Of a DNA stretch of 64,000 nucleotides, positions 1 through 64,000 are shown piece by piece. The stretch lies in the IMG/VR virus record IMGVR_UViG_3300020362_000001, one strand, 5' to 3'. Positions within the stretch are counted from its first letter, which is position 1. The number at the start of each line of letters is the position of its first letter. The notes under the pieces are model-generated. The model saw only the letters and a list, made by a program, of their open reading frames with translations. It was not told the origin of the DNA and made no database searches. The position numbers were made by a program, and so were the translations under genes. Source of the stretch: an uncultured virus (IMG/VR IMGVR_UViG_3300020362_000001) (taxonomy: Duplodnaviria > Heunggongvirae > Uroviricota > Caudoviricetes).

Positions 1-3
1 GAA

Positions 4-996
4 ATGGGCAGTGGTTCATTTTATGCTTGTTTTGAAGAAGCAGTAACTACATATGGTAATGAAGTTTATTTATACCAAATAAGAAATAATTTTCTAAATT
101 TAGAAGCCACTAGTACTGGTTCAGCACATAATCAGGATGTTATAAATCCTAATTTAGGAAATATAATTAGAATAGCCGATAATTATGGCTCTGAAGCAGG
201 AGCAGGTGGTAATGTAACTTGGTATTCGGGTTCTATACCATTAACAGCTTCAGTACAGGAATACGATTTAGATGTTTGGAAAGATACTCAAAATGTTACT
301 GGTTCTATTGAAGTAAAACAAGTGTTTTATCAAAATACTCCTGCCATAGTAAGATATTTTGATCCATATGCTGGTACAGGGTATGGTTCACAACAATTAT
401 TAGATGTGTTTGGTTTTGGAAATTATTCTCCTGCTATTAATTTCTTATTAATGCCAATTTATTATGATGTATCTGTAATACAAGCCATAGAATTAAATGA
501 TACAATTAGAAAATCGGCATTTACATTTGAATTAGTTAATAATAAATTAAGAATATTCCCTATACCTAATCAGGAAGGACAATTATTCATACAATATATT
601 CAGGTTAATGATAGAAATGCTCCTACAGGATCTGATTTTGCTGGACAAAATTTAGTAACAGACATATCTAATGTACCATATGAAAATCCTACTTATCAGT
701 ATATAAATGCTCCTGGTCGTTATTGGATTTTTGAGTATACCTTAGCATTAGCTAAAGAATTATTAGGATATGTAAGAGGAAAATATCAGCAGGTGCCTAT
801 ACCTGGAGCCGAAGTTTCATTAAATCAGGGTGATTTAATTTCCGCTGCTACAACTGAAAAAGCAGCTTTAATTGAAAAACTTAGAAATGATTTAGATGAA
901 AATTCTAGAAAATTACAATTACAAAGAAAAGCAGAGGAAGCAGATGCTATGGGTAAAACTTTAGATCAAGTTCCATTACCAATTTATATAGCATAA
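4..996 (+). CDS. Neck protein (T4 gp13-like), probably truncated at the window start
   Basis: C-terminal EYTLALAKELLG..RGKY..PIPGAEVSLN resembles gp13-type neck proteins; first of a neck/neck/terminator trio. Confidence 0.65.
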   Translation: MGSGSFYACFEEAVTTYGNEVYLYQIRNNFLNLEATSTGSAHNQDVINPNLGNIIRIADNYGSEAGAGGNVTWYSGSIPLTASVQEYDLDVWKDTQNVTGSIEVKQVFYQNTPAIVRYFDPYAGTGYGSQQLLDVFGFGNYSPAINFLLMPIYYDVSVIQAIELNDTIRKSAFTFELVNNKLRIFPIPNQEGQLFIQYIQVNDRNAPTGSDFAGQNLVTDISNVPYENPTYQYINAPGRYWIFEYTLALAKELLGYVRGKYQQVPIPGAEVSLNQGDLISAATTEKAALIEKLRNDLDENSRKLQLQRKAEEADAMGKTLDQVPLPIYIA

Positions 997-997
997 T

Positions 998-1489
998 ATG
1001 GCACTATATGGAAGAAATAAGGATGCTTTACTTATACAAGGATTAAATAAAGAACTCCTTCATAATATTATTGAACAACAGGTAGGATATTACAAGCCTG
1101 TTTTAGAAAACACTCCTGCTAACATATATGGAGAAGCGCAAAATAAAACATGGTTAGGCCCTGTTTTACTTAAATGTTTACTGGATAGAGGTGAACAAGA
1201 AGTAGTAAATGATGATTTTGGGGTTGATAGAAATAGACCTTTAACAGTAAGATTTATAAGAAAAGATTTAGTTGATGCTAATATAGTTCCTGAAATAGGA
1301 GATGCTATATTATGGAATGAAGACTATTATGAAGTAGATAATTTAGTAGAAAATCAATTATTAGTAGGAAAAGATCCATTATATCCTTATAGTGATACAG
1401 TAGATGATTTTGGAGCAAGTTTATCTATAATAATAACATGTCATTATACAAGACCAGAAAGATTAGGAATTAAAGAACAACGTATATAA
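998..1489 (+). CDS. Head closure/neck protein (gp14-like)
   Basis: NIYGE and PEIGD..YYEV motifs; synteny after gp13-like gene. Confidence 0.55.
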   Translation: MALYGRNKDALLIQGLNKELLHNIIEQQVGYYKPVLENTPANIYGEAQNKTWLGPVLLKCLLDRGEQEVVNDDFGVDRNRPLTVRFIRKDLVDANIVPEIGDAILWNEDYYEVDNLVENQLLVGKDPLYPYSDTVDDFGASLSIIITCHYTRPERLGIKEQRI

Positions 1490-2364
1490 TGGAATTTAAA
1501 CCTAGACCATATACTAAAAGAGAGTTTTTGTCCAAGCTACAAAAACCTTATGTAAATCCTGATACTAAGGAAGAGGTATTACCTAAACAAGCTCCTCCCT
1601 CATTACCCTTAAAACCCGGTCAACCTGAAATTAATAGAGCATTAGAGGTATCTTTAAAGGATGATGATAAAAATAAAACTATATCTATAGGTTTAAAAGA
1701 TATAGATAGTGCTATTTTATTTTACTTAGAAAATGTAATAAAGCCTACTATAACTCAAAATGATAGGAGATTATCTGTACCTATAATATATGGTTCTCCA
1801 GAAAGATGGAAATCAATGCAAGCGGATGGTTTCTACAGGGATAAAAATGGTAAAACAATGGTACCCCTTGTAATGTTCAAAAGAGATAGTTTTACTAAAA
1901 ATAATACTATAGGAAATAAATTAGATGGTAATAAAGTAAATAATTTAAAATATTTTGAAACTGGATATTCTAAAAGGAATATTTACGATAATTTTAATGT
2001 ATTACAAAATCAAAAAAGACAAAAAGAATATATTTTAGGTATCATTCCTGATTATATAGATATAACATATAGTATGTCCATTTTTACTGATTATGTAGAA
2101 CAGGCAAATGAAATTACTGAAGCTGTAGAATTTGCAGCTCGCTCATATTGGGGTGACCCTGAAAGATTTATGTTTAGAGCTAATATAGATACATTTAATA
2201 CCCCAGTATTATTAGAAAATGGAAGTGATAGGGCAAATAGAACAACAATGAATGTTTTAGTTAATGGATATATTATACCTAGTGGTATTAATGCTGCAAT
2301 GGCAGGACCTAGTCCTAAATCATATAATGTTACTAAAACTGTATTTAAAGAAACAATAATCTAA
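1489..2364 (+). CDS. Tail terminator/sheath stabiliser (gp15-like)
   Basis: VPIIYGSPERW and PDYIDITY motifs; synteny. Confidence 0.55.
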   Translation: MEFKPRPYTKREFLSKLQKPYVNPDTKEEVLPKQAPPSLPLKPGQPEINRALEVSLKDDDKNKTISIGLKDIDSAILFYLENVIKPTITQNDRRLSVPIIYGSPERWKSMQADGFYRDKNGKTMVPLVMFKRDSFTKNNTIGNKLDGNKVNNLKYFETGYSKRNIYDNFNVLQNQKRQKEYILGIIPDYIDITYSMSIFTDYVEQANEITEAVEFAARSYWGDPERFMFRANIDTFNTPVLLENGSDRANRTTMNVLVNGYIIPSGINAAMAGPSPKSYNVTKTVFKETII

Positions 2365-2368
2365 TATA

Positions 2369-2375
2369 TATTTAT
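2369..2375 (+). promoter_or_regulatory. Putative late promoter TATTTAT (representative; also 6441, 8666, 9896, 10277, 12081, 13881, 14455, 16414, 18632, 25900, 30667, 41276, 52497, 58573 and 33783-33789 on the minus strand)
   Basis: Same heptamer recurs in most intergenic gaps just upstream of virion genes. Confidence 0.65.
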
Positions 2376-2380
2376 TATAT

Positions 2381-4099
2381 ATGGCAACAATAAGTACTTC
2401 AGGAATAGCAAGTGGTAGTGTAATAGAACCTTCCCACATTTTAAGACCAATAGAAGCCTTAAATGGTGAAACAGGACCTTTTGATATTACTATATCAGGG
2501 TCATTAAATGCATCAGGTAGTTTTAGAATAGCTACCTCTAGTATAGTACAAGTTTCTAATCATGCTGTGGTATTAGCATATGATACAGCATCGGGAGATG
2601 TTCGCCATACTAGCCATACATCAGGTACATCAGGTACATCGGGAACTAGTGGAACATCAGGAGCAGATGGGGCAGCTGGTACATCAGGTACTTCAGGTAA
2701 TAGTGGTACAAGTGGTTCCTCAGGAAGTTCAGGTACTTCGGGTACAAATGGTACATCAGGTTCCTCAGGTTCTTCAGGATCTTCTGGTTCAAGTGGAAGT
2801 CTTTATAAATCCACTTCTTCAAGTGGTATTTCAATAGCAACTGGAGGTATTAGTGTAACTATAGGTACAGGTTTAGCTTATGTAGCAGGTAATTTTATTA
2901 CTTTTGTTTCTACAGCAAATTCAGCTAATAATGTAACAGGTACAATAACAGCTTATAATTCTGGGAATGGAGCAATAAGTGTTACTGTAACCAAAACTAA
3001 TGGTAGTGGTACTTTTAGTAGTTGGAATGTAGATTTGGCTGGCCAACCAGGTTCGGATGGTTCAGATGGAGTAAGTGGTACATCAGGTACATCAGGTACT
3101 TCAGGTACAAATGGTAGTTCGGGTTCATCGGGGACTTCAGGTACAAATGGTAGTTCAGGTAGTTCAGGAAGTTCTGGTAGTTCGGGTACTTCAGGGGAAT
3201 TTGCACCCACAGGTTCTTCGGAAATATCTGGTTCGATAATTATTACAGGTAGTTCTACATTGGCTTTTAGAGTATCAGGTAGTAGTGCTTTTACAGGAAG
3301 TTTATTTGTAAGTGGAGCTGTATCCTCAAGTGCTGGATTTAGTGGTTCATTCCAAGGTGATGGTTCCAGTTTATCTGCAGTATCAGCAATTTCATCTTCT
3401 ACAGCAGTATTAGCCCAAACATCTTCTGTTGCTACAAGAGCTAATGGATTAGCTTCTACAGTTACGGCAAGTTACGCGGACAAAGCAGATGAGGCAGTAA
3501 CATCAAATGTAATTCCTGTAACAGTAGTTGATGATGGAGGAAATAAATATGCATTTAATGGAGTAACTGCTCCAAAATTATCACTTAATAAAGGAGAATT
3601 ATATAGATTTGATCTATCAGATTCAACTAATGGTGGGCATCCATTTGCATTTAGACTACCAGATGATACTTCCTATACAGTGGGTGTAACTACAGTTGGT
3701 AGTGCAGGTAGCGCTGGTGCATATGTTGATTTTGATGTCAATTTCGCAACATCAGCTTCTTTAAAATATTATTGTACATCCCATGGTAATGGAATGGGTA
3801 ATTTAATTACAGTTATAGATTCACACAATTCAATAACTACTGGATCTTTTACTGGTTCATTCGCAGGAGATGGTTCAAATTTAACTAAAGTAGTACCTAC
3901 TACTGGTTCTACATCTATAAGTGGATCAATAGAAATCTCAGGTTCGGCATTTATAAGCTCATCACATGTATTAGCATTAGCACCATCTCATCCATTACCA
4001 ACAAGTGGAATAGGCTCTGGTTCATTAGCCGTAACAGGTTCAAATTTAGCATTTTATGATGGTCATCAATGGAAAAAAGTAACTATCGGAGCTTTCTAG
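2381..4099 (+). CDS. Tail fibre/virion protein with (G-S/T-S)n tracts and a cupredoxin-like module
   Basis: SGTSGS repeats; GHPF..YYCTSHGNGMG; segments shared with other fibre genes. Confidence 0.7.
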   Translation: MATISTSGIASGSVIEPSHILRPIEALNGETGPFDITISGSLNASGSFRIATSSIVQVSNHAVVLAYDTASGDVRHTSHTSGTSGTSGTSGTSGADGAAGTSGTSGNSGTSGSSGSSGTSGTNGTSGSSGSSGSSGSSGSLYKSTSSSGISIATGGISVTIGTGLAYVAGNFITFVSTANSANNVTGTITAYNSGNGAISVTVTKTNGSGTFSSWNVDLAGQPGSDGSDGVSGTSGTSGTSGTNGSSGSSGTSGTNGSSGSSGSSGSSGTSGEFAPTGSSEISGSIIITGSSTLAFRVSGSSAFTGSLFVSGAVSSSAGFSGSFQGDGSSLSAVSAISSSTAVLAQTSSVATRANGLASTVTASYADKADEAVTSNVIPVTVVDDGGNKYAFNGVTAPKLSLNKGELYRFDLSDSTNGGHPFAFRLPDDTSYTVGVTTVGSAGSAGAYVDFDVNFATSASLKYYCTSHGNGMGNLITVIDSHNSITTGSFTGSFAGDGSNLTKVVPTTGSTSISGSIEISGSAFISSSHVLALAPSHPLPTSGIGSGSLAVTGSNLAFYDGHQWKKVTIGAF

Positions 4100-4130
4100 G
4101 ATTAAATTAAAAAGGTTATTATATTATAGT

Positions 4131-6440
4131 ATGAATATCCAAGCTCATACGAGTTTTATAGGTACAACTGGTTATGCTAATCATGCGCAATCTTTTTTTA
4201 CAGAATTAGATAAATTAACACCTGTTAAGGTTAGAAATTTTACTGTAGGAAAATCTTGGAGTGGAATTAGTAATACTCCTCATAATAAAGAACCTTATAT
4301 AACACCGCAAATGAAAAAAATGCTTCATTTGCAAACTTTATGGGATGGTCATCATGAAAGATATGATAGTCCTATATATTATCATAAAAATGATTATATA
4401 TCTGATATAGATATAATATTAGAAGAACATGATCATCATTATTTTTATGATGCTTATGATGGATACAGAATAGGTTATAATGTTTGGGAATCTACAAGAT
4501 ATTCAGAACAATTTTTTCAACAATTACTTACTTTAGATGAATTATGGGTACCTACTCAGTGGCAAAAACAAATTTCCATTAAACAAGGATACCCAGCTAA
4601 TAAAATATTTGTAATACCTGAAGGAGTAGATGGTAGAACCTTTAAACCTACTTCTAGACCTCAGAAAAAAAATAAATTTACTTTTATAATAGTAGGTAGA
4701 TGGGATTATAGAAAAGGAGTTAAAGAAAGTATAGAAGGTTTTTTAAAAGCATTTCCTAATAATGATGAAGTAGAATTATTATTAAATGTTGAAAATCCTT
4801 ATCCTGTAGATGGTATGAATTCTACGGAGGAAAGATTAAAGCATTATAATTTAGAGGATCCCAGAATTAAAATCTTAAAGTTTTTAGATAGGAAACAATA
4901 TATTAAATTATTACAAAATGCAAATGTACTAATATCATGTGCTAGATCGGAAGGGTGGAATTTACCTTTAATTGAGGCATTAGCTTGTGGAACTCCATCA
5001 ATTTATACTAAATGTTCAGGTCAATTAGAATTTACAGAAAATAAAGGATTAGGAGTAGATATTTTAGGTGAAGAACCTGCCACTAATAATCAAAATTTAT
5101 CATATGAACATAATATACCTGGTAATTTTTATACTCCCGATACTAAAGATTTAGTTAAAAAAATAAAAGATTCATATAATAATTATAATCTTTGGAAAAA
5201 ATGGCATTTACAACGTTCTAAAGTTATAAGGGATGAATTTTCTTGGAAAAATCAAGCTAAAAAAGCATATAATAGATTATTACAAATAGAATTAAAACCT
5301 AAAAATACAAAACCTCGATTAGAAGTTAATTTTGTAGATGGGCCCTATGCATGTTTAAGAAATGCTAAACAAGCTTATAAAGTAGAGTTTGTAAATCAAG
5401 ATACAGGTAAAATAGAATATGAAACCGAATTAAAAAATGACCATTGGGGAAAAACATTCCATAGGTATTTTATTAATTGGGAAATAAGAGTTAAAGATAA
5501 TTTTGGAAATATTATTATTTCTCATAAGTATAATGCTACAGGTAAAAGAGTATTAATAGAATTAGGTTCTAAATCTTTAGGAGATACTTTAGCATGGTTT
5601 CCTTATGTCCAAGAATTCAAAAATAAACATAATTGTAATGTTATAGTTTCTACTTTTTGGAATAAATTTTTTGAAAAAAAATACCCAGATCTAGAATTTG
5701 TAACACCGGGTTCTACTATTCCTAATTTATATGCAATGTATGAAGTAGGTTGGTTTTATAATGATGAAACAGATAAATTAGATGGATTTAAACAACCATT
5801 TGATCCTAAATCTTATACTTTGCAACAAACAGCTACTAATATTTTAGGTTTAGAATATAAAGAAATTATTCCTAAAATAGATTATAAAATTAGTAAACGT
5901 CCTATTAAAGAAAAATATGTTTGTATTTCACCTCATGCATCAGCTGGTGCCAAATATTGGCAACATCCTACGGGGTGGCAAGATATTATTAACTATTTAA
6001 ACAATAATGGTTATAAAGTAGTACTAATATCTAAGGAAAAACATAATGATAATTGGGAAAATCGAAAATTACCATTAGGAAAACCATTTAAAAATATAAT
6101 AGATAAAACTGGAAATATTCCCATGAATGATATTATTAATTTAATACATCATTCGGAATTATATATAGGTGTTTCTAGTGGTTTAGCCTGGTTATCTTGG
6201 GCTTTAAAAAAGCAAGTAGTAATGATATCAGGATTTAGTTCTGATTGGACAGAATTTACTACTAATATAGAAAGAATTATTAATAAAGATGTGTGTAATT
6301 CATGTTTTAATAATTTTAAATTAGATGCTTCTGATTGGGATTGGTGCCCAGTCCATAAAGATACTTCACGCCAATTTGAATGTACTAAAAAAATATTACC
6401 CGAAACTGTAATAGAGGGCATTACTCGTAGTCTTGTTTAA
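4131..6440 (+). CDS. Fusion glycosyltransferase: N-terminal GT4-like plus C-terminal Aah/TibC-like protein O-glycosyltransferase domain
   Basis: SEGWNLPLIEALACGTP (GT4); SKSLGDTLAWFPY, IGVSSGLAWLSWA, VVMISGFS and C-x2-C...WCP...FEC cysteine cluster typical of the TibC/Aah family. Confidence 0.8.
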   Translation: MNIQAHTSFIGTTGYANHAQSFFTELDKLTPVKVRNFTVGKSWSGISNTPHNKEPYITPQMKKMLHLQTLWDGHHERYDSPIYYHKNDYISDIDIILEEHDHHYFYDAYDGYRIGYNVWESTRYSEQFFQQLLTLDELWVPTQWQKQISIKQGYPANKIFVIPEGVDGRTFKPTSRPQKKNKFTFIIVGRWDYRKGVKESIEGFLKAFPNNDEVELLLNVENPYPVDGMNSTEERLKHYNLEDPRIKILKFLDRKQYIKLLQNANVLISCARSEGWNLPLIEALACGTPSIYTKCSGQLEFTENKGLGVDILGEEPATNNQNLSYEHNIPGNFYTPDTKDLVKKIKDSYNNYNLWKKWHLQRSKVIRDEFSWKNQAKKAYNRLLQIELKPKNTKPRLEVNFVDGPYACLRNAKQAYKVEFVNQDTGKIEYETELKNDHWGKTFHRYFINWEIRVKDNFGNIIISHKYNATGKRVLIELGSKSLGDTLAWFPYVQEFKNKHNCNVIVSTFWNKFFEKKYPDLEFVTPGSTIPNLYAMYEVGWFYNDETDKLDGFKQPFDPKSYTLQQTATNILGLEYKEIIPKIDYKISKRPIKEKYVCISPHASAGAKYWQHPTGWQDIINYLNNNGYKVVLISKEKHNDNWENRKLPLGKPFKNIIDKTGNIPMNDIINLIHHSELYIGVSSGLAWLSWALKKQVVMISGFSSDWTEFTTNIERIINKDVCNSCFNNFKLDASDWDWCPVHKDTSRQFECTKKILPETVIEGITRSLV

Positions 6441-6482
6441 TATTTATTAGGGATAACCCTAGGTAAACCCAAATAACGTTAA

Positions 6483-8294
6483 ATGGCTACAATAAGTACC
6501 TCAGGCATTGCAAGTGGAAGTATAATCCGCGCCGAACATGTTTTAAGAGTCATAGAATCCCTTTCAGGAGATGACGCGAATGATATATTAATTTCAGGTT
6601 CAGTTGGTATAACTGGAAGTTTTACTATTACAAGTGGTAGTATAACTAAAACAGAAGCCGCTCCTATGCTACTAGCATATAACACTAGTAGTGGTGCTGT
6701 AACTTTTTCTGATAGATCATCAACTTCTGGTACATCAGGTACCTCAGGATCATCAGGTTCATCAGGTACATCCGGATCATCTGGTACTTCAGGTACATCG
6801 GGTTCTTCAGGTAGCTCAGGATCATCAGGTACATCAGGTTCTTCAGGTACTTCAGGTACAAATGGTACATCTGGTACTTCGGGACAAGATGGTCACCTTT
6901 ATAAATCAACTTCTTCAACCAACTTAACTATAGGTACAGGTACTAAAACCTTTACTACAGGTACTGGCTTGGCCTTTTTAGTGGGAATGCATGCTATTAT
7001 TATAGATGCTAGTAATGCAGATAATTATATGACTGGTGAAGTTACAGCATATAATTCCGGTACTGGGGCCATGACCCTTAATGTTGTTGTAATAGGAGGA
7101 TCGGGAACTAAAAGTAGTTGGAATGTTAATTTAACAGGTGAATATGGTACTAATGGTACTTCAGGTTCATCTGGTACTTCAGGACAATTTCCACCAACTG
7201 GTTCTACAGAAATATCTGGTTCTTTAAATATTACCGGTAGTAATGCTCCTGCTTTTAGAATTAGTGGTAGTAGTACTTTTACAGGTAGTTTATTTACTAG
7301 TGGAAGTAACATTTCAACTGGAAGTTTAATAACCAGTGGTAGTAATATAACTACGGGTAGTTTTATAGTTAGTGGAAGTAATACTTTATCAGGTAGTTTC
7401 CTACAAAGTGGAAGCACCCAAATTACAGGTTCTACTCTTTTATCAGGTTCACTACTTTTAACAGGTAGTAGTGCTTTAGCTTTAAGGGTAAGTGGTAGCA
7501 CAGCTTTAACAGGTAGTTTGTTTGTAAGTGGAACAATAAGTGGTTCATTTATTGGTAATGGTTCTGGATTAACAGGTGTAGCATCACCAACGGGTTCATA
7601 TACGGGATCATTTACAGGTAGTTTCCTTTCACATACTGCTTCTTTTAAAAATGGTGCTACAGTAAGTGGGAGTTTATTACAAAGTGGTAGTACACAAATT
7701 ACTGGTTCTACTTTATTATCTGGATCTTTATTATTAACAGGTAGTAGTGCTTTAGCATTAAGAGTAACTGGTAGTACAGCGCTAACTGGAAGTTTATTTG
7801 TTAGTGGAGCAGTATCATCAAGTGTAGGATTTAGTGGTTCATATATTGGAGATGGTTCACAGTTAACTGGAATATCAGCAGGTGGATTCCCACATACTGG
7901 TTCAGCAGCTATTAGTGGTACTTTAAATATAACAGGTTCGGGTGTTACTGCCGTAGATGTTTCAGGAACATTATTAGTTTCTGGTTCGGCATTTGTACAA
8001 TCATTAACAGAAACATCAGCTTTAAGATATAAAAAAGATATTGAGGAAATGGACAGTCAATTAAATACTGTTTATAACTTAAGACCTGTAGATTTTACTT
8101 GGAAAGCTAATGATGAAGAAGATAAAGGTTTAATAGCTGAAGAAGTACAATTGTTATACCCAGAATTTGTAACATTAAACGAAGACGGTACTACTCAAGG
8201 TATAAAATATAGTAAATTAGTATCTGTACTAGTAAAAAGTATTCAAGAATTAAAAGACGAAGTAGAGATACTTAAGGCAAAAGTAAATGGCTAA
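6483..8294 (+). CDS. Tail fibre with Gly-Ser-Thr repeats and C-terminal intramolecular chaperone (peptidase S74-like)
   Basis: ETSALRYKKDI..LRPVDFTWK..GLIAEEV followed by coiled coil; N-terminus shared with 2381 gene. Confidence 0.8.
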   Translation: MATISTSGIASGSIIRAEHVLRVIESLSGDDANDILISGSVGITGSFTITSGSITKTEAAPMLLAYNTSSGAVTFSDRSSTSGTSGTSGSSGSSGTSGSSGTSGTSGSSGSSGSSGTSGSSGTSGTNGTSGTSGQDGHLYKSTSSTNLTIGTGTKTFTTGTGLAFLVGMHAIIIDASNADNYMTGEVTAYNSGTGAMTLNVVVIGGSGTKSSWNVNLTGEYGTNGTSGSSGTSGQFPPTGSTEISGSLNITGSNAPAFRISGSSTFTGSLFTSGSNISTGSLITSGSNITTGSFIVSGSNTLSGSFLQSGSTQITGSTLLSGSLLLTGSSALALRVSGSTALTGSLFVSGTISGSFIGNGSGLTGVASPTGSYTGSFTGSFLSHTASFKNGATVSGSLLQSGSTQITGSTLLSGSLLLTGSSALALRVTGSTALTGSLFVSGAVSSSVGFSGSYIGDGSQLTGISAGGFPHTGSAAISGTLNITGSGVTAVDVSGTLLVSGSAFVQSLTETSALRYKKDIEEMDSQLNTVYNLRPVDFTWKANDEEDKGLIAEEVQLLYPEFVTLNEDGTTQGIKYSKLVSVLVKSIQELKDEVEILKAKVNG

Positions 8295-8664
8295 AAATGT
8301 TAGAATAGTACCTGCATCAGGTTCTATCTTCTTTACAGCAGACGGCTTTGATGTTACTGGTTCAGTTAGATTACAAACAGTAGGAAGTACAGAAGATGTA
8401 CAATTTATAGATGGTAAAACTAATGAATCTATAATTTTAATCCATAAAGATGCTGCTAGAGTAGGTATAGGATTAACATCTGCATCTGCTAAATTAGAAG
8501 TTTCTTCTTCCGTAAATGAAACCCCATTTATAGTTAGTACCCCAAGTAGTAGTTTAAAAATAAATAAAGAAGGTATTTTAGAAATATCCGAATATAGTGG
8601 AGTAGCTACTCCAGTAGACGGAGGTTTAATATATAGTGCATCACAATTCTTTGTTGGAATTTAA
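8287..8664 (+). CDS. Small fibre-associated virion protein
   Basis: RVGIG..SAKLEV repeat typical of fibres; position. Confidence 0.5.
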   Translation: MAKNVRIVPASGSIFFTADGFDVTGSVRLQTVGSTEDVQFIDGKTNESIILIHKDAARVGIGLTSASAKLEVSSSVNETPFIVSTPSSSLKINKEGILEISEYSGVATPVDGGLIYSASQFFVGI

Positions 8665-8694
8665 ATATTTATTAATATAATCAAATTATAGGAT

Positions 8695-9672
8695 ATGCCA
8701 AGTTGGAAAAAAGTAATTGTTTCAGGATCCAATGCTGAATTAAATGATTTAAGTGTAGCAAAGGCTTCAGGTTCTTTTTCAGGTTCATATCAAGGTGATG
8801 GTTCTAATATAACTGCTGTTACAGCAATTTCTTCCTCAACAGCTATATTAGCACAAACTGCTTCAGTAGCTACAAGAGCAAACGCTTTAGCACCTACAGT
8901 AACCGCCACATCTGCTTCCACAGCAGTATTAGCACAAACGGCTTCAGTAGCTATATCCGCTGATACAGCTTCAGTTGCTACTAGAGCTAATGGTTTAGCC
9001 CCTACAGTAACAGCCTCTCAAGCCGATGATGCCACAACAGCTTCATTTGCATCTACTGGTGATGGTAAATTTAGTGGTTCATTTAGTGGTTCATTTCAAG
9101 GTGATGGTTCAAGTTTATCAGGAATTGCAACTACATTAACTATAGATGCAGATTCAGGAGGTACATCCACAGTTGCATTAAGTTCTCAAACATTTGATAT
9201 TGCAGGTACTAGTAATGAAATAGAAACTACTGTATCGGGACAAACAGTAACAGTAGGATTACCTAATGATGTAACTATAGGTCAAGATATAACAATTACT
9301 AGAGATGCTATAGTTAATAGAAACTTAACAGTTCAAGGTACTGCTTCATTCCAGAATACAACAGATTTGGATATTGCAGATAGATTTATTAGATTAGCGT
9401 CTGGTTCAAATGCAGTAGGAGAAGGAGGTTTTGTAGTACAACAAGGTTCTGATGGTAGAGGTGTAGCATTTGCTTATGATGTTAACACTTTAAGATTTGG
9501 TTCTACAAGCTCATTTGATGCTACTCAAAATTTAATTGAACCCGATACATTTTTTGTAAATGTAGTAGAAGGAGGAAGCGGTGATAATGACCCTACAGAT
9601 ACTGTTAGTAGGTATACTAAAAAGGGTAATTTATTTGTAGCAAATAATGGTGATATTTACATATATTCGTAA
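8695..9672 (+). CDS. Tail fibre-related virion protein
   Basis: Ala/Ser/Thr-rich; GSFSGSFQGDGS and TAVLAQTASVATRA modules shared with fibre genes. Confidence 0.6.
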   Translation: MPSWKKVIVSGSNAELNDLSVAKASGSFSGSYQGDGSNITAVTAISSSTAILAQTASVATRANALAPTVTATSASTAVLAQTASVAISADTASVATRANGLAPTVTASQADDATTASFASTGDGKFSGSFSGSFQGDGSSLSGIATTLTIDADSGGTSTVALSSQTFDIAGTSNEIETTVSGQTVTVGLPNDVTIGQDITITRDAIVNRNLTVQGTASFQNTTDLDIADRFIRLASGSNAVGEGGFVVQQGSDGRGVAFAYDVNTLRFGSTSSFDATQNLIEPDTFFVNVVEGGSGDNDPTDTVSRYTKKGNLFVANNGDIYIYS

Positions 9673-9691
9673 TTTTTTCAAAAAAATATTT

Positions 9692-9895
9692 ATGGGTTTT
9701 AAAGCAAATAGTTTACAAGTTAAGGAGGATACAAGAAAATATTCTAAACCACAAACTGAAGATCTATTACTAAATAAAGATGATCTTGAATTCTTATTAG
9801 GTTTAGTAAAAAATTCTACTTTTAAAGGAGAACAAATTGAAATGATATATAATTTAACTTCTAAACTCCAAAAGGCGTATTTAGAAATAGATTAA
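9692..9895 (+). CDS. Hypothetical protein (ATG 9692 preferred over track start)
   Basis: ORF fills the gap; ATG follows the previous stop. Confidence 0.5.
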   Translation: MGFKANSLQVKEDTRKYSKPQTEDLLLNKDDLEFLLGLVKNSTFKGEQIEMIYNLTSKLQKAYLEID

Positions 9896-9908
9896 TATTT
9901 ATATCAAA

Positions 9909-9961
9909 TATTATTGGCCCCTAGGGGAAGTGGGCAGGCAAACCTGTAACCAACCGTAATA
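9909..9961 (+). ncRNA. Candidate structured 5' leader (three-way junction)
   Basis: GC-rich island: TTGG/CCAA closing stem with CCCC/GGGG and CAGG-CAAA-CCTG hairpins. Confidence 0.5.
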
Positions 9962-9968
9962 GAACATA

Positions 9969-10265
9969 ATGCCTAGTTGGAAAAAACTTATTGTAAGTGG
10001 TTCAAACGCCACTGTATCTTCACTTTTTGTTGCTAATCAAGTAACAGGCTCTTCTTTTACAGGTTCATTTACAGGTTCTTATAGTGGTGATGGTTCCAAT
10101 CTTACAGGAATTAGTGTTATAGGTTCTAGTAATCCTTCTACATTTACATCTAATTTTACTACTACGGCTGGTACTTTCACTAGATTATTAGGTGATATAA
10201 CTATAAATGATGGTGTTACATTTACTGTAACAGCGGGATCATTTGTAAAAATAGAAGAATTTTAA
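9969..10265 (+). CDS. Short fibre-related protein
   Basis: N-terminus MPSWKKLIVSGS shared with 8695 gene. Confidence 0.6.
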   Translation: MPSWKKLIVSGSNATVSSLFVANQVTGSSFTGSFTGSYSGDGSNLTGISVIGSSNPSTFTSNFTTTAGTFTRLLGDITINDGVTFTVTAGSFVKIEEF

Positions 10266-10287
10266 TGTATAGTAAATATTTATATAT

Positions 10288-11793
10288 ATGAGTGTTTTAA
10301 AAGTAGGTGCAATACAACCCAATTCCGGAACTAAAGTAAATATTACTGGTAGTACATTATTAGTTACAACAGCAAGTGGGCATTTTAGTGGCTCATATGA
10401 GGGTGATGGTTCAAGATTAGAAGGAGTAGCAGGGTTCCCATTCACTGGTTCAGGTCAAATTTCAGGTTCATTATTAGTAACGGGTAGTTCTACATTAGCA
10501 TTAAGAGTTAGTGGTAGTAGTGCTTTTACAGGAAGTTTATTTGTTAGTGGTACTTTAAGTGGATCATTTTCAGGTAGTGGTGCCTCTTTAACTGGAATAG
10601 TTAGCTCATCTACAGCAGTATTAGCACAAACTGCTTCAGTAGCTACTAGGGCTAATGGTTTAGCACCCACTGTTACAGCTTCTTTTGCCGATATATCTAC
10701 ATTAGCAAGAGCTGGTTCAGGATCATTTAGTGGTTCATATCAAGGTGATGGTTCATTATTAACAGGTGTAGTAGCTTCAGGTTCGATACAATCAGCCTCT
10801 GTAGCTGTAAGAGCAACAACTTTAAGTCCTGCTGCAACAGCTAGTTTTGCAGATAAAGCAGATGAAGCAGTAACATCTATAGTAATACCAGTAACTGTAG
10901 TTGATGATGGAGGAAATAAATACGCATTTAATGGAGTTACGGCTCCTAAACTTTCACTTAAAAGAGGTTCAAGGTATAGATTTGATTTATCTGATAATAC
11001 TAATGATGGACATCCATTTGCTTTTAGACTACTAGATGATACTTCGTATACACCCGGTGTTACAACAGTAGGAACTGCTGGTAATGCAGGTGCATATGTA
11101 GATTTTGATGTTAATTTTGCAACCTCAGCTTCCTTAAAATATTATTGTACATCTCATGGTAACGGGATGGGTAACAGAGCTCAAATAATAGATGTATTAG
11201 ATGGTATAACTAGTGGCTCATTTAGTGGTTCATTCCAAGGTGATGGTAGTGAATTAAGTGGAGTAGGTGCCTTTCCATTTACAGGTTCTGGAACTATATC
11301 GGGATCATTATTAGTAACGGGAAGTTCTACTTTAGCATTAAGAGTAACTGGTAGTTCAGCATTAACTGGAAGTTTGTTTGTAAGTGGAACAGTAAGTGGA
11401 TCATTTATAGGTAATGGTTCCGGTTTAACAGGTGTAGGTGGTTTTCCACATACAGGTTCCGCTGATATATCAGGAACATTATTAGTAACAGGTTCAGCAT
11501 TTGTTACATCATTAACAGAAACATCAGCTTTAAGATATAAAAAATATGTTAAAGATTTAAATTCTGAAACAGATAATATCTATCAATTAAGACCAGTTCA
11601 TTTTAGATGGCGTGATGATAATAGAAAAGATTATGGGTTAATAGCGGAAGAGGTTGAAAAAATATATCCTGATTTAGTAACAAAAGGGGATAATGGTGAT
11701 GCTTTAGGTATAAGTTATACTAAACTAACAGCATTACTAGTAAAAACTATACAAGAATTAACAGATCGTGTAGAAAAATTAGAAAATAAATAA
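10288..11793 (+). CDS. Tail fibre with cupredoxin-like module and S74-like chaperone domain
   Basis: YYCTSHGNGMG module; ETSALRYKK..LRPVHFRW..GLIAEEV. Confidence 0.8.
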   Translation: MSVLKVGAIQPNSGTKVNITGSTLLVTTASGHFSGSYEGDGSRLEGVAGFPFTGSGQISGSLLVTGSSTLALRVSGSSAFTGSLFVSGTLSGSFSGSGASLTGIVSSSTAVLAQTASVATRANGLAPTVTASFADISTLARAGSGSFSGSYQGDGSLLTGVVASGSIQSASVAVRATTLSPAATASFADKADEAVTSIVIPVTVVDDGGNKYAFNGVTAPKLSLKRGSRYRFDLSDNTNDGHPFAFRLLDDTSYTPGVTTVGTAGNAGAYVDFDVNFATSASLKYYCTSHGNGMGNRAQIIDVLDGITSGSFSGSFQGDGSELSGVGAFPFTGSGTISGSLLVTGSSTLALRVTGSSALTGSLFVSGTVSGSFIGNGSGLTGVGGFPHTGSADISGTLLVTGSAFVTSLTETSALRYKKYVKDLNSETDNIYQLRPVHFRWRDDNRKDYGLIAEEVEKIYPDLVTKGDNGDALGISYTKLTALLVKTIQELTDRVEKLENK

Positions 11794-11801
11794 ATTAAGT
11801 T

Positions 11802-12059
11802 ATGGCAATAAAACAAACAAAAGTAACAGACGAAGAACTAAAACAAATTTCCGAATTTCAAACAAGTATAGATAGAATAACTATTGATTTAGGTCAATTA
11901 GCTTTAAAAAAATTAAGTCTTGATAAGGAGGAAGAATATTTAGAATCGGAGTATGAGAAAATTTTAGAAAAAGAAAAACAATTAGGAGATAATTTAAAAG
12001 AAAAATATGGAGAAGCTCAAATTGACTTAAAAACGGGTGAGATAGTGTATCCCAAATAA
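11802..12059 (+). CDS. Small coiled-coil protein, possibly a fibre assembly factor
   Basis: Heptad-rich; ends KYGEAQIDLKTGE; lies between fibres and sheath. Confidence 0.45.
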   Translation: MAIKQTKVTDEELKQISEFQTSIDRITIDLGQLALKKLSLDKEEEYLESEYEKILEKEKQLGDNLKEKYGEAQIDLKTGEIVYPK

Positions 12060-12111
12060 TGTTTTTGAGAACTTCTTATATATTTATCATTGATAAAATA
12101 ACTAGACAAAA

Positions 12112-13872
12112 ATGGCTGAAACTTTACTATCCCCAGGAGTATTAACCCGTGAGAACGATCAAACCCTAGTAACACAGGGTCCTACCACGGCAGGTGCTGC
12201 GCTTTTAGGTCCTACAGTAAAAGGTCCTGTAAACATCCCTACATTAGTTACATCATTTAGTGACTATAAAAATAAATTTGGTGGTGCTTTTGAAAGTGCA
12301 AGTATCGCATATGAATATCTCACTTCAATAGCTGCTTTTAATTACTTTCAAGCAGGAGGTGAATCAATATTAGTAACCAGAATTGTATCTGGTACGTATT
12401 TACCCGCTACAGCATCCGTAGCTGCATTAGGAACAGGATCAGGAGATTATACTACTGGTTCCTTTGTATTAGAAACCCTTTCACAAGGTGATTTAATGAA
12501 TAACTCAGGTAGTGTTACAACTAGTGGTTCATTAGCAGGAGGTACGGGAGATAATCTTCGTTATGAAATAGCAAGTCTAGATTCAGGTAGTGGTCAATTC
12601 AGCCTATTGATCAGAAGAGGTGATGATAATGAGAAAAATAAAACTATACTTGAAACATTTAATGATTTATCATTAGATCCTAATTCTAATAATTATATAG
12701 AAAAAATAATAGGTAATCAAGTACAAAATTTTGATACAGACAGTGACGGTAATAGATTTATCCAAGTTACAGGTTCATTTAGAAATAATTCATCATTTGT
12801 AAGAGTAAAATCAGTTACTAATCCTACTTTAAATTATTTAGATAATGATGGTAATTTTAAACCACAATATACTTCTTCATTACCTAAAATTGGTAGTGGT
12901 TCAGTAAATGGTGTAGGAGAAAGAGGGGCATTTGGTGGAGGAAAAGGACCTAAATTTGGTCTTGGAACAGGTGGACAACGTCTAAGAATGTTTGATGAAA
13001 TAAGTGTTGCATCAATCCAAGGTGTTGCCGCTGCAGATTATACTGCCTCAATAGCTTTATTACAAAATAAAGATGAATATGATTTTGAAGTAATTACTAT
13101 CCCTGGTGTAACAATACAAAATGGTGCTATAGCAACTACTACATTAATCGATACTGTTACAAATAGAGGAGATGCAATTGCTGTAGTAGATACTAGAAAT
13201 TATGGTGCTACAATTAATCAGGCAATAACATCAGCTGGAACAGTTGATTCAAGTTTTGCTGCTACATATTGGCCTCATGTTCAAGTATTATCACCAGAAA
13301 CTAATAAATTAGTATATGTACCTGCTTCAACATTAATACCAGCAGTTTATGCAACTAATGATAGATTAGGTGCTGAATGGTTCGCTCCAGCTGGATTTAA
13401 TAGAGGTGGTGTAGGTGGTGCTATACAAGCAGAAAGAAAATTACCACCTGCTGATAGAGATAAATTGTATGCTGGAAAAGTAAACCCAATTGCTTCTTTC
13501 CCAGGACAAGGACCTGTAATATTTGGTCAGAAAACACTACAAACAAAAGCTACATCATTAGATAGAGTAAATGTTCGTAGATTATTAATTGAATTAAAAC
13601 GTACGATTGGACAAATTGGTGAAGGGTTGTTATTTGAACAAAATACAGCTGCCACTAGAGGTAGATTCCTAAACCAAGTAAATCCATTCTTAGAATCTGT
13701 ACAACAAAGACAAGGTATATTTGCCTTTAGAGTTGTAATGGATGAAACTAATAATACTGCTGATGTAATTGATAGAAATCAGTTGGTAGGACAGATATTT
13801 ATTCAACCAACAAGAACGGCTGAATTTATAATTCTAGACTTTAATATCACACCTACTGGAGTAGAAATTTAA
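12112..13872 (+). CDS. Tail sheath protein (gp18-like)
   Basis: SPGV N-terminus; WFAPAGFNRG, FGQKTLQ, DRVNVRRL, FEQN, PTRTAEFI. Confidence 0.95.
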   Translation: MAETLLSPGVLTRENDQTLVTQGPTTAGAALLGPTVKGPVNIPTLVTSFSDYKNKFGGAFESASIAYEYLTSIAAFNYFQAGGESILVTRIVSGTYLPATASVAALGTGSGDYTTGSFVLETLSQGDLMNNSGSVTTSGSLAGGTGDNLRYEIASLDSGSGQFSLLIRRGDDNEKNKTILETFNDLSLDPNSNNYIEKIIGNQVQNFDTDSDGNRFIQVTGSFRNNSSFVRVKSVTNPTLNYLDNDGNFKPQYTSSLPKIGSGSVNGVGERGAFGGGKGPKFGLGTGGQRLRMFDEISVASIQGVAAADYTASIALLQNKDEYDFEVITIPGVTIQNGAIATTTLIDTVTNRGDAIAVVDTRNYGATINQAITSAGTVDSSFAATYWPHVQVLSPETNKLVYVPASTLIPAVYATNDRLGAEWFAPAGFNRGGVGGAIQAERKLPPADRDKLYAGKVNPIASFPGQGPVIFGQKTLQTKATSLDRVNVRRLLIELKRTIGQIGEGLLFEQNTAATRGRFLNQVNPFLESVQQRQGIFAFRVVMDETNNTADVIDRNQLVGQIFIQPTRTAEFIILDFNITPTGVEI

Positions 13873-13904
13873 AAAGGCAATATTTATAATAAACATAAAA
13901 TAAA

Positions 13905-14390
13905 ATGGCAGTAAAAGATCCCAATGAAATAATGTTCACCGCCTTTGAACCTAAAGTGCAAAATAGGTTTATCATGTTCATTGATGGTATTCCATCATAC
14001 CTGATAAAAAACGCAGCTGCACCAGGATTTGAAGCAGGTGAAATAATATTAGATCATATTAACGTATACCGTAAGGTAAAAGGAAAAGTCAGATGGAATG
14101 ACATGGCTTTAACTTTATATGATCCAGTAACCCCTTCTGGAGCTCAAGCCGTAATGGAATGGGCAAGATTGGCACACGAAAGTGTTACAGGAAGAGATGG
14201 TTATTCCGATTTTTATAAAAAAGACCTACAATTAGATATATTAGGTCCCGTTGGAGACGTGGTTTCTCAATGGATAATTAAAGGAGCTTATTGTAAAACT
14301 GCCACATTTGGTGAATATGATTGGAGTGCTGATGCCGCAATTGATTTGAATATCACCATAGCTATGGATTATTGTATCCTAAACTTTTAA
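13905..14390 (+). CDS. Tail tube protein (gp19-like)
   Basis: Directly follows sheath; size and FEPK..NRF, YKKDL motifs. Confidence 0.85.
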   Translation: MAVKDPNEIMFTAFEPKVQNRFIMFIDGIPSYLIKNAAAPGFEAGEIILDHINVYRKVKGKVRWNDMALTLYDPVTPSGAQAVMEWARLAHESVTGRDGYSDFYKKDLQLDILGPVGDVVSQWIIKGAYCKTATFGEYDWSADAAIDLNITIAMDYCILNF

Positions 14391-14419
14391 TATACCCCAA
14401 CCCTCCATACCTCGAAAAT

Positions 14420-14451
14420 GGTGTTCTTTTTGGAACACCTTTTTCTTTTTT
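14420..14451 (+). terminator. Intrinsic terminator after tail tube gene
   Basis: GGTGTTC/GAACACC stem followed by T-rich tract. Confidence 0.8.
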
Positions 14452-14480
14452 ATATATTTATATCCAAATAAGTTATTAAT

Positions 14481-15248
14481 ATGGAGAAAAAAGTTACAGA
14501 ACAAAAATTTAAATTCCCCACTGAAACTGTTGATTTACCATCTAAAGGAATAATATATCCTAAGGATAATCCCTTATCTTCAGGTAAAGTAGAAATGAAA
14601 TACATGACTGCTAAGGAGGAGGATATTTTAACTAATCAAAATTTTATTAATAATGGTACAGTACTGGATAAATTATTAGAATCCCTAGTTGTATCTGATA
14701 TTAAAATTAATGATCTTATTATAGGTGATAAAAATGCTTTATTAATTGCATCTAGAGTGCTAGGTTATGGTAAAGATTATCAATTTAGATCTTTTAATAA
14801 AACAACAAATGAAATAGAAGATTTTACTGTAGATTTAACTACTTTAAAAGATAAAAATCTAGATCCAAAAGATTTAAAAGAGGAAGGAGTAAATGAATTT
14901 TCCTTTGATTTACCTACATCTAAAACATCTATTACATTTAAAATTCTTACACACGGAGATGAAAAGGCTATAGAAAAAGAAATAGCAGGATTACAAAAAA
15001 TTAATAAAAATAATATTCCGGAAATATCTACTAGATTATCTTATACTATTACTTCAGTAGATGGAAATAGAGAAAAAAAGGATATAAGAGAATTTGTAAG
15101 TACCTATTTACTAGCTAAAGATTCCAGAGCACTTAGGGAACACATTAAAAAAGTAGCTCCAGATGTAGATTTGGTATACAGGGGTGAGGACGACGAGGAG
15201 GGCGTTATCATACCAATAGGACTTAACTTTTTTTGGCCTGACGCCTGA
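14481..15248 (+). CDS. Baseplate hub / tail assembly chaperone (gp26-like)
   Basis: VDLPSKG, MTAKEEDIL, GDKNALLIASRVLGYG; position between tube and tape measure. Confidence 0.7.
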   Translation: MEKKVTEQKFKFPTETVDLPSKGIIYPKDNPLSSGKVEMKYMTAKEEDILTNQNFINNGTVLDKLLESLVVSDIKINDLIIGDKNALLIASRVLGYGKDYQFRSFNKTTNEIEDFTVDLTTLKDKNLDPKDLKEEGVNEFSFDLPTSKTSITFKILTHGDEKAIEKEIAGLQKINKNNIPEISTRLSYTITSVDGNREKKDIREFVSTYLLAKDSRALREHIKKVAPDVDLVYRGEDDEEGVIIPIGLNFFWPDA

Positions 15249-15501
15249 TTACAGACAGGGTTTATTTTCTCAAATACACGAAATAGTATTTCACGGTAAA
15301 GGAGGATTTGATTGGGATACTATCTATAACATGCCTATATGGCTTAGAAACTTTACTTATAAAAAAATGGAAGAATTTTATAAGAAAGAGCAAGAAGCTA
15401 ATAGTAAAAATTCTAATACTTTAAAAAATAGTAGAGAAATTCATAGACCGGATATTAAATCATCTAATGTTTATAACGCATCTATGCCTGTAAAAAAATA
15501 A
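15220..15501 (+). CDS. ATG-less ORF (gp51-like) probably reached by frameshift from the upstream gene
   Basis: +1 frame open 15220-15501: ..FFGLTPDYRQGLFSQIHEIVFHGKGGFDWDTIYNMPIWLR..; overlaps T7 run 15228-15234. Confidence 0.65.
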   Translation, partial: DLTFFGLTPDYRQGLFSQIHEIVFHGKGGFDWDTIYNMPIWLRNFTYKKMEEFYKKEQEANSKNSNTLKNSREIHRPDIKSSNVYNASMPVKK

Positions 15502-15519
15502 AATATTTCCACAAGAAAA

Positions 15520-15551
15520 TTTGGCTGCCCGGGAGACCTTTCGTACATTTA
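15520..15551 (+). promoter_or_regulatory. Early/middle promoter TTTGG-N15-TTCG-TAyATT (also 26325, 33839, 36518, 39807, 42894, 53017; degenerate at 4096, 24556, 47113, 51289, 55368)
   Basis: TAy box starts exactly 24 nt after the first base of the TTTGG box in every copy; resembles Bacteroidota TTTG/TAnnTTTG. Confidence 0.75.
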
Positions 15552-15581
15552 TGGCATAAATAAAAAAAGTAAAAAAAGGTT

Positions 15582-16361
15582 ATGTCAAATTTTAAATTAA
15601 ATTCAAATTCTATTAAGGGTTCATGGAGGCCTCAAACGGTTAAAATGAACGAATTATCATTCAATGATAATCTATTTATTCCAATGCCAACAGGTAGTAA
15701 AGTAGATCCATTATTTTCTGCCGATGGTGGTTTAATGAAAGGTACTAATTATGCAATAGTTGGTGATCCTGGAGTTGGTAAGTCTACTGTAATGTTAGAT
15801 ATACTTGCTGACCTTAAGTCAAAAGGTAAAGATGTATTGTTTATCTCTGGTGAGATGAATAGTATAGATATGCACGGATATGTAAAAAGATACCCTAAAT
15901 TCGGTAATTTAGATATCTTATTTATGGGTGATTACGTAGAAAAAGATCCATTAGTAGTATTAAAAAGTATATTAACTAAAGGATGGGACGTAGTTTTAAT
16001 AGATTCAATGGCGGAAGTTGTTAGTGCTGTTGCAGATTTCCATACCGGAATGACTAATAAAAAAGCAGAATCCGAAATATTAACACTACTAGAAAAGCAT
16101 AATAAAGCTGATAATATCAGTAAAACTAATACTGCGTTTTTAATAATTCAGCAGGTAACTAAAATGGGTGAATTTGCCGGTTCAAACAGGTTTAAACACA
16201 TGATGACAGGTATGGCTCATTTAAAGTTTGTAAATCAGGGAAGATGTTTCTTCTTTAGTAAGAACAGAAGAGGTGGTCAAATGGATGCCTTGTTCTTTTC
16301 CTTAGGTACAAACAAAAACGTAGGGTGGTTGCACACACAACCAATGAATGCCCTCGACTAA
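15582..16361 (+). CDS. RecA-superfamily ATPase (RadA/Sms- or KaiC-like)
   Basis: Walker A GDPGVGKST, LFISGE, Walker B VLIDS, SKNRRG. Confidence 0.75.
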   Translation: MSNFKLNSNSIKGSWRPQTVKMNELSFNDNLFIPMPTGSKVDPLFSADGGLMKGTNYAIVGDPGVGKSTVMLDILADLKSKGKDVLFISGEMNSIDMHGYVKRYPKFGNLDILFMGDYVEKDPLVVLKSILTKGWDVVLIDSMAEVVSAVADFHTGMTNKKAESEILTLLEKHNKADNISKTNTAFLIIQQVTKMGEFAGSNRFKHMMTGMAHLKFVNQGRCFFFSKNRRGGQMDALFFSLGTNKNVGWLHTQPMNALD

Positions 16362-16380
16362 TTTTTTACTTTTTTATTTT

Positions 16381-16406
16381 AAGAGGTCCTTAGGGACCTC
16401 TTTTTT
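16381..16406 (+). terminator. Intrinsic terminator
   Basis: GAGGTCC-TTAG-GGACCTC followed by T6. Confidence 0.85.
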
Positions 16407-16438
16407 ATCTCCATATTTATATACACACATTTATTGTT

Positions 16439-18631
16439 ATGGCTAACGGACCGGAACAAACTAAAAAAGAATTACAGAGAATAGGTGAAGAAGCAGCTGC
16501 CATATTTGAAGATGCTTTAACCAGTATAGCTGCTACTTTTGGAGCTAAATTAAGAGAGGAAACACAGTCCCTAGATGATTCTCAAAAAATACTTCTTAGA
16601 AATTTTAAAAATAATATTCAAGCGGCAGCTCGTGGAGCTTCCTCACTACTTGGGATTCAGGATAAATTAATTGAAGGTTCTCTTACTCAAAATGATATAA
16701 CTAAAGCTCAAACTTCCTTAAGCACTCAAATTAATAAGATAAGAGTAGAACAAATTGCTCTTCAAAAACAGGGAATTACTTTATCCGCCAAAGAAGAGGA
16801 AAGAGCTTTAGATGCAGTAAATTTAATAAAAGAAAGAAAAAGAGAGCTTGAGGAAATAGTAGAAGTACAAAGAGAAATAGAAAAATCATTAGGATTAGTT
16901 GGTACGGCTTTTAAAGCTATAGGTGGTGTTTTAAATAAGTTAGGTATAAGTGATCCTTTTACTGAAGCTATACAAGCTACTCGGGCTGCTAGATCGGAAA
17001 TAGCTTTAAATAATAAAGCTATAGACAAATTAAGGGATGCAAACGGTAAAATCCCTATACAACATATAAAGACGGTAGCCGCAATAAAGGTACAAAATAA
17101 AAATTTAAAAGACCAAACTAGTTTAAGTAAAAATTTATTAGATTCTTTAAGTGAAAGACTTACTTTACAAAATTTAATAGCAGCAACCGGTGCTAAAGTA
17201 TTAAATTCTTTATTTGTAGTAAATGAAGCACAAACTGAATTTAGAAGATTAACAGGTGAAAGTGCAACTGGTATAGGATTATTAAATGATGGACTAGTAA
17301 CATCCTCAGAATTAATTAAAACACAGGTTGATTTAACTAATCAATTTGGAATAAATTCCAGATTATTATTTCCTCCTGAAGTTTTACAAAGAGTATCAGA
17401 AGTCACTAAGGCAATAGGTCTTAGCACTGAAAGTTCAGGTAATTTAGCCAGATTCTCTAAATTAGCAGGAGATAATTTTAGTGATCAATTGGATTCAGTT
17501 ACTAGAATTACACCTAAAGCATTTTCTCAAAAACAAATACTAGAAGAAACTGGTAATGTTTCAAGTGATATAGCACTTTCTTTTGGAAATTCAGTTACGC
17601 AATTAGGAAAAGCAGTTATAGAAGCCAGAAAATTAGGATTAACTATAAGCCAAATTAATGGAATTGCTGATAGTTTATTAGATATTGAATCTTCCATAGC
17701 GGCCGAATTTGAAGCTGAAGTAATTTCCGGTAAATCCTTAAATTTTGAAAAAGCTAGACTTTTTGCTTTAAATAATGATATAGCTGGATTAACTCAGGAA
17801 ATAGCCGAAAATGAAGAACTTACTAAGGATTTTGCCAATGCTAGTAGGGTAGAACAAGAAGCATTAGCGGCTACCCTAGGAATGAGTAGACAACAGATGG
17901 CAGATATGGTAATGCAATCTGATACATTTAACACATTATCCCAGGAACAAAAAGAAAGGGCATCTGGATTAAATGCCGAAGCACTTGAACAATTAACTAT
18001 CCAACAAAGTATTGAAACTTCTATTAATAAAATTACAGAAGCATTAGCAGGTCCTATAGAGCAATTTGCACAATTAATTCAATTTGCTGTTAAATATTCT
18101 AGTGTAATAGCCGCTGTAGTTGCTGGCACTACGGCAATAAGGGCTGTTAATACAGCTATAATTGCACAACAAAAACTAAAAAATAATTTAAGTAAAAAAG
18201 AAGCCCTTATAGAAGCAGCTAAAGCCGCAACTTCTGCACTTAGGAATCCTATTGCACTAGTTGCAGGAGTATTAGCAGCAGGAGTAGCTTATGCCGCAGC
18301 TAGTTCATTTATTAACAAAGCAGGAGATGCTATAATACCCTCCGGTGGGCGTGGTCCTATTATTTCCCCTAAAGAAGGAGGATTAATCCAAGGAACCCCA
18401 AATGATGATGTACTAATGGCTCCTGGTATAGCTGGTGGAGTAGGAGGAAGTGGATTAGGAAATAGAAATACTCCATCTACTACTACAGTAACATTATCAG
18501 ATCAACAAATACAAAAAATTGCTAATGCTGTAAGAGAGGGAGCATCCAAAGCTACTATTAATTTAGATGGTGATAGAGTTTCTTCACGTTTACAAACACC
18601 AATGGTACTTAATACTCTTCCTGGAGTTTAA
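16439..18631 (+). CDS. Tape measure protein
   Basis: Long Ala/Leu-rich helical protein; LLDIESSIAAEFEAE motif; position after chaperone. Confidence 0.75.
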   Translation: MANGPEQTKKELQRIGEEAAAIFEDALTSIAATFGAKLREETQSLDDSQKILLRNFKNNIQAAARGASSLLGIQDKLIEGSLTQNDITKAQTSLSTQINKIRVEQIALQKQGITLSAKEEERALDAVNLIKERKRELEEIVEVQREIEKSLGLVGTAFKAIGGVLNKLGISDPFTEAIQATRAARSEIALNNKAIDKLRDANGKIPIQHIKTVAAIKVQNKNLKDQTSLSKNLLDSLSERLTLQNLIAATGAKVLNSLFVVNEAQTEFRRLTGESATGIGLLNDGLVTSSELIKTQVDLTNQFGINSRLLFPPEVLQRVSEVTKAIGLSTESSGNLARFSKLAGDNFSDQLDSVTRITPKAFSQKQILEETGNVSSDIALSFGNSVTQLGKAVIEARKLGLTISQINGIADSLLDIESSIAAEFEAEVISGKSLNFEKARLFALNNDIAGLTQEIAENEELTKDFANASRVEQEALAATLGMSRQQMADMVMQSDTFNTLSQEQKERASGLNAEALEQLTIQQSIETSINKITEALAGPIEQFAQLIQFAVKYSSVIAAVVAGTTAIRAVNTAIIAQQKLKNNLSKKEALIEAAKAATSALRNPIALVAGVLAAGVAYAAASSFINKAGDAIIPSGGRGPIISPKEGGLIQGTPNDDVLMAPGIAGGVGGSGLGNRNTPSTTTVTLSDQQIQKIANAVREGASKATINLDGDRVSSRLQTPMVLNTLPGV

Positions 18632-18654
18632 TATTTATATCCAAACCCTATATT

Positions 18655-19053
18655 ATGAGCATATTAGATTTATACAATAACCCACCTAATAATGGTAGAC
18701 AAATTCGCTTTAAAAATGGTGAAGCTGATAAAACTGTAAGTGAATATCAAGCTTATCAAAAAAATGATCAAACATCACTAAAAAATTCAAAATTACATTT
18801 TGAATCACCTGCTCAAGCCGGTTTCTCAAGTGATGGTACACCAAAAGTAAAGCTAAATAGTGATAGATATTTTGCTGTAGGAGAAAGACCTTCTGATTTA
18901 TCAATGAATCAAGGTAAAACTATAAACACTACTGAATTTCAACAACCATATACCCCAGATAGTCCTTACCAATATGAAGCTATAAACGATGATTTAAAAG
19001 GTTTAGCTGATACTGCTGGTGCATCGGATATTATTGCAGGTTTAGAAAGATAA
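18655..19053 (+). CDS. Hypothetical virion-module protein
   Basis: ORF preceded by TATTTAT. Confidence 0.45.
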   Translation: MSILDLYNNPPNNGRQIRFKNGEADKTVSEYQAYQKNDQTSLKNSKLHFESPAQAGFSSDGTPKVKLNSDRYFAVGERPSDLSMNQGKTINTTEFQQPYTPDSPYQYEAINDDLKGLADTAGASDIIAGLER

Positions 19054-19056
19054 TAG

Positions 19057-21072
19057 GTGGCAATTACTTTAAAACAAAGGTATACTAAGGAGTTTAATCC
19101 TAAAACCGGTGTTTTTGGAACATTATACACTAAAAATCAATTTTCCAAAGATATATCTGGTGGGGGAGCTTCTGGTCAACCTTTTATTCAAAGACCTATA
19201 CCTAGTATAGATGATGAAATAATAGGTCAATATTATAGTTTAACAACCCAAGCATTAAGTTTAGATTTCCCAATTAGAGGTGGTTCATATGAAGAAATTG
19301 CCTCAAGAGAAGACTTTGCCAGAATAGATAGATTTTTTCTTTATTATCCCCAAGGTAAAGCATTTACAGACAAATATAGAGGATTATTAAGATCCAACCC
19401 TAAAATTGAATCCGGTAGAGAACAAAACGACTCTAATACTAGAGTTTTCCCTATTGGTAATCAAGGATTAGGTAGTAGAAATTTAATTGAACAGATAGCT
19501 AGTGTAGGTACTGGATTTCATTTACCTAATGCTGGTTCTGATATTTTAAGTTTAACTGAACAAGAAGATTTATACGGTAGAATAGTAGCTCACAAACCTA
19601 CTAATGCAAATAGATTAGTTTCATTATATAATTTACATATACTACCTAGACCAACAGAGACATTTACTAAATCCAGGGAAGCTCAGGATAGTATAAGATT
19701 CTTGGGTATACAACCAGGTAGAAATGCAATAGAATTAATAAATTATGAAGGTGGACCTAATTCATTATATGGGTTAGGAAGTACTGTAATTAGAAAAGCA
19801 ACGGATAATTTAGGTGCTATAATTAATACTCAAGATGCTCCTATTTTTAGAGGTTTACCTACTACTAATTTTAAAGGAGAGGAAGTACAGGGAAGAGATT
19901 TAACTACTAATTTAAATTATCAAAAATATCAAGTAGCATCTATTGTAGCACGTGATAAAGGAATAATTACTGATGATGAAATAGGAATAGTTACACAAGG
20001 TACAGATTCATCTACAATAGATAATTTAGAACAACAATCAGGGGATACTGTTCGTTTTACTGAAAAAACTGGAAAAAAAGCAGTTGATAGAAAATTTGCT
20101 TCTACATCTAACTACGATCAATTAAAAAAATTAGGAGAACCAGGGTCATTAACTAATGCTGAAGATTATGTTCCTTCTACTAAAATAACAGATTTTAGAA
20201 CCGAAGTGGACCAACCCGGTACAGTATATAGTAGGGATTACCAAGATATAAAAATTGATAAAGCCACTAGAATAGGACTAGGTAATCCAGGTGCTAGACC
20301 CTCAAATTTAAGAAAAAAAGTTTCTGACGTATTCATAGGAGGTCAAGATAAAGTTAATTTAACAGAGATAAATACAAGAGGAACGGGTAATATAGCAGAT
20401 TTTAATTCTAGTGTAGTTGGAAGGGATAGTGAAGATGCTATGGTAAGGGATCTAATTAAATTTGGGTTTACTGTAGTTGGTAACTCTGGTGGCTTTACAA
20501 CCTTAAATTTTAGAGCATTTTTAACTGGTTATAGTGATAGTCATAATGCGGATTGGAGTTCAACTCGTTATGCAGGAAGGGGAGAAAATTTTTATAATTA
20601 TCAAGGATTTGATAGACAAGTTAATTTTAATTTTAAAGTAGCTGCTCAATCTAAGCAAGAAATGGGTCCACTTTATAGAAAATTAAATTATTTAGTATCA
20701 TCTCTTTACCCTGATTATAGTAGTCAAGGATTTATGCAAGGTAATATAGTAAAATTAACCATAGGAGATTTATTTAATCAAGAACCAGGTATTTTAGAAT
20801 CTATTAATATAACAGTTAATGATGAATATCCGTGGGAAATAGCAATGATGGAACCAGAAGGTAAATCTGATATGAAAGAAACTCCACAAATATTAGATTG
20901 TGCGGTCTCATTTAGACCTATATTAAAAACATTACCTGCATTAAATAAACCTATATTAATGAGTAAATTATATGATTCTGGTGGAGCAGGTAGAGGAGCA
21001 ACTCGAGAAGTAACCCCAGAAATTACATCAGGTAATAATAATAACTCAAATGCTTTTGCTGGTGGTTTATAA
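19057..21072 (+). CDS. Baseplate/tube-initiator-like protein (GTG start)
   Basis: C-terminal FRAFLTGYSD..W...YAGRGE.FY.YQGFDR..F.F, KLTIGD; position before LysM-like gene. Confidence 0.55.
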   Translation: MAITLKQRYTKEFNPKTGVFGTLYTKNQFSKDISGGGASGQPFIQRPIPSIDDEIIGQYYSLTTQALSLDFPIRGGSYEEIASREDFARIDRFFLYYPQGKAFTDKYRGLLRSNPKIESGREQNDSNTRVFPIGNQGLGSRNLIEQIASVGTGFHLPNAGSDILSLTEQEDLYGRIVAHKPTNANRLVSLYNLHILPRPTETFTKSREAQDSIRFLGIQPGRNAIELINYEGGPNSLYGLGSTVIRKATDNLGAIINTQDAPIFRGLPTTNFKGEEVQGRDLTTNLNYQKYQVASIVARDKGIITDDEIGIVTQGTDSSTIDNLEQQSGDTVRFTEKTGKKAVDRKFASTSNYDQLKKLGEPGSLTNAEDYVPSTKITDFRTEVDQPGTVYSRDYQDIKIDKATRIGLGNPGARPSNLRKKVSDVFIGGQDKVNLTEINTRGTGNIADFNSSVVGRDSEDAMVRDLIKFGFTVVGNSGGFTTLNFRAFLTGYSDSHNADWSSTRYAGRGENFYNYQGFDRQVNFNFKVAAQSKQEMGPLYRKLNYLVSSLYPDYSSQGFMQGNIVKLTIGDLFNQEPGILESINITVNDEYPWEIAMMEPEGKSDMKETPQILDCAVSFRPILKTLPALNKPILMSKLYDSGGAGRGATREVTPEITSGNNNNSNAFAGGL

Positions 21073-21080
21073 AATTAATT

Positions 21081-21386
21081 ATGGCTAGTAGATACGAAAA
21101 TATAGAAACACAAACTACTTTAAATGGGAGAGTAGGATACTTACCTACTTTATACCCTTCTGTTAGTTTATCCAATAATGATTTTTATATTATAACTAGA
21201 GATCAGGATAGAATGGATTTATTAGCTAATGATTTTTACGGAGATCCCACTTTATGGTGGGTAATTGCTATGGCTAATGATCTACCTGGTGATTCTATGT
21301 TTCCACCTTTAGGATTTCAATTAAGAATACCTAGTAATTCTGATAGAGCTACTAATGAATTTGATAGATTAAATTCTAATAGATAA
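21081..21386 (+). CDS. LysM-like baseplate wedge protein (gp53-like)
   Basis: DRMDLLANDFYGDPTLWWVIAMAN..G.QLRIP. Confidence 0.8.
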   Translation: MASRYENIETQTTLNGRVGYLPTLYPSVSLSNNDFYIITRDQDRMDLLANDFYGDPTLWWVIAMANDLPGDSMFPPLGFQLRIPSNSDRATNEFDRLNSNR

Positions 21387-21390
21387 TGTT

Positions 21391-23835
21391 ATGGCAAAGT
21401 ATAAAAGTATCGTAGGAGTTCCTTTTGCTTCTTATGTAAAGGATCAATTAGCTGAAAGACAAAAAATAATAAGTTCAAGAGACCGTAATTCACAACAATT
21501 AAGGTGGTTATCTAATAGAGTAGGTTGGTATAGAATGTCCTCAGGAGCTCTAGAGGATGCTACCCCAGGGGATAAATTAGCTAAACAAAATATATTACAG
21601 GGAGGAACGGTTGGTCTTAATAAAGAAAATAAAATTTCATTAAGAAAAGGATTTGATCAAACCTATATACCACAAGCAACAGATAAAGTTGGATTTAAAC
21701 CTATGGCAGGTATTACTGACTTTAGTGTTACCACTGGAGGTAGATGGCAAACTTTACTACAAGCCGAAGTTTCATTTGTGGTTTATAGTTTAGATCAATT
21801 AGATATATTTAGTAGGTTATATATGAGTTTAGGGGTACATGTTTTTTTAGAATGGGGACATACTCCTTATACACATAAAGGTAAAATACAAAATTTTTCA
21901 AATTATATAGATTTTTTTAATTTTAATAATGAAGAAGCACTTTTAAAAAAAATCCAAAAAGTAAGTAAAGATACAGGAGGTAATTATGGAGCTTTATTAG
22001 GTAGAGTTTATAATTTTGATCAACAAATTAATCCTGATGGTACTTACACTTGTAAAACTAAAATAATGGGGGCGGGGGCGATGGTTGATTCTTTAAGAAT
22101 AAATAAAACTAACGGAAAAGATTCCGACCCTACTGCATCACAAGAACCAAATAAATTTGCCTCATCCGTAGAAAATGCTCTTTGTTCTATAAAAAATGGA
22201 GTAAATTTAATAGTTAAGGAAAAAGACCTTCTAAACGTAAAAAGAGGTAGACAGAAATATCCTGAAATAACACCGGGTAATATGGTAGGTGTGGGTAGTG
22301 GAGTACAAATAAAGTATGGTGATTTCGTTGATACTGTAAATTGGTTTGATGATGCCAAAGATGATGTTTTTTATGATAAACCCTCCTATAGTCAAATATT
22401 AAATTCTATTTATGGGGATAATAGATATGAACCTTTTACTTTTGGTAATCAAACAGTTACTCCACCTGATAACGTAACTGGATTTGGTAATGCTTATCAA
22501 AGAATTTGTAATTTTGATGAGTGTGGTGACGATGGATTAGCTAAAATTAGTAATGAATTTTTTAATGCATATGTAACTACACAATCTATACCTAATTCTG
22601 AAGACCAAAATAAAACTACTTATATAACTTTAGGTCATTTATTTTGTTTAGTACAATATTTAGGTATCCCAATTGAATTAAATGGAGCTAAAGCTAGCCC
22701 TTTAATATATTTGGATTTTCATCCAGATAATACTCTTATAGCTACTGGTCCTCTGCAAGCCAGTATTGATCCTAGTGTTTGTTTAATTCCCTTTAATGGT
22801 GGTGGTAAGACATACGAAAATATGTTTGAACCACTAGATATAAAGAATAGCAAAGTAGAACCTTTTGTTGAAAAAGTAAGTAGTGCCCCTAATTCTAAAA
22901 AAAATCTTACTTCATTAAGAGGAAGTGTAGTAACTAATAGAATTGTTAATAAATTTGATGCTGGAGATGGTAAAGGTAAAATATTTAATATATTAGTTAA
23001 TATAAATTTTGCCATTAATACTTTTAAAAGACTAAGAGAATCAAATAAAGGAGAGGTAACTTTAAGACAATATTTAGATAAAATTTTAGAAGAAATAAGT
23101 AGAGCTTTAGGTAATTTTAATAAGTTAAAATTAACTTTTGTTAATGAATCAAAATGTTTAAGAGTAATTGATGAAAGAGTTTTACCTAAGGAAGATATAA
23201 ATTTACAAGAAATTATTCCTTATGGTATAGATTCAACAGCGTATGATTATTCTTTTTCTACTAAAATTTCTAAAAATTTAGCTTCCCAAATAGTAATAGC
23301 AGCACAAGGAGTTGGATCTAAGAGTAAAATTAGTGAATTTGCTGATGATGTATTAAGTTATAATAAATTAAACGGTGATATAACAACTAGATTTTCAAAA
23401 GAGATAGTCCCCGCGGATGATAAGGGGTTACAGAAAAAAAATAATGAAGCAAGAGAAGTTAATGAAAAAAGATCATTACAAAGTTTATTTGATTATCTTT
23501 ATAAAATTTATGCTGTAAATGGTAGTGTTTTAAAACAAGAAGATGCTATGGAATTAAAAACACTTTTTTGTGATAGACAAAATATTCTTCTTAAAAAAGG
23601 GGATCTTACAGTAAATCCAAATAAGAAAGATAATATTCTTATACCCTTTGAATATTCTTTAACTATAGATGGTATAACCGGAATATTACCCTATACTGCT
23701 TTTACAATCCCAGATAATAGACTTCCAAAAAGATATAGAGGTAGAGTAGCTTTTGTTATATTTTCCATAAACCATAATTTTAATAATAATAAATGGACTA
23801 CAACTTTAAGAGGACAAATGATTAATAGAGATTAA
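21391..23835 (+). CDS. Large baseplate hub-like protein
   Basis: FLEWGH; C-terminal LTIDGITG..INHNF..WTTTL; position. Confidence 0.5.
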   Translation: MAKYKSIVGVPFASYVKDQLAERQKIISSRDRNSQQLRWLSNRVGWYRMSSGALEDATPGDKLAKQNILQGGTVGLNKENKISLRKGFDQTYIPQATDKVGFKPMAGITDFSVTTGGRWQTLLQAEVSFVVYSLDQLDIFSRLYMSLGVHVFLEWGHTPYTHKGKIQNFSNYIDFFNFNNEEALLKKIQKVSKDTGGNYGALLGRVYNFDQQINPDGTYTCKTKIMGAGAMVDSLRINKTNGKDSDPTASQEPNKFASSVENALCSIKNGVNLIVKEKDLLNVKRGRQKYPEITPGNMVGVGSGVQIKYGDFVDTVNWFDDAKDDVFYDKPSYSQILNSIYGDNRYEPFTFGNQTVTPPDNVTGFGNAYQRICNFDECGDDGLAKISNEFFNAYVTTQSIPNSEDQNKTTYITLGHLFCLVQYLGIPIELNGAKASPLIYLDFHPDNTLIATGPLQASIDPSVCLIPFNGGGKTYENMFEPLDIKNSKVEPFVEKVSSAPNSKKNLTSLRGSVVTNRIVNKFDAGDGKGKIFNILVNINFAINTFKRLRESNKGEVTLRQYLDKILEEISRALGNFNKLKLTFVNESKCLRVIDERVLPKEDINLQEIIPYGIDSTAYDYSFSTKISKNLASQIVIAAQGVGSKSKISEFADDVLSYNKLNGDITTRFSKEIVPADDKGLQKKNNEAREVNEKRSLQSLFDYLYKIYAVNGSVLKQEDAMELKTLFCDRQNILLKKGDLTVNPNKKDNILIPFEYSLTIDGITGILPYTAFTIPDNRLPKRYRGRVAFVIFSINHNFNNNKWTTTLRGQMINRD

Positions 23836-23837
23836 AT

Positions 23838-24587
23838 ATGCCATATAAACCTAAAAGACTTATAAATCCTGGCCTATATGCCGTTAATAATGAATTTTTA
23901 GATAGTGAATCTGGAAAACCATATAGAGGACCTTATCATTCTACTTATGATAATCAGTTTTTTACAGGTGTGGATCCTTCCGATCCTAATAAAAGACTAT
24001 TAACACCTAATCCTGATAGAAATATTCCACCGGGCATATCTAGAAGAAATTTACCTCAAAATAATTCTTATAATAGTGTAAAGGGTGATAGAGAACCTAA
24101 TACCAATTTAAAATATGGTAGTGATCCTAAAAGTTTTACCCCTAAACCTAGTCCAGAAGATTATAGAAGGGGTAATTTTACAAGATATTTTGCTAAACGT
24201 GTTATTGAAAAACCTAATAAAATAATAGAAATATCTGAAAATGATTATGATAGTTTAATTAAAAGAGATGGTAGACTTAATTATACTACATGGAGAGTTA
24301 TTAAATTATTATGGAGAATAGTTGGTAAAAGTGCAGATGATTGTGCAAAAACAAATAAAATTACTGTAGATAGGGTTAACTCTCAATTTTTTGGTATAAA
24401 ATCATATTTAAGAAATTTAGGACAATTCCATAAAGATAGTGAGGATACTATAGAGAGTAGTCGTACATTACCTCCAGTAACAAGAAGAAGAAGAGGACGT
24501 GCTGGATTAAGAGGAGGTATTCAAAGAGTAAGATCTGGAGGAACTAGTGGAAGAGGTAGGAGTAGTCCAAGAACAAGTTTATATTAG
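23838..24587 (+). CDS. Hypothetical protein with Arg/Gly/Ser-rich C-terminal tail
   Basis: YRGPYH, DYRRGNFTRYF; tail RRRRGRAGLRGG..GRGRSSPR. Confidence 0.5.
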   Translation: MPYKPKRLINPGLYAVNNEFLDSESGKPYRGPYHSTYDNQFFTGVDPSDPNKRLLTPNPDRNIPPGISRRNLPQNNSYNSVKGDREPNTNLKYGSDPKSFTPKPSPEDYRRGNFTRYFAKRVIEKPNKIIEISENDYDSLIKRDGRLNYTTWRVIKLLWRIVGKSADDCAKTNKITVDRVNSQFFGIKSYLRNLGQFHKDSEDTIESSRTLPPVTRRRRGRAGLRGGIQRVRSGGTSGRGRSSPRTSLY

Positions 24588-24603
24588 TTATGAATAAAAG
24601 GTT

Positions 24604-25899
24604 ATGTATTATATTGTTGAAACAGAAGAACAACTAAATAGATTACATTGTTCAGGAAATAGTTGCTATATTAGTATAGTCAATATGAATAATGAATATC
24701 ATCCTGCTTTAACTTCTCCTTGTGTTATTTATTTCCGTACATTTGAGAGTAAAGGATACATATTTCCTATAAACCATTCTGAAGCATTTAAATTATCTTT
24801 TGCTAAAGTAAAAGAATGGATTGAATCTAAGTATGAAAAAATTTATACTAGAGATAAAAAAAAGTGTTTATATCACTTTGATTCCGATAAATTAATAGAT
24901 TTAAATTATGATACTGAGTTGGATTATACTACTATTTGGTCCCGTACTTTTACTAAGCATGGCAGCTTACCATTCTGTACGTCGTTGGTACCGATCCCGA
25001 AAATTTATGAACAAGAGGAAAATGGTTTTGAGGAGATTAAAGGAAAGATCCCAAAACAAGTAAACGAATTTTATAATACTACTTTCCCAACTGTATTTAA
25101 GGCCATAGAAGAACAGGGCCTAAAGGTACATCCTGATTATTTTGATAAATACTTTAAATACCATGAAAAAGAATGGTTTTATCATGGAGACACAGTGTAT
25201 ACTAAGTATAATCTATATAATCTCACCACACGACCCACTAATTCATTTAATGGCGTTAACTTCGCTGCTTTAAATAAAAATGATGGTTCTAGAACAGCAT
25301 TTATACCTAAAAATGATATGTTTTTTGAGTACGATTATGACGCTTATCACGTAAGAATACTGGCAAAGCTAATTGATTTTCCATTAGATAGGGACTCTGT
25401 CCATACCCAATTAGGACGCATGTATTTCGCTAAAGATACGTTGACTGAGGAGGAATACAATCAATCTAAAGAGTTAACATTTAAACAACTATATGGAGGT
25501 GTATTTGATAAGTATAAAGATATACCATTTTTTAAGGCAATGAATGAATATGTAGATAAATTATGGGAATTATTTAATGCTACAGGTAAATTAGAATTAA
25601 TAGGAGGTAAAATATTAGATAAAACAGAAATACAGAACCCAACACCAAATAAAATATTAAATTATATAATACAATCAGCTGAAACATATAATAATGTTGT
25701 ATCTGTAAAACAAGTAATAGAATATTTGGAGAATAAACAAAGTAAGGTTATATTATACACATATGATTCATTTCTAGTTGATTATTCTTTGGCGGATGGT
25801 AAAGAGGTTCTGGAAAAAATTAAACAATTATTTGAAGTAAATGGTTACGTTATAAAGGTTGCGTATGGCAGTAATTATAATTCTTTAAAGTATATATAA
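24604..25899 (+). CDS. Divergent, compact family A DNA polymerase-like protein
   Basis: IEEQG, TTRPTN, motif A DYDAYHVR, motif B SKELTFKQLYG, NYIIQS, motif C TYDSFL. Confidence 0.8.
   Translation: MYYIVETEEQLNRLHCSGNSCYISIVNMNNEYHPALTSPCVIYFRTFESKGYIFPINHSEAFKLSFAKVKEWIESKYEKIYTRDKKKCLYHFDSDKLIDLNYDTELDYTTIWSRTFTKHGSLPFCTSLVPIPKIYEQEENGFEEIKGKIPKQVNEFYNTTFPTVFKAIEEQGLKVHPDYFDKYFKYHEKEWFYHGDTVYTKYNLYNLTTRPTNSFNGVNFAALNKNDGSRTAFIPKNDMFFEYDYDAYHVRILAKLIDFPLDRDSVHTQLGRMYFAKDTLTEEEYNQSKELTFKQLYGGVFDKYKDIPFFKAMNEYVDKLWELFNATGKLELIGGKILDKTEIQNPTPNKILNYIIQSAETYNNVVSVKQVIEYLENKQSKVILYTYDSFLVDYSLADGKEVLEKIKQLFEVNGYVIKVAYGSNYNSLKYI
24908..25063 (+). CDS. Putative nested +1-frame membrane microprotein (51 aa)
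   Basis: MILSWIILLFGPVLLLSMAAYHSVRRWYRSRKFMNKRKMVLRRLKERSQNK; locally raised GC; AAATTATG start context. Confidence 0.5.
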   Translation: MILSWIILLFGPVLLLSMAAYHSVRRWYRSRKFMNKRKMVLRRLKERSQNK

Positions 25900-25907
25900 T
25901 ATTTATT

Positions 25908-26324
25908 ATGGATTACGAAATAAACTTTGACGATTTGGCAAATAAATTATTCTGCACATTTACCACTGAGGATGCATTAGATTCTACCGTTAATACTATA
26001 AAAGGGCAATATCAAATCTTATTTAATAAAATATTTGTCTTATATGTAGATTCAACTAAGGAATATGTGTGTACTTATAATGTTGATTCGTTCAATATGT
26101 CTGATAAAATATTAGACAACACAATATTACTACATAGAAAAAAAGAATCTAATACTCTTTATACAATTAATGCCCTAAATGATTTAATCCGATCATTAAA
26201 TAGCGGTAACCTCGATACTAGTTTTAAAGTAAATTGGCAAGATTATAAAAATTGTATTTTGCTAACTACCGGGGGTGAATTAAAAAAATTAGATACCAAA
26301 ATACATGAAATAATTAATTTTTAA
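25908..26324 (+). CDS. Hypothetical protein
   Basis: LFCTFT..HRKKESNTLYTINALN; between polA-like and SSB genes. Confidence 0.55.
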   Translation: MDYEINFDDLANKLFCTFTTEDALDSTVNTIKGQYQILFNKIFVLYVDSTKEYVCTYNVDSFNMSDKILDNTILLHRKKESNTLYTINALNDLIRSLNSGNLDTSFKVNWQDYKNCILLTTGGELKKLDTKIHEIINF

Positions 26325-26384
26325 TTTGGTTATCTAAAAATAGGTTATTACATTATTAAACGTTTCATTAAAAAGTTATAAAAA

Positions 26385-27170
26385 ATGGATTTAAATTTAA
26401 TCTCAAGCAAGTTAGAACAACTTCAGTCCACATCTGGACAAAACAAGACCCAACAAAAATTTGATAGAAGTCAATATTTTTGGAAGGCACCTATGGGTAA
26501 ATCACAAATTAGATTTGTCCCATTTAAGGAAAACAAAGAAAACCCATTTAGTGAAGTTTATTTTCACTATGGAATTGGAAGCAGAACAATGATTTCTCCT
26601 ATTAATTATGGTGAGAAAGATCCTATTGTAGAGTTTTCAAAAGAACTTCGTAAAACATCTGAACCTGAAAACTGGAGACTAGCTAAAAAGTTAGAACCAA
26701 AAATGAGAGTTTTTGCTCCTGTAGTAGTTAGAGGTGAGGAGAATAAAGGAGTACGTTTTTGGGAATTTGGAAAACAAATTTACCAAGAATTACTTAGTTA
26801 TGCTGCTGATGAAGATTACGGTGATTTTACTGATGTAGTATCAGGACTTGATATGACAGTAGAAGTAGTACAAGGTAATCCTTATCCACAAACTTCAATT
26901 AGAGTTAAACCTAAACAAACTCCATTATCAGATGATAATACATTAGTTGAAAAATGGTTAGCTGAACAGCCTGAATTATTAAAATATTATAAGAAATTTT
27001 CTTATGATGAAATGAAAACGGCACTTCAGGATTGGTTAAATCCAGAGGATACAGCTGAGGTAGATACAGATGAAACTCCTGCACCTAGTAAAGATACAGG
27101 TTATACATTAAATGTTAAGAAAAAAGAGGAGTTTAACGAGAACGAATTCGAAGATTTATTTAAAGATTAA
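26385..27170 (+). CDS. Single-stranded DNA-binding protein (gp32-like)
   Basis: IRFVP..PF.E.YFHY, RFWEFGK, acidic C-terminus; upstream of recA. Confidence 0.75.
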   Translation: MDLNLISSKLEQLQSTSGQNKTQQKFDRSQYFWKAPMGKSQIRFVPFKENKENPFSEVYFHYGIGSRTMISPINYGEKDPIVEFSKELRKTSEPENWRLAKKLEPKMRVFAPVVVRGEENKGVRFWEFGKQIYQELLSYAADEDYGDFTDVVSGLDMTVEVVQGNPYPQTSIRVKPKQTPLSDDNTLVEKWLAEQPELLKYYKKFSYDEMKTALQDWLNPEDTAEVDTDETPAPSKDTGYTLNVKKKEEFNENEFEDLFKD

Positions 27171-27174
27171 TTAG

Positions 27175-28260
27175 ATGGGTAGAAAAAAGGTTAGTCTTGG
27201 AGGTGATATCTCCAAGTCTGTAAAGGGGACATTCTCCCTTGATAAATTTAAGGCCGCAAAAGGTCTTGGAACTTCAAATAATACATTTAAAGAGCAAGAA
27301 TGGATACCATTATCTCCTGCTTGGCAAGAGATGGTATCATTACCTGGAGTTCCTCTTGGTCATATTACTTTACTACGTGGACATTCCGATACTGGAAAAA
27401 CCACCGCTCTACTAGAGGTAGCTGTTAATGCGCAAAGAATGGGTATACTGCCTGTCTTTATTATTACTGAAATGAAATGGTCCTGGGAACACGCAATCAT
27501 GATGGGCCTGAATGCAAATGTAGATAAAGACGAAGATGGAAATACCGTAGGGGTTGACGGTAATTTTATATTTGCTGACAGAGGGCAGCTACCAACAGTA
27601 GAAGCTGTAGCTAGTTTCATGGCTGATTTAATGAATGAACAGAAAAAAGGTAATTTACCTATGGATATTTGTTTCCTATGGGATTCAATTGGTTCTGTTC
27701 CATGTCAAATGTCAGTTGAGAAAGCTAAAAATAATAATGAATGGAATGCCGGTGCAATGTCAACCCAATTTGGTAATTTCATTAACCAAGAAATATTACT
27801 TTCACGTAAAGAATCTAGTCCTTATACTAATACGTTAGTTGCTATTAATAAAATATGGGTTGAAAAACCTATTGGTCCTATGCAACCACCAACTATGAAA
27901 AATAAAGGTGGTAATACAATGTTTTTTGATTCAACATTAATAGTAACCTTTGGTAACATATCTAATTCAGGTAATTTAAAAGTAAATGCTGTTAAAGATG
28001 GTAAAAAAGTAGAATGGGCTAAAAAAGTAAAAGTAGCCGTTGAAAAAAACCATATATCAGGAGTTACTACTACTGGAAAGATAATAGTTACACCTCATGG
28101 ATTTATATCTGATAATAAAAAACAGATAGATGAATATAAAAAGGATCATCAACATGAGTGGGGTGCTATTTTAGGTGAAGGGCCATTTGAAGTAGTACTA
28201 GAAGGATCTGAGGCCGAAGATTTTGAAAATGTAGAGGCATTAGATGAAGCAACTATATAA
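27175..28260 (+). CDS. uvsX: RecA/UvsX-like recombinase
   Basis: Walker A GHSDTGKTT, WDSIGS, KGG..MFF, VEKNH. Confidence 0.8.
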   Translation: MGRKKVSLGGDISKSVKGTFSLDKFKAAKGLGTSNNTFKEQEWIPLSPAWQEMVSLPGVPLGHITLLRGHSDTGKTTALLEVAVNAQRMGILPVFIITEMKWSWEHAIMMGLNANVDKDEDGNTVGVDGNFIFADRGQLPTVEAVASFMADLMNEQKKGNLPMDICFLWDSIGSVPCQMSVEKAKNNNEWNAGAMSTQFGNFINQEILLSRKESSPYTNTLVAINKIWVEKPIGPMQPPTMKNKGGNTMFFDSTLIVTFGNISNSGNLKVNAVKDGKKVEWAKKVKVAVEKNHISGVTTTGKIIVTPHGFISDNKKQIDEYKKDHQHEWGAILGEGPFEVVLEGSEAEDFENVEALDEATI

Positions 28261-29275
28261 GAACATTCTCAATAACTTGCATGAGGAGTCCAATCTCGAG
28301 CCCCTGCACTTAAATAGCAGGGTGCTCCTGGTTGATTCAATGAACACATTTCTACGTTCATTTGCAATGATTCCAGCTATAAATCCACAGGGAAATCATG
28401 TGGGAGGATTAGTTGGTTTTATGAAATCATTAGGTTATGCTATAAAATTAATAAGACCAACTAGAGTTATTTTAGTATTTGATGGTCAAGGAAATATTAC
28501 TAATCGTAGAAACACTTATGCTGATTATAAGGCAAATAGAGAAATAAAAAGAATAACTAATTATCAGGTATTTTCTACATTAGATGAGGAATCAGAATCA
28601 ATAGCCACTCAAATGATGAGGTTATTAGATTATTTAAAATGTTTACCTGTTAATATTTCCATAATTGATAAGATAGAAGCGGATGATACTATTGCTTATT
28701 TATCTAATAAATTAGAAGATGAAGTTATAATATATTCTGCGGATCAAGATTTTTTACAATTAGTAAATAATAAAGTTACCGTATTTTCACCTATAAAAAA
28801 GAAATTTTATAAACCACAAGATGTTTTTGATCAATATGGTTTATATCCTCATAATTTTATTACTATGAAATGTTTAATGGGTGATAAATCGGATAATTTA
28901 CCTGGTGTAAAAGGATTAGGCCCTAAAAAATTAATGAAATTTTTTCCTGAAATAGCAGGTAAAGAAAAATTTACATTACAAGAAGCTTATCAAAAAGCAA
29001 GTGATAAAGTAGATGAACATGGAATTTATGGTAATGTCCATTTATTTAAAAAACAATTAGAAATTAATTATGAATTAATGTGTTTGGAGGATATTCAATT
29101 AATAGAATCGGATAAAAATGAATTAGATGAGTTAATAGTTTCTTCCCCTTATAATTTTAATAAAACTAAATTTTTAAATATGTACAATAAGGATTTATTA
29201 GGAAGAGGAATTCCCAATACAGAATTTTGGTTATCTGAAGTATTTTCTTATCTTACAGCCCAGAAGTTAAAATAG
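28244..29275 (+). CDS. 5'-3' exonuclease / flap endonuclease (T4 RNase H-like)
   Basis: LLVDSMN, VFDG, YKANR, EADDTIA, SADQDFLQL, GDKSDNLPGVKGLG. Confidence 0.9.
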   Translation: MKQLYKNILNNLHEESNLEPLHLNSRVLLVDSMNTFLRSFAMIPAINPQGNHVGGLVGFMKSLGYAIKLIRPTRVILVFDGQGNITNRRNTYADYKANREIKRITNYQVFSTLDEESESIATQMMRLLDYLKCLPVNISIIDKIEADDTIAYLSNKLEDEVIIYSADQDFLQLVNNKVTVFSPIKKKFYKPQDVFDQYGLYPHNFITMKCLMGDKSDNLPGVKGLGPKKLMKFFPEIAGKEKFTLQEAYQKASDKVDEHGIYGNVHLFKKQLEINYELMCLEDIQLIESDKNELDELIVSSPYNFNKTKFLNMYNKDLLGRGIPNTEFWLSEVFSYLTAQKLK

Positions 29276-29277
29276 TT

Positions 29278-30648
29278 ATGACATTAAAGAGTTTATCTCA
29301 ATACGGCCCCAATTTTCAAGTAAAAGTTTTACATTCACTATTAAAAAATAAAAAGTTTATACTTAATATTAGGGATGTTATTATACCTTCTTATTTTGAA
29401 AATCAAGCACATCAATGGGTAGTTAAAGAAACATTAAAATATTTTGATGAATTTCATACTACCCCTACATTAGATTTTCTTAAAATTGAAGTAAAAAAAT
29501 TAGAAAACGAGGTATTAAAAACTGCTATAGTAGATCAACTAAAAGAAGTATATAAATTAGTTAATGATGATCAAGAATATGTTGAACAAGAATTTTCTAG
29601 TTTTTGTAAAAATCAAGCATTAAAAAATGCATTATTAAAATCTGTTGATTTATTATCAAGTGGTATGTTTGATGATATTAGACTTACTATTGATAACGCT
29701 TTAAAGGCAGGACAAGATAAAAATATAGGACACGAGTATTTAAAAGATGTAGAATCTCGTTATAAAGAAGAGGATCGTCAAGTAATACCTACTCCTTGGC
29801 CTATCATTAATGAAGGATTAATGGGTGGTTTAGGTGGAGGTGATTTTGGCTTAATATTTGGTTCACCTGGTGGAGGTAAATCATGGACTATGGTTGCATT
29901 AGGTGCCCATGCAGTAAAATTAGGTCTAAATGTTGTGCATTATACACTTGAATTATCCGAGGGTTACGTAGGTAAAAGATATGATGCACATTTTGTAAAT
30001 GAACCTGTTAATACTATTCATTTACATAAAGAAAAAATTAATAAATTTATAGATGATTTATCTGGTAGTTTAACTATTAAAGAATATTCTCCAGGTCAGG
30101 CTTCCATCTCAACATTAGAAAGTCATATTCAAAAAATAACTGATTTAGGTTATCCCCCTGATTTAATTATTTTAGATTATGTAGATTTATTAAAAAGTAT
30201 TAGTAGCTCTAAAGACGAAAAGGAAAAATTAGATAATACTTATGTAGCTACTAAAGCTTTAGCCAGAGACTTAAACATTCCAGTTTGGTCTGTTTCACAA
30301 GTTAATAGAGCTGGGGCCAGGGATGAAATAGTTGAAGGAGACAAAGCAGCAGGTTCATACAATAAATTAATGATTACGGATTTTTGTATGTCTTTATCTA
30401 GATTACCACAAGATAAAGTAAATAATACAGCAAGATTTTTCTTAATGAAAAATAGATATGGTATGGATGGAATGACGTATTATGCTAGTATGGATGCTTC
30501 AACAGGCACAATAGAGATGGATGAAAATCCTACGGAAATTCCGGAAGGATCTTCAACAAATAATAACAGATTTGGTAATGAAGTTACCAAAACAGATAAA
30601 AAACAATTAGCTCAACTATCTGAAGATTTTTTTGTAAATAAAGGTTGA
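29278..30648 (+). CDS. dnaB: Replicative DnaB-like helicase (gp41-like)
   Basis: GSPGGGKS, YTLELSE, LDYVDLL, SQVNR, KNRYG. Confidence 0.9.
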   Translation: MTLKSLSQYGPNFQVKVLHSLLKNKKFILNIRDVIIPSYFENQAHQWVVKETLKYFDEFHTTPTLDFLKIEVKKLENEVLKTAIVDQLKEVYKLVNDDQEYVEQEFSSFCKNQALKNALLKSVDLLSSGMFDDIRLTIDNALKAGQDKNIGHEYLKDVESRYKEEDRQVIPTPWPIINEGLMGGLGGGDFGLIFGSPGGGKSWTMVALGAHAVKLGLNVVHYTLELSEGYVGKRYDAHFVNEPVNTIHLHKEKINKFIDDLSGSLTIKEYSPGQASISTLESHIQKITDLGYPPDLIILDYVDLLKSISSSKDEKEKLDNTYVATKALARDLNIPVWSVSQVNRAGARDEIVEGDKAAGSYNKLMITDFCMSLSRLPQDKVNNTARFFLMKNRYGMDGMTYYASMDASTGTIEMDENPTEIPEGSSTNNNRFGNEVTKTDKKQLAQLSEDFFVNKG

Positions 30649-30704
30649 TTTCAGTAGTATATATTGTATTTATCGCCCCGTTTTGAAAAAATAAAATTTA
30701 TAAA

Positions 30705-31685
30705 ATGCGAGACATAACTAAAGAACGAGTTGTATATAAACCCTTTGAATATCCAGAAGCACATGATTATTGGATGAAACAACAACAAGCACATTGGTTA
30801 CATACTGAAGTGCCCATGATGTCAGATGTTACTGATTGGAAACAAAACTTATCGGAAACCGAAAAAAATATAATAGGATCCATTTTAAAAGGATTTGCTC
30901 AAACTGAAACAGTAGTAAATGATTATTGGTCAGGATTAGTAACTAAATGGTTTAGAAAACCTGAAATTATTAAAATGGCTGTAACATTTGGTGCATTTGA
31001 AACTATTCATGCTGAAGCTTATTCACTTTTAAATGAGGAATTGGGACTAGATGATTTTAGCGAGTTTTTAGAAGATGAAACTACAATGGCTAAAATTGAA
31101 AATTTAATGAATGTAAGAGATAATATGGATGGAACTCCAGATTGGACAGAAAGGGCTAAATCGTTAGCCATTTTTTCTGCGTTTACAGAAGGAGTAAATT
31201 TATTTTCTTCATTTGCTGTTTTACTTTCTTTTAAACTAAGAAATTTGTTAAAAGGTGTAGGACAAATAGTAGAATGGAGTATTAGAGATGAATCTTTACA
31301 TTCAAATGCGGGATGTTGGATGTTTAGAGAATTAATGAAGGAAAAACCCGAATTAAATACACCTGAACTAAAAGAAGATATTAGACAAGCTGCTCTACTA
31401 TCTTTAAAATTAGAATTAGATTTTATAGATAAAGTTTACGAAATGGGTGATTTAGAAGGGTGTACTAAATATGATTTAGTATCTTTTATAAAGCATAGAA
31501 CTAATACTAAAATGGCAGATTTAGGATATGAACCAGTAGTTAATGATATTGATATGGATGCCATTCAAAGAATGAAATGGTTTGATTCATTATCAGCTGG
31601 TAAACAACATACCGATTTTTTTGCTAATAGAGTTACTAATTATTCAAAAGGTACCCAAAAATGGGACGCAAACGCATTATTTTAA
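30705..31685 (+). CDS. nrdB: Class Ia ribonucleotide reductase beta subunit
   Basis: ETIHAEAY, EGVNLFSSF, RDESLH, HTDFF..RVTNY. Confidence 0.95.
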   Translation: MRDITKERVVYKPFEYPEAHDYWMKQQQAHWLHTEVPMMSDVTDWKQNLSETEKNIIGSILKGFAQTETVVNDYWSGLVTKWFRKPEIIKMAVTFGAFETIHAEAYSLLNEELGLDDFSEFLEDETTMAKIENLMNVRDNMDGTPDWTERAKSLAIFSAFTEGVNLFSSFAVLLSFKLRNLLKGVGQIVEWSIRDESLHSNAGCWMFRELMKEKPELNTPELKEDIRQAALLSLKLELDFIDKVYEMGDLEGCTKYDLVSFIKHRTNTKMADLGYEPVVNDIDMDAIQRMKWFDSLSAGKQHTDFFANRVTNYSKGTQKWDANALF

Positions 31686-31686
31686 A

Positions 31687-33399
31687 ATGGACGGAAATAT
31701 ATCAGTAGACACTTCTAATTGGGAGGCAGGTAAGGAATATCCTGCTTGGATGGATGAAGTATCCCTAGCAACAATATCAAAAGGTTATTTACTACCTAAT
31801 GAAACACCCAAAAAAGCTTATAGGAGAGTAGCTTCTGCTGCTGCTATGAGGTTAAAAAAACCTGAATTAGAAAATAAATTTTATAAAATGTTATGGAATG
31901 GTTGGTTAGGTTTAGCTTCACCAGTTTTTTCTAACATGGGTACTGATAGAGGATTACCTATATCATGTTTTGGAATTGATACACCTGATTCTATAAGAGG
32001 AATTAGTTTAACCAATGCTGAATTAATGAAATTAACTTCTCAAGGAGGAGGAGTAGGAATTTCCGTTTCTAGAATTAGACCTAGAGGAGCTCAAATATCA
32101 GGTAATGGTAAATCTGAAGGTGTAGTACCTTGGTGTAAAATTTATGATTCTGCTATAATAGCTACTAATCAAGGTTCCGTAAGAAGAGGAGCTGCATCAG
32201 TAAATTTAGATATTAACCACCCTGATATAGGAGAATATTTACAAATTAGAAGACCAAAAGGTGATCCTAATAGACAATGTTTAAATTTACATCAATGTGT
32301 AGTAGTAGATGATCCTTTTATGCGTAAATTAGAATCCAGGGATCAGGATGCAATGTCTTTATGGGCTGAAATTTTAAAATCTAGAATGGAAACGGGAGAG
32401 CCCTATGTAATGTTTAAGGATAATGTTAATAAAAGTAATCCTGTAGCATATATGATGAATAATCTGGATGTTACTATGACTAATATTTGTACTGAAATTA
32501 CTTTATTTACTGATGAAGAACATTCATTTATTTGTTGTTTATCATCTTTAAATTTAGCTAAATATGATGAATGGAAAGATACAGATACTGTAGAAATGTC
32601 TACTTGGTTTTTAGATGGAGTAATGCAGGAATTTATAGATAAATCACAAGGTAGAGATTCATTAAAAAGAACACATAATCATGCTAAAAAAGGTAGAGCT
32701 TTAGGATTAGGAGTAGTAGGTTGGCATACTTTTCTACAACAAAAAGGAATGCCATTTAACTCAATAGCTTCTACTGCTTATACTCATAATATTTTTTCTG
32801 ATATTAAAAATAAAGCAGAAAAAGCATCACTGGATTTAGCTAGAGAATATGGAGAACCGGTTTGGTGTAAGGGTACTGGTATGAGAAATACGCATTTAAT
32901 GGCGATTGCTCCTACTGTATCGAATAGTGTAATATTAGGAGGTATTTCCGCAGGTATTGAACCTTTACCCGCTAATATTTACACATTTAATGGCGCTAAA
33001 GGTACATTTATTCGTAAAAATAAAGTTCTAGAAAGAATTTTAGAAAGTAAAAAAGAAAACAAAAATAAATGGTGGGATCAAATGTTAGCAGATGGGGGTT
33101 CAGCACAGAACTTACCTGATAATGTTTTAACCCCGGAGGAAAAGGAATTATTTTTAACATTCCCGGAAATAAATCAATTAGAGTTAGTTAGACAGGCCGC
33201 TATTCGTCAAAGATATTTAGATCAAACTCAATCATTAAATTTAAGTTTTGATCCTAGTGATTCTCCTAAATGGATAAATCAAGTTCATATGGAAGCATGG
33301 AAATTAGGAATTAAAACTTTATATTATTTAAGAACAGATTCAGTAATAAAAGGTGATTTAGGTTCAAGACAGGCCGATTGTATCAGTTGTGATGGATAA
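31687..33399 (+). CDS. nrdA: Class Ia ribonucleotide reductase alpha subunit (ATG 31687)
   Basis: PISCF, GGGVG, RRGA, TNICTEI, IAPT, KTLYYLR, C-terminal CISCDG. Confidence 0.95.
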   Translation: MDGNISVDTSNWEAGKEYPAWMDEVSLATISKGYLLPNETPKKAYRRVASAAAMRLKKPELENKFYKMLWNGWLGLASPVFSNMGTDRGLPISCFGIDTPDSIRGISLTNAELMKLTSQGGGVGISVSRIRPRGAQISGNGKSEGVVPWCKIYDSAIIATNQGSVRRGAASVNLDINHPDIGEYLQIRRPKGDPNRQCLNLHQCVVVDDPFMRKLESRDQDAMSLWAEILKSRMETGEPYVMFKDNVNKSNPVAYMMNNLDVTMTNICTEITLFTDEEHSFICCLSSLNLAKYDEWKDTDTVEMSTWFLDGVMQEFIDKSQGRDSLKRTHNHAKKGRALGLGVVGWHTFLQQKGMPFNSIASTAYTHNIFSDIKNKAEKASLDLAREYGEPVWCKGTGMRNTHLMAIAPTVSNSVILGGISAGIEPLPANIYTFNGAKGTFIRKNKVLERILESKKENKNKWWDQMLADGGSAQNLPDNVLTPEEKELFLTFPEINQLELVRQAAIRQRYLDQTQSLNLSFDPSDSPKWINQVHMEAWKLGIKTLYYLRTDSVIKGDLGSRQADCISCDG

Positions 33400-33547
33400 T
33401 ATAGAAAAAGTACAAGTTTATGTTTATAAAAACTATAAAACTTATAAAGATAAACCTCTTATTATAGAGGAATTTGATAAATTTTTTACTATAAAAAGGA
33501 ATAAGGATGAATCCCCTTTAATATTAGGTAAAAGCATATTAGATTAA
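33392..33547 (+). CDS. Small hypothetical protein (51 aa)
   Basis: MDNIEKVQVYVY..ILGKSILD; overlaps nrdA stop and fills gap. Confidence 0.5.
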   Translation: MDNIEKVQVYVYKNYKTYKDKPLIIEEFDKFFTIKRNKDESPLILGKSILD

Positions 33548-33574
33548 AAAAAGGCTCATTTGAGCCTTTCTTTT
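33546..33574. terminator. Bidirectional terminator between convergent genes
   Basis: AAGGCTC-ATTT-GAGCCTT flanked by an A-run and a T-rich run. Confidence 0.7.
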
Positions 33575-33780
33575 ATTTCCATTTGGTATTTTTTCCAAAG
33601 CCTTTGAGCTTCCTCTAAAGTAATTTCTTCTGCTTCTAATGCAGTTCTAATTTCTAAGTATTTTTTTTCTTTTAAATCCTCAGAATTTTCTTTCTTAATA
33701 TTAGCACTACTTAAAATACCTCCCATTAGGAATAATATTCCTGCTAATACTGCTCTAATTTTATATATTATAGTCATCAT
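33556..33780 (-). CDS. Small secreted/membrane-anchored protein; only credible minus-strand gene
   Basis: Signal-like hydrophobic N-terminus; no overlapping + gene; TATTTAT on minus strand just upstream; terminator downstream. Confidence 0.6.
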   Translation of the reverse strand: MMTIIYKIRAVLAGILFLMGGILSSANIKKENSEDLKEKKYLEIRTALEAEEITLEEAQRLWKKYQMEIKERLK

Positions 33781-33888
33781 TTATAAATATATAAGTCATA
33801 TTAAAGTCATATATAATTTTAAAAGCGTCATATTAAAATTTGGAATTTAGTATATAGTTTCGTATATTTACCACACAAAATTAAGGTT

Positions 33889-34182
33889 ATGACATTTAAA
33901 GATTTAAAATTTAAACCACACCCGGTTGTTAAAAAAAAGGGTATACAAGCTACATTAGAAGTTAAGCCTAATGTTTTTTTATCTGTTATTGCAGGTGAAG
34001 GTTTTTACAGTACAGCTAAAGGTACTGGAGTTAGAGGTGCTGTAACCTCGGAGAAAGATGTTTCATCTTTTGAGGTAGGATGGGTAGATGAAAATTTACC
34101 TGAAGATAAGCAACAATGGGAAGTTGTTGGTTGGCAATCTAGAGAAGATATAAATAAATTAATTACAGAATTAAAATCATGA
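33889..34182 (+). CDS. Hypothetical protein
   Basis: Preceded by early promoter and AAGGTTATG. Confidence 0.6.
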   Translation: MTFKDLKFKPHPVVKKKGIQATLEVKPNVFLSVIAGEGFYSTAKGTGVRGAVTSEKDVSSFEVGWVDENLPEDKQQWEVVGWQSREDINKLITELKS

Positions 34183-34364
34183 AAGAAAAAATTAAAAATT
34201 TTTTATTGAATTGGAATGCTATTATTATAGCTTTTATTTGCCTTCTTTATTCGGTGGCACTAGGTCTTGCTGGAAATACGGAAGAAGCTCAATACTCGGC
34301 TCATTGGCCAGGAACTATTTTACTATTTAGTATAGCAATTAATCAAATTATAAGAAGAAGATAA
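34179..34364 (+). CDS. Small membrane protein
   Basis: Two hydrophobic segments; coupled start/stop. Confidence 0.55.
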   Translation: MKEKIKNFLLNWNAIIIAFICLLYSVALGLAGNTEEAQYSAHWPGTILLFSIAINQIIRRR

Positions 34365-34642
34365 TGTTAGGTTGGGGATTCTTTTTTATGGGTGCAGTGT
34401 TTTTTAGTCTGTACGTTTGGTTTACGCTCTGGATGATCTTTGATCAAAATAAAAAACAGAGGGAAGAAGGTAATGGTACCCAAGGGTATTATGAACGTCA
34501 TCAACCTGATGATATTGATATGGATGGTATGGGAAATCAAGGTAGATTTAATTATACACCTAGACCTAAAGCCAGGAAAAGAAAACAGGGAAGTCAAAGT
34601 AGAATGAAAAATTATTTTTGGCATGAGGAAGAAAAAAAATAA
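34364..34642 (+). CDS. Small membrane protein
   Basis: N-terminal TM helix; TAATG coupling. Confidence 0.55.
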   Translation: MLGWGFFFMGAVFFSLYVWFTLWMIFDQNKKQREEGNGTQGYYERHQPDDIDMDGMGNQGRFNYTPRPKARKRKQGSQSRMKNYFWHEEEKK

Positions 34643-34757
34643 AACACCTCAAAATCCTAAAGATCAAACCCCCAATAAAGAATTTTATAATAAAAATTCA
34701 GAGGATTGGGATTATTATTCAGGATTACCTAACCCTAAAGCATACGAAAAGTCATGA
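34623..34757 (+). CDS. Small hypothetical protein (44 aa)
   Basis: MRKKKNK..WDYYSGLPNPKAYEKS; fills gap and is coupled to next ATG. Confidence 0.5.
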   Translation: MRKKKNKTPQNPKDQTPNKEFYNKNSEDWDYYSGLPNPKAYEKS

Positions 34758-35026
34758 GTTTTTTAATAGGATTTAGTTTTATTATTTTATTATCTATTTT
34801 TACTGTATTACTTTGGTTTGTAGCTAGATTATTACCTAAAGAATTTGCTTTAGCTACTATAGCTTTATTAATATTTGGTGATGCTATGTTAGTAGGATTA
34901 TGGTATTTTGGATTAGTAGAAATAGTAGAAGTAGTTAAACATTTTAGATTAGGGATAGCCGGTGCTTTTTGTATGGCATCTTTTGGAAGATCTTTATATT
35001 TTATGTTAAGTTATGAGGAAGTGTAA
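34754..35026 (+). CDS. Membrane protein (about 3 TM)
   Basis: Hydrophobic throughout. Confidence 0.55.
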   Translation: MSFLIGFSFIILLSIFTVLLWFVARLLPKEFALATIALLIFGDAMLVGLWYFGLVEIVEVVKHFRLGIAGAFCMASFGRSLYFMLSYEEV

Positions 35027-35366
35027 TATTTGCGGACAAAAAAAACTTAATATATTTTTTAAAAATAGTAAAAAGAAAACTTGCAGACACTGTGAATTTA
35101 GATGGTATAGATCCTTTTTAAGATATTTAGTTAAAAGTAGGAAATTATCTCCTGTTGAAAGAATAGGTAATAGATTAGGTTATATGGGCTCGGGTTTTTT
35201 AATGATTTCTCCTTATCTACTTCCTTATGATGGTATAGGAGCTTATACTTATTTGATGGGAGCACTTTTATCATTACCTCAAGTATGGATAGCCAAACAA
35301 TGGAATATAGTTATACTAAATTTTAATTTACTAATTGGTTATGGAATTTATATTTTTCAATTATGA
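35013..35366 (+). CDS. Zn-ribbon plus membrane domain protein
   Basis: CxxC..CxxC followed by hydrophobic helices. Confidence 0.5.
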   Translation: MRKCNICGQKKLNIFFKNSKKKTCRHCEFRWYRSFLRYLVKSRKLSPVERIGNRLGYMGSGFLMISPYLLPYDGIGAYTYLMGALLSLPQVWIAKQWNIVILNFNLLIGYGIYIFQL

Positions 35367-36169
35367 ATAGGTTAGACGAACAATATAGGGGGTTATTAGG
35401 AGAAGTTTTATATAATGGAGTGGAAAAAAAAGATAGAACTGGTACTGGAACTTATTCAAGATTTGGTTTACAAATTAAACATCAAATGTCAGATGGTTTT
35501 CCCATTTTAACTACTAAAAAAATATCCATTAAGACGGTAGCTACTGAACTAAAATGGTTTTTAAAAGGTGATACTAACATTAAATATCTTCAGGATAATA
35601 ATTGCCATATTTGGGATGGTGATTATAATAAATCAGATAGAACAGATGGATGGTTAGGAAAAATTTATGGTCATCAATGGAGAAAATTATCTCTATTTGG
35701 AGTACAGTATGACCAGATTAAAACATTAATAGAAGGATTAAAAGAGAATCCTGATAGTAGACGTCATTTAGTTAATGCATGGAATGTTTACGATTTAGAT
35801 TATATGACCCTTCCTCCTTGTCATTATTCTTTTCAATGTTATGTAGCAGGTAATAAATTATCTTTACTTTGGAATCAACGTTCCGCTGATTTATTTTTAG
35901 GTGTACCTTTTAATATTAGTAGTTACGGTTTACTACTTGAATTATTATGTGTAGAAACCGGATTTGAACCTGGAGAATTAGTAGGTAATTTTGGTGACAT
36001 TCATTTATATAAAAATCATACTAAACAGGCTAAGGAACAAATCAGTAGAGAAGGTTATAAATTACCTAAATTAGAAATATTAGATATGGATCTTTTAAAT
36101 GGTGAATTTAATTTTAATTTAAAAGATTACAAATCACATTCAACAATTAAAGCACCCTTAAATAATTAA
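35363..36169 (+). CDS. thyA: Thymidylate synthase
   Basis: DRTGTGT, ELKWFLKG, YGHQWR, DSRR, LPPCH, QRSADLFLGVPFN, DIHLY. Confidence 0.97.
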   Translation: MNRLDEQYRGLLGEVLYNGVEKKDRTGTGTYSRFGLQIKHQMSDGFPILTTKKISIKTVATELKWFLKGDTNIKYLQDNNCHIWDGDYNKSDRTDGWLGKIYGHQWRKLSLFGVQYDQIKTLIEGLKENPDSRRHLVNAWNVYDLDYMTLPPCHYSFQCYVAGNKLSLLWNQRSADLFLGVPFNISSYGLLLELLCVETGFEPGELVGNFGDIHLYKNHTKQAKEQISREGYKLPKLEILDMDLLNGEFNFNLKDYKSHSTIKAPLNN

Positions 36170-36219
36170 TATGGACAAAGACGAAATAGTAGACGACACA
36201 ATATTTGAAGATTTTGTAG

Positions 36220-36462
36220 ATGAACCCTATCAAGAAAGAGACACAGGAACCACAATCGAAGATTGAAGATTTTACTTGCCATAAGTGTGGTAAACCAGCT
36301 ACTGGAAGATACTCTCCAGATAAAAATATTACTGGTTTGGCATTTTGTGATGAGCATCAGGAATTAATGGCTCTTGGTTTTTATCTTTTACTACAAAATA
36401 AAAAAGATAAATTTGATGAGCTTATGAATGCAACTGCAGGGACCGGTAGCTCAACTGGATAG
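36220..36462 (+). CDS. Hypothetical Zn-finger protein
   Basis: CHKCGKPA..FCDEH; stop codon lies inside the tRNA. Confidence 0.5.
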   Translation: MNPIKKETQEPQSKIEDFTCHKCGKPATGRYSPDKNITGLAFCDEHQELMALGFYLLLQNKKDKFDELMNATAGTGSSTG

Positions 36463-36513
36463 AGCCCTTGGTTACGACCCAAGAGGTTAGAGGTTCGAAT
36501 CCTCTCCGGTTCA
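36440..36513 (+). tRNA. tRNA-Arg(ACG), no encoded CCA
   Basis: Cloverleaf: GGACCGG/CCGGTTC acceptor, CTTGG-TTACGAC-CCAAG anticodon arm, AGAGG-TTCGAAT-CCTCT T arm. Confidence 0.93.
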
Positions 36514-36573
36514 CTTATTTGGATTTTAGTTAAACTTTTCGTATATTTAGGGTATAAATAAGTAAAAGGTTAT

Positions 36574-36960
36574 ATGAAAACAGTACAAGAATTAAAGAAA
36601 AATAATAAAAAAGCTTATGATCAATTAAGAGCTAATTATGGTACTAGAAGATTAACTGCTAGAAAAGAAGGTTATCCTGATGGAAATAGTGAAGATTTTT
36701 ATGATTTAGAATTTCCTGATTATTGTCCTATATTAGGTATTCCTATTGATTATAATTATAGTAAAAAAAGAATTAAAGGTGGAAGTGATTTTTCTCCTTC
36801 CTTTGATAAAATTTATCCTAACTTAGGTTATGTTAAAGGTAATGTTAGAATAGTTAGTTTTTTAGGTAATAGAGTGATGAGTAATATTAATAGTCATCCT
36901 AATTACAAACAAATGTTAGAACATATGGGTAAAAAATTTATACCACAAGAAATATATTAA
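36574..36960 (+). CDS. HNH-like endonuclease
   Basis: CPILG..SPSFDKI.P.LGYVKGNVRIVS..GN. Confidence 0.65.
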   Translation: MKTVQELKKNNKKAYDQLRANYGTRRLTARKEGYPDGNSEDFYDLEFPDYCPILGIPIDYNYSKKRIKGGSDFSPSFDKIYPNLGYVKGNVRIVSFLGNRVMSNINSHPNYKQMLEHMGKKFIPQEIY

Positions 36961-36979
36961 ATAATTTAAATTAAAGGTT

Positions 36980-37066
36980 ATGAACAAATTTGAAAGAATA
37001 CAGTTTATTTTTATAGGATTATGTGCAACCTATTTTGCACTAAGAACTTTATTTACATTTATATAA
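36980..37066 (+). CDS. 28-aa hydrophobic peptide
   Basis: AAAGGTTATG start; MNKFERIQFIFIGLCATYFALRTLFTFI; TAATG-coupled to next gene. Confidence 0.55.
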   Translation: MNKFERIQFIFIGLCATYFALRTLFTFI

Positions 37067-37305
37067 TGGTAAGAAAAAAATGGACTAAAGACGGTAGTTA
37101 TCCAAAAACACCTATTGTTATAGTATTTGCAACTTCAAATAGATCAAATGCTAGACATAAAATGAAAATAGTTCGTAATAGAAATATAGACGAACTTATA
37201 GATGTTAACTTTAATATACCAGGTATCCCTGCTAAAGCAATTATTAAGGAAGTAGGAATGGGTATGTACTTTAAGGAAAAATATAAGAAAAAATATGCCC
37301 TTTAA
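37066..37305 (+). CDS. Hypothetical basic protein (ATG 37066 preferred)
   Basis: TAATG coupling. Confidence 0.55.
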   Translation: MVRKKWTKDGSYPKTPIVIVFATSNRSNARHKMKIVRNRNIDELIDVNFNIPGIPAKAIIKEVGMGMYFKEKYKKKYAL

Positions 37306-37810
37306 TCCTACACTTTCTCGTGCTAGATTAGAAAAGGAATTTTCTAAGTTACAGAAATTAAATTATAATCAATTTCGTTGGTGGAGAATGTATGAGACTA
37401 AAAATAAACCACTAAAGGCAACCGCATCATTTCGTGATACTATCTTAAATGGTGATTATGATTTTTCTCATTATTGGTATCAGGCAGCATGGGTTGAACA
37501 TGATATAGATGATTTAGAGATTGAATGTGCTGATGATGCTGGTAAATTTGTTGAAAAAGCTTCCATACTAAAATCCCGTAGAACAAGATTATTAGAGGAT
37601 TTTGAAAAAGATGAAGCCGATAAATTAAAACGTTTAGAAAAAGAATTTATAAGTAATTTTAAAATTACTAAGGATCAAATTAATAAAGAAATGTTAGAAT
37701 GGAGTGGAGACCTGATAAGTCTTTATTATCATATAGAAGATAATTATCAAAAATTAAATATACCTAATTATGGGAAAAAGAAAAGAGGTAGACCTAGAAA
37801 AGTTGCCTAA
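37295..37810 (+). CDS. Hypothetical protein with C-terminal AT-hook-like motif
   Basis: Ends KKKRGRPRK. Confidence 0.55.
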   Translation: MPFNPTLSRARLEKEFSKLQKLNYNQFRWWRMYETKNKPLKATASFRDTILNGDYDFSHYWYQAAWVEHDIDDLEIECADDAGKFVEKASILKSRRTRLLEDFEKDEADKLKRLEKEFISNFKITKDQINKEMLEWSGDLISLYYHIEDNYQKLNIPNYGKKKRGRPRKVA

Positions 37811-37952
37811 TCCAAAAAATCATTTAATAGCATCCCTAATAAAATCTGTTGTAAGAATATTAGGATACTTTGCTTTATTTTATGATATTCATTTAGCAGC
37901 AGTATTATTAATAATTTCTGAGGCTGTAGGTATAGGGGAAGAATTAGTATAG
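37770..37952 (+). CDS. Small membrane protein (start uncertain)
   Basis: H..SLIKSVVRILG..LLIISEAVGIGEELV. Confidence 0.5.
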   Translation: MGKRKEVDLEKLPNPKNHLIASLIKSVVRILGYFALFYDIHLAAVLLIISEAVGIGEELV

Positions 37953-37953
37953 T

Positions 37954-38136
37954 ATGTTTATATTTCAAGCTATAATTTTTACAATAGTATTTTGTTTTTT
38001 TACAATTTATAAAGATTATATTATTAATACTTACTATAGACAAATTGACGAAAAAAAATTAAATTACATTAACCGAAGGTTTATAATATCTTATGTTATA
38101 GGCCTTATTTTATTATTTATATTTTATTACGAATGA
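37954..38136 (+). CDS. Small 2-TM protein
   Basis: Two hydrophobic segments; fills gap. Confidence 0.5.
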   Translation: MFIFQAIIFTIVFCFFTIYKDYIINTYYRQIDEKKLNYINRRFIISYVIGLILLFIFYYE

Positions 38137-38381
38137 AAAAATTACTTTATTTCAGTGCAGCATGGTGTGGACCATGTAAAACACTAGGACCTATAGTTGA
38201 ATCACTATCAGGTCAAATTAATTATGATAAAATTGATGTGGATACTAATCATGAAATGTCAGCTCAATATGGAGTTAGAAATATTCCTACTTTAATTTTA
38301 TTGGATGAAACAGGAGAAACTAAGGGCAGATTAGTTGGATTACAAACCAAAGACCAAATATTAAGTTTTTATAATAGTTAA
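38133..38381 (+). CDS. trxA: Thioredoxin
   Basis: WCGPC and GVRNIPT. Confidence 0.93.
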   Translation: MKKLLYFSAAWCGPCKTLGPIVESLSGQINYDKIDVDTNHEMSAQYGVRNIPTLILLDETGETKGRLVGLQTKDQILSFYNS

Positions 38382-38611
38382 TGAATTTTCTTGATTATTT
38401 AGCTTTATTTGTTTTATTTTTTATGGCTATGTTAGCCGCATCCTGTGTAAGTGAGGAAAATCAAATTGTTTGTAGAGAAATATACTTCCCAGTTTGTGCT
38501 GGAGGAGAAATATACTTTAACGAATGTTATGCTATGCAAGCAGGATTTAATAATAGTGAATTAACCGAACCAGAATGTATATTAAATACTGCTGGTTGTA
38601 AATGTGAATAA
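38381..38611 (+). CDS. Lipoprotein with Kazal-like domain
   Basis: Lipobox LAASC; CREIYFPVCA..IYFNECYA. Confidence 0.65.
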   Translation: MNFLDYLALFVLFFMAMLAASCVSEENQIVCREIYFPVCAGGEIYFNECYAMQAGFNNSELTEPECILNTAGCKCE

Positions 38612-39077
38612 TATGAGTAAATTTGTATCAACAAAAGTTTTTGATGGGTTTTCTACTGTTTTTAGACAATGGAAAGCTGAAACTACCCATTGTAAATATC
38701 TTCATGGTTATGGGGTATCTTTTAAAGTATGGTTTGAGGGAGACTTAGATGAAAGAAATTGGGTATGGGATTTTGGTGGAATGAAAAGAGCCAAAGGAAA
38801 AATAGATGGAAAGTCTCCTAAGGAATGGATGGACTTTATGTTTGACCATACATTTTTAGTTGCCGAAGATGATCCATTTGTAGAATCATTTTTAAAAATG
38901 GCAGAACATGGAGTAGCTCAAGTAAGAGTTATACCAGCAACTGGTGCAGAAAAATTTGCTGAATTTATTTTTAATAAACTTAATCCATTTATTGAGGAAG
39001 AAACTGATGGTAGGGTTAAAGTTATTAGAGTTGAATTTAGAGAACACGGTAAAAATAGTGCAATATATGAAGGTTAG
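38604..39077 (+). CDS. queD: 6-carboxytetrahydropterin synthase
   Basis: HCKYLHGY, WVWDFG, FDHT, TGAEKFA; in Que cluster. Confidence 0.85.
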   Translation: MNNMSKFVSTKVFDGFSTVFRQWKAETTHCKYLHGYGVSFKVWFEGDLDERNWVWDFGGMKRAKGKIDGKSPKEWMDFMFDHTFLVAEDDPFVESFLKMAEHGVAQVRVIPATGAEKFAEFIFNKLNPFIEEETDGRVKVIRVEFREHGKNSAIYEG

Positions 39078-39849
39078 TCATGAAGTACCTCGTTGTTTAT
39101 TAAATAATAGTCGTGAATGGAATGACTATGATTATTGTCTTCCTCATCTTTTAGATCAAGATGAAGAATATAAAAATTTCTTCTATGAATCTAAAAAACT
39201 AGGTCGTTATATAATAATGGATAATTCACTTCATGAATTAGGTAGATCATATGATTTTAAAAGATTACATTATTGGATTAAAGAATTAGAACCTAATGAA
39301 TTTATTGTGCCCGATATTTGGATGGAACATGCCCAAACAGTATCTATGGCTAAATACTGGAAACAATTTAAATATCCTAAAGGTACTACTCCTACAGCTG
39401 TAATACAGGGTAAAGATAAAAATGCTGCTTATTTATGTGCTGGACTATTAGATGGTTTAGGTTATAAAAAATTATGTATTTCATATGGTGCTAGTTGGTA
39501 TAATGATTTTTTTCCTCATACTAATGAAGATTTAGGAAAATCATTAGGTAGAATAAGATTTGTAAATGGTTTATTAAAATTAAGTCAATATAAAGATACT
39601 AAATTTCATTTATTAGGTTGTTCTGTACCTCAAGAATTTGGGTGGTATGATAATTATCCACAAATAGAATCAATAGATACCTCAAATCCTATTATGGCTG
39701 CTTTAGAGGGAACTATTTATAGCAATAATGGTTTAAATGAAAAACCAAAAGCTAATATGAATGAATATTTTAATATTGATCCTAATAAGGTAAAATATGA
39801 AGATATTTTGGAGAACGTAAATAAGTTTCGTATAATTAATAATATATAA
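39067..39849 (+). CDS. dpdA: TGT-fold protein, probable DpdA-type 7-deazaguanine transglycosylase (ATG 39067)
   Basis: IMDNSLHE, FIVPD, AVIQG, FHLLG, ESIDTS; between queD and queC. Confidence 0.7.
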   Translation: MKVSHEVPRCLLNNSREWNDYDYCLPHLLDQDEEYKNFFYESKKLGRYIIMDNSLHELGRSYDFKRLHYWIKELEPNEFIVPDIWMEHAQTVSMAKYWKQFKYPKGTTPTAVIQGKDKNAAYLCAGLLDGLGYKKLCISYGASWYNDFFPHTNEDLGKSLGRIRFVNGLLKLSQYKDTKFHLLGCSVPQEFGWYDNYPQIESIDTSNPIMAALEGTIYSNNGLNEKPKANMNEYFNIDPNKVKYEDILENVNKFRIINNI

Positions 39850-40025
39850 TGATAGAATTTTTTAGACACTTAACGGGAATTTGTTTAGATCATTGGCATC
39901 CAAATATTTGGACAGTGGCTGCAGGTTCCCCTATTATAGCTTCTACTATTTATTATGTAAAATGTAAATGTGGGGGTTGGTTTAATCATAAAAAAGATTG
40001 TGAGAATAGATTCACAAATGAATAG
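39849..40025 (+). CDS. Small Cys/His-rich membrane protein (58 aa)
   Basis: MIEFFRHLTGICLDHWHPNIW..CKCGGWFNHKKDC; TAATG coupling; promoter at 39807. Confidence 0.55.
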   Translation: MIEFFRHLTGICLDHWHPNIWTVAAGSPIIASTIYYVKCKCGGWFNHKKDCENRFTNE

Positions 40026-40034
40026 TTTTAACAC

Positions 40035-40070
40035 AGCGTTTGCCTATACGCTTAGTAATACCTGGCAAAA
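40035..40070 (+). promoter_or_regulatory. Candidate pseudoknot leader of queC
   Basis: AGCGT/ACGCT stem; loop TTGCC complementary to downstream GGCAA. Confidence 0.5.
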
Positions 40071-40088
40071 ATTAATTAATTATTTATC

Positions 40089-40883
40089 ATGGCAAAAAAT
40101 GTCGTAGTATCCTTATCTGGAGGGATGGATTCCTCAACTTTACTACTCAGATGTTTATCAGAGTATGACAATGTAACAGCTTTATCTTTTGATTATGGTC
40201 AAAAGCATAGAGTAGAACTTGAAAGAGCTCAATCATTAGTAGATTATTTAAATACTAATGGTCAGAGTATTAAATATCAAGTTATAAAATTAGATGGTCT
40301 CGTTAATTTACTAAATTCAGCTTTAGTAACTGGCGGAGATGATGTACCAGAAGGTCATTATGAAGAAGATAATATGAAAGCTACTGTAGTACCTAATAGA
40401 AATAAAATATTTGCATCATTAGTACAGGCAGTTGCCTTATCCGAAGCAAATTCAAATGGTTTAGAAACCGATATTGCTCTGGGTATTCATGCTGGTGATC
40501 ACGCTATTTATCCTGATTGTAGACAAGAATTTAGAGATGCAGATGATGCAGCTTTTAGGATTGGTAATTGGGAAGCAGATAAAGTAGGATATTTTACACC
40601 CTATTTAGAAACAGATAAACTTGGAATTTTAAAAGATGGACAAAAATTGGTTAAAGAGCTCGGAATTGAGTTTAATGAGGTGTACAAACGTACTAATACA
40701 TCTTATAAGCCCTATCCTAGCGGGAATAGCGACTATAAATCAGCTTCATCTGTTGAAAGGATTGAAGCATTTATCAACTTGGGCGTGGACGATCCTGTAC
40801 AATACGAGGATGAAACTGGACCAGTCGATTACAACGTTGCGAAAACACATGTTGAAAAATTATTAGCAGAATACGCAGCATGA
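40089..40883 (+). CDS. queC: 7-cyano-7-deazaguanine synthase (lacks Zn-binding cysteines)
   Basis: SLSGGMDS, FDYGQKH, VPNRN, HAGDHAIYPDCR. Confidence 0.9.
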   Translation: MAKNVVVSLSGGMDSSTLLLRCLSEYDNVTALSFDYGQKHRVELERAQSLVDYLNTNGQSIKYQVIKLDGLVNLLNSALVTGGDDVPEGHYEEDNMKATVVPNRNKIFASLVQAVALSEANSNGLETDIALGIHAGDHAIYPDCRQEFRDADDAAFRIGNWEADKVGYFTPYLETDKLGILKDGQKLVKELGIEFNEVYKRTNTSYKPYPSGNSDYKSASSVERIEAFINLGVDDPVQYEDETGPVDYNVAKTHVEKLLAEYAA

Positions 40884-41218
40884 AAAAAATAATCTTATTT
40901 TTATTTTTATTTACTTCATTCTTATCCGGGCAAAGTGGCCCTAATCCCGAGATGTATGGATTATGGAAAAACCTAGATGGAGAATATGTTAGTATACAGC
41001 TCAATAATACTTTTCAAAGGTTTGAAATTAATCCTATTACTAAACAAAGAATACCCATTTCTAGTGGTACTTTAGAGGTAGTAGATAATGAATTACATAT
41101 AGTTCGTAAGGACACTATTGATAGCTATCAATTAGGATTTTTTGTTAATATGACTACTATGGTAATTACAAAACCTAGAAGTAGACGAGCATGGCTTTGG
41201 TTTAAAATTGGAAACTAA
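40880..41218 (+). CDS. Secreted protein with signal peptide
   Basis: MKKIILFLFLFTSFLSGQ N-terminus. Confidence 0.55.
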   Translation: MKKIILFLFLFTSFLSGQSGPNPEMYGLWKNLDGEYVSIQLNNTFQRFEINPITKQRIPISSGTLEVVDNELHIVRKDTIDSYQLGFFVNMTTMVITKPRSRRAWLWFKIGN

Positions 41219-41231
41219 AGTGTAATATAGT

Positions 41232-41253
41232 GGAGGGGGTTAAAACCCCCTTC
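41232..41253 (+). terminator. Hairpin, probable terminator
   Basis: GGAGGGGGT-TAAA-ACCCCCTTC; weak U tract. Confidence 0.6.
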
Positions 41254-41302
41254 TCTGTTATTACTGATTTCTTCATATTTATAGTATATAAACCTGCTTT
41301 AA

Positions 41303-42694
41303 ATGTCTACACTTACTAATAGAACCATTAAATCTACTTATCAGCAGCTGCTACAAGTAGAGAATAATGTTGTACAAGATGGACTCGGCACTTCTTCACT
41401 AAGTGCTTCATTTGACCTTACTGGATTAGAAAATATTACTGGATCACTAAACGTTAGTGGTACTACTGATTTAATAGGTAGTGCTTCCGTATCAGGTAGT
41501 ATGAGAATTAGTGGTACATTTGAAGTATTAGGTACAGCCTCCATTTCACATTTAATTACTACTTATGAATCCTCTTCTATTATATATGCAAGTGGATCTA
41601 CTAAATTTGGAGATGATACATCAGATACTCACCAGCGCACTGGTAGTATGACTATTTCAGGATCATTATTTAGTACTAACATTAGTGGTACATTTAGTGG
41701 TTCATATAAGGGAGATGCTAGTGGATTAACAGGTACAGTTACTTCTTCATTTGCGGAAAGTGCTAGTTTTGCCACTTCAGGTACTTATGCTTTAAGTTCT
41801 AGTGAAGCTACTACAGCAACAAATGTATTTGTATTACCCAAAAATACAGATGGCTCAACGCATTTTGTTTTATTTTCACAAGGTGTATCAGGTAGTTTTA
41901 GAGCAAATTCAGATTCAGGATTAAGTTATGTCCCTTCTACTAATACATTAACAGCAACTAAATTTATAGGTGCTTTAGAAGGAAATGCTACAACGGCAGA
42001 TACAGCATCAGTAGTATTAGGTACGATATTATCCGCCTCTTTTGCCTTAACTGCTTCACATGCTGAAAGTCAGTCAGTAGTTAATATTACATCTGGTTCA
42101 TTTGCAGCAAGTGGTGATGGTCCATTTACTGGATCCTTCTCTAGTAGTAGAGCATCAACTTTATCAGGCTCATTTACTGGTTCTTCTACTGGCTCATTTA
42201 CTGGTAGTGGTGCAGGATTAGTAGGAGTAGTAACTAGTTCATTTGCTATAACGGCTTCCCACGCACTTAATTCCGGTGGTGGTTCTGGAGCAGGATTTCC
42301 ATTTTCAGGTTCACGAGCTGATGTTACTGCCTCTTTAAATGTTACAGGTGGTATAGCTAATTTTACTGCAAGTATGGTAGTTGATGGAGCTCTTAGTGCT
42401 ACATCTATAACAGAAACCTCAGCATTAAAATATAAAGAAAATATTAATGAAATTACATCTTCTGATATAATTTATAACTTAAGACCGGTTACTTTTGATT
42501 GGAAAAAAGATGGTTCTCATGATGTTGGTCTTATAGCAGAAGAAGTTGGAGATCATATGCCCGAACTAGTTAGTAAAGATAAAGAAGGTAATGTTGAGGG
42601 AGTTAAATACTCCAAATTAACCTCTTTATTGATTAAAGCAGTTCAGGATCAACAAAAAGAAATAGACGAATTAAAAAGTTTATTAAAAAAATAA
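41303..42694 (+). CDS. Displaced tail fibre paralogue with S74-like chaperone
   Basis: GSF.GS repeats; ETSALKYKENI..LRPVTFDWK..GLIAEEV; own TATTTAT. Confidence 0.8.
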   Translation: MSTLTNRTIKSTYQQLLQVENNVVQDGLGTSSLSASFDLTGLENITGSLNVSGTTDLIGSASVSGSMRISGTFEVLGTASISHLITTYESSSIIYASGSTKFGDDTSDTHQRTGSMTISGSLFSTNISGTFSGSYKGDASGLTGTVTSSFAESASFATSGTYALSSSEATTATNVFVLPKNTDGSTHFVLFSQGVSGSFRANSDSGLSYVPSTNTLTATKFIGALEGNATTADTASVVLGTILSASFALTASHAESQSVVNITSGSFAASGDGPFTGSFSSSRASTLSGSFTGSSTGSFTGSGAGLVGVVTSSFAITASHALNSGGGSGAGFPFSGSRADVTASLNVTGGIANFTASMVVDGALSATSITETSALKYKENINEITSSDIIYNLRPVTFDWKKDGSHDVGLIAEEVGDHMPELVSKDKEGNVEGVKYSKLTSLLIKAVQDQQKEIDELKSLLKK

Positions 42695-42695
42695 A

Positions 42696-42768
42696 TTCCC
42701 GTGTGGACTGGGAACATAATATAGTCGCGGGTGGAGAGAACGCATCCGGAAAAAGCGTTACATATGTT
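42696..42768 (+). ncRNA. Candidate structured cis-regulatory RNA upstream of a YRG peptide
   Basis: GC-rich; TTCCCG/TGGGAA hairpin, CGGGTG/CATCCG stem, AACG/CGTT pseudoknot. Confidence 0.5.
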
Positions 42769-42790
42769 TAAATTTTTAAAATCTAAATGT

Positions 42791-42847
42791 ATGAAAAATG
42801 AATATATATATAGAGGAATAAAATATACTTCTACAGGTATAAAATAA
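42791..42847 (+). CDS. 18-aa YRG-motif peptide (DUF4278-like)
   Basis: MKNEYIYRGIKYTSTGIK between a structured leader and a terminator. Confidence 0.55.
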   Translation: MKNEYIYRGIKYTSTGIK

Positions 42848-42850
42848 ATT

Positions 42851-42875
42851 AAGGGGCTTTAGGCCCCTTTTTTTT
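42851..42875 (+). terminator. Intrinsic terminator
   Basis: AAGGGGC-TTTAG-GCCCCTT followed by T-run. Confidence 0.85.
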
Positions 42876-42976
42876 AAAAAAAAAGTAAATAAATTTGGTT
42901 TTCTTAAATAGTTATATTATATTGGAACCAAATTTGGTTCAAGTGACTGTAAAACCACTATAAAAAATTAACATTT

Positions 42977-43750
42977 ATGCTTAAACGAATCGAGGACTAT
43001 AATAAAGTTCTCCCAATCCTAGAATTATATACAGCAGTACAATCAGAGGGCAGCAGACAAGGCTACCCTACTATTGTTGTTAGAACATCAGGTTGCACTC
43101 ACCGTTGTTATTTTGGCGAAGGTGGATGGTGTGATTCTTGGTATACAAGTATTCATCCCGAAAAAGGTAAATATAGTTTTCAAGATATAATTGATATGTA
43201 CGATGCAAATCCTCATATTAGTGAAATGATGTTAACTGGTGGTTCACCCACTATGCACCCTAAAATAGTAAACGAATTAACACATTTAGCTAATGAAAGA
43301 GATATTTTTATCACTATCGAAACTGAAGGAAGTCATTTTCTTGCTACTGATTATCCCATTAATCTTCTTAGTATTAGTCCTAAGTTTTCCAATAGTGTTC
43401 CTGTACTGGGAGTGGAAACACCGCAAGGTGCGATCACTGATCAAAAAATGATTGATAGACATAATAAATTTAGAGTAAATAAAGATGCAATTAAAAAAAG
43501 TATTGATTATCACCTTGATTACCATATCAAGCCTGTCCTTGACAAAGACTTATCAATGGTTAAAGAGGTTGAAGAGTTCCTTAAAGATTTAGAAATTCCA
43601 GACCATAAAGTATGGGCTATGCCAGCTGGTGATGATAGAGAAGCCTTATTTGAAAGTTATGGTCCTGTAATGAATTTTGTAAGAGATAGAGGTTGGAGAT
43701 ATACAGGTAGATCTCATATAATGGCTTTTGGAACTGAAAGATGTGTTTAA
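42977..43750 (+). CDS. queE: 7-carboxy-7-deazaguanine synthase (radical SAM)
   Basis: ELY.AVQSEG, CTHRC..WCD, LTGGSP, IETEGS, SISPK. Confidence 0.9.
   Translation: MLKRIEDYNKVLPILELYTAVQSEGSRQGYPTIVVRTSGCTHRCYFGEGGWCDSWYTSIHPEKGKYSFQDIIDMYDANPHISEMMLTGGSPTMHPKIVNELTHLANERDIFITIETEGSHFLATDYPINLLSISPKFSNSVPVLGVETPQGAITDQKMIDRHNKFRVNKDAIKKSIDYHLDYHIKPVLDKDLSMVKEVEEFLKDLEIPDHKVWAMPAGDDREALFESYGPVMNFVRDRGWRYTGRSHIMAFGTERCV
43293..43451 (+). CDS. Putative nested +1-frame membrane microprotein (52 aa)
   Basis: MKEIFLSLSKLKEVIFLLLIIPLIFLVLVLSFPIVFLYWEWKHRKVRSLIKK. Confidence 0.4.
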   Translation: MKEIFLSLSKLKEVIFLLLIIPLIFLVLVLSFPIVFLYWEWKHRKVRSLIKK

Positions 43751-44002
43751 ATGAGTTATATTATAGGTAAAGCATGTATTGGAGTTAAGGATAGTGCCTG
43801 TATAGCGGCATGTCCTGTAGATTGTATCCATACAGGTGAAGAACAAATGTACATTGACCCTGAAGAATGTATAAATTGCGGTGCGTGTGTACCAGAATGT
43901 CCAGTAGAAGCCATTTTCGAGGATGAAGATGAAGCTATAGAGGCTGGAGAATTAGATTCAGTAAAAGCAAATTACAAATTTTTTGATTTAGAATATGAGT
44001 AG
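43751..44002 (+). CDS. Ferredoxin (7Fe/8Fe type)
   Basis: CIGVKDSACIAACPVDCI..CINCGACVPECP. Confidence 0.92.
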   Translation: MSYIIGKACIGVKDSACIAACPVDCIHTGEEQMYIDPEECINCGACVPECPVEAIFEDEDEAIEAGELDSVKANYKFFDLEYE

Positions 44003-44684
44003 AAAAAAGAAGTTTACAGATTTAGAATCTGTACCTGTAGGTTATGCAAATGGTGTTGCACCTGGTTTTCCATTAAATGATAAGGAAAAAACTAAAATGA
44101 TAGAACGTGCGGCTAAAGCGTACGGTAAATTCTTAAGTGAATTAAAATGTGATTGGGAAAATGATCCTAATTCACAAGATACTCCAAGAAGAGTAGCAAA
44201 AGCATATGTAAATGATTTATGGGAAGGTAGATACACCGCTATGAGTGAAATTACTTCTTTCCCTAGTGATGGATATGATGGAATAGTGATTGAAAGAAAC
44301 ATACCTATTACTTCTATGTGTTCACACCATCATCAAACTATAAGAGGTTTAGTACATATTGGTTATGTAGTAGATGAAGATGGTAGAGTAATTGGTTTAT
44401 CTAAACTAAATAGAATAGTAGAATTATTTGCCAGAAGAGGAGCAATACAAGAACAACTTACTTCTGCTATACATAATGCCGTGGATACTATTTGTGAAAA
44501 TAATAAAGGAGTTATTGTTACAGTAGTGGCTACACATAATTGTGTTAGCTGTAGAGGTGTTAAACATAATGGTGCTTCAATGGTTACAACTAAAGCATCT
44601 GGTGTGTTTATGGAAAATGAAAATTTAGCTCGTAAAGAGTTTTTTGATAGTATAAAAATTAATAATGGAAATCACCCTGTATAA
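43995..44684 (+). CDS. folE: GTP cyclohydrolase I
   Basis: DTPRRVAK, SMCSHH, GLSKLNR, QEQLT, HNCVSCRGV. Confidence 0.95.
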   Translation: MSRKKKFTDLESVPVGYANGVAPGFPLNDKEKTKMIERAAKAYGKFLSELKCDWENDPNSQDTPRRVAKAYVNDLWEGRYTAMSEITSFPSDGYDGIVIERNIPITSMCSHHHQTIRGLVHIGYVVDEDGRVIGLSKLNRIVELFARRGAIQEQLTSAIHNAVDTICENNKGVIVTVVATHNCVSCRGVKHNGASMVTTKASGVFMENENLARKEFFDSIKINNGNHPV

Positions 44685-45076
44685 TGTTAGTATTAGATAA
44701 AAAATTACTTTTAAGTTGGAGAGATCTTGATGATCTTATAGAAATACTATGTAAAAAAATAACAGAAGAATTACCTAATATAGATTCAGTACATGGTATA
44801 GCAAGAGGTGGTTTAATACCAGCGGTATTAATTTCACATCAATTAGGATTAAAATATACTAATGAAATTTATCCTAATACCCTAGTAGTAGATGATATTT
44901 GTGATTCGGGTGAAACATTAAAAAATGCACCTGGAGTTTATACTGCCACTTTACATTATAAAAAATCAGCAATAGTAAAACCTACTTTATATGCTAAATT
45001 AGTAGAGGCAGAAGATAATTGGGTTGTATATCCCTGGGAAAGACATGATAGTGCACCCGTAAGAGACAATACATGA
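44684..45076 (+). CDS. Type I phosphoribosyltransferase (Gpt/Hpt-like)
   Basis: GIARGGLIPA, LVVDDICDSGETL, WVVYPWE. Confidence 0.88.
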   Translation: MLVLDKKLLLSWRDLDDLIEILCKKITEELPNIDSVHGIARGGLIPAVLISHQLGLKYTNEIYPNTLVVDDICDSGETLKNAPGVYTATLHYKKSAIVKPTLYAKLVEAEDNWVVYPWERHDSAPVRDNT

Positions 45077-45438
45077 AAGAATTTGATCCAAAACAAGAAT
45101 CAGAAGGATTAGGAGATACAATAGCTAAATTTACTAATGCTACTGGTTTAGATAAGGTAGCTGAAGCAGTAGCTAAATTAGCTGGTGCAGAAGATTGTGG
45201 TTGTAATAGAAGAAGAAAAAAACTAAATAAAGTTATACCTTATAAAAAAACTCCCAAAAATAAACCTTTAAAAGAAATAGTTGGTACTTATGAGGTTATT
45301 GGTGAAATTTATTGTAAATTACCAGGTATAGGTAATACGGTTTTAAATAAAGGTACTATTTTAACCGTAGATAAGAACCATCCTTTATATGAGGATATAG
45401 AATTTTATTATAATGAAAAAATACTTAAAAAGTTATGA
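45073..45438 (+). CDS. Hypothetical phage protein
   Basis: GLGDTIAKFT..DCGCNRRR motif. Confidence 0.55.
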   Translation: MKEFDPKQESEGLGDTIAKFTNATGLDKVAEAVAKLAGAEDCGCNRRRKKLNKVIPYKKTPKNKPLKEIVGTYEVIGEIYCKLPGIGNTVLNKGTILTVDKNHPLYEDIEFYYNEKILKKL

Positions 45439-45962
45439 GTAAACAATTATCACTATTTCCAGAAGATAATTATGTTCCATTTGTTAGTGAGGTAGAACAA
45501 TTTAATAAATTAATGAATAAACCTAATAATTATGAACCTACCATTCCCGGAAAAAAAGACTGGCAATTCGTCATTGATTTTGTCAAGGAAGAACTTGAGG
45601 AGTATGAACAAGCTTGCAAAAACGGAGATATCGTGGAAATTTTGGACGCTTTGTGTGACATTGCTTATGTTTCCCTTGGGAACGGTACTATGTTACATGG
45701 CCTTAAGGATAAGATATGGCCGGCATATCAGGAAGTACAAGCATCAAATTTATCAAAAGCTTGCCAATCTCAAGAAGAAGCCAGACTAACAGTTGAAAAA
45801 CGTAGTAAAGAACAGGGTGAACCATGTCACTGGGAGGAAGTATCTGATATGTATATTGTGTATCGGACTAGAGACCGCAAAGTAATGAAATCTATAAATT
45901 ATTTTAGGCCGGATCTAGAAAAATTCTTTACTAATGAAGAACTTACTAAATTTAATAAATAA
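45435..45962 (+). CDS. MazG-like/all-alpha NTP pyrophosphohydrolase
   Basis: EELEEY..EILDALCDIAYV..EVQASNLSK..KVMKS.NY..PDL. Confidence 0.8.
   Translation: MSKQLSLFPEDNYVPFVSEVEQFNKLMNKPNNYEPTIPGKKDWQFVIDFVKEELEEYEQACKNGDIVEILDALCDIAYVSLGNGTMLHGLKDKIWPAYQEVQASNLSKACQSQEEARLTVEKRSKEQGEPCHWEEVSDMYIVYRTRDRKVMKSINYFRPDLEKFFTNEELTKFNK
45532..45789 (+). CDS. Putative nested +1-frame membrane microprotein (alternative start 45604)
   Basis: WKFWTLCVTLLMFPLGTVLCYMAL followed by RIRYGRHIRKYK; locally raised GC. Confidence 0.45.
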   Translation: MNLPFPEKKTGNSSLILSRKNLRSMNKLAKTEISWKFWTLCVTLLMFPLGTVLCYMALRIRYGRHIRKYKHQIYQKLANLKKKPD

Positions 45963-47253
45963 GGGTACTTTTCCTACTCTTATTGCTCTATCAGCCTTAT
46001 CTGTTAGTGCTTCAGCTGCTTTTTACTCTGTAAGTGGTTTAAGTAAACTTTTTGCGGGAGCATCTTTTGAAGTAATAATAATGGCTGGTTCTTTAGAAGT
46101 AGCTAAATTAGTTACAGCATCCCTATTATATCAATATTGGGATACTATAAATAAAATATTAAGAATTTATTTATCAATTGCAACAATAGTACTTGTATTA
46201 ATTACTAGTATGGGTATATATGGTTTTTTAAGTGCTGCTTACCAGGAAACCTATCAAAAATTAGTTGTTAATGAAAACAAAATACAATTTTTAGAAAATA
46301 AAGCAAAATTTTATGAAGACGACGTTACAAGGTATGATGAGGAACTTAAAAGAATCTCTGGCAATATTAGTACTCTCTCTAATGCTAAAGCTACCTCGAT
46401 CCAAGTACGGGACACAGCGGCTGTGGGCGGTCTTAGATCAACCGTCTCCACTGCTGAACTTAGATTGGCTCAATCGCGTATTTCGGTTGAAGAAGAAAAT
46501 AGAAAAGAAGTAAATTTAAAAAGAACAGTTGCAGCAGATAGTTTACAAAAATTTAAACTACAAATTTTAGATTTACAAAATACATCAGATACAGTAGGTG
46601 AATTAGGTCCACTACAATATATTTCTGGATTAACAGGTACACCCATGGATAAAATAATTAACTGGTTATTATTAGTTATTATTTTTGTATTTGATCCCTT
46701 AGCTATATCTTTAGTGGTAGCAGCTAATTTTGCATTTGTTCAAGCTTTTCCTAAACGAGAGGAGGAAATTACTACTCCTAATATTTCGGAGCCGATTCCT
46801 ATGGAAGATCCTACTAATATAAAGGTAAATGAACCTCAAATTGTTGAAGTTCAAAATAATTTTTTAAATGAATTAGATAAAGTTGAAATACAACAAAATA
46901 AAAAACTTTTAGAAAACCAAGATAATAAAATTAATTCCCAAGACGAAAAATTAGAACAATTAGAAAATGAATTAGAATCAGCCCATGAAGAAATAAATGA
47001 ATTAGACAGGGGGTTACTTAAAACTATACATGGTATACAACATATAAATGATTATTTAAAACATCATGGAGGAGGTTATGATGGGCAGGCAGTAAATTTT
47101 GATGAAATTAAACTTGGATTTGCTGAAAAAGATGATTATATTGAACCAGTTAAACCTAGATCAAAACCTAGTGGTAAAAAAGATCCTTATTTAGATAAAA
47201 ATGCTGATCCAGATTACCCTACAAAAGACGGAGACAATATTATTACGTATTAA
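45934..47253 (+). CDS. Membrane protein with coiled-coil domains
   Basis: 3 N-terminal TM helices, coiled coil, IIFVFDPLAI TM. Confidence 0.65.
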   Translation: MKNLLNLINKGTFPTLIALSALSVSASAAFYSVSGLSKLFAGASFEVIIMAGSLEVAKLVTASLLYQYWDTINKILRIYLSIATIVLVLITSMGIYGFLSAAYQETYQKLVVNENKIQFLENKAKFYEDDVTRYDEELKRISGNISTLSNAKATSIQVRDTAAVGGLRSTVSTAELRLAQSRISVEEENRKEVNLKRTVAADSLQKFKLQILDLQNTSDTVGELGPLQYISGLTGTPMDKIINWLLLVIIFVFDPLAISLVVAANFAFVQAFPKREEEITTPNISEPIPMEDPTNIKVNEPQIVEVQNNFLNELDKVEIQQNKKLLENQDNKINSQDEKLEQLENELESAHEEINELDRGLLKTIHGIQHINDYLKHHGGGYDGQAVNFDEIKLGFAEKDDYIEPVKPRSKPSGKKDPYLDKNADPDYPTKDGDNIITY

Positions 47254-47261
47254 AATAATTT

Positions 47262-49022
47262 ATGTATAAAAAAATCTACGAGCAAGGTAGAGGTGAAAAT
47301 AAACACTTAATACACTTGTGGACAGATAAGGGTTATGAAAAAATAGAATGGAACAATTATGCATATAAAGAATGTCATTCTAATGAGGCTGAATTTAAAG
47401 GTCTAAATGGAGAACCACTGCGTAGAACTCATGATTGGGATAGAAAAACACCTAATTTACATTTTGCCGATATTTCTGCACATCAAAAGTTTCTTATAGA
47501 AAAATATGGTATAAATGATGAACCTTCTAAAACTTGTAAGGAGGTTTTTTTTGATATAGAGTGTGAAATGGGAGGAGCACTTACAGAAGAATATATTTCC
47601 AATGCACCTAAACCTATAACTTCAATTGCGTGGTATGATAAACAAGCTGATCAATGGGCTATAGTAATTTTAGATAAAAAAGGTCAATTAAAACATACTA
47701 AGGCAAAAAATAAAGAAATTATACCATTTAAACATGAAGCAGATTTATTAGATGCTTTTATATCCAGAATGGAAGATATTGAACCTGATATGTTAGTAGG
47801 TTATAATAGTGATTATTTTGATATACCTTATTTGTATTATAGAATATGTAATGTATTAGGTGATTCGGAAGCTAAACGTTTATCTCCTATTGGTATAGTA
47901 AAATTTGCCAAAGGTAATCAATATTGGTATAAAAAAGACATGTATGTTGATATTGCGGGAGTTGAATCTATTGACTATATGAGATTACATAAAAAATATA
48001 GTTGGGAAGATGAACCAAGTTGGAAATTAGATGCTATAGGAGAAAAATATGTTGGTATTAATAAGATAGAATATGAAGGTTCGTTAGACAGATTATTTGA
48101 AGAAGATATACATACATTTATACAGTATAATTTTGTTGATGTAGAAATTCTAGTTGAATTAGATAAAAAATTACAATATTTAGCTTTAACAAGAAACCTA
48201 GCACATAAAGGTAAAATTAAATACAGTGAAGTATATGCATCATCTAAAATTCATGATGGTGCTATTTCAGCATATTTACTATCTCAAAATATAATACCTC
48301 CGGGTAGACCACATGGAGAAAAAAAATTAGGCTATGCTGGTGGTTATCTATTTTGTCCTAAAGCAGGTTTGTACAAATATATGTTTGATGAAGATTTAAC
48401 CTCACTATATCCTTCTATCATAATGTCTTTAAATATAGGAAGGGAAACTATTGTAGGTAAAATTATTCCCGAAACACTTCCTAATAAGCTAGATGATTAT
48501 GGTCCTTATGGTAGTAAAGCTGATAGGAATAATTATTTAGGTTTAAATGATTTAAAAGAAATGGATCCCGAAAAAGAATTAATTGTAATGGATCCTAATA
48601 AAAAAGGTAATCCTAGAGCTACAGTGACTGTAGAAAAATTAATTGAATTAATAGAAAAAAACAAATGGGCTGTAGCAGCAAATGGTACGTTTTTTAGAAC
48701 AGATAAAGAATCCGTATTATCCACTGTATTAAATAAATGGTTTGATGAAAGGGTAATATATAAAAATAGAATGAAACATTGTTATCAAAATGGTGATACT
48801 GAAGGTGGAGCTAAAAACCATTTATTACAATATACAATGAAAATTTTACTTAATTCTTTATATGGAGCAACAGCGTTAAACTCATTTAGGTATGGAATGC
48901 CTTTATCTATATTAAGTGAAGCAATTACCTTATCAGGATGGCGTATTATACAAGAATCAGCATTAGTTGCTAATCGCCATATGAATAAAGTATTAAAAAA
49001 TGAAGTAAAATTGGAAATATAA
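47262..49022 (+). CDS. Family B DNA polymerase, N-terminal part (exonuclease, motifs A and B)
   Basis: FFDIECE, GYNSDYFDIPY, YNFVDV, DLTSLYPS, KILLNSLYG; no motif C. Confidence 0.92.
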   Translation: MYKKIYEQGRGENKHLIHLWTDKGYEKIEWNNYAYKECHSNEAEFKGLNGEPLRRTHDWDRKTPNLHFADISAHQKFLIEKYGINDEPSKTCKEVFFDIECEMGGALTEEYISNAPKPITSIAWYDKQADQWAIVILDKKGQLKHTKAKNKEIIPFKHEADLLDAFISRMEDIEPDMLVGYNSDYFDIPYLYYRICNVLGDSEAKRLSPIGIVKFAKGNQYWYKKDMYVDIAGVESIDYMRLHKKYSWEDEPSWKLDAIGEKYVGINKIEYEGSLDRLFEEDIHTFIQYNFVDVEILVELDKKLQYLALTRNLAHKGKIKYSEVYASSKIHDGAISAYLLSQNIIPPGRPHGEKKLGYAGGYLFCPKAGLYKYMFDEDLTSLYPSIIMSLNIGRETIVGKIIPETLPNKLDDYGPYGSKADRNNYLGLNDLKEMDPEKELIVMDPNKKGNPRATVTVEKLIELIEKNKWAVAANGTFFRTDKESVLSTVLNKWFDERVIYKNRMKHCYQNGDTEGGAKNHLLQYTMKILLNSLYGATALNSFRYGMPLSILSEAITLSGWRIIQESALVANRHMNKVLKNEVKLEI

Positions 49023-49024
49023 AA

Positions 49025-49402
49025 ATGGTAATACATAGAAATAAAGAATGGGATTGGATGGATGAGGTAGAAAGTAGACCTTGGGGTATGTACGAAGTTT
49101 TACTAGATTCAGATGAATGTAAAGTAAAACGTATTACAGTTGCACCTGGTCAAAAATTATCTTATCAATATCACCACAAAAGACAGGAACAATGGACCGT
49201 AATTAAGGGAAATTTGACCATTATTTTAGATGGTGATAAATTATTTAGATCACCAGGTGAATCAATTAAAATTCCTCTAGGAGCTAGACATAGAGCTTGG
49301 AATGAGACTGATGAATTAGTTCAATTTATTGAAGTTCAAACAGGTACTTATTTTGGGGAGGATGATATAGTAAGAATAGAAGACGATTATAATAGAAAAT
49401 AA
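49025..49402 (+). CDS. Cupin, mannose-6-phosphate isomerase type II (ManC C-terminal-like)
   Basis: RPWG.YEVL, VKRITV.PGQKLSYQYH..R.EQW, IEVQTG.YFGEDDIVR. Confidence 0.88.
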   Translation: MVIHRNKEWDWMDEVESRPWGMYEVLLDSDECKVKRITVAPGQKLSYQYHHKRQEQWTVIKGNLTIILDGDKLFRSPGESIKIPLGARHRAWNETDELVQFIEVQTGTYFGEDDIVRIEDDYNRK

Positions 49403-49666
49403 ATGGCATTAACAAAACAATCATTAAGAGCCGGAGTTCATGTAATGATGAACGGAAAATTGGCTACCAAAGAAGAACTTATTAAATTAAGTGAGGATTG
49501 GACAGAAAAAAGAGAAATATTTTTTAGAAAAATGCTACATCAGGGTGGAAAATTCCAGATGGAAGGCATTAATTATGAAATAATATTAAGACAAAACGTA
49601 AAAGAAAGATCAGATGGGGAAATAGATAAAGGTGTAGTACCTATCCCTGGTGATTCAGCATTTTAA
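49403..49666 (+). CDS. Hypothetical protein between the polymerase halves
   Basis: Intact ORF, coupled to both neighbours. Confidence 0.6.
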   Translation: MALTKQSLRAGVHVMMNGKLATKEELIKLSEDWTEKREIFFRKMLHQGGKFQMEGINYEIILRQNVKERSDGEIDKGVVPIPGDSAF

Positions 49667-50589
49667 TGAAACATTTAGAAAAAACACCTTGGTTTATATG
49701 TGATGAAGGCGATACTAATTTATGTGCCTATGTGGATACGGATTCAAATTATTTTAATGCTGAACCCCTTTTAAATCATTTATATCCTAATTTTGAAAAA
49801 TTATCTGATGAAGAAAAAGATACTAAATTAGAAAAAATAGCTTTATTCTATCAAGATTATATTTCGGATCATTATAATACTTTAGCTAAAGAATGCTTCA
49901 ATGTTAAGGATCATAGATTAGAGATGAAAACTGAGTGTGTAATACGTTCTGCTTATTTTAGAGCTACTAGACGTTATGCACAATGGATAACTAAACAAGA
50001 AGGTATTGTAAAAGAAACATTAGATGTTAAAGGATTAGAATATAAAAAATCTAATTTTCCTAAATTATTTGGTGATTTTTTTAAACAAGTAGTAGAGGAT
50101 GTTTTAAAAGGATATAAACAATCTGAAATAGATAAAAGAATATTAGATTTTAAAAATAAAATATTAAGAGAAATACCAATTGAACAATTAGGTAACCCTA
50201 CAGCAGTTAAAACATTAAATAAGTATATTGAACGTAAACCCGTAGGAGGAGAAACTTTTACTATTATAGCTAAGGGTGCCCCCGCTTCTGTAAGAGCAGC
50301 TATTAAATACAATGATTTATTAAAATTTTGGAAATTAACTAATAAACATTCTCGTATTTTACAGGGTGACAAAGTAAAATGGATTTATTTAAAGAAAAAT
50401 CCATATAATATTGAGGCATTAGCTTATTTAGATTTTGATATGCCTGATAAAATTAGGGAATTTTTAGATAGATTTGCTGATAAAGAAAAAGTATTTGATA
50501 CTATTTTATTAAATAAATTAGAGGGATTTTATGATGATATGGGTTGGAAATTAGTTACTAATCCTTATATAAATCAATTTTTTATATGA
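49666..50589 (+). CDS. Family B DNA polymerase, C-terminal part (motif C and thumb)
   Basis: YVDTDS, RRYA, VKGLE, GDKVKWIYL. Confidence 0.9.
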   Translation: MKHLEKTPWFICDEGDTNLCAYVDTDSNYFNAEPLLNHLYPNFEKLSDEEKDTKLEKIALFYQDYISDHYNTLAKECFNVKDHRLEMKTECVIRSAYFRATRRYAQWITKQEGIVKETLDVKGLEYKKSNFPKLFGDFFKQVVEDVLKGYKQSEIDKRILDFKNKILREIPIEQLGNPTAVKTLNKYIERKPVGGETFTIIAKGAPASVRAAIKYNDLLKFWKLTNKHSRILQGDKVKWIYLKKNPYNIEALAYLDFDMPDKIREFLDRFADKEKVFDTILLNKLEGFYDDMGWKLVTNPYINQFFI

Positions 50590-51326
50590 TATATATTTTT
50601 GATGTAGATGGAACTTTAACTAAATCCAGAAATAAAATGGATTTAAGTTTTGCACAATTTTTTTATGATTTTACCGAACATAATAGAGTTTGGTTAATAT
50701 CGGGTAGTGATAAAGATAAGACTATAGAACAAGTAGGGGGTACTATTTGGAATAAGGTAGAAAGGGCATATCAATGTTCTGGTAATCAGCTTTATCAGGC
50801 AGGTAAATTAATTAAAGAAAATAAATTTGAATTACCAATACAAACTAGAGTATGTTTGGAAGCATTTTTAACAGAATCTAAATACCCTCATCGTTATGGA
50901 AATCATATAGAAGAAAGACCGGGTATGGTTAATTTTTCAGTAGTGGGTAGAAATTGTACTCAAGAACAAAGAGAAGATTATTTTGCATGGGATAAAAAAA
51001 ATAAAGAAAGAGAAAAATTTGCCTGGGAATTAAGGGAAAGATATAACTTTTTAAAAGTTACAATAGGTGGGGAAATTAGTATAGATATTACTGAAATAGG
51101 AAAAGATAAAGGTCAAATTATATATGATATACATGATGTTCAAGAAGATTTTTCATTTTTTGGTGATAGATTAGAACCAGGTGGAAATGATTATTCTATG
51201 AAATTATCTTATATGCATTATAGAAAAACACCTCCTAAGAAAAAAAGAGAAAAACCAAAAATTAAGGGTACCTTTTATCCAGTAAAAACTTGGAGAGACA
51301 CCCAGGAGTTATTATATTCCATATAA
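50586..51326 (+). CDS. HAD-IIB phosphomannomutase (PMM-type)
   Basis: FDVDGTLT, SGSD, R.GMVNFS.VGR, GGEISID, FFGDR..GGNDY. Confidence 0.88.
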   Translation: MIYIFDVDGTLTKSRNKMDLSFAQFFYDFTEHNRVWLISGSDKDKTIEQVGGTIWNKVERAYQCSGNQLYQAGKLIKENKFELPIQTRVCLEAFLTESKYPHRYGNHIEERPGMVNFSVVGRNCTQEQREDYFAWDKKNKEREKFAWELRERYNFLKVTIGGEISIDITEIGKDKGQIIYDIHDVQEDFSFFGDRLEPGGNDYSMKLSYMHYRKTPPKKKREKPKIKGTFYPVKTWRDTQELLYSI

Positions 51327-51329
51327 TAT

Positions 51330-51402
51330 TGCGGGGTAGAGCAGTGGCCAGCTCGTCGGGCTCATAACCCGAAGGTCGGAGGTTCGAATCCTCCTCCCGC
51401 CA
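51330..51402 (+). tRNA. Initiator tRNA-Met(CAT), no encoded CCA
   Basis: TCGGG-CTCATAA-CCCGA arm with three G-C pairs; 1:72 mismatch; GGAGG-TTCGAAT-CCTCC T arm. Confidence 0.95.
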
Positions 51403-51414
51403 CTAAATTAAGTT

Positions 51415-51795
51415 ATGCAAGTTGAAATATCCATAGGTGAATTATTTGATAAATTAACTATTTTAGAAATAAAAATAGATAAAATAAATGATCCGGCTAA
51501 ATTAGAAAACGTTACTAAAGAGTGGAATGCTTTAAATGAAAAAAGTATGGATATTTTATCTATATTTGCGGATAGTATTTTATTTAAAAAAATAGATCAA
51601 TTAAAAAATGTAAATGAGGAATTATGGTGGGTAGAAGATAGCATTAGGGAAAACGAGAAAAAACAAATTTTTGATAAAGAATTTGTGGAATTAGCCAGGG
51701 CTGTTTATAAATTAAACGATGAAAGATCTGAAATAAAAAGACAAATTAATTTACTAACTAAATCTAATATAATTGAAGAAAAGTCATATAGTTGA
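51415..51795 (+). CDS. Hypothetical helical protein (DUF6165-like)
   Basis: ISIGELFDKLTILEIK..LNDERSEIKRQIN. Confidence 0.6.
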   Translation: MQVEISIGELFDKLTILEIKIDKINDPAKLENVTKEWNALNEKSMDILSIFADSILFKKIDQLKNVNEELWWVEDSIRENEKKQIFDKEFVELARAVYKLNDERSEIKRQINLLTKSNIIEEKSYS

Positions 51796-52492
51796 TAATA
51801 TTGAAAAGTACTACTTAAATGGATTAACTAAACAAGTAGTATGGATAGTCAAAGATAATAAAGCCGAAGTGGAATTTGCTACTGAAACTAAAAATGCAGT
51901 TGGTAAAGTAATATTTGACGTTGAATTACCTGATGGTCCTTTAGCAATTTATAGTACTGATGCATTATTAAGATTATTAGGAATTACTAGTGAAGAAATT
52001 CAAATTGAATTAAGTAAAAATAATACAGGTTTAGTTGATAAATTAAAAATACAAGATAATAAATTTGACTTAAATTACCATTTAAGTGATATTAGTGTTA
52101 TCCCAGAAGTACCTAATGTACAAACTGTAGATTTTGATTTTAACTTTAAAGTAGATGATGAATTTATATCCGGATTTTTAAAAGCTCATAATGCATTAGA
52201 AAAAACGGAAGATGTTACTTTAAATACCACTACTACTAAACAAGGTGAAAATGTAGTAGAAATAATATTAGGTGAAAGATCACAACATTCACATAAAGTA
52301 AAATTTACTGAAGTAGCAGAATTTACTACTCAAAGTGATTTAATACCATTTTCAGCTAATGTATTACGTGAAATACTAGCTGCAAATAAGGGTACTGAAG
52401 GGCAAATACAAGTAAGTAATAAAGGACTAATGAAATTAGAATTTAATTCTGATAAAAGTTCTGCAGAATACTTTGTCGTAAGACAACAGTAG
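51773..52492 (+). CDS. Sliding clamp (gp45-like)
   Basis: Size, beta-rich acidic sequence, ILAANK..GLMKLEF..YFVV; near clamp loader. Confidence 0.6.
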   Translation: MKKSHIVDNIEKYYLNGLTKQVVWIVKDNKAEVEFATETKNAVGKVIFDVELPDGPLAIYSTDALLRLLGITSEEIQIELSKNNTGLVDKLKIQDNKFDLNYHLSDISVIPEVPNVQTVDFDFNFKVDDEFISGFLKAHNALEKTEDVTLNTTTTKQGENVVEIILGERSQHSHKVKFTEVAEFTTQSDLIPFSANVLREILAANKGTEGQIQVSNKGLMKLEFNSDKSSAEYFVVRQQ

Positions 52493-52517
52493 TATATATT
52501 TATAATAAATGACTGAG

Positions 52518-53017
52518 ACTCTAGGGCGAGCAGTTATGTTTTATGTTTAACCGGTGAGCTAAAGCCACCACAAATTTTAATGATATGAGTACATTATTTC
52601 ACGAACGTACACCGTTCGATATTTTAGTAAGGAATTTTTTCCAAGACGCTAACACATACTTACCGTTAGCAGAAACCAAAGTCCCACATCCAGTAGATAT
52701 TTACCAAACCGATAAAAACCTAGTGTTTGATATCGCTTGTACTGGCATTGCTAAAGAGGACTTAAATATCCAAATACAGGATAGTATAATTAGAGTAAAT
52801 TATGATAAGTCTAAATCAGACGAAACTGGTCTTGATTATATCCATAAAGGTATAGCCAAAAGATCATTTAATCTGGGTTGGAAGATTGATAGTAAATTCG
52901 ATTTAAGTAAGGCAAAAGCTAAATTTGAAAACGGATTATTAACTATAGTAATACCTTTTTCTAAAGGTTCTGAATTAAAAACACTTGAAATCAAGTAAAT
53001 AAGCTCTGCCCTAGAGT
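52518..53017. repeat. Inverted repeat pair enclosing hsp20
   Basis: ACTCTAGGGCGAGC (52518-52531) complementary to GCTC-T-GCCCTAGAGT (53003-53017). Confidence 0.8.
52585..52998 (+). CDS. Small heat-shock protein (Hsp20)
   Basis: PVDIY, YIHKGIAKRSF, AKFENGLLTI. Confidence 0.92.
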   Translation: MSTLFHERTPFDILVRNFFQDANTYLPLAETKVPHPVDIYQTDKNLVFDIACTGIAKEDLNIQIQDSIIRVNYDKSKSDETGLDYIHKGIAKRSFNLGWKIDSKFDLSKAKAKFENGLLTIVIPFSKGSELKTLEIK

Positions 53018-53063
53018 TTGGTTATTTTATTTAGATTTCGTATATTATTATAAACAATAAGTT

Positions 53064-53345
53064 ATGGCAAATCCAAATTTTAAAGGAAGACCTGTTGGCT
53101 CAGGTAAATCCACTTTCATAGAAGATCCCCTAATGGGAAATTATAAAATTGCTATTGATGAATATAGTTACAATGTAATTGATACCAATAAAGGTAAAAC
53201 AGTAGGTTATCATACTTCATTACCTCAAGCCATTTTATCTATAGCAAAATACTTAATGTTAAAAGATAAAACTTTTTCATTAACTCAATATGCTAAAGAA
53301 TTTAAAGAAACACATTTACAATTAAAAGAAGCTATTTTAAAATGA
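53064..53345 (+). CDS. Hypothetical protein
   Basis: ORF with early promoter at 53017. Confidence 0.55.
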   Translation: MANPNFKGRPVGSGKSTFIEDPLMGNYKIAIDEYSYNVIDTNKGKTVGYHTSLPQAILSIAKYLMLKDKTFSLTQYAKEFKETHLQLKEAILK

Positions 53346-53467
53346 GTAGTTCAAGAACATCTAGGTCAATGGGAAGAAAATATAGAAGACATAATCCCAA
53401 TAAAATGACCACTAATAAAGCAAATAGAATACAACAAGGAAAATTTAGACCAAATGAGCAAACTTAG
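53342..53467 (+). CDS. Small basic peptide (41 aa)
   Basis: MSSSRTSRSMGRKYRRHNPNK..; ATGA-coupled, fills gap before groES. Confidence 0.4.
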   Translation: MSSSRTSRSMGRKYRRHNPNKMTTNKANRIQQGKFRPNEQT

Positions 53468-53744
53468 ACCAGTTAATGGAAATGTTATAATCCGTCCCAT
53501 AGAGGAGGAAGAACAAATATCTGGTAATATTATTATACCGGATATGGGTAAGGAAAGACCTGAAATGGGTGAAATTGTAGCCATTTCAAAAATATATAAT
53601 TTTAATAAAGGAGAATATGTACCTACTATAATAGAGATAGGTATGAAAGTTTTAATCCCTAAAATGGGAGCTCAAAGTGTTACTATTGATGGAGAAGAAT
53701 ATTACATCACGGCACAAAGTTCCATTTTATCAATCATAGAATAA
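53454..53744 (+). CDS. groES: Co-chaperonin
   Basis: LRPVNGNVII, SGNIIIPD..KERP; adjacent to groEL. Confidence 0.9.
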   Translation: MSKLRPVNGNVIIRPIEEEEQISGNIIIPDMGKERPEMGEIVAISKIYNFNKGEYVPTIIEIGMKVLIPKMGAQSVTIDGEEYYITAQSSILSIIE

Positions 53745-55381
53745 TGACAGAAACAAGTTTTGGTACTGAATTAAAAAATAAGTTATTGGACGGAGTTCAA
53801 AAACTTAATAATAGCGTAGCGTCCACTTTAGGACCCGCTGGTAGAACAGTTTTAATAAAAGATGAAACTGGTGATATAAAAGTAACTAAAGATGGAGTTA
53901 CTGTAGCTAAGGCATTTCAAGAACTAGAAGATCAAACTGAATCTATAGGAGCGGAATTAGCTAAAAAAGTATCTATTAAATCTGCTAATGAAGTAGGAGA
54001 TGGTACTACTACATCCACAATATTAGCTGCTTCCATATTAGAGGAAGGAATTAAACAAATTAATGATGGTTCAAATCCAGTTAATATTAAAAAAGGTATA
54101 GATGAAGCAACTAATACTGTTGTTAAGGAATTAAAAAATATGTCTACTGAAATTTCGGATGATGCACAAATTAAAGAAGTTGCTACTATATCTGGAAATA
54201 ATGATAAAGAAATAGGTAATTTAATTTCTACTGCATTAGATAAGGTAGGTAGAGATGGAATTGTTACTATTGAAGAATCAAAAACAGGAGATACTTCTCT
54301 TGAAGTTGTAGAAGGTATGCAATTTGAAAGAGGATATAAATCACCTTATTTTGTAACAGATAATAATTCAATGTCAGCGGTATTGGATGATCCTTATATT
54401 TTAATTTATGATGGTAGAATCACTCAGGCAGCCGAATTAATTAATGTATTAAATAAAGCTAGCGGTGAAACTAAACCCATATTAATAGTGGCGGAAGATA
54501 TAGATGGTGAAGCTTTAGCAACTTTAATAGTTAATAAAATGAGAGGTACTATTCAGGCGGTAGCAGTTAAAGCACCTGAATTTGGTGATAGAAGAACTAT
54601 GGCTTTAGAGGATTTAGCTACTGTTACTGGTGGTCAAGTTATATCTAAAAATAAAGGATTTAAATTAGATAAAATGCAACCACTACAATTTGGAGAAGTA
54701 TTAGGTACAGCTCGTAAAATTACAGTTGAAAAAGAAACTACTACTATTATTGATGGTAAAGGTAGTGAAGAATCTATCTCTGATAGGGCTAATGAAATAA
54801 AAACTCAATTGGATAAAGCTAGTTCGGCATTTGAAAAGGAAAAATTACAGGAAAGATTAGCTAAATTAATAGGTGGAGTTGCAATTATTAATGTAGGAGG
54901 TAATTCCGAAATTGAAATTAAAGAAAGAAAAGATAGAGTTGAAGATGCGTTATTTGCTACTAAAGCTGCCTTAGATGAAGGTATAGTAGTAGGTGGTGGT
55001 ACAGCTTTACTTAGAGCTTCTAAAGCAATTAAGATTAAAGATAATGATGATGTATCTATAGGTAAAAAAATTGTTAAAATAGCAATTCAAGAACCATTTA
55101 ATAAAATATTGACTAATGCTGGTCATGATAATAATGATATATCTTTTAATTCTTTTAAATTAATATCCAAAAGAAATATATGGTCAGGATTAAATTATAA
55201 AAATTTAAAAGTGATTGACTTTAAAGAGGAAGGTATTATAGATCCTAAAAAAGTAACTAGGATTGCCTTAGAAAATGCCGCCTCAATAGCTGGTACTATT
55301 CTTACTACTGAATCTATTGTTTATGAAAAACGTAAGGAAAAAGAAGAAGAAGTACCTAATCCTATGGCTGGGATGATGTAA
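53744..55381 (+). CDS. groEL: Chaperonin
   Basis: TLGPAGR, TKDGVTVAK, GDGTTT, GMQFERGY.SPYF, KAPEFGDRR. Confidence 0.97.
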   Translation: MTETSFGTELKNKLLDGVQKLNNSVASTLGPAGRTVLIKDETGDIKVTKDGVTVAKAFQELEDQTESIGAELAKKVSIKSANEVGDGTTTSTILAASILEEGIKQINDGSNPVNIKKGIDEATNTVVKELKNMSTEISDDAQIKEVATISGNNDKEIGNLISTALDKVGRDGIVTIEESKTGDTSLEVVEGMQFERGYKSPYFVTDNNSMSAVLDDPYILIYDGRITQAAELINVLNKASGETKPILIVAEDIDGEALATLIVNKMRGTIQAVAVKAPEFGDRRTMALEDLATVTGGQVISKNKGFKLDKMQPLQFGEVLGTARKITVEKETTTIIDGKGSEESISDRANEIKTQLDKASSAFEKEKLQERLAKLIGGVAIINVGGNSEIEIKERKDRVEDALFATKAALDEGIVVGGGTALLRASKAIKIKDNDDVSIGKKIVKIAIQEPFNKILTNAGHDNNDISFNSFKLISKRNIWSGLNYKNLKVIDFKEEGIIDPKKVTRIALENAASIAGTILTTESIVYEKRKEKEEEVPNPMAGMM

Positions 55382-55404
55382 TTATTTTTTGTATATTAAA
55401 GGTT

Positions 55405-56325
55405 ATGATTAAAGAACATACATTATTTACAGAACGTTTTAGACCTACCGATCCTAAGGATTATATTGGTAATGAAGTATTTAAATCAAGTTTAGATCAA
55501 TGGATTAAACAACAGGATATACCACATATTCTATTATATGGTCCTGCAGGTACAGGTAAAACTACTGCTGCTAAACTTATTACAACTAATTTAGATTGTG
55601 ATTCAATTTACATTAATTGTTCTGATGAAAATGGTATAGAAACAATTAGAGAAAAAGTAAAATCATTTGCTTCCGCCGCGACATTCCGCGCTTTAAAAGT
55701 GGTTATAATGGATGAAGCTGATTTTTTAACTATCAACGCGCAAGCAGCTTTACGTAATGTAATTGAATCGTTTTCTAAAACAACTAGATTTGTATTTACT
55801 TGTAATTATATAGAACGTATAATTGATCCTATACAATCCAGAACATCAGTATTTGAAATATTACCTCCATCTAAATCAGAGGTAGCAAAACGTTGTAAAG
55901 AAATATTACATAAAGAAGCATGTAATCATTCTACTGAAACTTTAGTTGATATTGTAAATAAAACATACCCAGATATTCGTAAAACATTAAATTTGTTACA
56001 ATCATGTATAGTATATGATCCTGTAGGTACATTTTTACAATTAAATAAAGATATAGTTAATCAAAAACAATATACAGACCAAATTATTGATTTAATTAAA
56101 TCTCATGATGATGATGCTTTTACTAAAATTAGACAAATAGTAGCAGATTCAAATATTAGAGATTATAACGAATTATATAGAGCCCTATTTGAAAATTTAG
56201 ATTCATTCCATAACCCAGTATTAGGTACTATTATTATTTCAGAATCACAGTACCAGTCAGTATTGGCTCCTGATAAAGAAATTACTTTTATGGCATGTAT
56301 CGCAAACTTAATTAAACCATTCTAA
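55405..56325 (+). CDS. Clamp loader ATPase subunit (gp44/RFC-like)
   Basis: ERFRP, GPAGTGKTT, MDEAD, AQAALR, IQSR. Confidence 0.92.
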   Translation: MIKEHTLFTERFRPTDPKDYIGNEVFKSSLDQWIKQQDIPHILLYGPAGTGKTTAAKLITTNLDCDSIYINCSDENGIETIREKVKSFASAATFRALKVVIMDEADFLTINAQAALRNVIESFSKTTRFVFTCNYIERIIDPIQSRTSVFEILPPSKSEVAKRCKEILHKEACNHSTETLVDIVNKTYPDIRKTLNLLQSCIVYDPVGTFLQLNKDIVNQKQYTDQIIDLIKSHDDDAFTKIRQIVADSNIRDYNELYRALFENLDSFHNPVLGTIIISESQYQSVLAPDKEITFMACIANLIKPF

Positions 56326-56570
56326 TGCAACAACAACAATTAAATTTCGATTTAAGTAAAACAACACCTATTGAACCACCTAGTGGAGGTAAAATATGGT
56401 TATCTGGAGTAGTTTTACGTAAAGTATCTAAATTTGTTACAGGTGCTAGTGAAGATGGAATTGTACCAATTCCAGTATTCTTTGATCCTGAAACTAAAGA
56501 AATATTAGAAGATACTATCCCTAAGGAAATTAGAGAAGATTATAAATATGATCCTCCAAAAACACTCTAA
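56325..56570 (+). CDS. Hypothetical protein
   Basis: Coupled ORF between clamp-loader genes. Confidence 0.55.
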   Translation: MQQQQLNFDLSKTTPIEPPSGGKIWLSGVVLRKVSKFVTGASEDGIVPIPVFFDPETKEILEDTIPKEIREDYKYDPPKTL

Positions 56571-56573
56571 GTA

Positions 56574-56984
56574 ATGAATATATTTGATTGGCTAAATCAA
56601 ATCTCTTATGATAAACAACCTTGGAGTAGTTTTACTAGAGAGGATAAATTATCATTTCAACCTTATATGATACGTCGTTTTATATCAATGAAGGAAAATT
56701 ATATTGAATTAGTCAGTGAAGTTCAAAATGCAAATATACCATTAAATTACGAATATAATTTTTGGTGTAAATCAATTCCTAAAAGAAAAACATTTTTTAG
56801 ATATATAAAACCTAAAAAAAGTTTGCCTAAGCAAGAATTGCTTAGTATATTAGCTATGTACTACCAAGTAAGTAAACGTGAAATTTTAGATAACTTTAAC
56901 TTATTAGGTAAAGACTTAATTAAATCTATATTATTACAAATAGGTATAGAAGAACGTAAAATTAAAACTTTATTAAAAAATTAA
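56574..56984 (+). CDS. Clamp loader small subunit (gp62-like)
   Basis: FDWLNQI..K, FQPYMIRRFISM, IPKRKTF.RYIK. Confidence 0.7.
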   Translation: MNIFDWLNQISYDKQPWSSFTREDKLSFQPYMIRRFISMKENYIELVSEVQNANIPLNYEYNFWCKSIPKRKTFFRYIKPKKSLPKQELLSILAMYYQVSKREILDNFNLLGKDLIKSILLQIGIEERKIKTLLKN

Positions 56985-56987
56985 ATT

Positions 56988-57215
56988 ATGGCAATAAGTA
57001 AACAAATTTATGACATGTTAAAATCTGAAGCCGAAGCAGATAAGCAAAAAGCTTTATTATCTTTAGATTTAATCAAAAATTATCCCGCAGGTATAGGTGA
57101 TCATTCAACTAAAGATTTTTGGGATAATGCTACTGAGGCATTAAAATTATTAGCTTCAGCAGATGAAAGATTAGAAACATTAGAAAAATATTTTGATACT
57201 AAAGAGGTATTATAA
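56988..57215 (+). CDS. Hypothetical protein
   Basis: PAGIGDHS motif. Confidence 0.55.
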   Translation: MAISKQIYDMLKSEAEADKQKALLSLDLIKNYPAGIGDHSTKDFWDNATEALKLLASADERLETLEKYFDTKEVL

Positions 57216-57634
57216 TGAGTGATAGCAGAAAGGCATATGATGAAAAATTTGGGGATAATGAAAATAAATGGGAAACCACTTTCACTTCAGCCCCTAATTT
57301 TTCTGAATCTCAACTTGATTGTAAAGTAAAATTTCCGGTCATTTCTGAAGAATTTGTAAAAGTTCAAAAGGAGCAATTAGAATTATTTTCTAAAAAAATG
57401 ATGGATTATGGTCTAGGTAATATAGCTTTAGGTGGTGATCTTGAAAATGAAGATGATGTAAATTATGCTTTACAGGGCATACAAATCAGAATAAATGATA
57501 AAATTAACCGTTTGAAAAATTTATTAAAAAACGGTAAAAGTTATGTAGAAAATGAATCCATAGAGGATACTTTAATTGATATTTCTAATTATGGTATTAT
57601 TGGTCTTCTCTTGGGAAGAAAAAAATGGAAATAA
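57215..57634 (+). CDS. DUF1599/nucleotide-modification-associated (Nmad1-like) protein
   Basis: KKMMDYG, RINDKINRL, ESIEDTLIDISNYGII. Confidence 0.7.
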   Translation: MSDSRKAYDEKFGDNENKWETTFTSAPNFSESQLDCKVKFPVISEEFVKVQKEQLELFSKKMMDYGLGNIALGGDLENEDDVNYALQGIQIRINDKINRLKNLLKNGKSYVENESIEDTLIDISNYGIIGLLLGRKKWK

Positions 57635-58563
57635 ATTATAAGACAGATAAAGTTGTATCTTTTTCACAATATTCTACTTATAAATCTTGCCCTCATAAAT
57701 GGTATTTAGAGTATGTAAAAGGTCATAGGGACGAAAAACCTAATATGTATTTTGTTTTTGGAACAGCTATACATGAGGCCTTACAATACTATTTACAAAC
57801 CATGTTTGATTCATCAGCTAAAAAAGCAGATGATTTAAATTTAAATTTATTCTTCAAAGAAAAAATGATTGAAGAGTATACTAAATATAAATCCAAATAC
57901 GGTCATTTTGCTACTCCTGAACAACTGAATGAATTTTATTTTGATGGAGTAGGAATTTTAGATTGGTTCAAAAAACATAAACGTGGAAGAAAAAATTATT
58001 TTTCTACTCGTAAACATGAATTAAAAGGAATTGAAGTACCTTTAATTACTATCCCTATTAAAGAAAGACCTAATATTAAGTATATGGGTTACATAGATTT
58101 AATTATCTATGACAAACGCTCAGAGGACTATACTATATTTGATATTAAAACTTCTACTAAAGGTTGGTCTAAATGGGAAAAAGGAGATACTACTAAACAT
58201 AATCAACTTTACCTTTATAAACAATATTATTCCGAATTATTTAAAGTACCTTTAAGTAAAATAAATGTAGAGTTTTATATAGTAAAAAGAAAAGTATTAG
58301 ATTTTGATGATGAAAATATTAAATCACCACATCAAGCTTATCGTGTACAAAATTTCAAACCAGTTGATAATAAATTAAGATTAAAAAAAGCAAAGGAAGA
58401 TTTTACTAATTTTATACGTGAATGTTATACTGTAGAGGGTAATCCAATAGATAAAGATTTTGATAAAAAAATAGATAAACCTTGTGAGTGGTGTGATTTT
58501 GGAAAAAATAGAGAATTATGTGGAGCAGCATTATCACCTGAAGAAAAGTTTTTTAGTTTTTGA
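57625..58563 (+). CDS. PD-(D/E)xK nuclease (RecB/Cas4-like)
   Basis: SFSQ..CP, GTAIHE, GYIDLI..FDIKT, QLYLY, CEWCDF..C. Confidence 0.85.
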   Translation: MEINYKTDKVVSFSQYSTYKSCPHKWYLEYVKGHRDEKPNMYFVFGTAIHEALQYYLQTMFDSSAKKADDLNLNLFFKEKMIEEYTKYKSKYGHFATPEQLNEFYFDGVGILDWFKKHKRGRKNYFSTRKHELKGIEVPLITIPIKERPNIKYMGYIDLIIYDKRSEDYTIFDIKTSTKGWSKWEKGDTTKHNQLYLYKQYYSELFKVPLSKINVEFYIVKRKVLDFDDENIKSPHQAYRVQNFKPVDNKLRLKKAKEDFTNFIRECYTVEGNPIDKDFDKKIDKPCEWCDFGKNRELCGAALSPEEKFFSF

Positions 58564-58597
58564 ATCCTTATATATTTATATATATAAAAAATAGATT

Positions 58598-58789
58598 ATG
58601 AATAAAAATCAGTTACAATTAACAAGTGTTAAAGTTCACAGACATTTGTTTGATCAGTTTAAAATTGAATGTGTAAAAACAAAATTTTCATTACAAAAAC
58701 TTGCAGATCGGTCTCTTCATTTGTATCTTACAGATGAAAATTTCAGAAAGCAAATACATAATCAAACAAATTTAACTTTAGATAATTAA
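58598..58789 (+). CDS. Small ribbon-helix-helix-like protein
   Basis: LTSVKV strand followed by two helices. Confidence 0.45.
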   Translation: MNKNQLQLTSVKVHRHLFDQFKIECVKTKFSLQKLADRSLHLYLTDENFRKQIHNQTNLTLDN

Positions 58790-58795
58790 TATTTT

Positions 58796-60232
58796 ATGAA
58801 AGAAGGTTATATACCAAAGGAGAAACGTAAAAAAATAATGTTTCTCTGTGATGATATAAGAATGCATTCTGGTATTGCTACCATGGCCAGAGAAATAGTA
58901 CTAGGTAGTGCACATATTTTTAACTGGGTTAATGTAGGTGCAGCTATAAACCATCCAGAACAGGGTAAAAGAATAGATTTAAGTGAGGATAGTAATAATA
59001 GATTAAATATTCCTGATGCTTCGGTTTTTTTATATCCACAAAATGGATATGGTAATCCTGATATAATTAGACAATTATTAAAAATGGAAAAGCCGGATGC
59101 TATATTTTTCTTTACTGATCCTAGATATTGGGAATGGTTATTTAAAATGGAAAATGAAATAAGAACTCAAATTCCAATGGTATATCTTAATATTTGGGAT
59201 GATATGCCTGCTCCAATGTATAATGAATCATACTACGAATCATGTGATACTTTATTAGCTATTTCTAAACAAACTGAAAACATAAATAGAATAGTTTTAG
59301 GAGATAAAGCTAAGGATAAATTAATAGCATATGTACCTCATGGTATAAACGAGGAAGTTTTTAGACCTATTAAGGAGGGAGATAAACACTGGGATGATTT
59401 CTTAAATACAAAGAAAAAATTATTTGGAGGTAAAGAATATGAACATATATTTTTCTTTAATTCAAGAAATATTAGAAGAAAATGTATATCAGATTTATTT
59501 GTAGCATTTAAATTATTTAAAGACCAATTACCGGAAGATAAAAAAGATAAAGTTGCCCTATTATTACATACACAACCTGTTGATGATAATGGTACAGATT
59601 TATTTGCAGTAAGAGATATGTTATTGGGTGAGGATCCTAATGTTTTATTTTCTACAGAAAGAATATCTGCTGAATCAATGAATGTTTTATATAATTTAGC
59701 AGATGTTACAGTTTTACCTTCATCTAATGAAGGCTGGGGATTAGCATTAACCGAATCCATGATGGCAGGTACTATGATAATAGCTAATGTTACAGGTGGT
59801 ATGCAGGATCAAATGAGATTTGAAGATGAAAATGGAGATTGGATTAAATTTAATGAAAATTTCTGTTCTAACCATTTTGGAACTTATAAAAAATGTGGAA
59901 AATGGGCTCTACCAGTATTTCCTTCTAATACAAGTGTAGTTGGTTCCCCTAAAACTCCTTATATATTCGATGATAGATTAGATTTTAGAGATTTAGCTGA
60001 TACATTAATGCAATCTTATAAAATGTCTAAGGAAGAAAAAATTGAACGTGGTCTAGCTGGACGCGAATGGGTTACATCTGATGAATCAATGGCATCAGCA
60101 AGAATGATGAATAAAAACGTTATAAAATATCTTAATCAAACTATAGATAATTTTAAACCTAGAAATAATTTTGAGTTTATTAAAATAGATAAATTAAGAG
60201 TTAAACAGTTACAACATAAATTAATATATTAA
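58796..60232 (+). CDS. Glycosyltransferase (GT4-like)
   Basis: VPHGI, RNIRRK, SNEGWGLALTESM. Confidence 0.85.
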   Translation: MKEGYIPKEKRKKIMFLCDDIRMHSGIATMAREIVLGSAHIFNWVNVGAAINHPEQGKRIDLSEDSNNRLNIPDASVFLYPQNGYGNPDIIRQLLKMEKPDAIFFFTDPRYWEWLFKMENEIRTQIPMVYLNIWDDMPAPMYNESYYESCDTLLAISKQTENINRIVLGDKAKDKLIAYVPHGINEEVFRPIKEGDKHWDDFLNTKKKLFGGKEYEHIFFFNSRNIRRKCISDLFVAFKLFKDQLPEDKKDKVALLLHTQPVDDNGTDLFAVRDMLLGEDPNVLFSTERISAESMNVLYNLADVTVLPSSNEGWGLALTESMMAGTMIIANVTGGMQDQMRFEDENGDWIKFNENFCSNHFGTYKKCGKWALPVFPSNTSVVGSPKTPYIFDDRLDFRDLADTLMQSYKMSKEEKIERGLAGREWVTSDESMASARMMNKNVIKYLNQTIDNFKPRNNFEFIKIDKLRVKQLQHKLIY

Positions 60233-60233
60233 C

Positions 60234-61529
60234 ATGGCTAAACCTTTTGTAGTAGTAAGTTGTCCATTAGATACATTTTCTGGATACGGATCTAGATCCA
60301 GAGATGTAGTAAGGGCTCTATTAAAATCAGAAAAATATGATGTAAAAGTTTTATCACAAAGATGGGGTAGTACTCCATATGGATTTTTAAATGAAAATGA
60401 TCCGGAAGATAAAAAATTATTAGATTGTATAATACCGTCTCCATTACAACGTCAACCTGATGTTTGGATACAAATTACTGTACCTAATGAATTCCAAAAA
60501 ATAGGTAAATTTAGCATTGGGATTACAGCTGGAATAGAAACAGATATTTGTACTCATCAATTTATTGAGGGTTGTAATAGAATGGATTTAATATTAGGTT
60601 CTTCAAAACATACTATAGATGTATTTAAAAGAACCCAATATGATAAAAAAGATAAAGAAGGTAAAACCCAAGGTATGGTTAAATTGGAAACCCCAGTAGA
60701 CATATTAATTGAAGGTTTAGATTTAGAAAAATATTATTATATTGAACCTAAAAAACTTCCTAGAACTGAATTAGTCAAATCATTAAGTACTATAGATGAA
60801 CAATTTTGTTTCTTATTTGTAGGTCACTGGTTACAAGGATCTATAGGTGAGGATAGAAAAAATGTAGGTTTAATGTTAAAAACATTTTTAGAAACTTTTA
60901 AAAATAAAAGTAAAAGACCTGCTTTAGTAATGAAAACAATGAGTGGTCCTGCATCAATAATGGATAGAGAAGAAATACTAAAAAGAATTGATGCCATAAG
61001 AAAAGGAGTAAGTGGTACTCTACCTAATGTTTATTTACTACATGGTGAGATAGAAGATGAAGATATGAATCATTTATATAATCACCCTAAAATTAAAGCC
61101 ATGATTAGTTTAACTAAAGGAGAAGGATTTGGACGTCCACTTTTAGAGTTTACTCAAAGCAAAAAACCGGTAATAGCATCTAATTGGAGTGGTCATTTAG
61201 ATTTTCTAAACTCAGAATTTGCTAGTTTAATACCTGGTGAATTAAAGGAAATTCATTCATCAGCAATCCAAAAAGATTTATTAATTGAAAAATCAAAATG
61301 GTTTTCTCCAGATATTAATTTTGTTTCTTTATTATTAAAAGATTATGTTAATGGTTATAAACAATATCAAGTAAATGGTAAAAGATTGGGTTATTATTGT
61401 AAAACTAATTTTTCATTTGATATAATGCAGAAAAAATTAGAGGAAGTATTAGATAAAAATGCACCTAAAAAAGTAGAAATTAAACTTCCTAATATTAAAA
61501 AAATATCATTACCTAAAAAAGATGCTTAA
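60234..61529 (+). CDS. Glycosyltransferase (GT4-like)
   Basis: SGYG, FLFVGHW, TKGEGFGRPLLEF, SNWSGHLDF. Confidence 0.85.
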   Translation: MAKPFVVVSCPLDTFSGYGSRSRDVVRALLKSEKYDVKVLSQRWGSTPYGFLNENDPEDKKLLDCIIPSPLQRQPDVWIQITVPNEFQKIGKFSIGITAGIETDICTHQFIEGCNRMDLILGSSKHTIDVFKRTQYDKKDKEGKTQGMVKLETPVDILIEGLDLEKYYYIEPKKLPRTELVKSLSTIDEQFCFLFVGHWLQGSIGEDRKNVGLMLKTFLETFKNKSKRPALVMKTMSGPASIMDREEILKRIDAIRKGVSGTLPNVYLLHGEIEDEDMNHLYNHPKIKAMISLTKGEGFGRPLLEFTQSKKPVIASNWSGHLDFLNSEFASLIPGELKEIHSSAIQKDLLIEKSKWFSPDINFVSLLLKDYVNGYKQYQVNGKRLGYYCKTNFSFDIMQKKLEEVLDKNAPKKVEIKLPNIKKISLPKKDA

Positions 61530-61980
61530 AGATAGTTTAGAAATATGCCCTCTATGTGGAAGTGATGCTTGTTACGTTACTAAACTAAATGCTACAGCAA
61601 AAAATTATTTTTGTTTTGGTTGTGGATTTACTACTAATGATTTAATGGTTGAAGGTAAATTTGATTTTGATCAGTATGAAGAAACTCTTCCCGAACTTTA
61701 TAAGGATATTAAAAAAATAGATAGTTCTTATCGTGTCTGGTATCCCATCACTATTAATTTAGAAGATAAAGGTACTGTATTTGCTAAAGGTACTGGTTCT
61801 ACAGATTGGAATTGGGCAGGTGTTAGAGTAAAAGAAATTGATAAAGAAGAACAAGGTAAATTTAAAATACCTGGTACAGATAAATTTTATAAATACAAAA
61901 CTGATATGACTACTTTACAAGAGTATAAACAAGGTGATTTTATGGATGCATTAGAGTATATTGGTTTTTTTAAAGGTTAA
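61522..61980 (+). CDS. Zn-ribbon protein
   Basis: CPLCGSDAC..CFGCGF. Confidence 0.55.
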   Translation: MLKDSLEICPLCGSDACYVTKLNATAKNYFCFGCGFTTNDLMVEGKFDFDQYEETLPELYKDIKKIDSSYRVWYPITINLEDKGTVFAKGTGSTDWNWAGVRVKEIDKEEQGKFKIPGTDKFYKYKTDMTTLQEYKQGDFMDALEYIGFFKG

Positions 61981-61982
61981 TT

Positions 61983-62615
61983 ATGAGTATAAGTTTTGCT
62001 ATTACGGCATATAATGAACATGAAGAGTTACAAGTATTATTAAACCAACTAGAACAAATAGCTAAGCCAGATGATGAAATAGTTATTCAGTTGGATAGTA
62101 AGGCAACTCCCGAAGTATTAAGTTTAGTAGATCAATTTATTAGTAAAGATTTTACATTTACTGTAAAAAAATGTGTTTTTGATTTAAATAATCATTTTGC
62201 AGATTTTAAAAATAATTTAAAATCATATTGTACTAAAGATTGGGTTTTTCAAATTGATGCTGATGAAACCTTATCAGAAACATTTTCTAGAGTAATTCAT
62301 GAAGTATTAGATGCTAATGATGGGATAGATTTAATTGCTGTACCTAGAGTTAATATAGTAAAAGGATTAGAACAAAATGATATTATACAATGGCACTGGC
62401 AAGTAAATAGCCAGGGATGGGTTAATTGGCCCGATCCTCAACACAGGATTTTTAGAAATAAACCTGAGGTTAAGTGGGTAAATAAAGTACATGAAAAAAT
62501 TGTGGGATGGAAAACATATGCTGAATTACCATCTGAGGATGATTCATATGCTTTATACCATATAAAAGATATAGATAGACAAAGAAAACAAAACGAATTT
62601 TATTCTCAAATATGA
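61983..62615 (+). CDS. Glycosyltransferase family 2
   Basis: ISFAITAYNE, FQIDADE, KVHE. Confidence 0.85.
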   Translation: MSISFAITAYNEHEELQVLLNQLEQIAKPDDEIVIQLDSKATPEVLSLVDQFISKDFTFTVKKCVFDLNNHFADFKNNLKSYCTKDWVFQIDADETLSETFSRVIHEVLDANDGIDLIAVPRVNIVKGLEQNDIIQWHWQVNSQGWVNWPDPQHRIFRNKPEVKWVNKVHEKIVGWKTYAELPSEDDSYALYHIKDIDRQRKQNEFYSQI

Positions 62616-63517
62616 AAAAGGTTTTAATAACAGGAGGTGGAGGCATGGTAGGTTCTGCTATGGAATCTCCCCTTAAATTAACTCGTGACTATTGCGATTT
62701 ACTAAATAGAAAACAAACTAACAGATTCTTTTCAGCTGTTAAACCAGATGGGGTTATACATTGTGCTGGTAAAGTAGGAGGAATTGGTGGTAATTCCAAT
62801 TATAAAGGACAATATTTTTATGAAAATATATTAATTAATACTAATGTAATAGAGGCAGCTAGACAAGCGGGTGTTCAAAATTTAGTATCATTTTTATCTA
62901 CTTGTGTATTCCCAGATAAAGTAAGTTATCCTCTTACTGTGGACCAAGTACATCAAGGTGATCCACATGATTCAAATTATCCATATGCTTATGCTAAAAG
63001 AATGGCTGACATTCAAATTAGGGCTTATAGAGAACAATATAATATAAATTATACATCAATTATTCCTTCTAACATTTACGGTCCTAATGATAATTTTTCT
63101 TTAGAACATGGCCATGTAATGCCAATGTTAATTCATAAATTGTATTTAGCTAAGAAAAATAAAACTGACTTTGTAGTATGGGGCAGTGGGAAACCATTAA
63201 GAGAATTTATATATTCTAAAGATATAGCTAAAATAGCAGAATGGGTTTTATTTAATTATAAAGGTACAGATCCTCTAATTGTTAGTGGAGATGAAGAAAT
63301 ATCAATTAAGGATTTAGTAGGTATTTTAGTTGATGAATTTAAATTTAAAGGTAAAGTTAAATTTGATAAAACAAAACCTGATGGACAATTAAGAAAACCA
63401 TCAGATAATTCTGCAATAAAAGAATTAATGCCTGATTTTGAATATACTCCATTTGAAAAAGGTATAAAAGAAACAGTTAGTTGGTTTATAGAAAATTATG
63501 AAAGTGCAAGAAAATAA
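62612..63517 (+). CDS. fcl: GDP-L-fucose synthase
   Basis: [45 protein letters not shown]. Confidence 0.93.
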
Positions 63518-64000
63518 AGTTGCCCTGATAACGGGTATAAATGGTCAGGATGGTTCATATTTAGCAGAGTTTTTATTAGAAAAAGGATATGAAGTATGGG
63601 GTACTATTAAACGTAATTCCGTAGCGGAAAACCAAACATCTCGTTTGGATGAAATATACCCTCAATTATTAGGTAAATTACATTATGCTGATTTAACTGA
63701 TTTAGCATCTTTAATTTCAATCATACAACAGTGTCAACCTGACGAAATTTACAACTTAGCAGCGCAAAGTCACGTTAGAATATCATTTGACCAACCAATA
63801 TACACAGCTCAAGCTACTGGCATAGGTACACTTAATTTATTGGAAGCTATACGTTTAACTAAACCTAATGCTAAAATATATCAAGCATCAAGTAGTGAAA
63901 TGTTTGGTAATAATATAGATGAAGATGGGTATCAACGTGAAACTACACCTATGAATCCAGTTTCTCCATATGGTTGTGCTAAAGTATATTCATACAATAT
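63498..64000 (+). CDS. gmd: GDP-mannose 4,6-dehydratase (runs off window end)
   Basis: [41 protein letters not shown]. Confidence 0.93.

What the first reader, a model, noticed from the sequence alone, without database searches (positions are those of the whole stretch)
24908..46513. Recurrent hidden +1-frame membrane microproteins nested in enzyme genes
Six ATG-started ORFs in the +1 frame of host genes (24908 in polA-like; 40636 in queC; 43293 and 43485 in queE; 45532 in MazG-like; 46313 in the membrane protein) share a hydrophobic segment followed by a Lys/Arg-rich tail. Over these spans host codons switch away from the usual TTA/ATA/GTA, which would create +1 stops, and GC visibly rises. 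This suggests an overprinted layer of single-pass membrane peptides that standard annotation would miss. Caveat: T-ending codons make +1 frames hydrophobic by default, and open stretches of about 40 codons occur by chance elsewhere here.
Basis: partly seen in the sequence, partly recalled or inferred. Interest (0 to 1): 0.8.

Follow-up and report, generated by a model that had tools for sequence, protein, structure and literature searches.

The report
Four hidden genes nested inside phage genes
Four of the six short reading frames hidden in the +1 frame of this marine phage's genes are kept open across dozens of diverged relatives and so look like real unannotated overlapping genes, while the other two look like chance.

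Summary
The window is a ~30% GC, all-plus-strand myophage region related to Flavobacterium phage immuto. All six +1-frame ATG ORFs exist at the stated coordinates.

In the window alone the excess of long +1 ORFs is modest: 5 of at least 60 aa against about 1.8 expected.

Comparative data decide the question. A blind scan covered 48 testable gene families of 82, with the window and its close relatives left out.
- **45532 in the MazG-like gene:** 7 stops seen, 528 expected.
- **46313 core in a membrane-protein gene:** 46 seen, 336 expected.
- **43293 in QueE:** 21 seen, 159 expected.
- **24908 in a PolA-like gene:** 9 seen, 122 expected.

Stop-making Leu/Ile/Val codons are used freely where harmless and avoided only where they would create a +1 stop. 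The start ATGs are conserved. Synonymous change between close pairs is 16-49% lower inside the ORFs. Outgroups lack the ORFs.

ORF 43485 is chance, and 40636 (QueC) cannot be told from background.

Three of the four peptides are transmembrane-like. The Lys/Arg tail is a by-product of the host sequence. No translation evidence exists.

Best reading: independently overprinted nested genes, new members of a known kind.

The parts
45532..45789 (+). MazG-nested +1 ORF (85 aa here; median 117 aa in relatives, which run on to about host codon 141-150)
   Evidence: Open with an ATG in 84 of 85 homologues; the start falls at host codon 33 in 68. There were 0 +1 stops against 372 expected in 68 unique sequences, and 7 against 528 in the wider blind scan. 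All 11 of 11 non-redundant representatives are open, with 5.5 stops expected in each. Synonymous differences are .136 inside against .212 outside.
45435..45962 (+). Host gene: MazG-like NTP pyrophosphohydrolase (frame 0)
   Evidence: Pfam PRA-PH, E 4e-10. The immuto homologue is annotated as a nucleoside triphosphate pyrophosphohydrolase.
43293..43451 (+). QueE-nested +1 ORF (52 aa); the conserved core covers about the first 38-50 codons
   Evidence: Present in 46 of 49 homologues; the start falls at host codon 106 in 42. 20 stops against 142 expected and 21 against 159. 7 of 9 representatives are open. Ile and Leu codon choice depends on the next codon. Synonymous differences are .188 against .248.
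42977..43750 (+). Host gene: QueE (7-carboxy-7-deazaguanine synthase, radical SAM)
   Evidence: Pfam Radical_SAM. The immuto homologue is annotated QueE.
46313..46513 (+). Nested +1 ORF in the membrane-protein gene (66 aa here). The conserved core is 46334-46513; most relatives start at the Met of host codon 134 and end near codon 199.
   Evidence: Core: 4 stops against 275 expected in 71 sequences, and 46 against 336 in 89 sequences that include more distant ones. Present in 82 of 91 homologues. 28 of 38 representatives are open, and the most distant ones are broken. Synonymous differences are .109 against .213. Not transmembrane-like.
45934..47253 (+). Host gene: 439-aa protein with four hydrophobic segments and no family match
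   Evidence: No PHROG match and only sub-threshold Pfam hits. Four Kyte-Doolittle segments reach 1.6.
24908..25063 (+). Nested +1 ORF (51 aa) in the PolA-like gene: an N-terminal hydrophobic helix followed by a basic tail
   Evidence: Present in 45 of 55 homologues; the start is at host codon 102 in 38 and the stop at codon 153 in 32. 3 stops against 97 expected and 9 against 122. 6 of 8 representatives are open. Only about 2.2-2.5 stops are expected per sequence, so each sequence carries less weight. Synonymous differences are .132 against .157, p .06.
24604..25899 (+). Host gene: 431-aa protein, weakly DNA polymerase A-like
   Evidence: No Pfam or PHROG hit at the default cut-off. DNA_pol_A is sub-threshold: E 0.002, 17.5 bits against a cut-off of 34.3. 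Its 36%-identical immuto homologue is annotated 'DNA polymerase family A'.
40636..40866 (+). QueC +1 ORF (76 aa): not shown to be conserved
   Evidence: 74 stops against 145 expected, ratio .51, within the background range of other genes. 3 of 14 representatives are open. The synonymous-rate minimum of QueC lies elsewhere.
43485..43592 (+). Second QueE +1 ORF (35 aa): chance
   Evidence: 90 stops against 101 expected. ATG present in 16 of 41 homologues. 0 of 9 representatives are open.

Best explanation
Four of the six ORFs are real same-strand overlapping genes, each created independently by overprinting the +1 frame of an older gene. They start at 24908, 43293, 45532, and 46313/46334.

**How they most likely work (inferred).** Ribosomes start at the conserved internal AUG on the host gene's own mRNA. 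The likely hosts are Flavobacteriia, whose ribosomes do not use Shine-Dalgarno sites, which should make A/U-rich internal AUGs easier to use. The products are small proteins of about 50-120 aa. Three have one hydrophobic helix that would sit in the host cytoplasmic membrane, with a basic tail inside the cell. The fourth is a basic, non-membrane peptide. The most likely role is accessory and host-directed, at the membrane (exclusion of other phages, lysis timing or leakage control). That role is a guess.

**Shown here:**
- The frames are kept open by selection.
- The start codons are kept.
- Synonymous change in the host genes is slowed.
- The ORFs are restricted to one clade.

**Inferred, not shown:** translation, membrane insertion and function.

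The other two ORFs (43485, 40636) are ordinary open stretches.
For: 1. **Blind scan.** It covered 48 of 82 gene families; 34 had fewer than 8 usable homologues. The window and relatives at 90% identity or more were excluded. The null was each family's own codon usage in contexts that cannot make a stop. The only strong +1 outliers were:
   - MazG: 7 stops seen, 528 expected, over 109 codons.
   - The 439-aa gene: 46 seen, 336 expected, over 57 codons.
   - QueE: 21 seen, 159 expected, over 51 codons.
   - The 431-aa gene: 9 seen, 122 expected, over 47 codons.
   - All other long runs had ratios of .5 or more. The +2 frame was never comparably depleted.
2. **Context dependence.** TTA, CTA, ATA and GTA are common when the next codon starts with C or T. 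They are absent when it starts with A or G. One example is MazG Leu90, which is CTT in 67 of 67 sequences; other Leu columns vary among CTT, TTG, CTC and CTG but never use TTA. Just outside the ORFs the same contexts carry stops in 34-37 of 41 sequences.
3. **Non-redundant representatives, under 80% identical to each other.** MazG is open in 11 of 11 with 5.5 stops expected in each. QueE is open in 7 of 9, the 439-aa gene in 28 of 38 and the 431-aa gene in 6 of 8. Controls: QueC 3 of 14, ORF 43485 0 of 9, ORF 27635 0 of 13.
4. **Start codons.** The MazG ATG is present in 67 of 67 sequences, with Tyr33 as TAT in 66 and TAC in none, while other Tyr columns are 30-65% TAC.
5. **Synonymous differences in independent close pairs, inside against outside.** .136 against .212 (p 2e-13).188 against .248 (p 7e-4).109 against .213 (p 4e-27), and .132 against .157 (p .06).
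6. **Blind 50-codon synonymous-rate scan.** In this scan of 26 families, each of the four genes has its minimum on or beside its ORF (.53.70.61.56). The 1% quantile of 1457 windows is .64.
7. **Frame specificity.** Only the +1 sense frame is consistently open: 81 of 81, 44 of 46, 72 of 90 and 40 of 45.
8. **Outgroups.** MazG homologues at 31-40% identity in equally AT-rich phages carry 6-14 +1 stops (my count from the translations). The 36%-identical immuto PolA-like gene has no ORF.
Against: - There is no direct evidence of translation.
- Column-wise synonymous diversity across all homologues is not lower inside the ORFs (MazG .74 against .76; QueE .87 against .91; the 431-aa gene .74 against .68). 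Constraint on peptide sequence is therefore weak, and shows only in close pairs.
- The 24908 ORF rests on few at-risk columns (about 2.2-2.5 expected stops per sequence), and its synonymous test is marginal (p .06).
- Some lineages carry stops: QueE 2 of 9, the 431-aa gene 2 of 8 and the 439-aa gene 10 of 38 representatives.
- Hydrophobicity exceeds a stop-free synonymous null only modestly (1.94 against 1.38; 2.68 against 1.74; 2.11 against 1.61). It does not exceed it for the 439-aa gene's ORF (0.89 against 1.05). Net charge is close to the null: equal in MazG and QueE, not significantly above it in the other two.
- The immuto QueE-nested peptide is much less hydrophobic.
- The start context does not separate these ATGs from the unconserved controls.
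- The Poisson figures overstate significance because the sequences are related.
- For the 439-aa gene, one antisense frame is also open in 50 of 90 sequences.
Confidence: 0.78

Rival explanations
1. The +1 frames are kept open by selection, but not for a separately initiated protein. One version is that ribosomes or polymerases shift frame inside the host gene and make fusion products. Another is that translating the +1 frame regulates the host gene, and the peptide itself does not matter.
For: Peptide-sequence constraint is weak: diversity is the same inside and outside the ORFs. C-terminal lengths vary, and the window's MazG-nested ORF lacks the last third. Public protein sets hold chimeras that switch between the MazG frame and the +1 frame.
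Against: The ATG is conserved at the same codon in most homologues, partly through synonymous choice (Tyr33 TAT in 66, TAC in 0 of 67). An in-frame +1 stop lies just upstream of the ATG in the window. The chimeras switch at five different places, as random indels would, not at one slippery site. Synonymous change is reduced along the whole ORF.
Confidence: 0.12
2. The ORFs are open by chance, by shared descent and by composition. T-ending codons, conserved host residues and higher local GC leave few chances for +1 stops, and relatives inherit the open state.
For: In the window alone the excess is modest. The default +1 frame is already hydrophobic and basic. Long unconserved +1 ORFs exist (27635 at 67 aa, and 58109). 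The 24908 ORF has only about 2.2-2.5 expected stops per sequence.
Against: The null uses each family's own codon usage, and the ratio outside the ORFs is .83-1.11. Avoidance depends on the first base of the next codon. At-risk columns vary among several allowed codons but never use the forbidden ones. Representatives under 80% identical to each other remain open. The controls behave neutrally. Outgroups of equal GC carry stops.
Confidence: 0.06
3. The constraint acts on the nucleic acid and not on a reading frame (RNA structure, a binding site, or an antisense gene), and the open +1 frame is a side effect.
For: The MazG core is the only stretch of 7.3 kb that matches immuto by megablast (79.5% identity). 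Antisense frames are partly open in QueE (15 of 46) and in the 439-aa gene (50 of 90).
Against: The depletion is frame-specific. The inside/outside ratio of stop density is 0.00-0.11 in the +1 frame and .28-2.5 in the other four frames. The +2 frame is not depleted. The pattern follows the stop-codon rule column by column.
Confidence: 0.04

Closest known systems
PhiX174 gene E inside gene D, and MS2 gene L across coat/replicase (overprinted single-gene lysis proteins); recalled, not from a call
   Same: A small protein with one hydrophobic helix and a charged region, encoded wholly or largely in the +1 frame of an older, conserved gene on the same strand.
   Different: Those are in tiny ssDNA/ssRNA phages under strong size limits, and their lysis function is proven. 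Here the genome is a large dsDNA myophage, the host genes are enzymes, there are four separate cases, and no function is known.
Lambda Rz1 embedded in Rz (spanin pair); recalled, not from a call
   Same: A gene fully embedded in the +1 frame of another gene in a dsDNA tailed phage, and missed by gene callers.
   Different: Rz1 is a lipoprotein that works with its host-gene product in the lysis cassette. On reading the four peptides I saw no lipobox-type cysteine context. The host genes here are QueE, MazG, a PolA-like gene and a membrane protein, not spanins.
Embedded out-of-frame ORFs of mycobacteriophage Patience found by mass spectrometry (PMC4324244; passages read)
   Same: Same-strand, different-frame ORFs wholly inside annotated phage genes, one of them a DNA polymerase gene.
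   Different: Those have peptide evidence, but the authors call them generally not conserved and possibly non-functional. The ones here have strong conservation and no peptide evidence.
De novo membrane proteins from thymine-rich sequence (PMC7005711; title and abstract start seen in a search listing) and overprinted viral accessory proteins (PMC8227390; listing only)
   Same: New proteins arising from T-rich reading frames tend to be transmembrane-like. Overprinted viral genes are young, clade-restricted and weakly constrained.
   Different: Those papers concern yeast intergenic sequence and mostly small eukaryotic viruses. No phage enzyme gene is involved.

Membership tests
Same-strand overlapping (overprinted) protein-coding gene | The alternative frame stays open in diverged relatives more than neutral codon choice allows | tested here: met
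   Met for four ORFs: 7 stops seen against 528 expected, 46 against 336, 21 against 159, and 9 against 122; representatives. Not met for 43485 (90 against 101). Not separable from background for 40636 (74 against 145).
Same-strand overlapping (overprinted) protein-coding gene | Reduced synonymous change of the host gene within the overlap | tested here: met
   In close independent pairs the inside/outside ratios are .64.76 and .51 (p at most 7e-4), and .84 (p .06) for the 431-aa gene. The gene-wise minima fall on the ORFs. A column-diversity measure over all homologues showed no drop.
Same-strand overlapping (overprinted) protein-coding gene | Conserved start codon | tested here: met
   The ATG sits at the same host codon in 68 of 84 (MazG), 42 of 46 (QueE), 48+21 of 82 (439-aa gene, two positions) and 38 of 45 (431-aa gene). 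In MazG it is kept through synonymous choice.
Same-strand overlapping (overprinted) protein-coding gene | The new frame is younger than the host frame | tested here: met
   MazG outgroups at 31-40% identity lack the ORF. The most distant 439-aa-gene homologues lack it, as does the immuto PolA-like homologue. The nested peptides match no Pfam or PHROG family.
Same-strand overlapping (overprinted) protein-coding gene | The product is translated | not testable with these tools
   RNA-library contigs cover the regions, but they cannot show transcription, strand or frame.
Single-pass membrane microprotein | One hydrophobic segment long enough to span a membrane, conserved across the family | tested here: inconclusive
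   The best 19-residue Kyte-Doolittle window reaches 1.6 in 83% (MazG-nested), 93% (QueE-nested) and 96% (431-aa-gene-nested) of homologues, but in 4% for the 439-aa-gene-nested ORF. The excess over a stop-free synonymous null is about 1-2 SD. No dedicated topology predictor was available. The AlphaFold model has low confidence (pLDDT 56.7).
Embedded spanin (Rz1-type) | Lipoprotein signal with a lipobox cysteine, embedded in an inner-membrane spanin gene of the lysis cassette | tested here: not met
   The host genes are QueE, MazG-like, PolA-like and a 439-aa membrane protein. On reading the peptides I saw no lipobox context (by eye; no predictor was run).
Holin | Small membrane protein with a charged C-terminal tail, encoded beside an endolysin | not tested
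   Size, hydrophobic helix and charged tail fit three of the four peptides. No endolysin neighbourhood was examined, and the charged tail is a by-product of the host sequence. This is a resemblance only.

The most novel reading that the evidence does not exclude
A clade of large, AT-rich marine phages of Flavobacteriia has repeatedly made new genes by overprinting the +1 frame of core enzyme genes. There are at least four independent births in 64 kb, three of them yielding membrane microproteins. Two things would favour this route: translation initiation that does not use Shine-Dalgarno sites, and the T-rich middle codon position of the +1 frame. If so, standard annotation of large phage genomes systematically misses a layer of host-directed small proteins, and many more await the same stop-avoidance scan.
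Probability: 0.45. Interest if true: 0.78.

Novelty: new member of a known kind. Interest (0 to 1): 0.64.

Why it matters
Overlapping genes are textbook for tiny viruses but are assumed to be rare in dsDNA phages of 100 kb and more, and gene callers forbid them.

Here four fully nested genes, inside QueE, a MazG-like gene, a PolA-like gene and a membrane-protein gene, carry a conservation signal as clear as that of accepted viral overlapping genes. They are not annotated in the cultured relative, and they match no known family.

They offer a tractable system for testing how new proteins are born inside old ones, because immuto and its host Flavobacterium sp. LMO8 are in culture. A single base change can be silent in the enzyme yet make a stop in the nested frame.

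The simple stop-avoidance scan used here could be run over all phage metagenomes.

Tried and rejected
- **Column-wise synonymous diversity** over all homologues showed no inside/outside difference. It is saturated, and stop avoidance itself raises codon variety. I replaced it with close-pair rates.
- **Start-context weight matrix** built from 75 annotated starts. The nested ATGs score in the 83rd-95th percentile of internal ATGs, but so do the unconserved 40636 and 43485. It does not discriminate.
- **Bacteroidetes-type -7 promoter motif.** None lies within 120 nt upstream of the nested starts, and 0 of 62 occurrences lie within 60 nt of any gene start. Uninformative.
- **Family searches with the five peptides.** Nothing reached threshold in Pfam or PHROGs; the best E-value was 0.005. 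The protein atlas gave no usable hit.
- **Profile search of 1.84 billion representatives** with the MazG-nested family gave 27 hits. The nine I read were the same nested ORF, or chimeras that switch between the MazG frame and the +1 frame. No stand-alone homologue was seen.
- **AlphaFold on the MazG-nested family.** All-helical, pLDDT 56.7, pTM .31. This is too weak for a fold search, so none was run.
- **RNA-library runs** (4 laid, from 3 studies). Contigs cover parts of QueE, the MazG core and the 439-aa-gene ORF region. Contigs cannot show transcription, strand, ends or frame, and DNA may be present in the libraries.
- **ORF 2580** (85 aa, in a collagen-like tail-fibre gene) could not be tested because no usable homologues were found.
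- **ORFs 27635 and 58109** are not conserved.
- **Relatedness of the four nested families.** Profile comparison gives a probability of 4.9% or less for every pair.
- **Whole-genome data.** None is held for this window.
- **Complex prediction.** Not attempted, because I claim no binding.

Full report
**What the window is.** The window has about 30% GC. It carries 82 tightly packed plus-strand genes covering 96% of the sequence. The gene content is that of a myophage:
- Structure: tail sheath, tail tube, baseplate and tail fibres.
- Replication and repair: gp32-like and UvsX-like proteins, a DnaB-like helicase, a split family-B polymerase and a clamp loader.
- Nucleotide metabolism: ribonucleotide reductase, ThyA, and a 7-deazaguanine cluster (QueC, QueE, FolE) with a MazG-like pyrophosphohydrolase.
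- Other: GroEL.

The only cultured relatives are the Flavobacterium phages vB_FspM_immuto. Their DNA has all guanine replaced by a formylated preQ1 derivative (PMC10516641; passages read). That paper does not contain the word 'overlapping'. No whole genome is held for this window.

**The observation.** Each starts with ATG and lies in the +1 frame of its host gene. Inside the spans the host genes use far fewer TTA/CTA/ATA/GTA codons, and GC rises in four of the six. The six peptides are only loosely alike: two of them have no segment that reaches the usual hydropathy threshold.

Within the window alone the case is weak (300 shuffles of three kinds).
- +1 ATG-ORFs of at least 60 aa: 5 observed against 1.0-1.8 expected (P about 0.003).
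- At least 50 aa: 7 against 3.0-4.1.
- Shorter thresholds: no excess.
- Total +1 stops: 2097 against about 2087 expected, so no global depletion.

**Comparative test, MazG.** A protein-guided scan of IMG/VR found 335 relatives of the MazG-like gene, and 80 loci were kept. All 68 unique genes (69-94% protein identity) are free of +1 stops over the aligned span, and the open run is 90-149 codons long.

I resampled synonymous codons with each locus's own usage (67 sequences; one with an N was left out). This predicts 4.3-9.6 stops in that run, and the run stayed open in at most 0.2% of resamples. The flanks of the same gene carry about 7 stops in about 56 codons.

The codon table explains why. 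TTA, CTA, ATA and GTA are the commonest codons where the next codon starts with C or T. They are absent where it starts with A or G. One Leu followed by Lys is CTT in 67 of 67 sequences. Other at-risk Leu columns vary among CTT, TTG, CTC and CTG but never use TTA. The Tyr codon that supplies the nested ATG is TAT in 66 sequences, CAT in 1 and TAC in none, while other Tyr columns are 30-65% TAC.

MazG homologues of 31-40% identity in equally AT-rich phages carry 6-14 +1 stops (my count). The open frame is therefore not a property of the fold.

**A self-calibrated null and a blind scan.** I took each family's codon usage in contexts that cannot make a stop. From it I computed expected +1 stops per alignment column. 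The window and all relatives at 90% identity or more were excluded.

Outside the ORFs the observed/expected ratio is .83-1.11, so the null is calibrated.

I then fetched loci around three more anchor genes and for the two remaining host genes. With these I scanned every gene of the window that had at least 8 usable homologues: 48 of 82, with 34 skipped. Four regions stand far apart from everything else:

| Host gene | Stops seen / expected | Ratio | Length (codons) | Window position |
|---|---|---|---|---|
| MazG-like | 7 / 528 | .01 | 109 | 45519-45845 |
| 439-aa gene | 46 / 336 | .14 | 57 | 46339-46509 |
| QueE | 21 / 159 | .13 | 51 | 43292-43444 |
| 431-aa gene | 9 / 122 | .07 | 47 | 24910-25050 |

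For the 439-aa gene, the closer set gives 4 seen against 275 expected.

All other long runs have ratios of .5 or more. Short runs of 20-24 codons fluctuate more, in both the +1 and +2 frames. The +2 frame never shows comparable depletion.

The remaining ORFs behave as follows.
- QueC 40636: 74 seen against 145 expected (ratio .51), inside the background range (FolE, PolB and others .50-.67).
- 43485: 90 against 101.
- 27635 (67 aa) and 58109: not conserved.

**Related sequences are not independent.** To allow for this I reduced each family to representatives under 80% identical to each other.

| ORF | Representatives open | Note |
|---|---|---|
| MazG-nested | 11 of 11 | 5.5 stops expected in each |
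| QueE-nested core | 7 of 9 | |
| 439-aa-gene-nested | 28 of 38 | the most distant ones carry 3-6 stops |
| 431-aa-gene-nested | 6 of 8 | |
| QueC 40636 (control) | 3 of 14 | |
| 43485 (control) | 0 of 9 | |
| 27635 (control) | 0 of 13 | |

The 431-aa-gene ORF has only about 2.2-2.5 expected stops per sequence and few at-risk columns. It is the weakest of the four.

**Is it the +1 sense frame?** Yes. Over the four spans the +1 frame is open in 81 of 81, 44 of 46, 72 of 90 and 40 of 45 homologues. The next best frames are antisense: 50 of 90 for the 439-aa gene and 15 of 46 for QueE. Raw stop density inside against outside is 0.00-0.11 for the +1 frame and .28-2.5 for the other four frames.

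**Constraint on the peptides.** A diversity measure over all homologues shows no drop inside the ORFs. Rates in phylogenetically independent close pairs do.

| Host gene | Synonymous differences per identical-residue codon, inside / outside | p |
|---|---|---|
| MazG-like | .136 / .212 | 2e-13 |
| QueE | .188 / .248 | 7e-4 |
| 439-aa gene | .109 / .213 | 4e-27 |
| 431-aa gene | .132 / .157 | .06 |

A blind scan with 50-codon windows over 26 families gave 1457 windows, with a 1% quantile of .64 and a 5% quantile of .75. The gene-wise minima fall on or beside the four ORFs.53 at 45570.56 at 24814.61 at 46294 and .70 at 43292. The QueC minimum lies elsewhere. Selection against truncation is therefore strong, and selection on residue identity is weak to moderate, as expected for young overprinted genes.

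**What the products look like**.

| Nested ORF | Present with an ATG | Median length (aa) | Usual start (host codon) |
|---|---|---|---|
| MazG-nested | 84 of 85 | 117 | 33 |
| QueE-nested | 46 of 49 | 53 | 106 |
| 439-aa-gene-nested | 82 of 91 | 65 | 134 or 127 |
| 431-aa-gene-nested | 45 of 55 | 52 | 102 (stop usually at 153) |

The window's MazG-nested copy is a short form of 85 aa.

A 19-residue hydropathy window reaches 1.6 in 83%, 93%, 4% and 96% of homologues respectively. I compared this with a null that resamples host codons but forbids +1 stops.
- Hydrophobicity is about 1-2 SD above the null for the three transmembrane-like families.
- It is not above the null for the 439-aa-gene family.
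- Net positive charge equals the null in MazG and QueE. The Lys/Arg tail is therefore a by-product of Glu/Lys-rich host sequence.

Other properties:
- The four families are unrelated to each other.
- They match no Pfam or PHROG family.
- The atlas gave no usable hit.
- A profile search of 1.84 billion representatives gave 27 hits. The nine I read were the same nested ORF or frame-switching chimeras with MazG.
- AlphaFold gives a low-confidence helical model.

**Cultured relative.** Immuto carries the MazG-, QueE- and 439-aa-gene-nested ORFs, although its QueE-nested peptide is much less hydrophobic. None of them is annotated there. Its 36%-identical homologue of the 431-aa gene is annotated as a family A DNA polymerase and has no nested ORF.

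**Mechanism.**
- Shown: selection keeps four +1 frames open, keeps their ATGs and slows synonymous change; the ORFs are restricted to one clade.
- Inferred: internal initiation on the host gene's mRNA. This is plausible because Flavobacteriia ribosomes ignore Shine-Dalgarno sites and initiation is tuned by mRNA structure and nearby bases (PMC6847099; abstract start seen in a listing).
- Inferred: membrane insertion for three of the products.
- Guessed: an accessory role at the host membrane.

Neither the start context nor a promoter motif discriminates. RNA-library contigs cover the regions, but they say nothing about transcription or frame.

**Comparison with what is known.** The kind is known.
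- PhiX174 E in D, MS2 L and lambda Rz1 in Rz are recalled examples, not from a call.
- Embedded out-of-frame ORFs of mycobacteriophage Patience were seen by mass spectrometry but are 'generally not conserved' (PMC4324244; passages read).
- T-rich sequence is known to yield de novo membrane proteins (PMC7005711; listing only).

My searches found no description of nested genes in MazG, QueE or immuto-like phages. Subscription journals and supplementary files were not covered.

**Verdict.**
- These are new members of a known kind.
- They are of fair interest because four independent births sit in one large phage genome, and a cultured system exists to test them.

Noticed in passing
window 25163-25273 (+1 frame of the 431-aa gene): A second +1 ORF (36 aa) in the same host gene shows local stop depletion in homologues (10 seen against 87 expected over 21 codons), with the same start and stop in many of them. 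Five of the 11 sampled homologues carry an internal stop. Short runs like this also occur as noise elsewhere, so this is borderline.
   Followed up: partly
proteins P0001, P0004, P0006, P0010, P0016, P0021, P0023: Public protein sets hold chimeras that begin in the MazG frame and continue in the +1 frame, or the reverse. They switch at several different points. They are most simply indels in assemblies that gene callers accept because the +1 frame is open. Natural frameshift variants are not excluded.
   Followed up: no
window 45489-45778: This MazG core is the only part of a 7.3-kb query that matches any cultured phage by megablast (79.5% identity to immuto). It also draws the deepest pile of related contigs in two of the four RNA-library runs laid (X6 and X9). 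This is unusual nucleotide-level conservation, consistent with dual coding.
   Followed up: partly
window 47262-49022 and 49666-50589: The family B DNA polymerase is split into two ORFs (exonuclease plus N-terminal polymerase part, and C-terminal part), with two small genes (49025-49402 and 49403-49666) between them.
   Followed up: no
window 2580-2837 (+1 frame of the collagen-like tail-fibre gene 2381-4099): An 85-aa +1 ORF, as long as the MazG-nested one, lies in a GC-richer repeat-containing gene. No usable homologues were found, so its conservation could not be tested.
   Followed up: partly
window 46334-46513, antisense: One antisense frame over the 439-aa-gene nested ORF is also open in 50 of 90 homologues. 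That frame is stop-poor everywhere (.038 per codon outside the span), so this is probably a side effect.
   Followed up: partly
window 53744-55381: A full-length GroEL-like chaperonin gene in a phage (PHROG 5725, E 9e-146).
   Followed up: no
window 31582-33399 and 38944-39849: Two ORFs called from TTG/GTG starts overlap the preceding gene by about 100-130 nt. The true starts probably lie further downstream.
   Followed up: no

What the first reader, a model, noticed from the sequence alone, without database searches (positions are those of the whole stretch)
42696..42875. Structured RNA, YRG micropeptide and terminator unit
A GC-rich leader (hairpin 42696-42714; stem CGGGUG/CAUCCG whose loop AACG pairs with CGUU after an A-rich linker, an H-type pseudoknot) precedes MKNEYIYRGIKYTSTGIK. 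Known: short YRG peptides (DUF4278-like) follow the Downstream-peptide (glutamine-II) riboswitch in marine cyanobacteria and their phages. This leader lacks that motif's CGUUCA opening, so it may be a different riboswitch controlling the same peptide type.
Basis: partly seen in the sequence, partly recalled or inferred. Interest (0 to 1): 0.7.

Follow-up and report, generated by a model that had tools for sequence, protein, structure and literature searches.

The report
New leader RNA before YRG micropeptide
A marine phage carries a small cassette, copied from its Flavobacteriaceae hosts, in which a very strongly conserved double-pseudoknot RNA leader sits in front of a tiny 'YRG' peptide gene; the leader looks like a new, unclassified riboswitch-type regulator of micropeptide genes.

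Summary
Window 42696-42877 holds a hairpin, a pseudoknot-capable stem-loop, an 18-codon YRG ORF (42791-42847) and an intrinsic terminator.

It is a 191-bp accessory cassette. The closest relative (queE 98% identical) lacks it, and so do 5 of 5 whole records of related phages.

The leader is not phage-specific.

On 103 distinct leaders the 5' hairpin (S1) and a second helix (S2) covary. S2 pairs the S1 loop with AGUCGC.

No Rfam 15 family matches, including glutamine-I, glutamine-II and preQ1.

Downstream ORFs are all micropeptides:
- The long bacterial YRG ones are true DUF4278 (10 of 10 over Pfam's cut-off).
- In one genus, 8 of 8 DUF4278 genes sit directly behind the motif.

CGUU also forms the base of the hairpin around the start codon.

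Best reading: a new riboswitch-like translational leader, ligand unknown, captured by the phage together with a minimal DUF4278-type peptide. Ligand binding is not shown.

The parts
42683..42882 (+). Accessory cassette. It is a 191-bp indel relative to the closest relative L003, bounded by the direct repeat TTAAAAAAA (42683-42691 and 42874-42882).
   Evidence: Alignment A1: L003, L029 and L006 go from the tail-fibre stop region straight to the queE promoter region. Whole records of 5 relatives hold no copy.
42696..42714 (+). S1 helix: TTCCC (42696-42700) with GGGAA (42710-42714). It encloses L1 (GU) and the 5' strand of S2.
   Evidence: Covariation on 103 leaders: 3 of 5 pairs change on both sides (UA44/AU38/GC8; CG78/AU8/UA8/UG9). 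RNAalifold predicts it independently.
42703..42728 (+). S2 pseudoknot helix: GU(G)GACU (42703-42709, with G42705 bulged) pairs with AGUCGC (42723-42728). The A/U-rich strand 42715-42722 lies between them.
   Evidence: Pair 42706-42726 is GC in 96 sequences and AU in 7, with none unpaired. The helix is 99.7% paired overall.
42729..42747 (+). P3 hairpin: GGGUG/CAUCC with the 9-nt loop GAGAGAACG. This is the invariant core GGGTGGAG(A/T)GAACGCA(T/C)CC.
   Evidence: The only change is G.U to G-C at one pair (71 versus 32 sequences). The 19-mer is unchanged in 14 of 14 complete hits found through the 5' domain alone and in 15 of 15 hits found with the covariance model.
42739..42759 (+). PK2: loop AACG (42739-42742) with CGUU (42756-42759), separated by P3's 3' strand and the 8-nt linker 42748-42755.
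   Evidence: CGUU is kept in 102 of 103 leaders at a fixed 8-nt distance, while the linker sequence varies. There is no covariation, so the pairing is inferred.
42756..42800 (+). Start-codon hairpin. CGUU (42756-42759) pairs with AAUG (42797-42800) at the base. CAUAUGUUUAAAU pairs with AUCUAAAUGUAUG and covers ATG 42791.
   Evidence: Seen in the minimum-free-energy folds. In relatives CGUU pairs at or after the AUG in 41/43 (NQGH), 11/21 (YRG) and 2/5 (lipoprotein) leaders.
42791..42847 (+). Micropeptide ORF MKNEYIYRGIKYTSTGIK (18 codons plus stop). It is a single YRG unit of the DUF4278 type.
   Evidence: In 5 phage-type alleles the core YIYRGI.YT shows only synonymous codon changes. The upstream in-frame ATG 42764 is ATA in L097. 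Pfam does not score this short peptide.
42851..42877 (+). Intrinsic terminator: AAGGGGC-TTT-AGGCCCCTT followed by a T run.
   Evidence: Consensus scan: 6 terminator-like sites in 3 kb against 1.1 +/- 1.2 in shuffles. L097 has a different GC stem at the same place.
41303..42694 (+). Upstream gene: tail fibre with a C-terminal Peptidase_S74 chaperone domain. The cassette starts 2 nt after its stop codon.
   Evidence: Pfam PF13884, E = 6.6e-10. A contig from an RNA library bridges 42600-42792.
42977..43750 (+). Downstream gene: queE (radical SAM), behind its own conserved upstream motif. It is not part of the cassette.
   Evidence: Pfam Radical_SAM. It is 78.7% identical at DNA level to annotated queE of Flavobacterium phage immuto.

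Best explanation
Window 42683-42882 is a small gene cassette that the phage took from its marine Flavobacteriaceae hosts. It has three parts: a roughly 65-nt structured leader, a minimal DUF4278-type 'YRG' micropeptide gene, and a terminator.

The leader belongs to a widespread RNA family that is not in Rfam 15. It is built from two stacked H-type pseudoknots:
- S1 + S2;
- P3 + PK2, with an invariant core GGGUGGAG(A/U)GAACGCAYCC.

Proposed mechanism, which is inferred and not shown: the four bases CGUU have two possible partners. One is AACG in the P3 loop (PK2). The other is the first codons of the ORF, where CGUU forms the base of a hairpin that holds the start codon. When a bound ligand or factor stabilises PK2, CGUU is withdrawn, the hairpin loses its base, and translation of the micropeptide rises. 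This would be an ON switch acting on translation, which suits hosts without Shine-Dalgarno sites.

In the phage the unit is read through from the late tail-fibre gene and ends at its own terminator.

What is shown: the family, its covarying S1 and S2 helices, the invariance of the core, the link to DUF4278 and other micropeptides, and the cassette's accessory status.
What is inferred: PK2, the switch logic, and any ligand.

The confidence of 0.55 is for the whole statement, including the riboswitch-like switch. The part that is shown (conserved structured leader family plus micropeptide cassette of host origin) I hold at about 0.9.
For: **Accessory cassette**
- L003 (queE 98% identical) lacks it.
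- 0 of 5 whole records of relatives hold the motif, and 4 of those records are 97-100% complete.
- The unit sits in three different gene contexts among 8 metagenome homologues.

**Host origin and spread**
108 are true and 12 are GC-rich chance hits. Nearly all true hits are Flavobacteriaceae, Flavobacteriales or 'uncultured Bacteroidetes' genomes.
- 16 of 17 viral loci are true.
- The motif is in 11 of 29 genomes of one genus and 3 of 151 sampled genomes of the family.

**Structure**
- 98.9% of cells are paired.
- 82 cells change on both sides, against 28.5 +/- 3.4 in shuffles (0 of 500 shuffles reach this).
- S1 has 3 covarying pairs and S2 has 1.
- RNAalifold finds S1 and P3.

**5' UTR position**
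- A TAnnTTT[GA] box lies 8-22 nt upstream of S1 in 48 of 98 bacterial loci.

**Conserved aptamer-like core with varied platforms**
- Platforms include hairpins complementary to codons 2-8 that change with the coding sequence (CGC/GCG, CGUC/GACG, UGC/GCA).
- In L185/L300 a bare intrinsic terminator follows the motif.

**Switch logic**
- CGUU pairs at or after the AUG in 41 of 43 NQGH leaders.
- Blocking CGUU raises the predicted unpaired probability of the start region in 16 of 20 YRG and 10 of 43 NQGH leaders, and lowers it in none.

**Peptide**
- 10 of 10 long YRG peptides hit DUF4278 at 26.6-41.4 bits (cut-off 25.3).
- 8 of 8 DUF4278 genes in one genus lie about 55 nt behind the motif.
- The phage alleles show a codon pattern of purifying selection.

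**Present in RNA libraries**
- Contigs cover 42600-42792 and 42729-42874.
- Several contigs hold only the leader core and run on into other flanks. One 30-nt flank reads the same as L205.
Against: - No ligand, and no binding of any kind, has been tested.
- P3 and PK2 never vary, so covariation neither supports nor refutes them. Part of that invariance is ascertainment, because the 19-mer was the search pattern. The 14 hits anchored on the 5' domain and the 15 covariance-model hits ease this concern but do not remove it.
- Pairing of the AUG itself is no more frequent than with shuffled spacers: 17/21 against 288/420, and 25/43 against 554/860.
- The predicted accessibility gain is small for the NQGH class (0.38 against 0.32).
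- The regulated genes are all micropeptides of unknown function. None of 47 larger downstream proteins points to a metabolite or pathway.
- The window's own 18-aa peptide does not score against DUF4278.
- Contigs from RNA libraries may contain DNA, and they show neither transcript ends nor strand.
- The sequences are related, so shuffle-based covariation statistics overstate independence.
Confidence: 0.55

Rival explanations
1. The leader is a binding site for a protein, or for the ribosome or an sRNA, rather than for a small molecule. On this reading it is a translational operator shared by a small regulon of micropeptide genes.
For: - All regulated genes are tiny ORFs with no metabolic theme.
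- The 19-nt core is extremely invariant, as is seen for some protein operators.
- There are only 1-3 copies per genome.
Against: - No candidate protein gene is linked to the motif.
- The compact double pseudoknot, with covarying stems around invariant loops, and the varied expression platforms including a terminator, are what metabolite aptamers look like.
- Phages carry the RNA without any obvious partner gene.
Confidence: 0.22
2. The leader is a constitutive structured 5' leader. It would act as an mRNA-stabilising cap or translation enhancer for very short mRNAs in Shine-Dalgarno-less Bacteroidota, with no sensing function.
For: - S1 lies at or near the inferred transcript 5' end in the YRG class. 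5'-terminal structures are known to protect mRNAs (general knowledge, not tested here).
- Contigs from RNA libraries contain the leader core.
Against: - A stabiliser does not need about 40 invariant unpaired or loop nucleotides.
- It also does not need a conserved CGUU that can pair with two alternative partners.
- In the phage and in L090-type contigs the leader is internal to a longer transcript context, not 5'-terminal.
Confidence: 0.1
3. The leader is a self-cleaving ribozyme or RNA-processing element that separates the micropeptide mRNA from upstream message.
For: - It is a small pseudoknotted RNA with an invariant core.
- In the phage it lies between cistrons.
Against: - No match to any Rfam ribozyme family.
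- In bacteria it sits directly behind promoters, where there is nothing to cleave off.
- RNA-library contigs run through the whole leader (42600-42792 and 42729-874).
Confidence: 0.04
4. The pseudoknot is a preQ1-type riboswitch serving the phage's queC/queE/folE genes. This was my first idea, prompted by the neighbouring genes.
For: - It is an H-type pseudoknot with an A-rich linker.
- It lies 220 nt upstream of queE and 1.8 kb downstream of queC.
Against: - No PreQ1 family match at E<=10.
- A terminator separates it from queE.
- queE relatives lack it.
- None of 47 downstream proteins in other loci is a queuosine gene.
Confidence: 0.01

Closest known systems
Glutamine-II riboswitch (Downstream-peptide motif, RF01704)
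   Same: - It is a small pseudoknotted 5' leader in marine bacteria and their phages, in front of very short ORFs that carry DUF4278 (passages of PMC2864571 and PMC6212724).
- The key pseudoknot helix has the same four pairs, C:G, G:C, U:A and U:A, formed by CGUU and AACG. The AACG strand lies in a hairpin loop, and the helices can stack coaxially (passages of PMC6698751, compared).
- The proposed ON logic, by release of the start region, is the same.
   Different: - The covariance model does not match: nothing at the motif at E<=10, and 0 of 5 motif-bearing genomes score over the cut-off.
- Strand order is reversed. Here CGUU is 3' of the hairpin, not the 5' 'CGUUC' opening.
- There is no separate linking strand. 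An extra S1/S2 pseudoknot replaces P1.
- The hosts are Flavobacteriaceae.
- Three further peptide families are served.
- The ligand is unknown.
Glutamine-I riboswitch (glnA RNA, RF01739)
   Same: It has the same ligand-pocket helix as glutamine-II, according to PMC6698751. It is linked to DUF4278/IF17 genes in cyanobacteria.
   Different: It has a three-way junction with an E-loop and no pseudoknot. The model does not match: and 0 of 5 genomes over the cut-off, none at the motif.
H-type pseudoknot riboswitches (preQ1-I, SAM-II/V, guanidine-III)
   Same: P3 + PK2 is a classic H-type pseudoknot. A 5-nt loop faces the PK2 groove and an 8-nt linker runs along P3. PMC6698751 names these classes as using such folds for ligand pockets.
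   Different: None of their Rfam models matches. This RNA has a second pseudoknot in tandem, and its gene associations differ.
DUF4278 (PF14105) / IF17-like small proteins
   Same: - Bacterial peptides behind the same leader score 26.6-41.4 bits (10 of 10).
- They carry 2-3 YRG repeats.
- The phage peptide keeps one repeat, Y-I-Y-R-G-I-x-Y.
   Different: - The phage peptide has 18 aa, too short for the HMM (0 of 2 short forms score).
- There is no IF17 C-terminal part.
- The organisms are not cyanobacteria. Among 14 control genomes only Synechococcus elongatus has the family.

Membership tests
Glutamine-II riboswitch (RF01704) | Match to the family covariance model at or above 33 bits | tested here: not met
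   No match over the leader at gathering score or at E<=10. In 5 motif-bearing genomes the best score is 17.7 bits, at another place.
Glutamine-II riboswitch (RF01704) | A 5'-terminal CGUUC strand pairing with GGAACGG in the P2 loop, with a CGC linking strand in the groove (PMC6698751) | tested here: not met
   AACG lies in a hairpin loop, but CGUU is 3' of that hairpin and no separate linking strand exists. The same four pairs are present in a different order.
Glutamine-II riboswitch (RF01704) | Lies upstream of short DUF4278 ORFs | tested here: met
   10 of 10 long YRG ORFs behind the leader hit PF14105. 8 of 8 DUF4278 genes of one genus lie behind the motif.
Glutamine-II riboswitch (RF01704) | Selective binding of L-glutamine | not testable with these tools
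   Needs in-line probing or ITC.
Glutamine-I riboswitch (RF01739) | Match to the family covariance model at or above 35 bits | tested here: not met
   0 of 5 genomes score over the cut-off, and no match lies at the motif.
preQ1-I riboswitch (RF00522) | Covariance-model match and association with queuosine genes | tested here: not met
   No match. Only the window has que genes nearby, and 0 of 47 downstream proteins elsewhere are queuosine genes.
DUF4278 (PF14105), the window's own peptide | HMM score at or above 25.3 bits | tested here: inconclusive
   The 38-aa frame and the 27- and 22-aa forms give no hit at E<=10. An 18-aa peptide cannot reach the cut-off. Kinship rests on the shared leader and on the YRG core.
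Riboswitch (generic) | Conserved structured aptamer with covarying stems in a 5' UTR | tested here: met
   S1 and S2 covary. A promoter-like box lies just upstream in 48 of 98 loci.
Riboswitch (generic) | Different expression platforms and genes behind one aptamer | tested here: met
   Start-codon hairpins of several kinds and one bare terminator. Four peptide families.
Riboswitch (generic) | Direct ligand binding that changes the fold | not testable with these tools
Intrinsic terminator | GC-rich hairpin followed by a U run | tested here: met
   42851-42869 (8 pairs, 5 of them GC) followed by TTTTTTTT.

The most novel reading that the evidence does not exclude
The leader is a third architecture of glutamine-sensing riboswitch, or a sensor of a related nitrogen-status metabolite. 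It would rebuild the CGUU:AACG pocket helix of glutamine-I and glutamine-II in a permuted, double-pseudoknot scaffold. It would control DUF4278/IF17-like and other micropeptides in streamlined marine Flavobacteriaceae. Their phages would have captured it, as cyanophages captured glutamine riboswitches, to tie a micropeptide to the host's nitrogen state during late infection.
Probability: 0.15. Interest if true: 0.9.

Novelty: new variant of a known kind. Interest (0 to 1): 0.8.

Why it matters
If the reading holds, this is a new and widespread class of riboswitch-like RNA in abundant, mostly uncultured marine Flavobacteriaceae and their phages. Four points make it matter:

- **It ties DUF4278 'YRG' micropeptides to a second leader.** Until now these were tied to the cyanobacterial glutamine riboswitch. 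The second leader has a different structure but the same core helix. That is either convergence or deep remodelling of an aptamer.
- **It defines a small regulon.** Four micropeptide families that gene callers miss would share one leader.
- **It gives a concrete target of about 65 nt for ligand screening.**
- **It shows a phage picking up a host regulatory RNA and peptide as one 191-bp cassette.** This also points to the phage's host group.

The literature searches found no description of it: DUF4278 (6 papers), glutamine riboswitch with Flavobacteri* (3 papers), and riboswitch candidate / Flavobacteri* / pseudoknot. Those searches cover only the held open-access library. Rfam 15 has no matching family.

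Tried and rejected
- **preQ1 riboswitch for queE.** Rejected; see the rival explanations.
- **Sigma-70 promoter reading of CATAAT/TATAGT in the leader.** No -35 box at a usable spacing (read). The scan lists no promoter there. RNA-library contigs include that stretch.
- **Alternative long helix CCCGU/GCGGG**, proposed by RNAalifold on the 9 near-identical leaders. Rejected because the CCC strand covaries with the nearer GGG (S1), while the GGG of P3 is invariant.
- **In-frame ATG 42764** (27-aa ORF) and **GTG 42731** (38-aa ORF) as starts. ATG 42764 is ATA in L097, and the frame is closed in L090-type leaders.
- **Exact and semi-exact patterns in viral contigs.** The 31-mer gave 0. GAGAGAACG..GAAAAAGCGTT gave 0. 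The 19-mer gave one chance hit inside a gene.
- **Back-translated peptide pattern.** 6 chance hits.
- **blastn of the unit against 50,697 GenBank phage records.** Only the terminator matched, at query positions 146-191.
- **The search for related loci with the peptide.** Query too short.
- **PF14105 on the metagenome records.** Records not held.
- **Weak covariance-model hits in G002** (28 and 21 bits). They do not show the motif's helices.
- **Pfam and NCBIfam on the NQGH, MKYYNKTRTIEQK and lipoprotein peptides.** Nothing above the cut-offs.
- **Larger genes further downstream.** Heterogeneous: esterases, desaturases, DUF4956, peroxidase, SpoU, transporters. No theme.
- **Stretches of the window without cover in the RNA-library contigs, and contig depths**. 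Not used as evidence of transcript ends or levels.
- **Complex prediction, structure prediction and the large protein searches.** Not used. No binding or fold claim is made.
Full report
**1. What is in the window**

The region after the tail-fibre gene reads as follows. The tail-fibre gene is 41303-42694 and carries a Peptidase_S74 C-terminus.

- A hairpin TTCCC...GGGAA at 42696-42714.
- An A/U-rich stretch.
- AGUCGC, then the stem GGGUG/CAUCC (42729-42747) with loop GAGAGAACG.
- The linker GGAAAAAG, then CGUU (42756-42759).
- An AU-rich hairpin that contains ATG 42791.
- The ORF MKNEYIYRGIKYTSTGIK, ending at 42847.
- A GC hairpin with a T run (42851-42877).

queE starts at 42977, behind its own conserved upstream motif.

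The 191-nt stretch folds better than all 200 shuffles (z = -2.78).

**2. It matches no known RNA family**

- Rfam 15 over the whole window at gathering score finds only two tRNAs.
- At E<=10 on 401 nt, the 22 weak matches all sit on the terminator or the AT-rich part.
- On the 111-nt leader alone, the single match is an AU hairpin read as a miRNA precursor.
- Seven bacterial and viral representatives give nothing at the motif at E<=1.
- The glutamine-II and glutamine-I models, run over five whole genomes that carry the motif, pass their cut-offs in 0 of 5. Their weak hits lie elsewhere.

**3. The unit is an accessory cassette**

- Of 283 IMG/VR relatives of queE, 80 were fetched. The closest, L003 (98% identical), runs from the tail-fibre stop straight into the queE upstream motif.
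- The difference is a 191-bp indel flanked by TTAAAAAAA on both sides. The repeat is A-rich, so it may be chance.
- Model R2 finds no copy in the 8 queE-relative loci searched.
- It finds none in 5 of 5 whole records of relatives, 4 of which are rated 97-100% complete.
- GenBank phages match only the terminator.
- Cellulophaga phage phiST and Flavobacterium phage immuto, the nearest named relatives by queE, have nothing like it upstream of queE.

**4. Close homologues sit in three contexts**

A metagenome scan returned 22 loci. Eight are true homologues and 14 are unrelated chance matches.

The eight fall into three gene contexts:
- tail fibre - unit - terminator - queE;
- a small basic protein gene - unit - next ORF 5 nt later, with no terminator;
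- a membrane protein gene - unit - terminator - convergent genes.

Conservation starts exactly at the hairpin and ends at the peptide's stop codon. The leader is identical in these eight, while the peptide diverges (MKNEYIYRGIKYTSTGIK, MENVYIYRGIKYTYKGIK, MSKYEYIYRGIAYTPNNKK).

**5. The leader is a host RNA family**

- The pattern GGGTGGAGNGAACGCAYCC found 17 viral loci, 16 of them true.
108 are true and 12 are GC-rich chance hits.
- By their record titles the true hits are marine Flavobacteriaceae, Flavobacteriales, Cryomorphaceae, Candidatus Arcticimaribacter, Candidatus Marisimplicoccus and 'uncultured Bacteroidetes' MAGs and SAGs. One contig is binned as Bdellovibrionota.

With covariance model R2 the spread is:

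| Genomes searched | With the motif |
|---|---|
| 5 carrier genomes (1.4-2.2 Mb) | 5, one strong copy each |
| 29 genomes of one genus | 11 |
| 151 sampled genomes of the family (stricter filters) | 3 |

So the family is widespread, but confined to particular lineages with small genomes.

**6. Structure**

The analysis used 103 distinct 77-nt leaders (A3). I tested four helices.

| Helix | Window positions | Result |
|---|---|---|
| S1 | 42696-700 / 42710-714 | Covaries at 3 of 5 pairs (UA44/AU38/GC8; CG78/AU8/UA8/UG9; AU45/GU12/GC5/UG5) |
| S2 | loop GU(G)GACU with AGUCGC (42703-709 / 42723-728) | 99.7% paired; one pair is GC in 96 and AU in 7, with no mispair |
| P3 | 42729-733 / 42743-747 | Changes only G.U to G-C (71 versus 32) |
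| PK2 | AACG / CGUU (42739-742 / 42756-759) | 99.8% paired and invariant |

- Over the whole structure, 98.9% of cells pair.
- 82 cells change on both sides, against 28.5 +/- 3.4 in shuffles (0 of 500).
- Sliding the partners drops pairing to 26-41%. This control is weak, because the structure was derived from these same sequences.
- RNAalifold independently returns S1 and P3.

P3 and the 5' strand of PK2 were part of the search pattern. Two samples that did not depend on that pattern show the same 19-mer:
- 14 of 14 complete true hits from a scan anchored only on S1/S2. That scan returned 26 loci: 11 chance hits and 1 truncated true hit.
- 15 of 15 hits found with the covariance model.

So the core is truly invariant. 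PK2 rests on three things: complementarity, the fixed 8-nt spacing of CGUU behind a linker of variable sequence, and the alternative pairing described in section 8. It does not rest on covariation.

The resulting picture is two H-type pseudoknots in tandem. The 3' strand of S2 runs directly into P3.

**7. What lies behind the leader**

In 137 true hits, some of which are the same contig fetched twice, the first ORFs are all small.

| Class | Hits |
|---|---|
| 'NQGH' peptides (for example MSDKIMVALEPNQGHA...) | 60 |
| YRG peptides | 33 |
| 41-aa MKYYNKTRTIEQK... family, counting its overlapping frame | 26, plus 5 more MKYFNK... forms among the 9 'other' |
| Small lipoproteins (...LPPNVNSNKYSKKR) | 5 |
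| Too short to judge | 4 |

- In the L185/L300 type an intrinsic terminator follows the motif with no ORF.
- The long YRG peptides, with 2-3 YRG repeats, hit Pfam DUF4278 above the cut-off in 10 of 10. The 22-aa and 27-aa phage forms score in 0 of 2.
- The link also holds when searched from the peptide side. In the genus of G005, DUF4278 was found in 8 of 29 genomes, once each. Each copy starts about 55 nt downstream of that genome's motif.
- Among 14 control genomes, only Synechococcus elongatus has the family.
- The other three peptide classes match no Pfam or NCBIfam family.
- Larger genes further downstream (47 tested) are heterogeneous.

**8. Expression platform**

In bacteria a Bacteroidota-type TAnnTTT[GA] box lies 8-22 nt upstream of S1 in 48 of 98 loci. 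For the YRG class it lies about 6 nt upstream, so the motif begins the transcript. NQGH-class loci have an extra covarying hairpin (GTGAA..TTCAC) between the promoter and S1.

Downstream, CGUU is the 5' base of a long imperfect hairpin whose other arm is the start codon region:
- In the minimum-free-energy fold, CGUU pairs at or after the AUG in 41 of 43 NQGH, 11 of 21 YRG and 2 of 5 lipoprotein leaders.
- The arm changes together with codons 2-3: CGC with AGCG, CGUC with GACG, UGC with AGCA.
- In the window, CGUU pairs with AAUG (42797-800), and CAUAUG... pairs with ...UGUAUG over ATG 42791.
- Blocking CGUU, to mimic PK2, raises the predicted unpaired probability of positions -3 to +9. For YRG it goes from 0.36 to 0.54 (16 of 20 up, 0 down). 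For NQGH it goes from 0.32 to 0.38 (10 of 43 up, 0 down).

Against this reading:
- AUG pairing itself is no commoner than with shuffled spacers.
- The effect on NQGH leaders is small.

**9. The ORF is a gene**

- Among five phage-type alleles, the residues Y-I-Y-R-G-I-x-Y-T change only synonymously (TAT/TAC, GGT/GGA/GGG, ATA/ATT, ACC/ACT). Replacements fall at three other positions.
- All 21 distinct YRG alleles keep Y-R-G.
- The phage leader and its spacer closely resemble the bacterial YRG-class leaders. This fits capture of a host DUF4278 gene and its reduction to one repeat.

**10. Presence in the sea and in RNA libraries**

- The stretch is held by 20 listed runs from 11 studies, 6 of them RNA libraries.
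- Four RNA-library runs were laid. All are contigs, so they show neither transcript ends, strand nor level, and DNA carry-over is possible.
- One contig bridges the tail-fibre 3' end into the leader (42600-42792). Another covers 42729-42874.
- In one run, seven contigs match only the leader core (42716-42775) and continue into unlike flanks. One 30-nt flank is identical to the L205 bacterial DUF4278 leader.
- That is what a repeated, conserved leader shared by several organisms would give.

**11. Comparison with the known**

What the literature says:
- Downstream-peptide (glutamine-II) RNAs precede cyanobacterial ORFs of 17-100 aa (passages of PMC2864571).
- Those ORFs mostly encode DUF4278/IF17-like proteins, and the switch is translational ON (passages of PMC6212724).
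- In the crystal-structure paper, the conserved nucleotides and the glutamine pocket lie in the PK helix formed by 5' CGUUC and a GGAACGG hairpin-loop strand, with a CGC strand in the groove (passages of PMC6698751).

How this leader compares:
- It has the same four pairs (C:G, G:C, U:A, U:A), and AACG again sits in a hairpin loop.
- CGUU comes after the hairpin rather than before it.
- The groove strand would be the loop's own GAGAG.
- An S1/S2 pseudoknot takes the place of P1.
- The family models do not recognise it.

So it works like a glutamine-II riboswitch in layout and regulon, but it is not a member. Whether the likeness reflects shared ligand chemistry is open. I put that at about 0.15.

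**12. Verdict**

- The finding is real and more interesting than a single phage oddity. It is a conserved double-pseudoknot leader family of marine Flavobacteriaceae and their phages, not in Rfam 15. It was not found in my literature searches (open-access library only).
- The family is tightly linked to DUF4278 and other micropeptide genes.
- In this window it is present as a 191-bp host-derived cassette at the end of a late operon.
- The riboswitch function and the PK2 switch are the best-supported mechanism, but they remain inferred.

Noticed in passing
window 42942-42973 (and 42907-42939): A motif AGTGACTGTAAAACCACTATAAAAAATTAACA lies directly upstream of the queE ATG. It is conserved in most of the 80 queE relatives printed, even where the upstream gene differs. 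In the closest relatives it is preceded by TAGTTATATTATATTGG and by the 14-nt palindrome AACCAAATTTGGTT (42926-42939). It is likely a phage promoter or operator.
   Followed up: no
window 40089-45076: A 7-deazaguanine (queuosine/archaeosine-type) gene set is interrupted by a small ORF (40880-41218) and the tail-fibre gene. Its members:
- queC, 40089-40883 (Pfam QueC);
- queE, 42977-43750 (radical SAM);
- a 4Fe-4S-like 83-aa ORF, 43751-44002;
- a GTP-cyclohydrolase-I-like ORF, 43995-44684;
- a phosphoribosyltransferase-like ORF, 44684-45076.

The last three are named only by likeness to annotated relatives.
   Followed up: partly
window 41222-41253: GTAATATAGTGG is followed by the terminator-like hairpin GGAGGGGGTTAAAACCCCCTTC, just upstream of the tail-fibre gene. 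The first 10 bases resemble the leader's ATAATATAGTCG.
   Followed up: no
window 36440-36513 and 51330-51402: Two tRNA genes (Rfam tRNA, 63.5 and 61.5 bits).
   Followed up: no
L137, L165, L173, L202, L208, L221, L225, L239, L250 (about 15-45 nt upstream of S1): In NQGH-class bacterial loci an extra hairpin lies between the promoter-like box and S1. Its arms covary: GTGAAT/ATTCAC, CGAAT/ATTCG, GTGAAA/TTTCAC, GTGA/TCAC.
   Followed up: partly
L185 and L300 (about 20 nt after CGTTAC): Here an intrinsic terminator (AAAAGCCACTG..CAGTGGCTTTTTTTT) follows the motif directly, with no small ORF. This is either a transcription-termination platform or a stand-alone small RNA form of the family.
   Followed up: no
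L134, L148, L172, L188, L207, L251 and others (85-170 nt after the motif): A 41-aa family MKY(Y/F)NKTRTIEQK...Q(N)xLL..IL has no Pfam or NCBIfam match. The ORFs ending '...YEILQQNTNY' that I first took for another class are the same DNA read in an overlapping frame.
   Followed up: partly
L113, L122, L124 (about 70-200 nt after the motif): In these viral contigs the short NQGH ORF is followed by a GC-rich, apparently structured stretch that ends in a terminator-like hairpin. The unit is itself preceded by a terminator.
   Followed up: no

Follow-up and report, generated by a model that had tools for sequence, protein, structure and literature searches.

The leader and the trailer of hsp20, a small heat-shock gene in the 64,000-nt stretch of viral DNA analyzed here (the window), pair with each other in a long helix that closes the predicted message. 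This closing helix is a selected sense-strand RNA structure, kept by compensatory change, and the lineage that carries it is a broad group of uncultured marine myoviruses. We estimate a probability of roughly one half that the helix serves as a cis-acting end clamp, which would define and protect both ends of the hsp20 message. Coordinates of the features discussed are collected in Table 1.

Table 1. Sequence and structure features at the hsp20 locus, in order along the window
Feature	Position	Strand	Remarks
Promoter-like box TATATTTA before the hsp20 leader	52495..52502	+	Putative promoter; box columns invariant in alignment A1
Closing helix, 5' strand	52507..52531	+	Outer part 52507-52514, G52515 bulged, core 52516-52531; from RNAduplex and covariation
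Local leader hairpin H2	52509..52537	+	ATGACTG 52509-52515 pairs with CAGTTAT 52531-52537; GC-rich core arm in the loop
Closing helix, 5' core arm ACTCTAGGGCGAGC	52518-52531	+	Recounted coordinates
U-rich tract GTTTTATGTTTA between H2 and H3	52538..52549	+	Every aligned leader is T-rich here
Pre-start hairpin H3	52553..52569	+	4-bp lower stem, bulged A 52557, 2-bp upper stem, 4-nt loop
hsp20 ORF (alpha-crystallin family), 137 aa	52585..52998	+	Pfam PF00011; forms the "loop" of the closing helix
Closing helix, 3' core arm GCTCTGCCCTAGAGT	53003-53017	+	T53007 bulged; 4 nt past the TAA stop
Closing helix, 3' strand	53003..53027	+	Core 53003-53019, T53007 bulged; U/G-rich outer part 53020-53027
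Next promoter-like box GTATATTA	53040..53047	+	12 nt past the helix, 24 nt before the ORF at 53064

Complementarity between the leader and trailer of hsp20

The enclosed gene matches the HSP20 family of Pfam at 42.4 bits (gathering cut-off 20.8, E 7.9e-11). Its stop codon is the TAA at 52996-52998, and the next ORF begins at 53064. A preliminary description, made from the sequence alone, had claimed that a leader segment pairs over 14 bp, with one bulge, with a segment just after the stop about 470 nt away. The arms were located after a recount and are separated by 471 nt. With RNAduplex the pairing grows to 24 bp, between 52507-52531 and 53003-53027, and contains two single-base bulges. The duplex of leader and trailer reached -36.7 kcal/mol, against -16.6 ± 3.1 kcal/mol for 200 dinucleotide shuffles of the trailer (z -6.6; 0/200 as good), which bears out the further claim that GC-rich complementarity of this length is unlikely to arise by chance. 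Among leader/trailer pairs of neighboring genes on the + strand of the window, hsp20 was an outlier at -41.9 against a background of -13.9 ± 4.9; rows for the first gene of this comparison are a slicing artefact, and two weaker rows involve the GC-rich tRNA-Met region. Counting the 10-mer arm in the window (2 found, 1.44 expected) was uninformative either way. The 529-nt hsp20 message as a whole folds at -131.5 kcal/mol (z -5.7), with the closing helix present in both the minimum free energy (MFE) and the centroid structures. Overall, the leader-trailer complementarity is confirmed as real and far beyond chance.

Our set of IMG/VR relatives comprised 44 sequences, 39 of them usable, which represent 31 distinct flank variants. 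The helix lies at the same place in all 31, where the leader-trailer duplexes range from -22.6 to -38.1 kcal/mol (z -5.1 on average), and for 28 of these variants none of 200 shuffles matched the real duplex. Compensatory changes in related phages, the check originally proposed, were indeed found. Among 15 distinct 13-nt core types, the trailer of the same locus was the best-fitting partner in 13 and the second best in the other two, and core duplexes averaged -19.3 kcal/mol for cognate partners versus -10.3 ± 4.3 kcal/mol for non-cognate ones. The outer part of the helix covaries also (-5.6 vs -2.6 ± 2.0; 0/5000 permutations as good). Core positions -3 to +6 are about 100% paired, with two to four Watson-Crick types apiece, and a raw, partly misaligned MAFFT alignment gave 64.3% paired cells versus 56.7 ± 1.0% in shuffled versions (0/500 as high) and 36-47% when the helix partners were slid; since the sequences are related and some registers were fitted to the duplex, such cell counts overstate the number of independent events. 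The main helix has a median length of 20 bp over the 31 variants, three rows of which were mis-parsed, and covariation maintains the pairing even between loci whose hsp20 proteins share only about 50% identity. An independent test on six further loci (four distinct, two with new helix sequences) recovered the helix in every case, with z from -4.2 to -7.4. Comparison of metagenomic phage contigs alone can thus establish long-range mRNA structure without culture.

The helix also contains an invariant A-U/G-C step at its middle, which hints at a sequence-specific partner and which the end-clamp reading leaves unexplained.

Selection acts on the RNA of the + strand, as seen from transition mismatches in a strand-neutral alignment, where 38 are of the G.U type and 3 of the A.C type on the sense strand. 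The plus-strand duplex is more stable than its minus-strand counterpart in 24 of the 31 variants.

The architecture is tied to this gene and this lineage. It was found at no other gene, either in the window or in a complete 166-kb relative, in which hsp20 ranked top of 64 neighboring intergenic pairs and the next-best pair (-23.0) lay within background. Twelve distant hsp20 loci, from the cyanophages P-HM2 and MbCM1, the pelagiphage HTVC115P and nine IMG/VR loci, were without the helix (z -1.4 to +1.4). Among cultured phages, the sole DNA match in blastn was a 64-nt piece of GroES, and all 116 hsp20 protein matches in tblastn were below 60% identity, with the best among the matches listed at about 32%; matches this weak indicate that no cultured phage carries the hsp20 unit. 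By GroEL, Flavobacterium phage immuto (54.8%) is the nearest cultured relative, and its groES has no hsp20 beside it.

Hairpins of the leader

The preliminary description had also proposed that the same leader can form a local stem, here H2, in competition with the helix. The competition itself holds, as the two folds are mutually exclusive. The leader alone folds H2. Its predicted probability is 0.96-1.00 as long as the 3' arm is missing and drops to 0.00 once that arm is included, so the alternative is predicted to form only before the 3' arm is made. Comparative support for H2 is moderate and comes from the main clade: 77.2% pairing versus 62.1 ± 2.6% in shuffled alignments, with double changes in 5/7 pairs over 24 main-clade rows. 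The hairpin is missing in 7 of the 31 variants, RNAalifold applied to the leader returned no consensus pair for it, and the leader by itself does not exceed its shuffles in stability (z -0.5). The folding predictions suggest that H2 is probably a transient, co-transcriptional fold.

A further hairpin of the GGTG..CACC type had been noted ahead of the start codon, and it fared better. This hairpin, H3, reads GGTG, bulged A, GC, loop TAAA, GC and CACC; the bulged A52557 is invariant, and conserved AACC and ACAAA flank the stem. Compensatory changes occur in 5/5 predicted pairs, 94.5% of the cells are paired and double changes are seen in 5/6 pairs. A covariance model of H3 (R1) had one real match in the window, at 74.4 bits, the next scoring 22.6 bits (E 0.085). 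That second match, at 38551-38618, is a different hairpin. Across the family, R1 matched once, just upstream of hsp20, in 28/28 loci, and in 0/7 other sources. Alignment and model searches strongly support a predicted hairpin that covaries strongly and is specific to hsp20. With its bulged A, four-nucleotide loop and upper stem of 2 bp, H3 resembles the coat-protein operator hairpins of RNA phages; we point to the likeness only and claim no identity.

Transcript ends and possible functions of the helix

In most variants the boundaries of the helix lie near putative transcription signals. On the + strand of the window, 7 of 10 matches to TATAT[TG]TA are intergenic and six precede a start codon by 14-33 nt, whereas the TATATTTA box sits 90 nt ahead of that of hsp20. 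If this box acts as a promoter, transcription would start a few nucleotides past it, at the base of the helix. The 5' strand begins between -6 and +13 nt past the box in 22 of the 25 rows in which a box was found. On the other side, 27/31 variants have a TATAT[TC] box after the helix, and the 3' strand ends just before it. The other intergenic regions of the phage, read by eye, carry a GC hairpin with a T-run and then a box. At hsp20, a consensus scan of 52493-52584 and 52999-53063 found no local terminator-like hairpin, either after hsp20 or after the upstream gene. The closing helix itself does not qualify as an ordinary intrinsic terminator: its "loop" measures 471 nt, and its U-rich tail is interrupted and itself paired.

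RNA-library contigs gave a mixed picture. X1 and X5, from one study, span both arms into the neighboring genes. This counts against the end clamp: some transcripts escape cutting or termination at the helix, unless the contigs derive from DNA in the libraries. The X4 contigs (52529-52856 and 52845-53011) stop inside both arms, at positions that do not lie opposite each other; as these stops come from one study and are not paired with each other, they are no evidence of processing. Contig X7 covers 52484-52798. No joints, the mark of circular forms, were listed for the RNA libraries. The closing helix has the length of an RNase III stem, for which a duplex of about two turns (20 bp or more) is required. 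The records of five relatives (one 100% complete, four fragments) contained no match to RNase III (PF14622), a family that a Bacteroides control genome carries, and no Pfam match to RtcB or RNA ligase. Any RNase III would therefore be that of the host, and the searches lend no support to a phage enzyme or to circularization.

The end clamp could take the form of an RNase III stem, a panhandle or the missing terminator; of the functions initially suggested, we infer that a closed-loop mRNA and a processing stem are the leading ones. According to the model, transcription would start from the promoter-like box, at about the base of the 5' strand. The nascent leader would first fold the weak H2, which would hold the A-rich outer strand and display the GC-rich core in its loop. 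Once the 3' arm emerges, a few nucleotides past the stop, it would pair with the displayed core and displace H2, so that the entire 0.5-kb message ends up closed by about 20-25 bp of helix. The helix occupies the exact place that a local terminator has in the other transcription units of the phage. It is long enough to serve as a substrate of the host RNase III, and a cut would trim read-through transcripts. Whether cut or uncut, the 5' and 3' ends would remain base-paired and shielded from end-dependent decay. The hsp20 message could in this way gain a lifetime of its own, independent of the upstream replication genes and the downstream groES-groEL.

Two other readings also place the function of the helix in the expression of hsp20 and its neighbors. 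As a split intrinsic terminator, which we consider doubtful, the helix would be the terminator hairpin of both the hsp20 unit and upstream read-through, with the gene in its loop; the 3' arm and its UUUG/U-rich run would stop RNA polymerase only in the presence of a free 5' arm, presented by H2. The 3' arm does lie where other units have a hairpin and T-run, just before the next promoter-like box, neither hsp20 nor the upstream gene has a local terminator, UUUG and a U-rich stretch directly follow the GC-rich core in most variants, and H2 presents the core arm in its loop. However, the U-rich stretch itself pairs, with covariation, to the A-rich 5' end. It is also broken up (UUUGG...), and the phage has stronger T-runs at its ordinary terminators. 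L001/L002 and L013 lack a promoter-like box after the helix, so the next gene there needs read-through; contigs X1 and X5 cross the 3' arm, and a literature search for such a gene-enclosing terminator showed nothing relevant among the entries listed. We know of no precedent for a terminator loop of about 470 nt. In a translation-linked closed loop, the helix would bring the stop codon near the leader for re-initiation, or ribosomes would open its inner end and so report translation. This is quite improbable in our view. It accords with a 3' strand that begins 2-11 nt past the stop in most variants, within reach of a terminating ribosome, with a helix-to-start distance of about 50-55 nt that is kept in the main clade, and with the long, AU-rich leader of hsp20, which is without the AAGGTT-ATG context seen at the phage's other genes. 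Against it, the arm lies 16-20 nt past the stop in the D-type clade, the helix leaves the predicted accessibility of the start site unchanged, and direct evidence is absent. That hsp20 sits inside its own terminator loop, with the leader or translating ribosomes gating read-through into groES-groEL as feedback on the phage chaperone module, or that the closed loop recycles ribosomes, also seems unlikely to us; if true, a gene-enclosing terminator or closed-loop translation device would represent a new regulatory principle.

Still less probable are the readings that make the helix a switch or a DNA element. The thermo-switch of the preliminary description, broadened to a ribosome-site switch, would have the helix and H2 alternate and so turn hsp20 translation on or off, in the manner of RNA thermometers or the hok/aapA fold-back. 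Such a role would suit a heat-shock gene with two mutually exclusive folds and a leader whose MFE structure weakly pairs the U-rich tract with the start region. Yet the helix dominates the computed ensemble, with a predicted occupancy of 0.94 at 4-37 °C that falls only to 0.84 at 65 °C, and H2 stays at 0.00 in every case that includes the 3' arm. Both arms keep clear of the start codon, lying at least 53 nt from the AUG. Over the 31 variants, the start region (-15 to +6) has an unpaired fraction of 0.60 when the 3' arm is included and 0.61 when it is left out. In the window itself this region is about 60-65% unpaired at all temperatures tested from 4 to 37 °C and 0.67 at 45 °C, and the predicted structure is insensitive to temperature from 4 to 45 °C. 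The leader alone, as noted, is only as stable as its shuffles. An Rfam search of 51500-54000 with E up to 10 returned three unrelated chance matches, all below the gathering score, and no thermometer. As neither the 3' arm nor temperature changes the predicted start accessibility, and predicted helix occupancy holds across temperatures, the switch is unsupported and we regard it as very unlikely. To a DNA-level inverted repeat, whether as terminal repeats bounding a mobile hsp20 cassette, as a site of recombination or cruciform formation, or as a pair of half-sites for a DNA-binding protein, we give almost no credence. The repeats do flank a single accessory gene, and the core has a partly conserved CTAG-like center. 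However, the 38:3 excess of G.U over A.C is unexpected for DNA pairing, and the arm sequences vary freely while remaining paired, which a protein site would not permit. The gene order hsp20-(small ORF)-GroES-GroEL is common to all relatives, and a search for relatives without hsp20 via the upstream ORF, which might have revealed an ancestral local terminator, found the gene at 10/10 loci; with synteny fixed and the gene never missing, there is no sign of mobility.

Relation to known RNA structures

To our knowledge, few pairings between 5' and 3' UTRs have been described in bacterial-type mRNAs, namely RNAIII/hld, icaR, hbs, hok and aapA. Among the open-access entries listed in our literature search, none described the hsp20 closing helix. 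In rrn operons, leader-trailer stems of about 20 bp or more enclose the 16S and 23S RNAs, which RNase III releases, and in the early genes of phage T7 the RNase III sites between genes are local hairpins. The hsp20 helix resembles the rrn stems in that flanks separated by hundreds to thousands of nucleotides enclose a functional RNA, but that RNA is an rRNA there and an mRNA here; cleavage by RNase III, known for rrn and T7, may extend to the hsp20 helix. In RNA thermometers of small heat-shock genes, such as ROSE and fourU, the ribosome site is trapped by a weak hairpin that can melt. Such thermometers share with our locus a structured leader before an hsp20-family gene, whereas the hsp20 start region is predicted to be mostly open and its conserved structures are temperature-stable.

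Among the closest known systems is the Bacillus subtilis hbs mRNA (Braun, Durand and Condon 2017, PMC5737220), whose two UTRs pair over 14 bp in a duplex that overlaps an RNase Y site mapped there. The hbs pairing governs the access of ribonucleases, not the ribosome site (PMC5737220), as may also be the case for phage hsp20. The hbs helix has 14 bp, compared with 20-25 bp for hsp20, whose helix begins near the predicted 5' end and has been maintained by covariation. According to the treatment of the subject in one review, functional 3' UTRs, that of hbs included, are mostly not conserved among close relatives (PMC7821165). The hsp20 helix is far longer than the 14 bp sufficing for hbs protection and also exceeds terminator stems, so length cannot choose among cutting, clamping and terminating.

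Toxin messages of the hok/aapA type offer a second comparison. In the account given in PMC6733600, a fold-back hides the ribosome site, the message is inert until its 3' end is trimmed, and an antisense RNA is involved. hok, with its tac/fbi elements, and Helicobacter pylori aapA resemble hsp20 in that the ends pair, an early local 5' hairpin is replaced and covariation is coupled (PMC6733600). At hsp20, the metastable 5' hairpin is likewise replaced in the predictions (H2 from 0.96-1.00 to 0.00, in the main clade only), but the product is a chaperone and not a toxin, and we saw no antisense element. Nor is the start region sequestered in the predictions (0.61 vs 0.60 unpaired), which sets hsp20 apart from hok and aapA and equally from icaR of Staphylococcus aureus. 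In icaR, as described in PMC3868564, a UCCCCUG motif pairs with the Shine-Dalgarno region and represses translation, and RNase III cleaves the duplex. That pairing is short and lies at the Shine-Dalgarno region (PMC3868564), while the hsp20 helix is much longer and far from the start codon.

With hbs and icaR, hsp20 shares a pairing of the 5' UTR to the 3' UTR of the same predicted transcript, established here by computation. Its candidate transient 5' hairpin and its second, hsp20-specific covarying hairpin are further distinctive features. The locus offers a clean comparative model for the definition and protection of mRNA ends in hosts that are possibly Bacteroidota, a group in which RNA decay and translation signals have, as far as we know, been studied less than in model bacteria. 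The hsp20 helix extends the known interactions between 5' and 3' UTRs to a whole message closed by 20-25 bp and kept so across a broad lineage.

The hsp20 closing helix and its genomic setting

The preliminary description proposed that the leader of hsp20 pairs with sequence just past the stop codon, to a degree unlikely by chance. Our analysis confirmed this complementarity, with the 5' arm beginning at 52518; the duplex of leader and trailer reached -36.7 kcal/mol, compared with -16.6 ± 3.1 for 200 dinucleotide-shuffled trailers, none of which was as good. Folding of the 529-nt hsp20 message (-131.5 kcal/mol, z -5.7) gave the closing helix, as we term this long-range pairing, in the minimum-energy structure and again in the centroid. 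Among the neighbouring plus-strand genes of the window, hsp20 alone had such a duplex; in this comparison the first-gene rows are a slicing artefact, and two rows of weaker pairing include the GC-rich tRNA-Met region.

Features of the hsp20 locus and tRNA genes of the window
Feature	Position	Strand	Remarks
tRNA-Arg(ACG)	36440-36514		
tRNA-Met(CAT)	51330-51403		Between phosphomannomutase-like and DUF6165 genes
hsp20 ORF, 137 aa	52585-52998	+	Pfam HSP20, E 7.9e-11
5' core arm, ACTCTAGGGCGAGC	52518-52531	+	hsp20 leader
3' arm, GCTCTGCCCTAGAGT	53003-53017	+	Trailer, 4 nt past stop codon; single bulge T53007
Full closing helix, 24 bp	52507-52531 with 53003-53027	+	RNAduplex extension outward; G52515 bulged
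Local leader stem H2, ATGACTG/CAGTTAT	52509-52515 with 52531-52537	+	
Pre-start hairpin H3, GGTG..CACC	52553-52569	+	

Two small elements lie around the start codon. A two-codon mini-ORF (ATG ATA TGA, 52580-52588), whose stop overlaps the hsp20 ATG, is kept in 25 of 28 distinct leaders as judged by eye from the alignment, including L034 with an altered middle codon; it is absent from L007, L019 and L025, and the relatives L065 and L066 carry GTG instead. Within the ORF, 17 nt past the start codon, a terminator-like hairpin (CGAACG..CGTTCG plus a T-rich run, 52602-52618) is also part of the minimum-energy structure of the message, and by eye its stem is retained by many, not all, relatives.

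Of 81 picked ORFs, 78 lie on the plus strand. The gene set marks the phage as a large myovirus, with genes for tail sheath, T4-like tail fibres, DnaB-like helicase, ribonucleotide reductase, clamp loader and gp32-like protein as well as 7-deazaguanine genes. The last form a set at 40089-44684 (QueC, a radical-SAM protein, a 4Fe-4S ferredoxin and GTP cyclohydrolase I) that suggests modified DNA bases. A family-B DNA polymerase is encoded in two ORFs (47262-49022 and 49666-50589, region 47262-50589), separated by a cupin/mannose-6-phosphate-isomerase-like ORF (49025-49402) and an 87-aa ORF (49403-49666). Two stretches left intergenic by greedy ORF picking, 30649-31581 and 38612-38943, look coding-like by eye; the former adjoins, upstream, the gene for the ribonucleotide-reductase large subunit. 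Downstream of hsp20 follow a 93-aa ORF, GroES and GroEL. Comparison with cultured phages revealed no close one; the nearest by GroEL were Flavobacterium phage immuto (54.8%), in which no hsp20 adjoins groES, and Bacteroides phages, which points to a marine member of Bacteroidota as the probable host.

Conservation among relatives

An IMG/VR scan with the Hsp20 protein recovered 52 loci, 43 at 51-79% identity to the query and nine at 28-36%. Five of the 43 were excluded, four with too little upstream DNA (L010, L035, L039, L040) and one without a start (L043); the remaining 38 and the window provided 31 distinct leader/trailer pairs, and every locus shares the gene order hsp20-(small ORF)-GroES-GroEL. 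All 31 variants had the duplex at the same location (-22.6 to -38.1 kcal/mol, mean z -5.1). For 28 of them, none of 200 shuffles was as good, and for the other three, one, one and three shuffles were.

The preliminary description had named compensatory changes in the hsp20 flanks of relatives as a check, and these were evident. The arms are diverse, with 15 distinct 13-nt cores (the GC-rich inner part) among the 31 variants, and the trailer of the same locus ranked first for 13 of these cores and second for two. Core duplexes averaged -19.3 kcal/mol for cognate pairs versus -10.3 ± 4.3 for non-cognate ones. When the register was fitted by duplex, with an invariant A-G step as anchor, pairing at core positions -3 to +6 was almost complete, and each position took two to four Watson-Crick types. 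The A/U-rich outer part also covaries (cognate -5.6 versus non-cognate -2.6 ± 2.0; 0/5000 permutations as good). Even in the raw MAFFT alignment, in which several arms are plainly out of register, the structure of the window paired 64.3% of cells, compared with 56.7 ± 1.0 after shuffling (0/500 as high) and 36-47% for slid partners, and the covariation score was 0.292 versus 0.167 in the control.

As an independent test, ten loci were found through the 239-aa ORF upstream of hsp20, four on contigs already seen and six new ones (four distinct). The helix was present in all six (z -4.2 to -7.4), and L065 and L066 retained it with novel arm sequences. No such helix was found in 12 distant hsp20 loci (cyanophages P-HM2 and MbCM1, pelagiphage HTVC115P and nine IMG/VR loci; z -1.4 to +1.4), several of which have ordinary local terminators. 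In a complete 166-kb relative, the hsp20 pair ranked first among 64 neighbouring intergenic pairs (-29.4; background first percentile -27.4), which marks the device as hsp20-specific.

Promoter-like boxes and leader hairpins

The motif TATAT[TG]TA occurs ten times on the plus strand of the window, seven times between genes. Six intergenic boxes lie 14-33 nt ahead of a start codon and the hsp20 box 90 nt ahead, so the hsp20 leader is unusually long. The recurrent box TATATTTA (2367, 12079, 14453, 33863, 36542, 58571 and, at hsp20, 52495) often has a GC hairpin and T-run before it and AAGGTT-ATG-like contexts after it; it may be a promoter of the phage that gives short leaders, with hsp20 as the long exception.

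Among 25 box-bearing rows, the 5' strand of the helix begins -6 to +13 nt after the box in 22, the other three being mis-parsed. The interval from the stop codon to the 3' strand is 2-11 nt in most variants; in one clade (L011, L013, L015 and L022) it is 16-20 nt. In 26 of the 31 variants the helix has a TATAT[TC] box no more than 25 nt downstream; another row, which was mis-parsed, has it at 35 nt, and L001, L002, L013 and L034 showed none. The helix thus brackets exactly one putative promoter-to-promoter unit. The window's other intergenic regions show, by eye, a GC-rich hairpin with a T-run and then a box; a terminator scan detected no local terminator downstream of hsp20 or of the gene that precedes it, and the 3' arm occupies the position expected of one.

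Both hairpins proposed earlier for the leader were examined. Covariation bears out H3, the hairpin ahead of the start: all five RNAalifold-predicted pairs show compensatory changes and 94.5% of alignment cells are paired. It is built from a lower stem of 3-4 bp and an upper one of 2 bp, with an invariant bulged A between them, and is capped by a 4-nt loop. A covariance model found one match just upstream of hsp20 in 28/28 family loci and none in seven other sources; in the window its sole match was the hsp20 leader (74.4 bits; next 22.6 bits, E 0.085). H3 is likely a protein-binding or 5'-end-stabilising hairpin. The second-best site, 38551-38618, shares the flanks AACC...AAAT..AATATGAGT and has a differing 6-bp hairpin around a GTATATTA box, ahead of an unannotated ORF beginning at 38613.

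Support for H2, the local stem said to compete with the helix, is weaker. The competition itself is predicted, H2 having an ensemble probability of 0.96-1.00 without the 3' arm and 0.00 with it. In 24 leaders of the main clade, the stem of the window paired 77.2% of cells (62.1 ± 2.6 shuffled, 0/500 as high; 41-58% for slid partners), with double changes at five of seven pairs. Against this, RNAalifold yielded no consensus for H2, and seven of the 31 variants, namely L007/L019 and those of the L033 clade, lack it.

Proposed function and known parallels

We propose, with a probability of about one half, that the closing helix defines and protects the ends of the hsp20 message. H2 would be a transient co-transcriptional fold, holding the outer strand and displaying the GC-rich core in its loop. 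Upon emergence of the 3' arm the helix would form, substituting for the missing terminator and/or offering host RNase III about two turns of double-stranded RNA, and would leave both message ends paired. Records of five relatives (one complete) contained no RNase III, RtcB or RNA-ligase families.

The chief rival, which we regard as unlikely, takes the helix to be a split intrinsic terminator whose loop contains the gene. It would fit the position of the 3' arm and the UUUG/U-rich tail, with H2 presenting the core arm; however, that tail is interrupted and itself paired, the next gene of L001/L002 and of L013 requires read-through, and RNA-library contigs cross the 3' arm. Two such contigs, from one study, cover both arms and neighbouring genes. 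Contigs of one other study end inside the arms, at 52529 and 53011, ends that are not opposite in the helix and with which no second study agrees. Among the contigs listed, no joint pointed to a circular form. A translation-linked closed loop is a still less probable rival.

Of the earlier interpretation, the helix was upheld by its compensatory changes and the thermo-switch was not. Adding the 3' arm hardly changed the predicted openness of the start region (-15..+6): over the 31 variants the unpaired fraction was 0.61 in its absence and 0.60 in its presence. Predicted helix occupancy was 0.94 throughout 4-37 °C and 0.84 at 65 °C, start-region openness stayed at 60-65% over 4-37 °C and was 0.67 at 45 °C, and no Rfam family matched. 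A thermometer or ribosome-site switch is therefore without computational support, and we consider it very improbable. A DNA-level repeat is hardly credible: arm sequences vary freely while pairing persists, synteny is fixed among relatives, and the mismatches are biased towards G.U. When each leader was aligned to the reverse complement of its own trailer under a strand-neutral score, transition mismatches comprised 38 of G.U type on the plus strand and three of A.C type (G.U on the minus strand), counts that come from related sequences and are phylogenetically dependent. By our estimate, this ratio is beyond what base composition could produce. The duplex of the plus strand was also stabler than that of the minus strand in 24 of 31 variants, and selection therefore acts on the sense transcript.

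Geometrically, the end-defining helix we favour resembles the leader-trailer stem of rRNA operons. Its closest functional parallels are bacterial UTR pairings: a 14-bp 5'/3'-UTR interaction in Bacillus subtilis hbs described as modulating RNase Y access (PMC5737220), the fold-backs of hok and aapA messages with metastable 5' hairpins (PMC6733600), and icaR, where UTR pairing is reported to create an RNase III substrate (PMC3868564). A review that lists these cases describes 3' UTRs of this sort as usually not conserved among relatives (PMC7821165). Unlike these, the hsp20 helix is phage-borne, runs end to end over 20-25 bp and is deeply conserved by covariation, leaving the ribosome site untouched. 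None of the publications listed in literature searches described an hsp20-closing helix.
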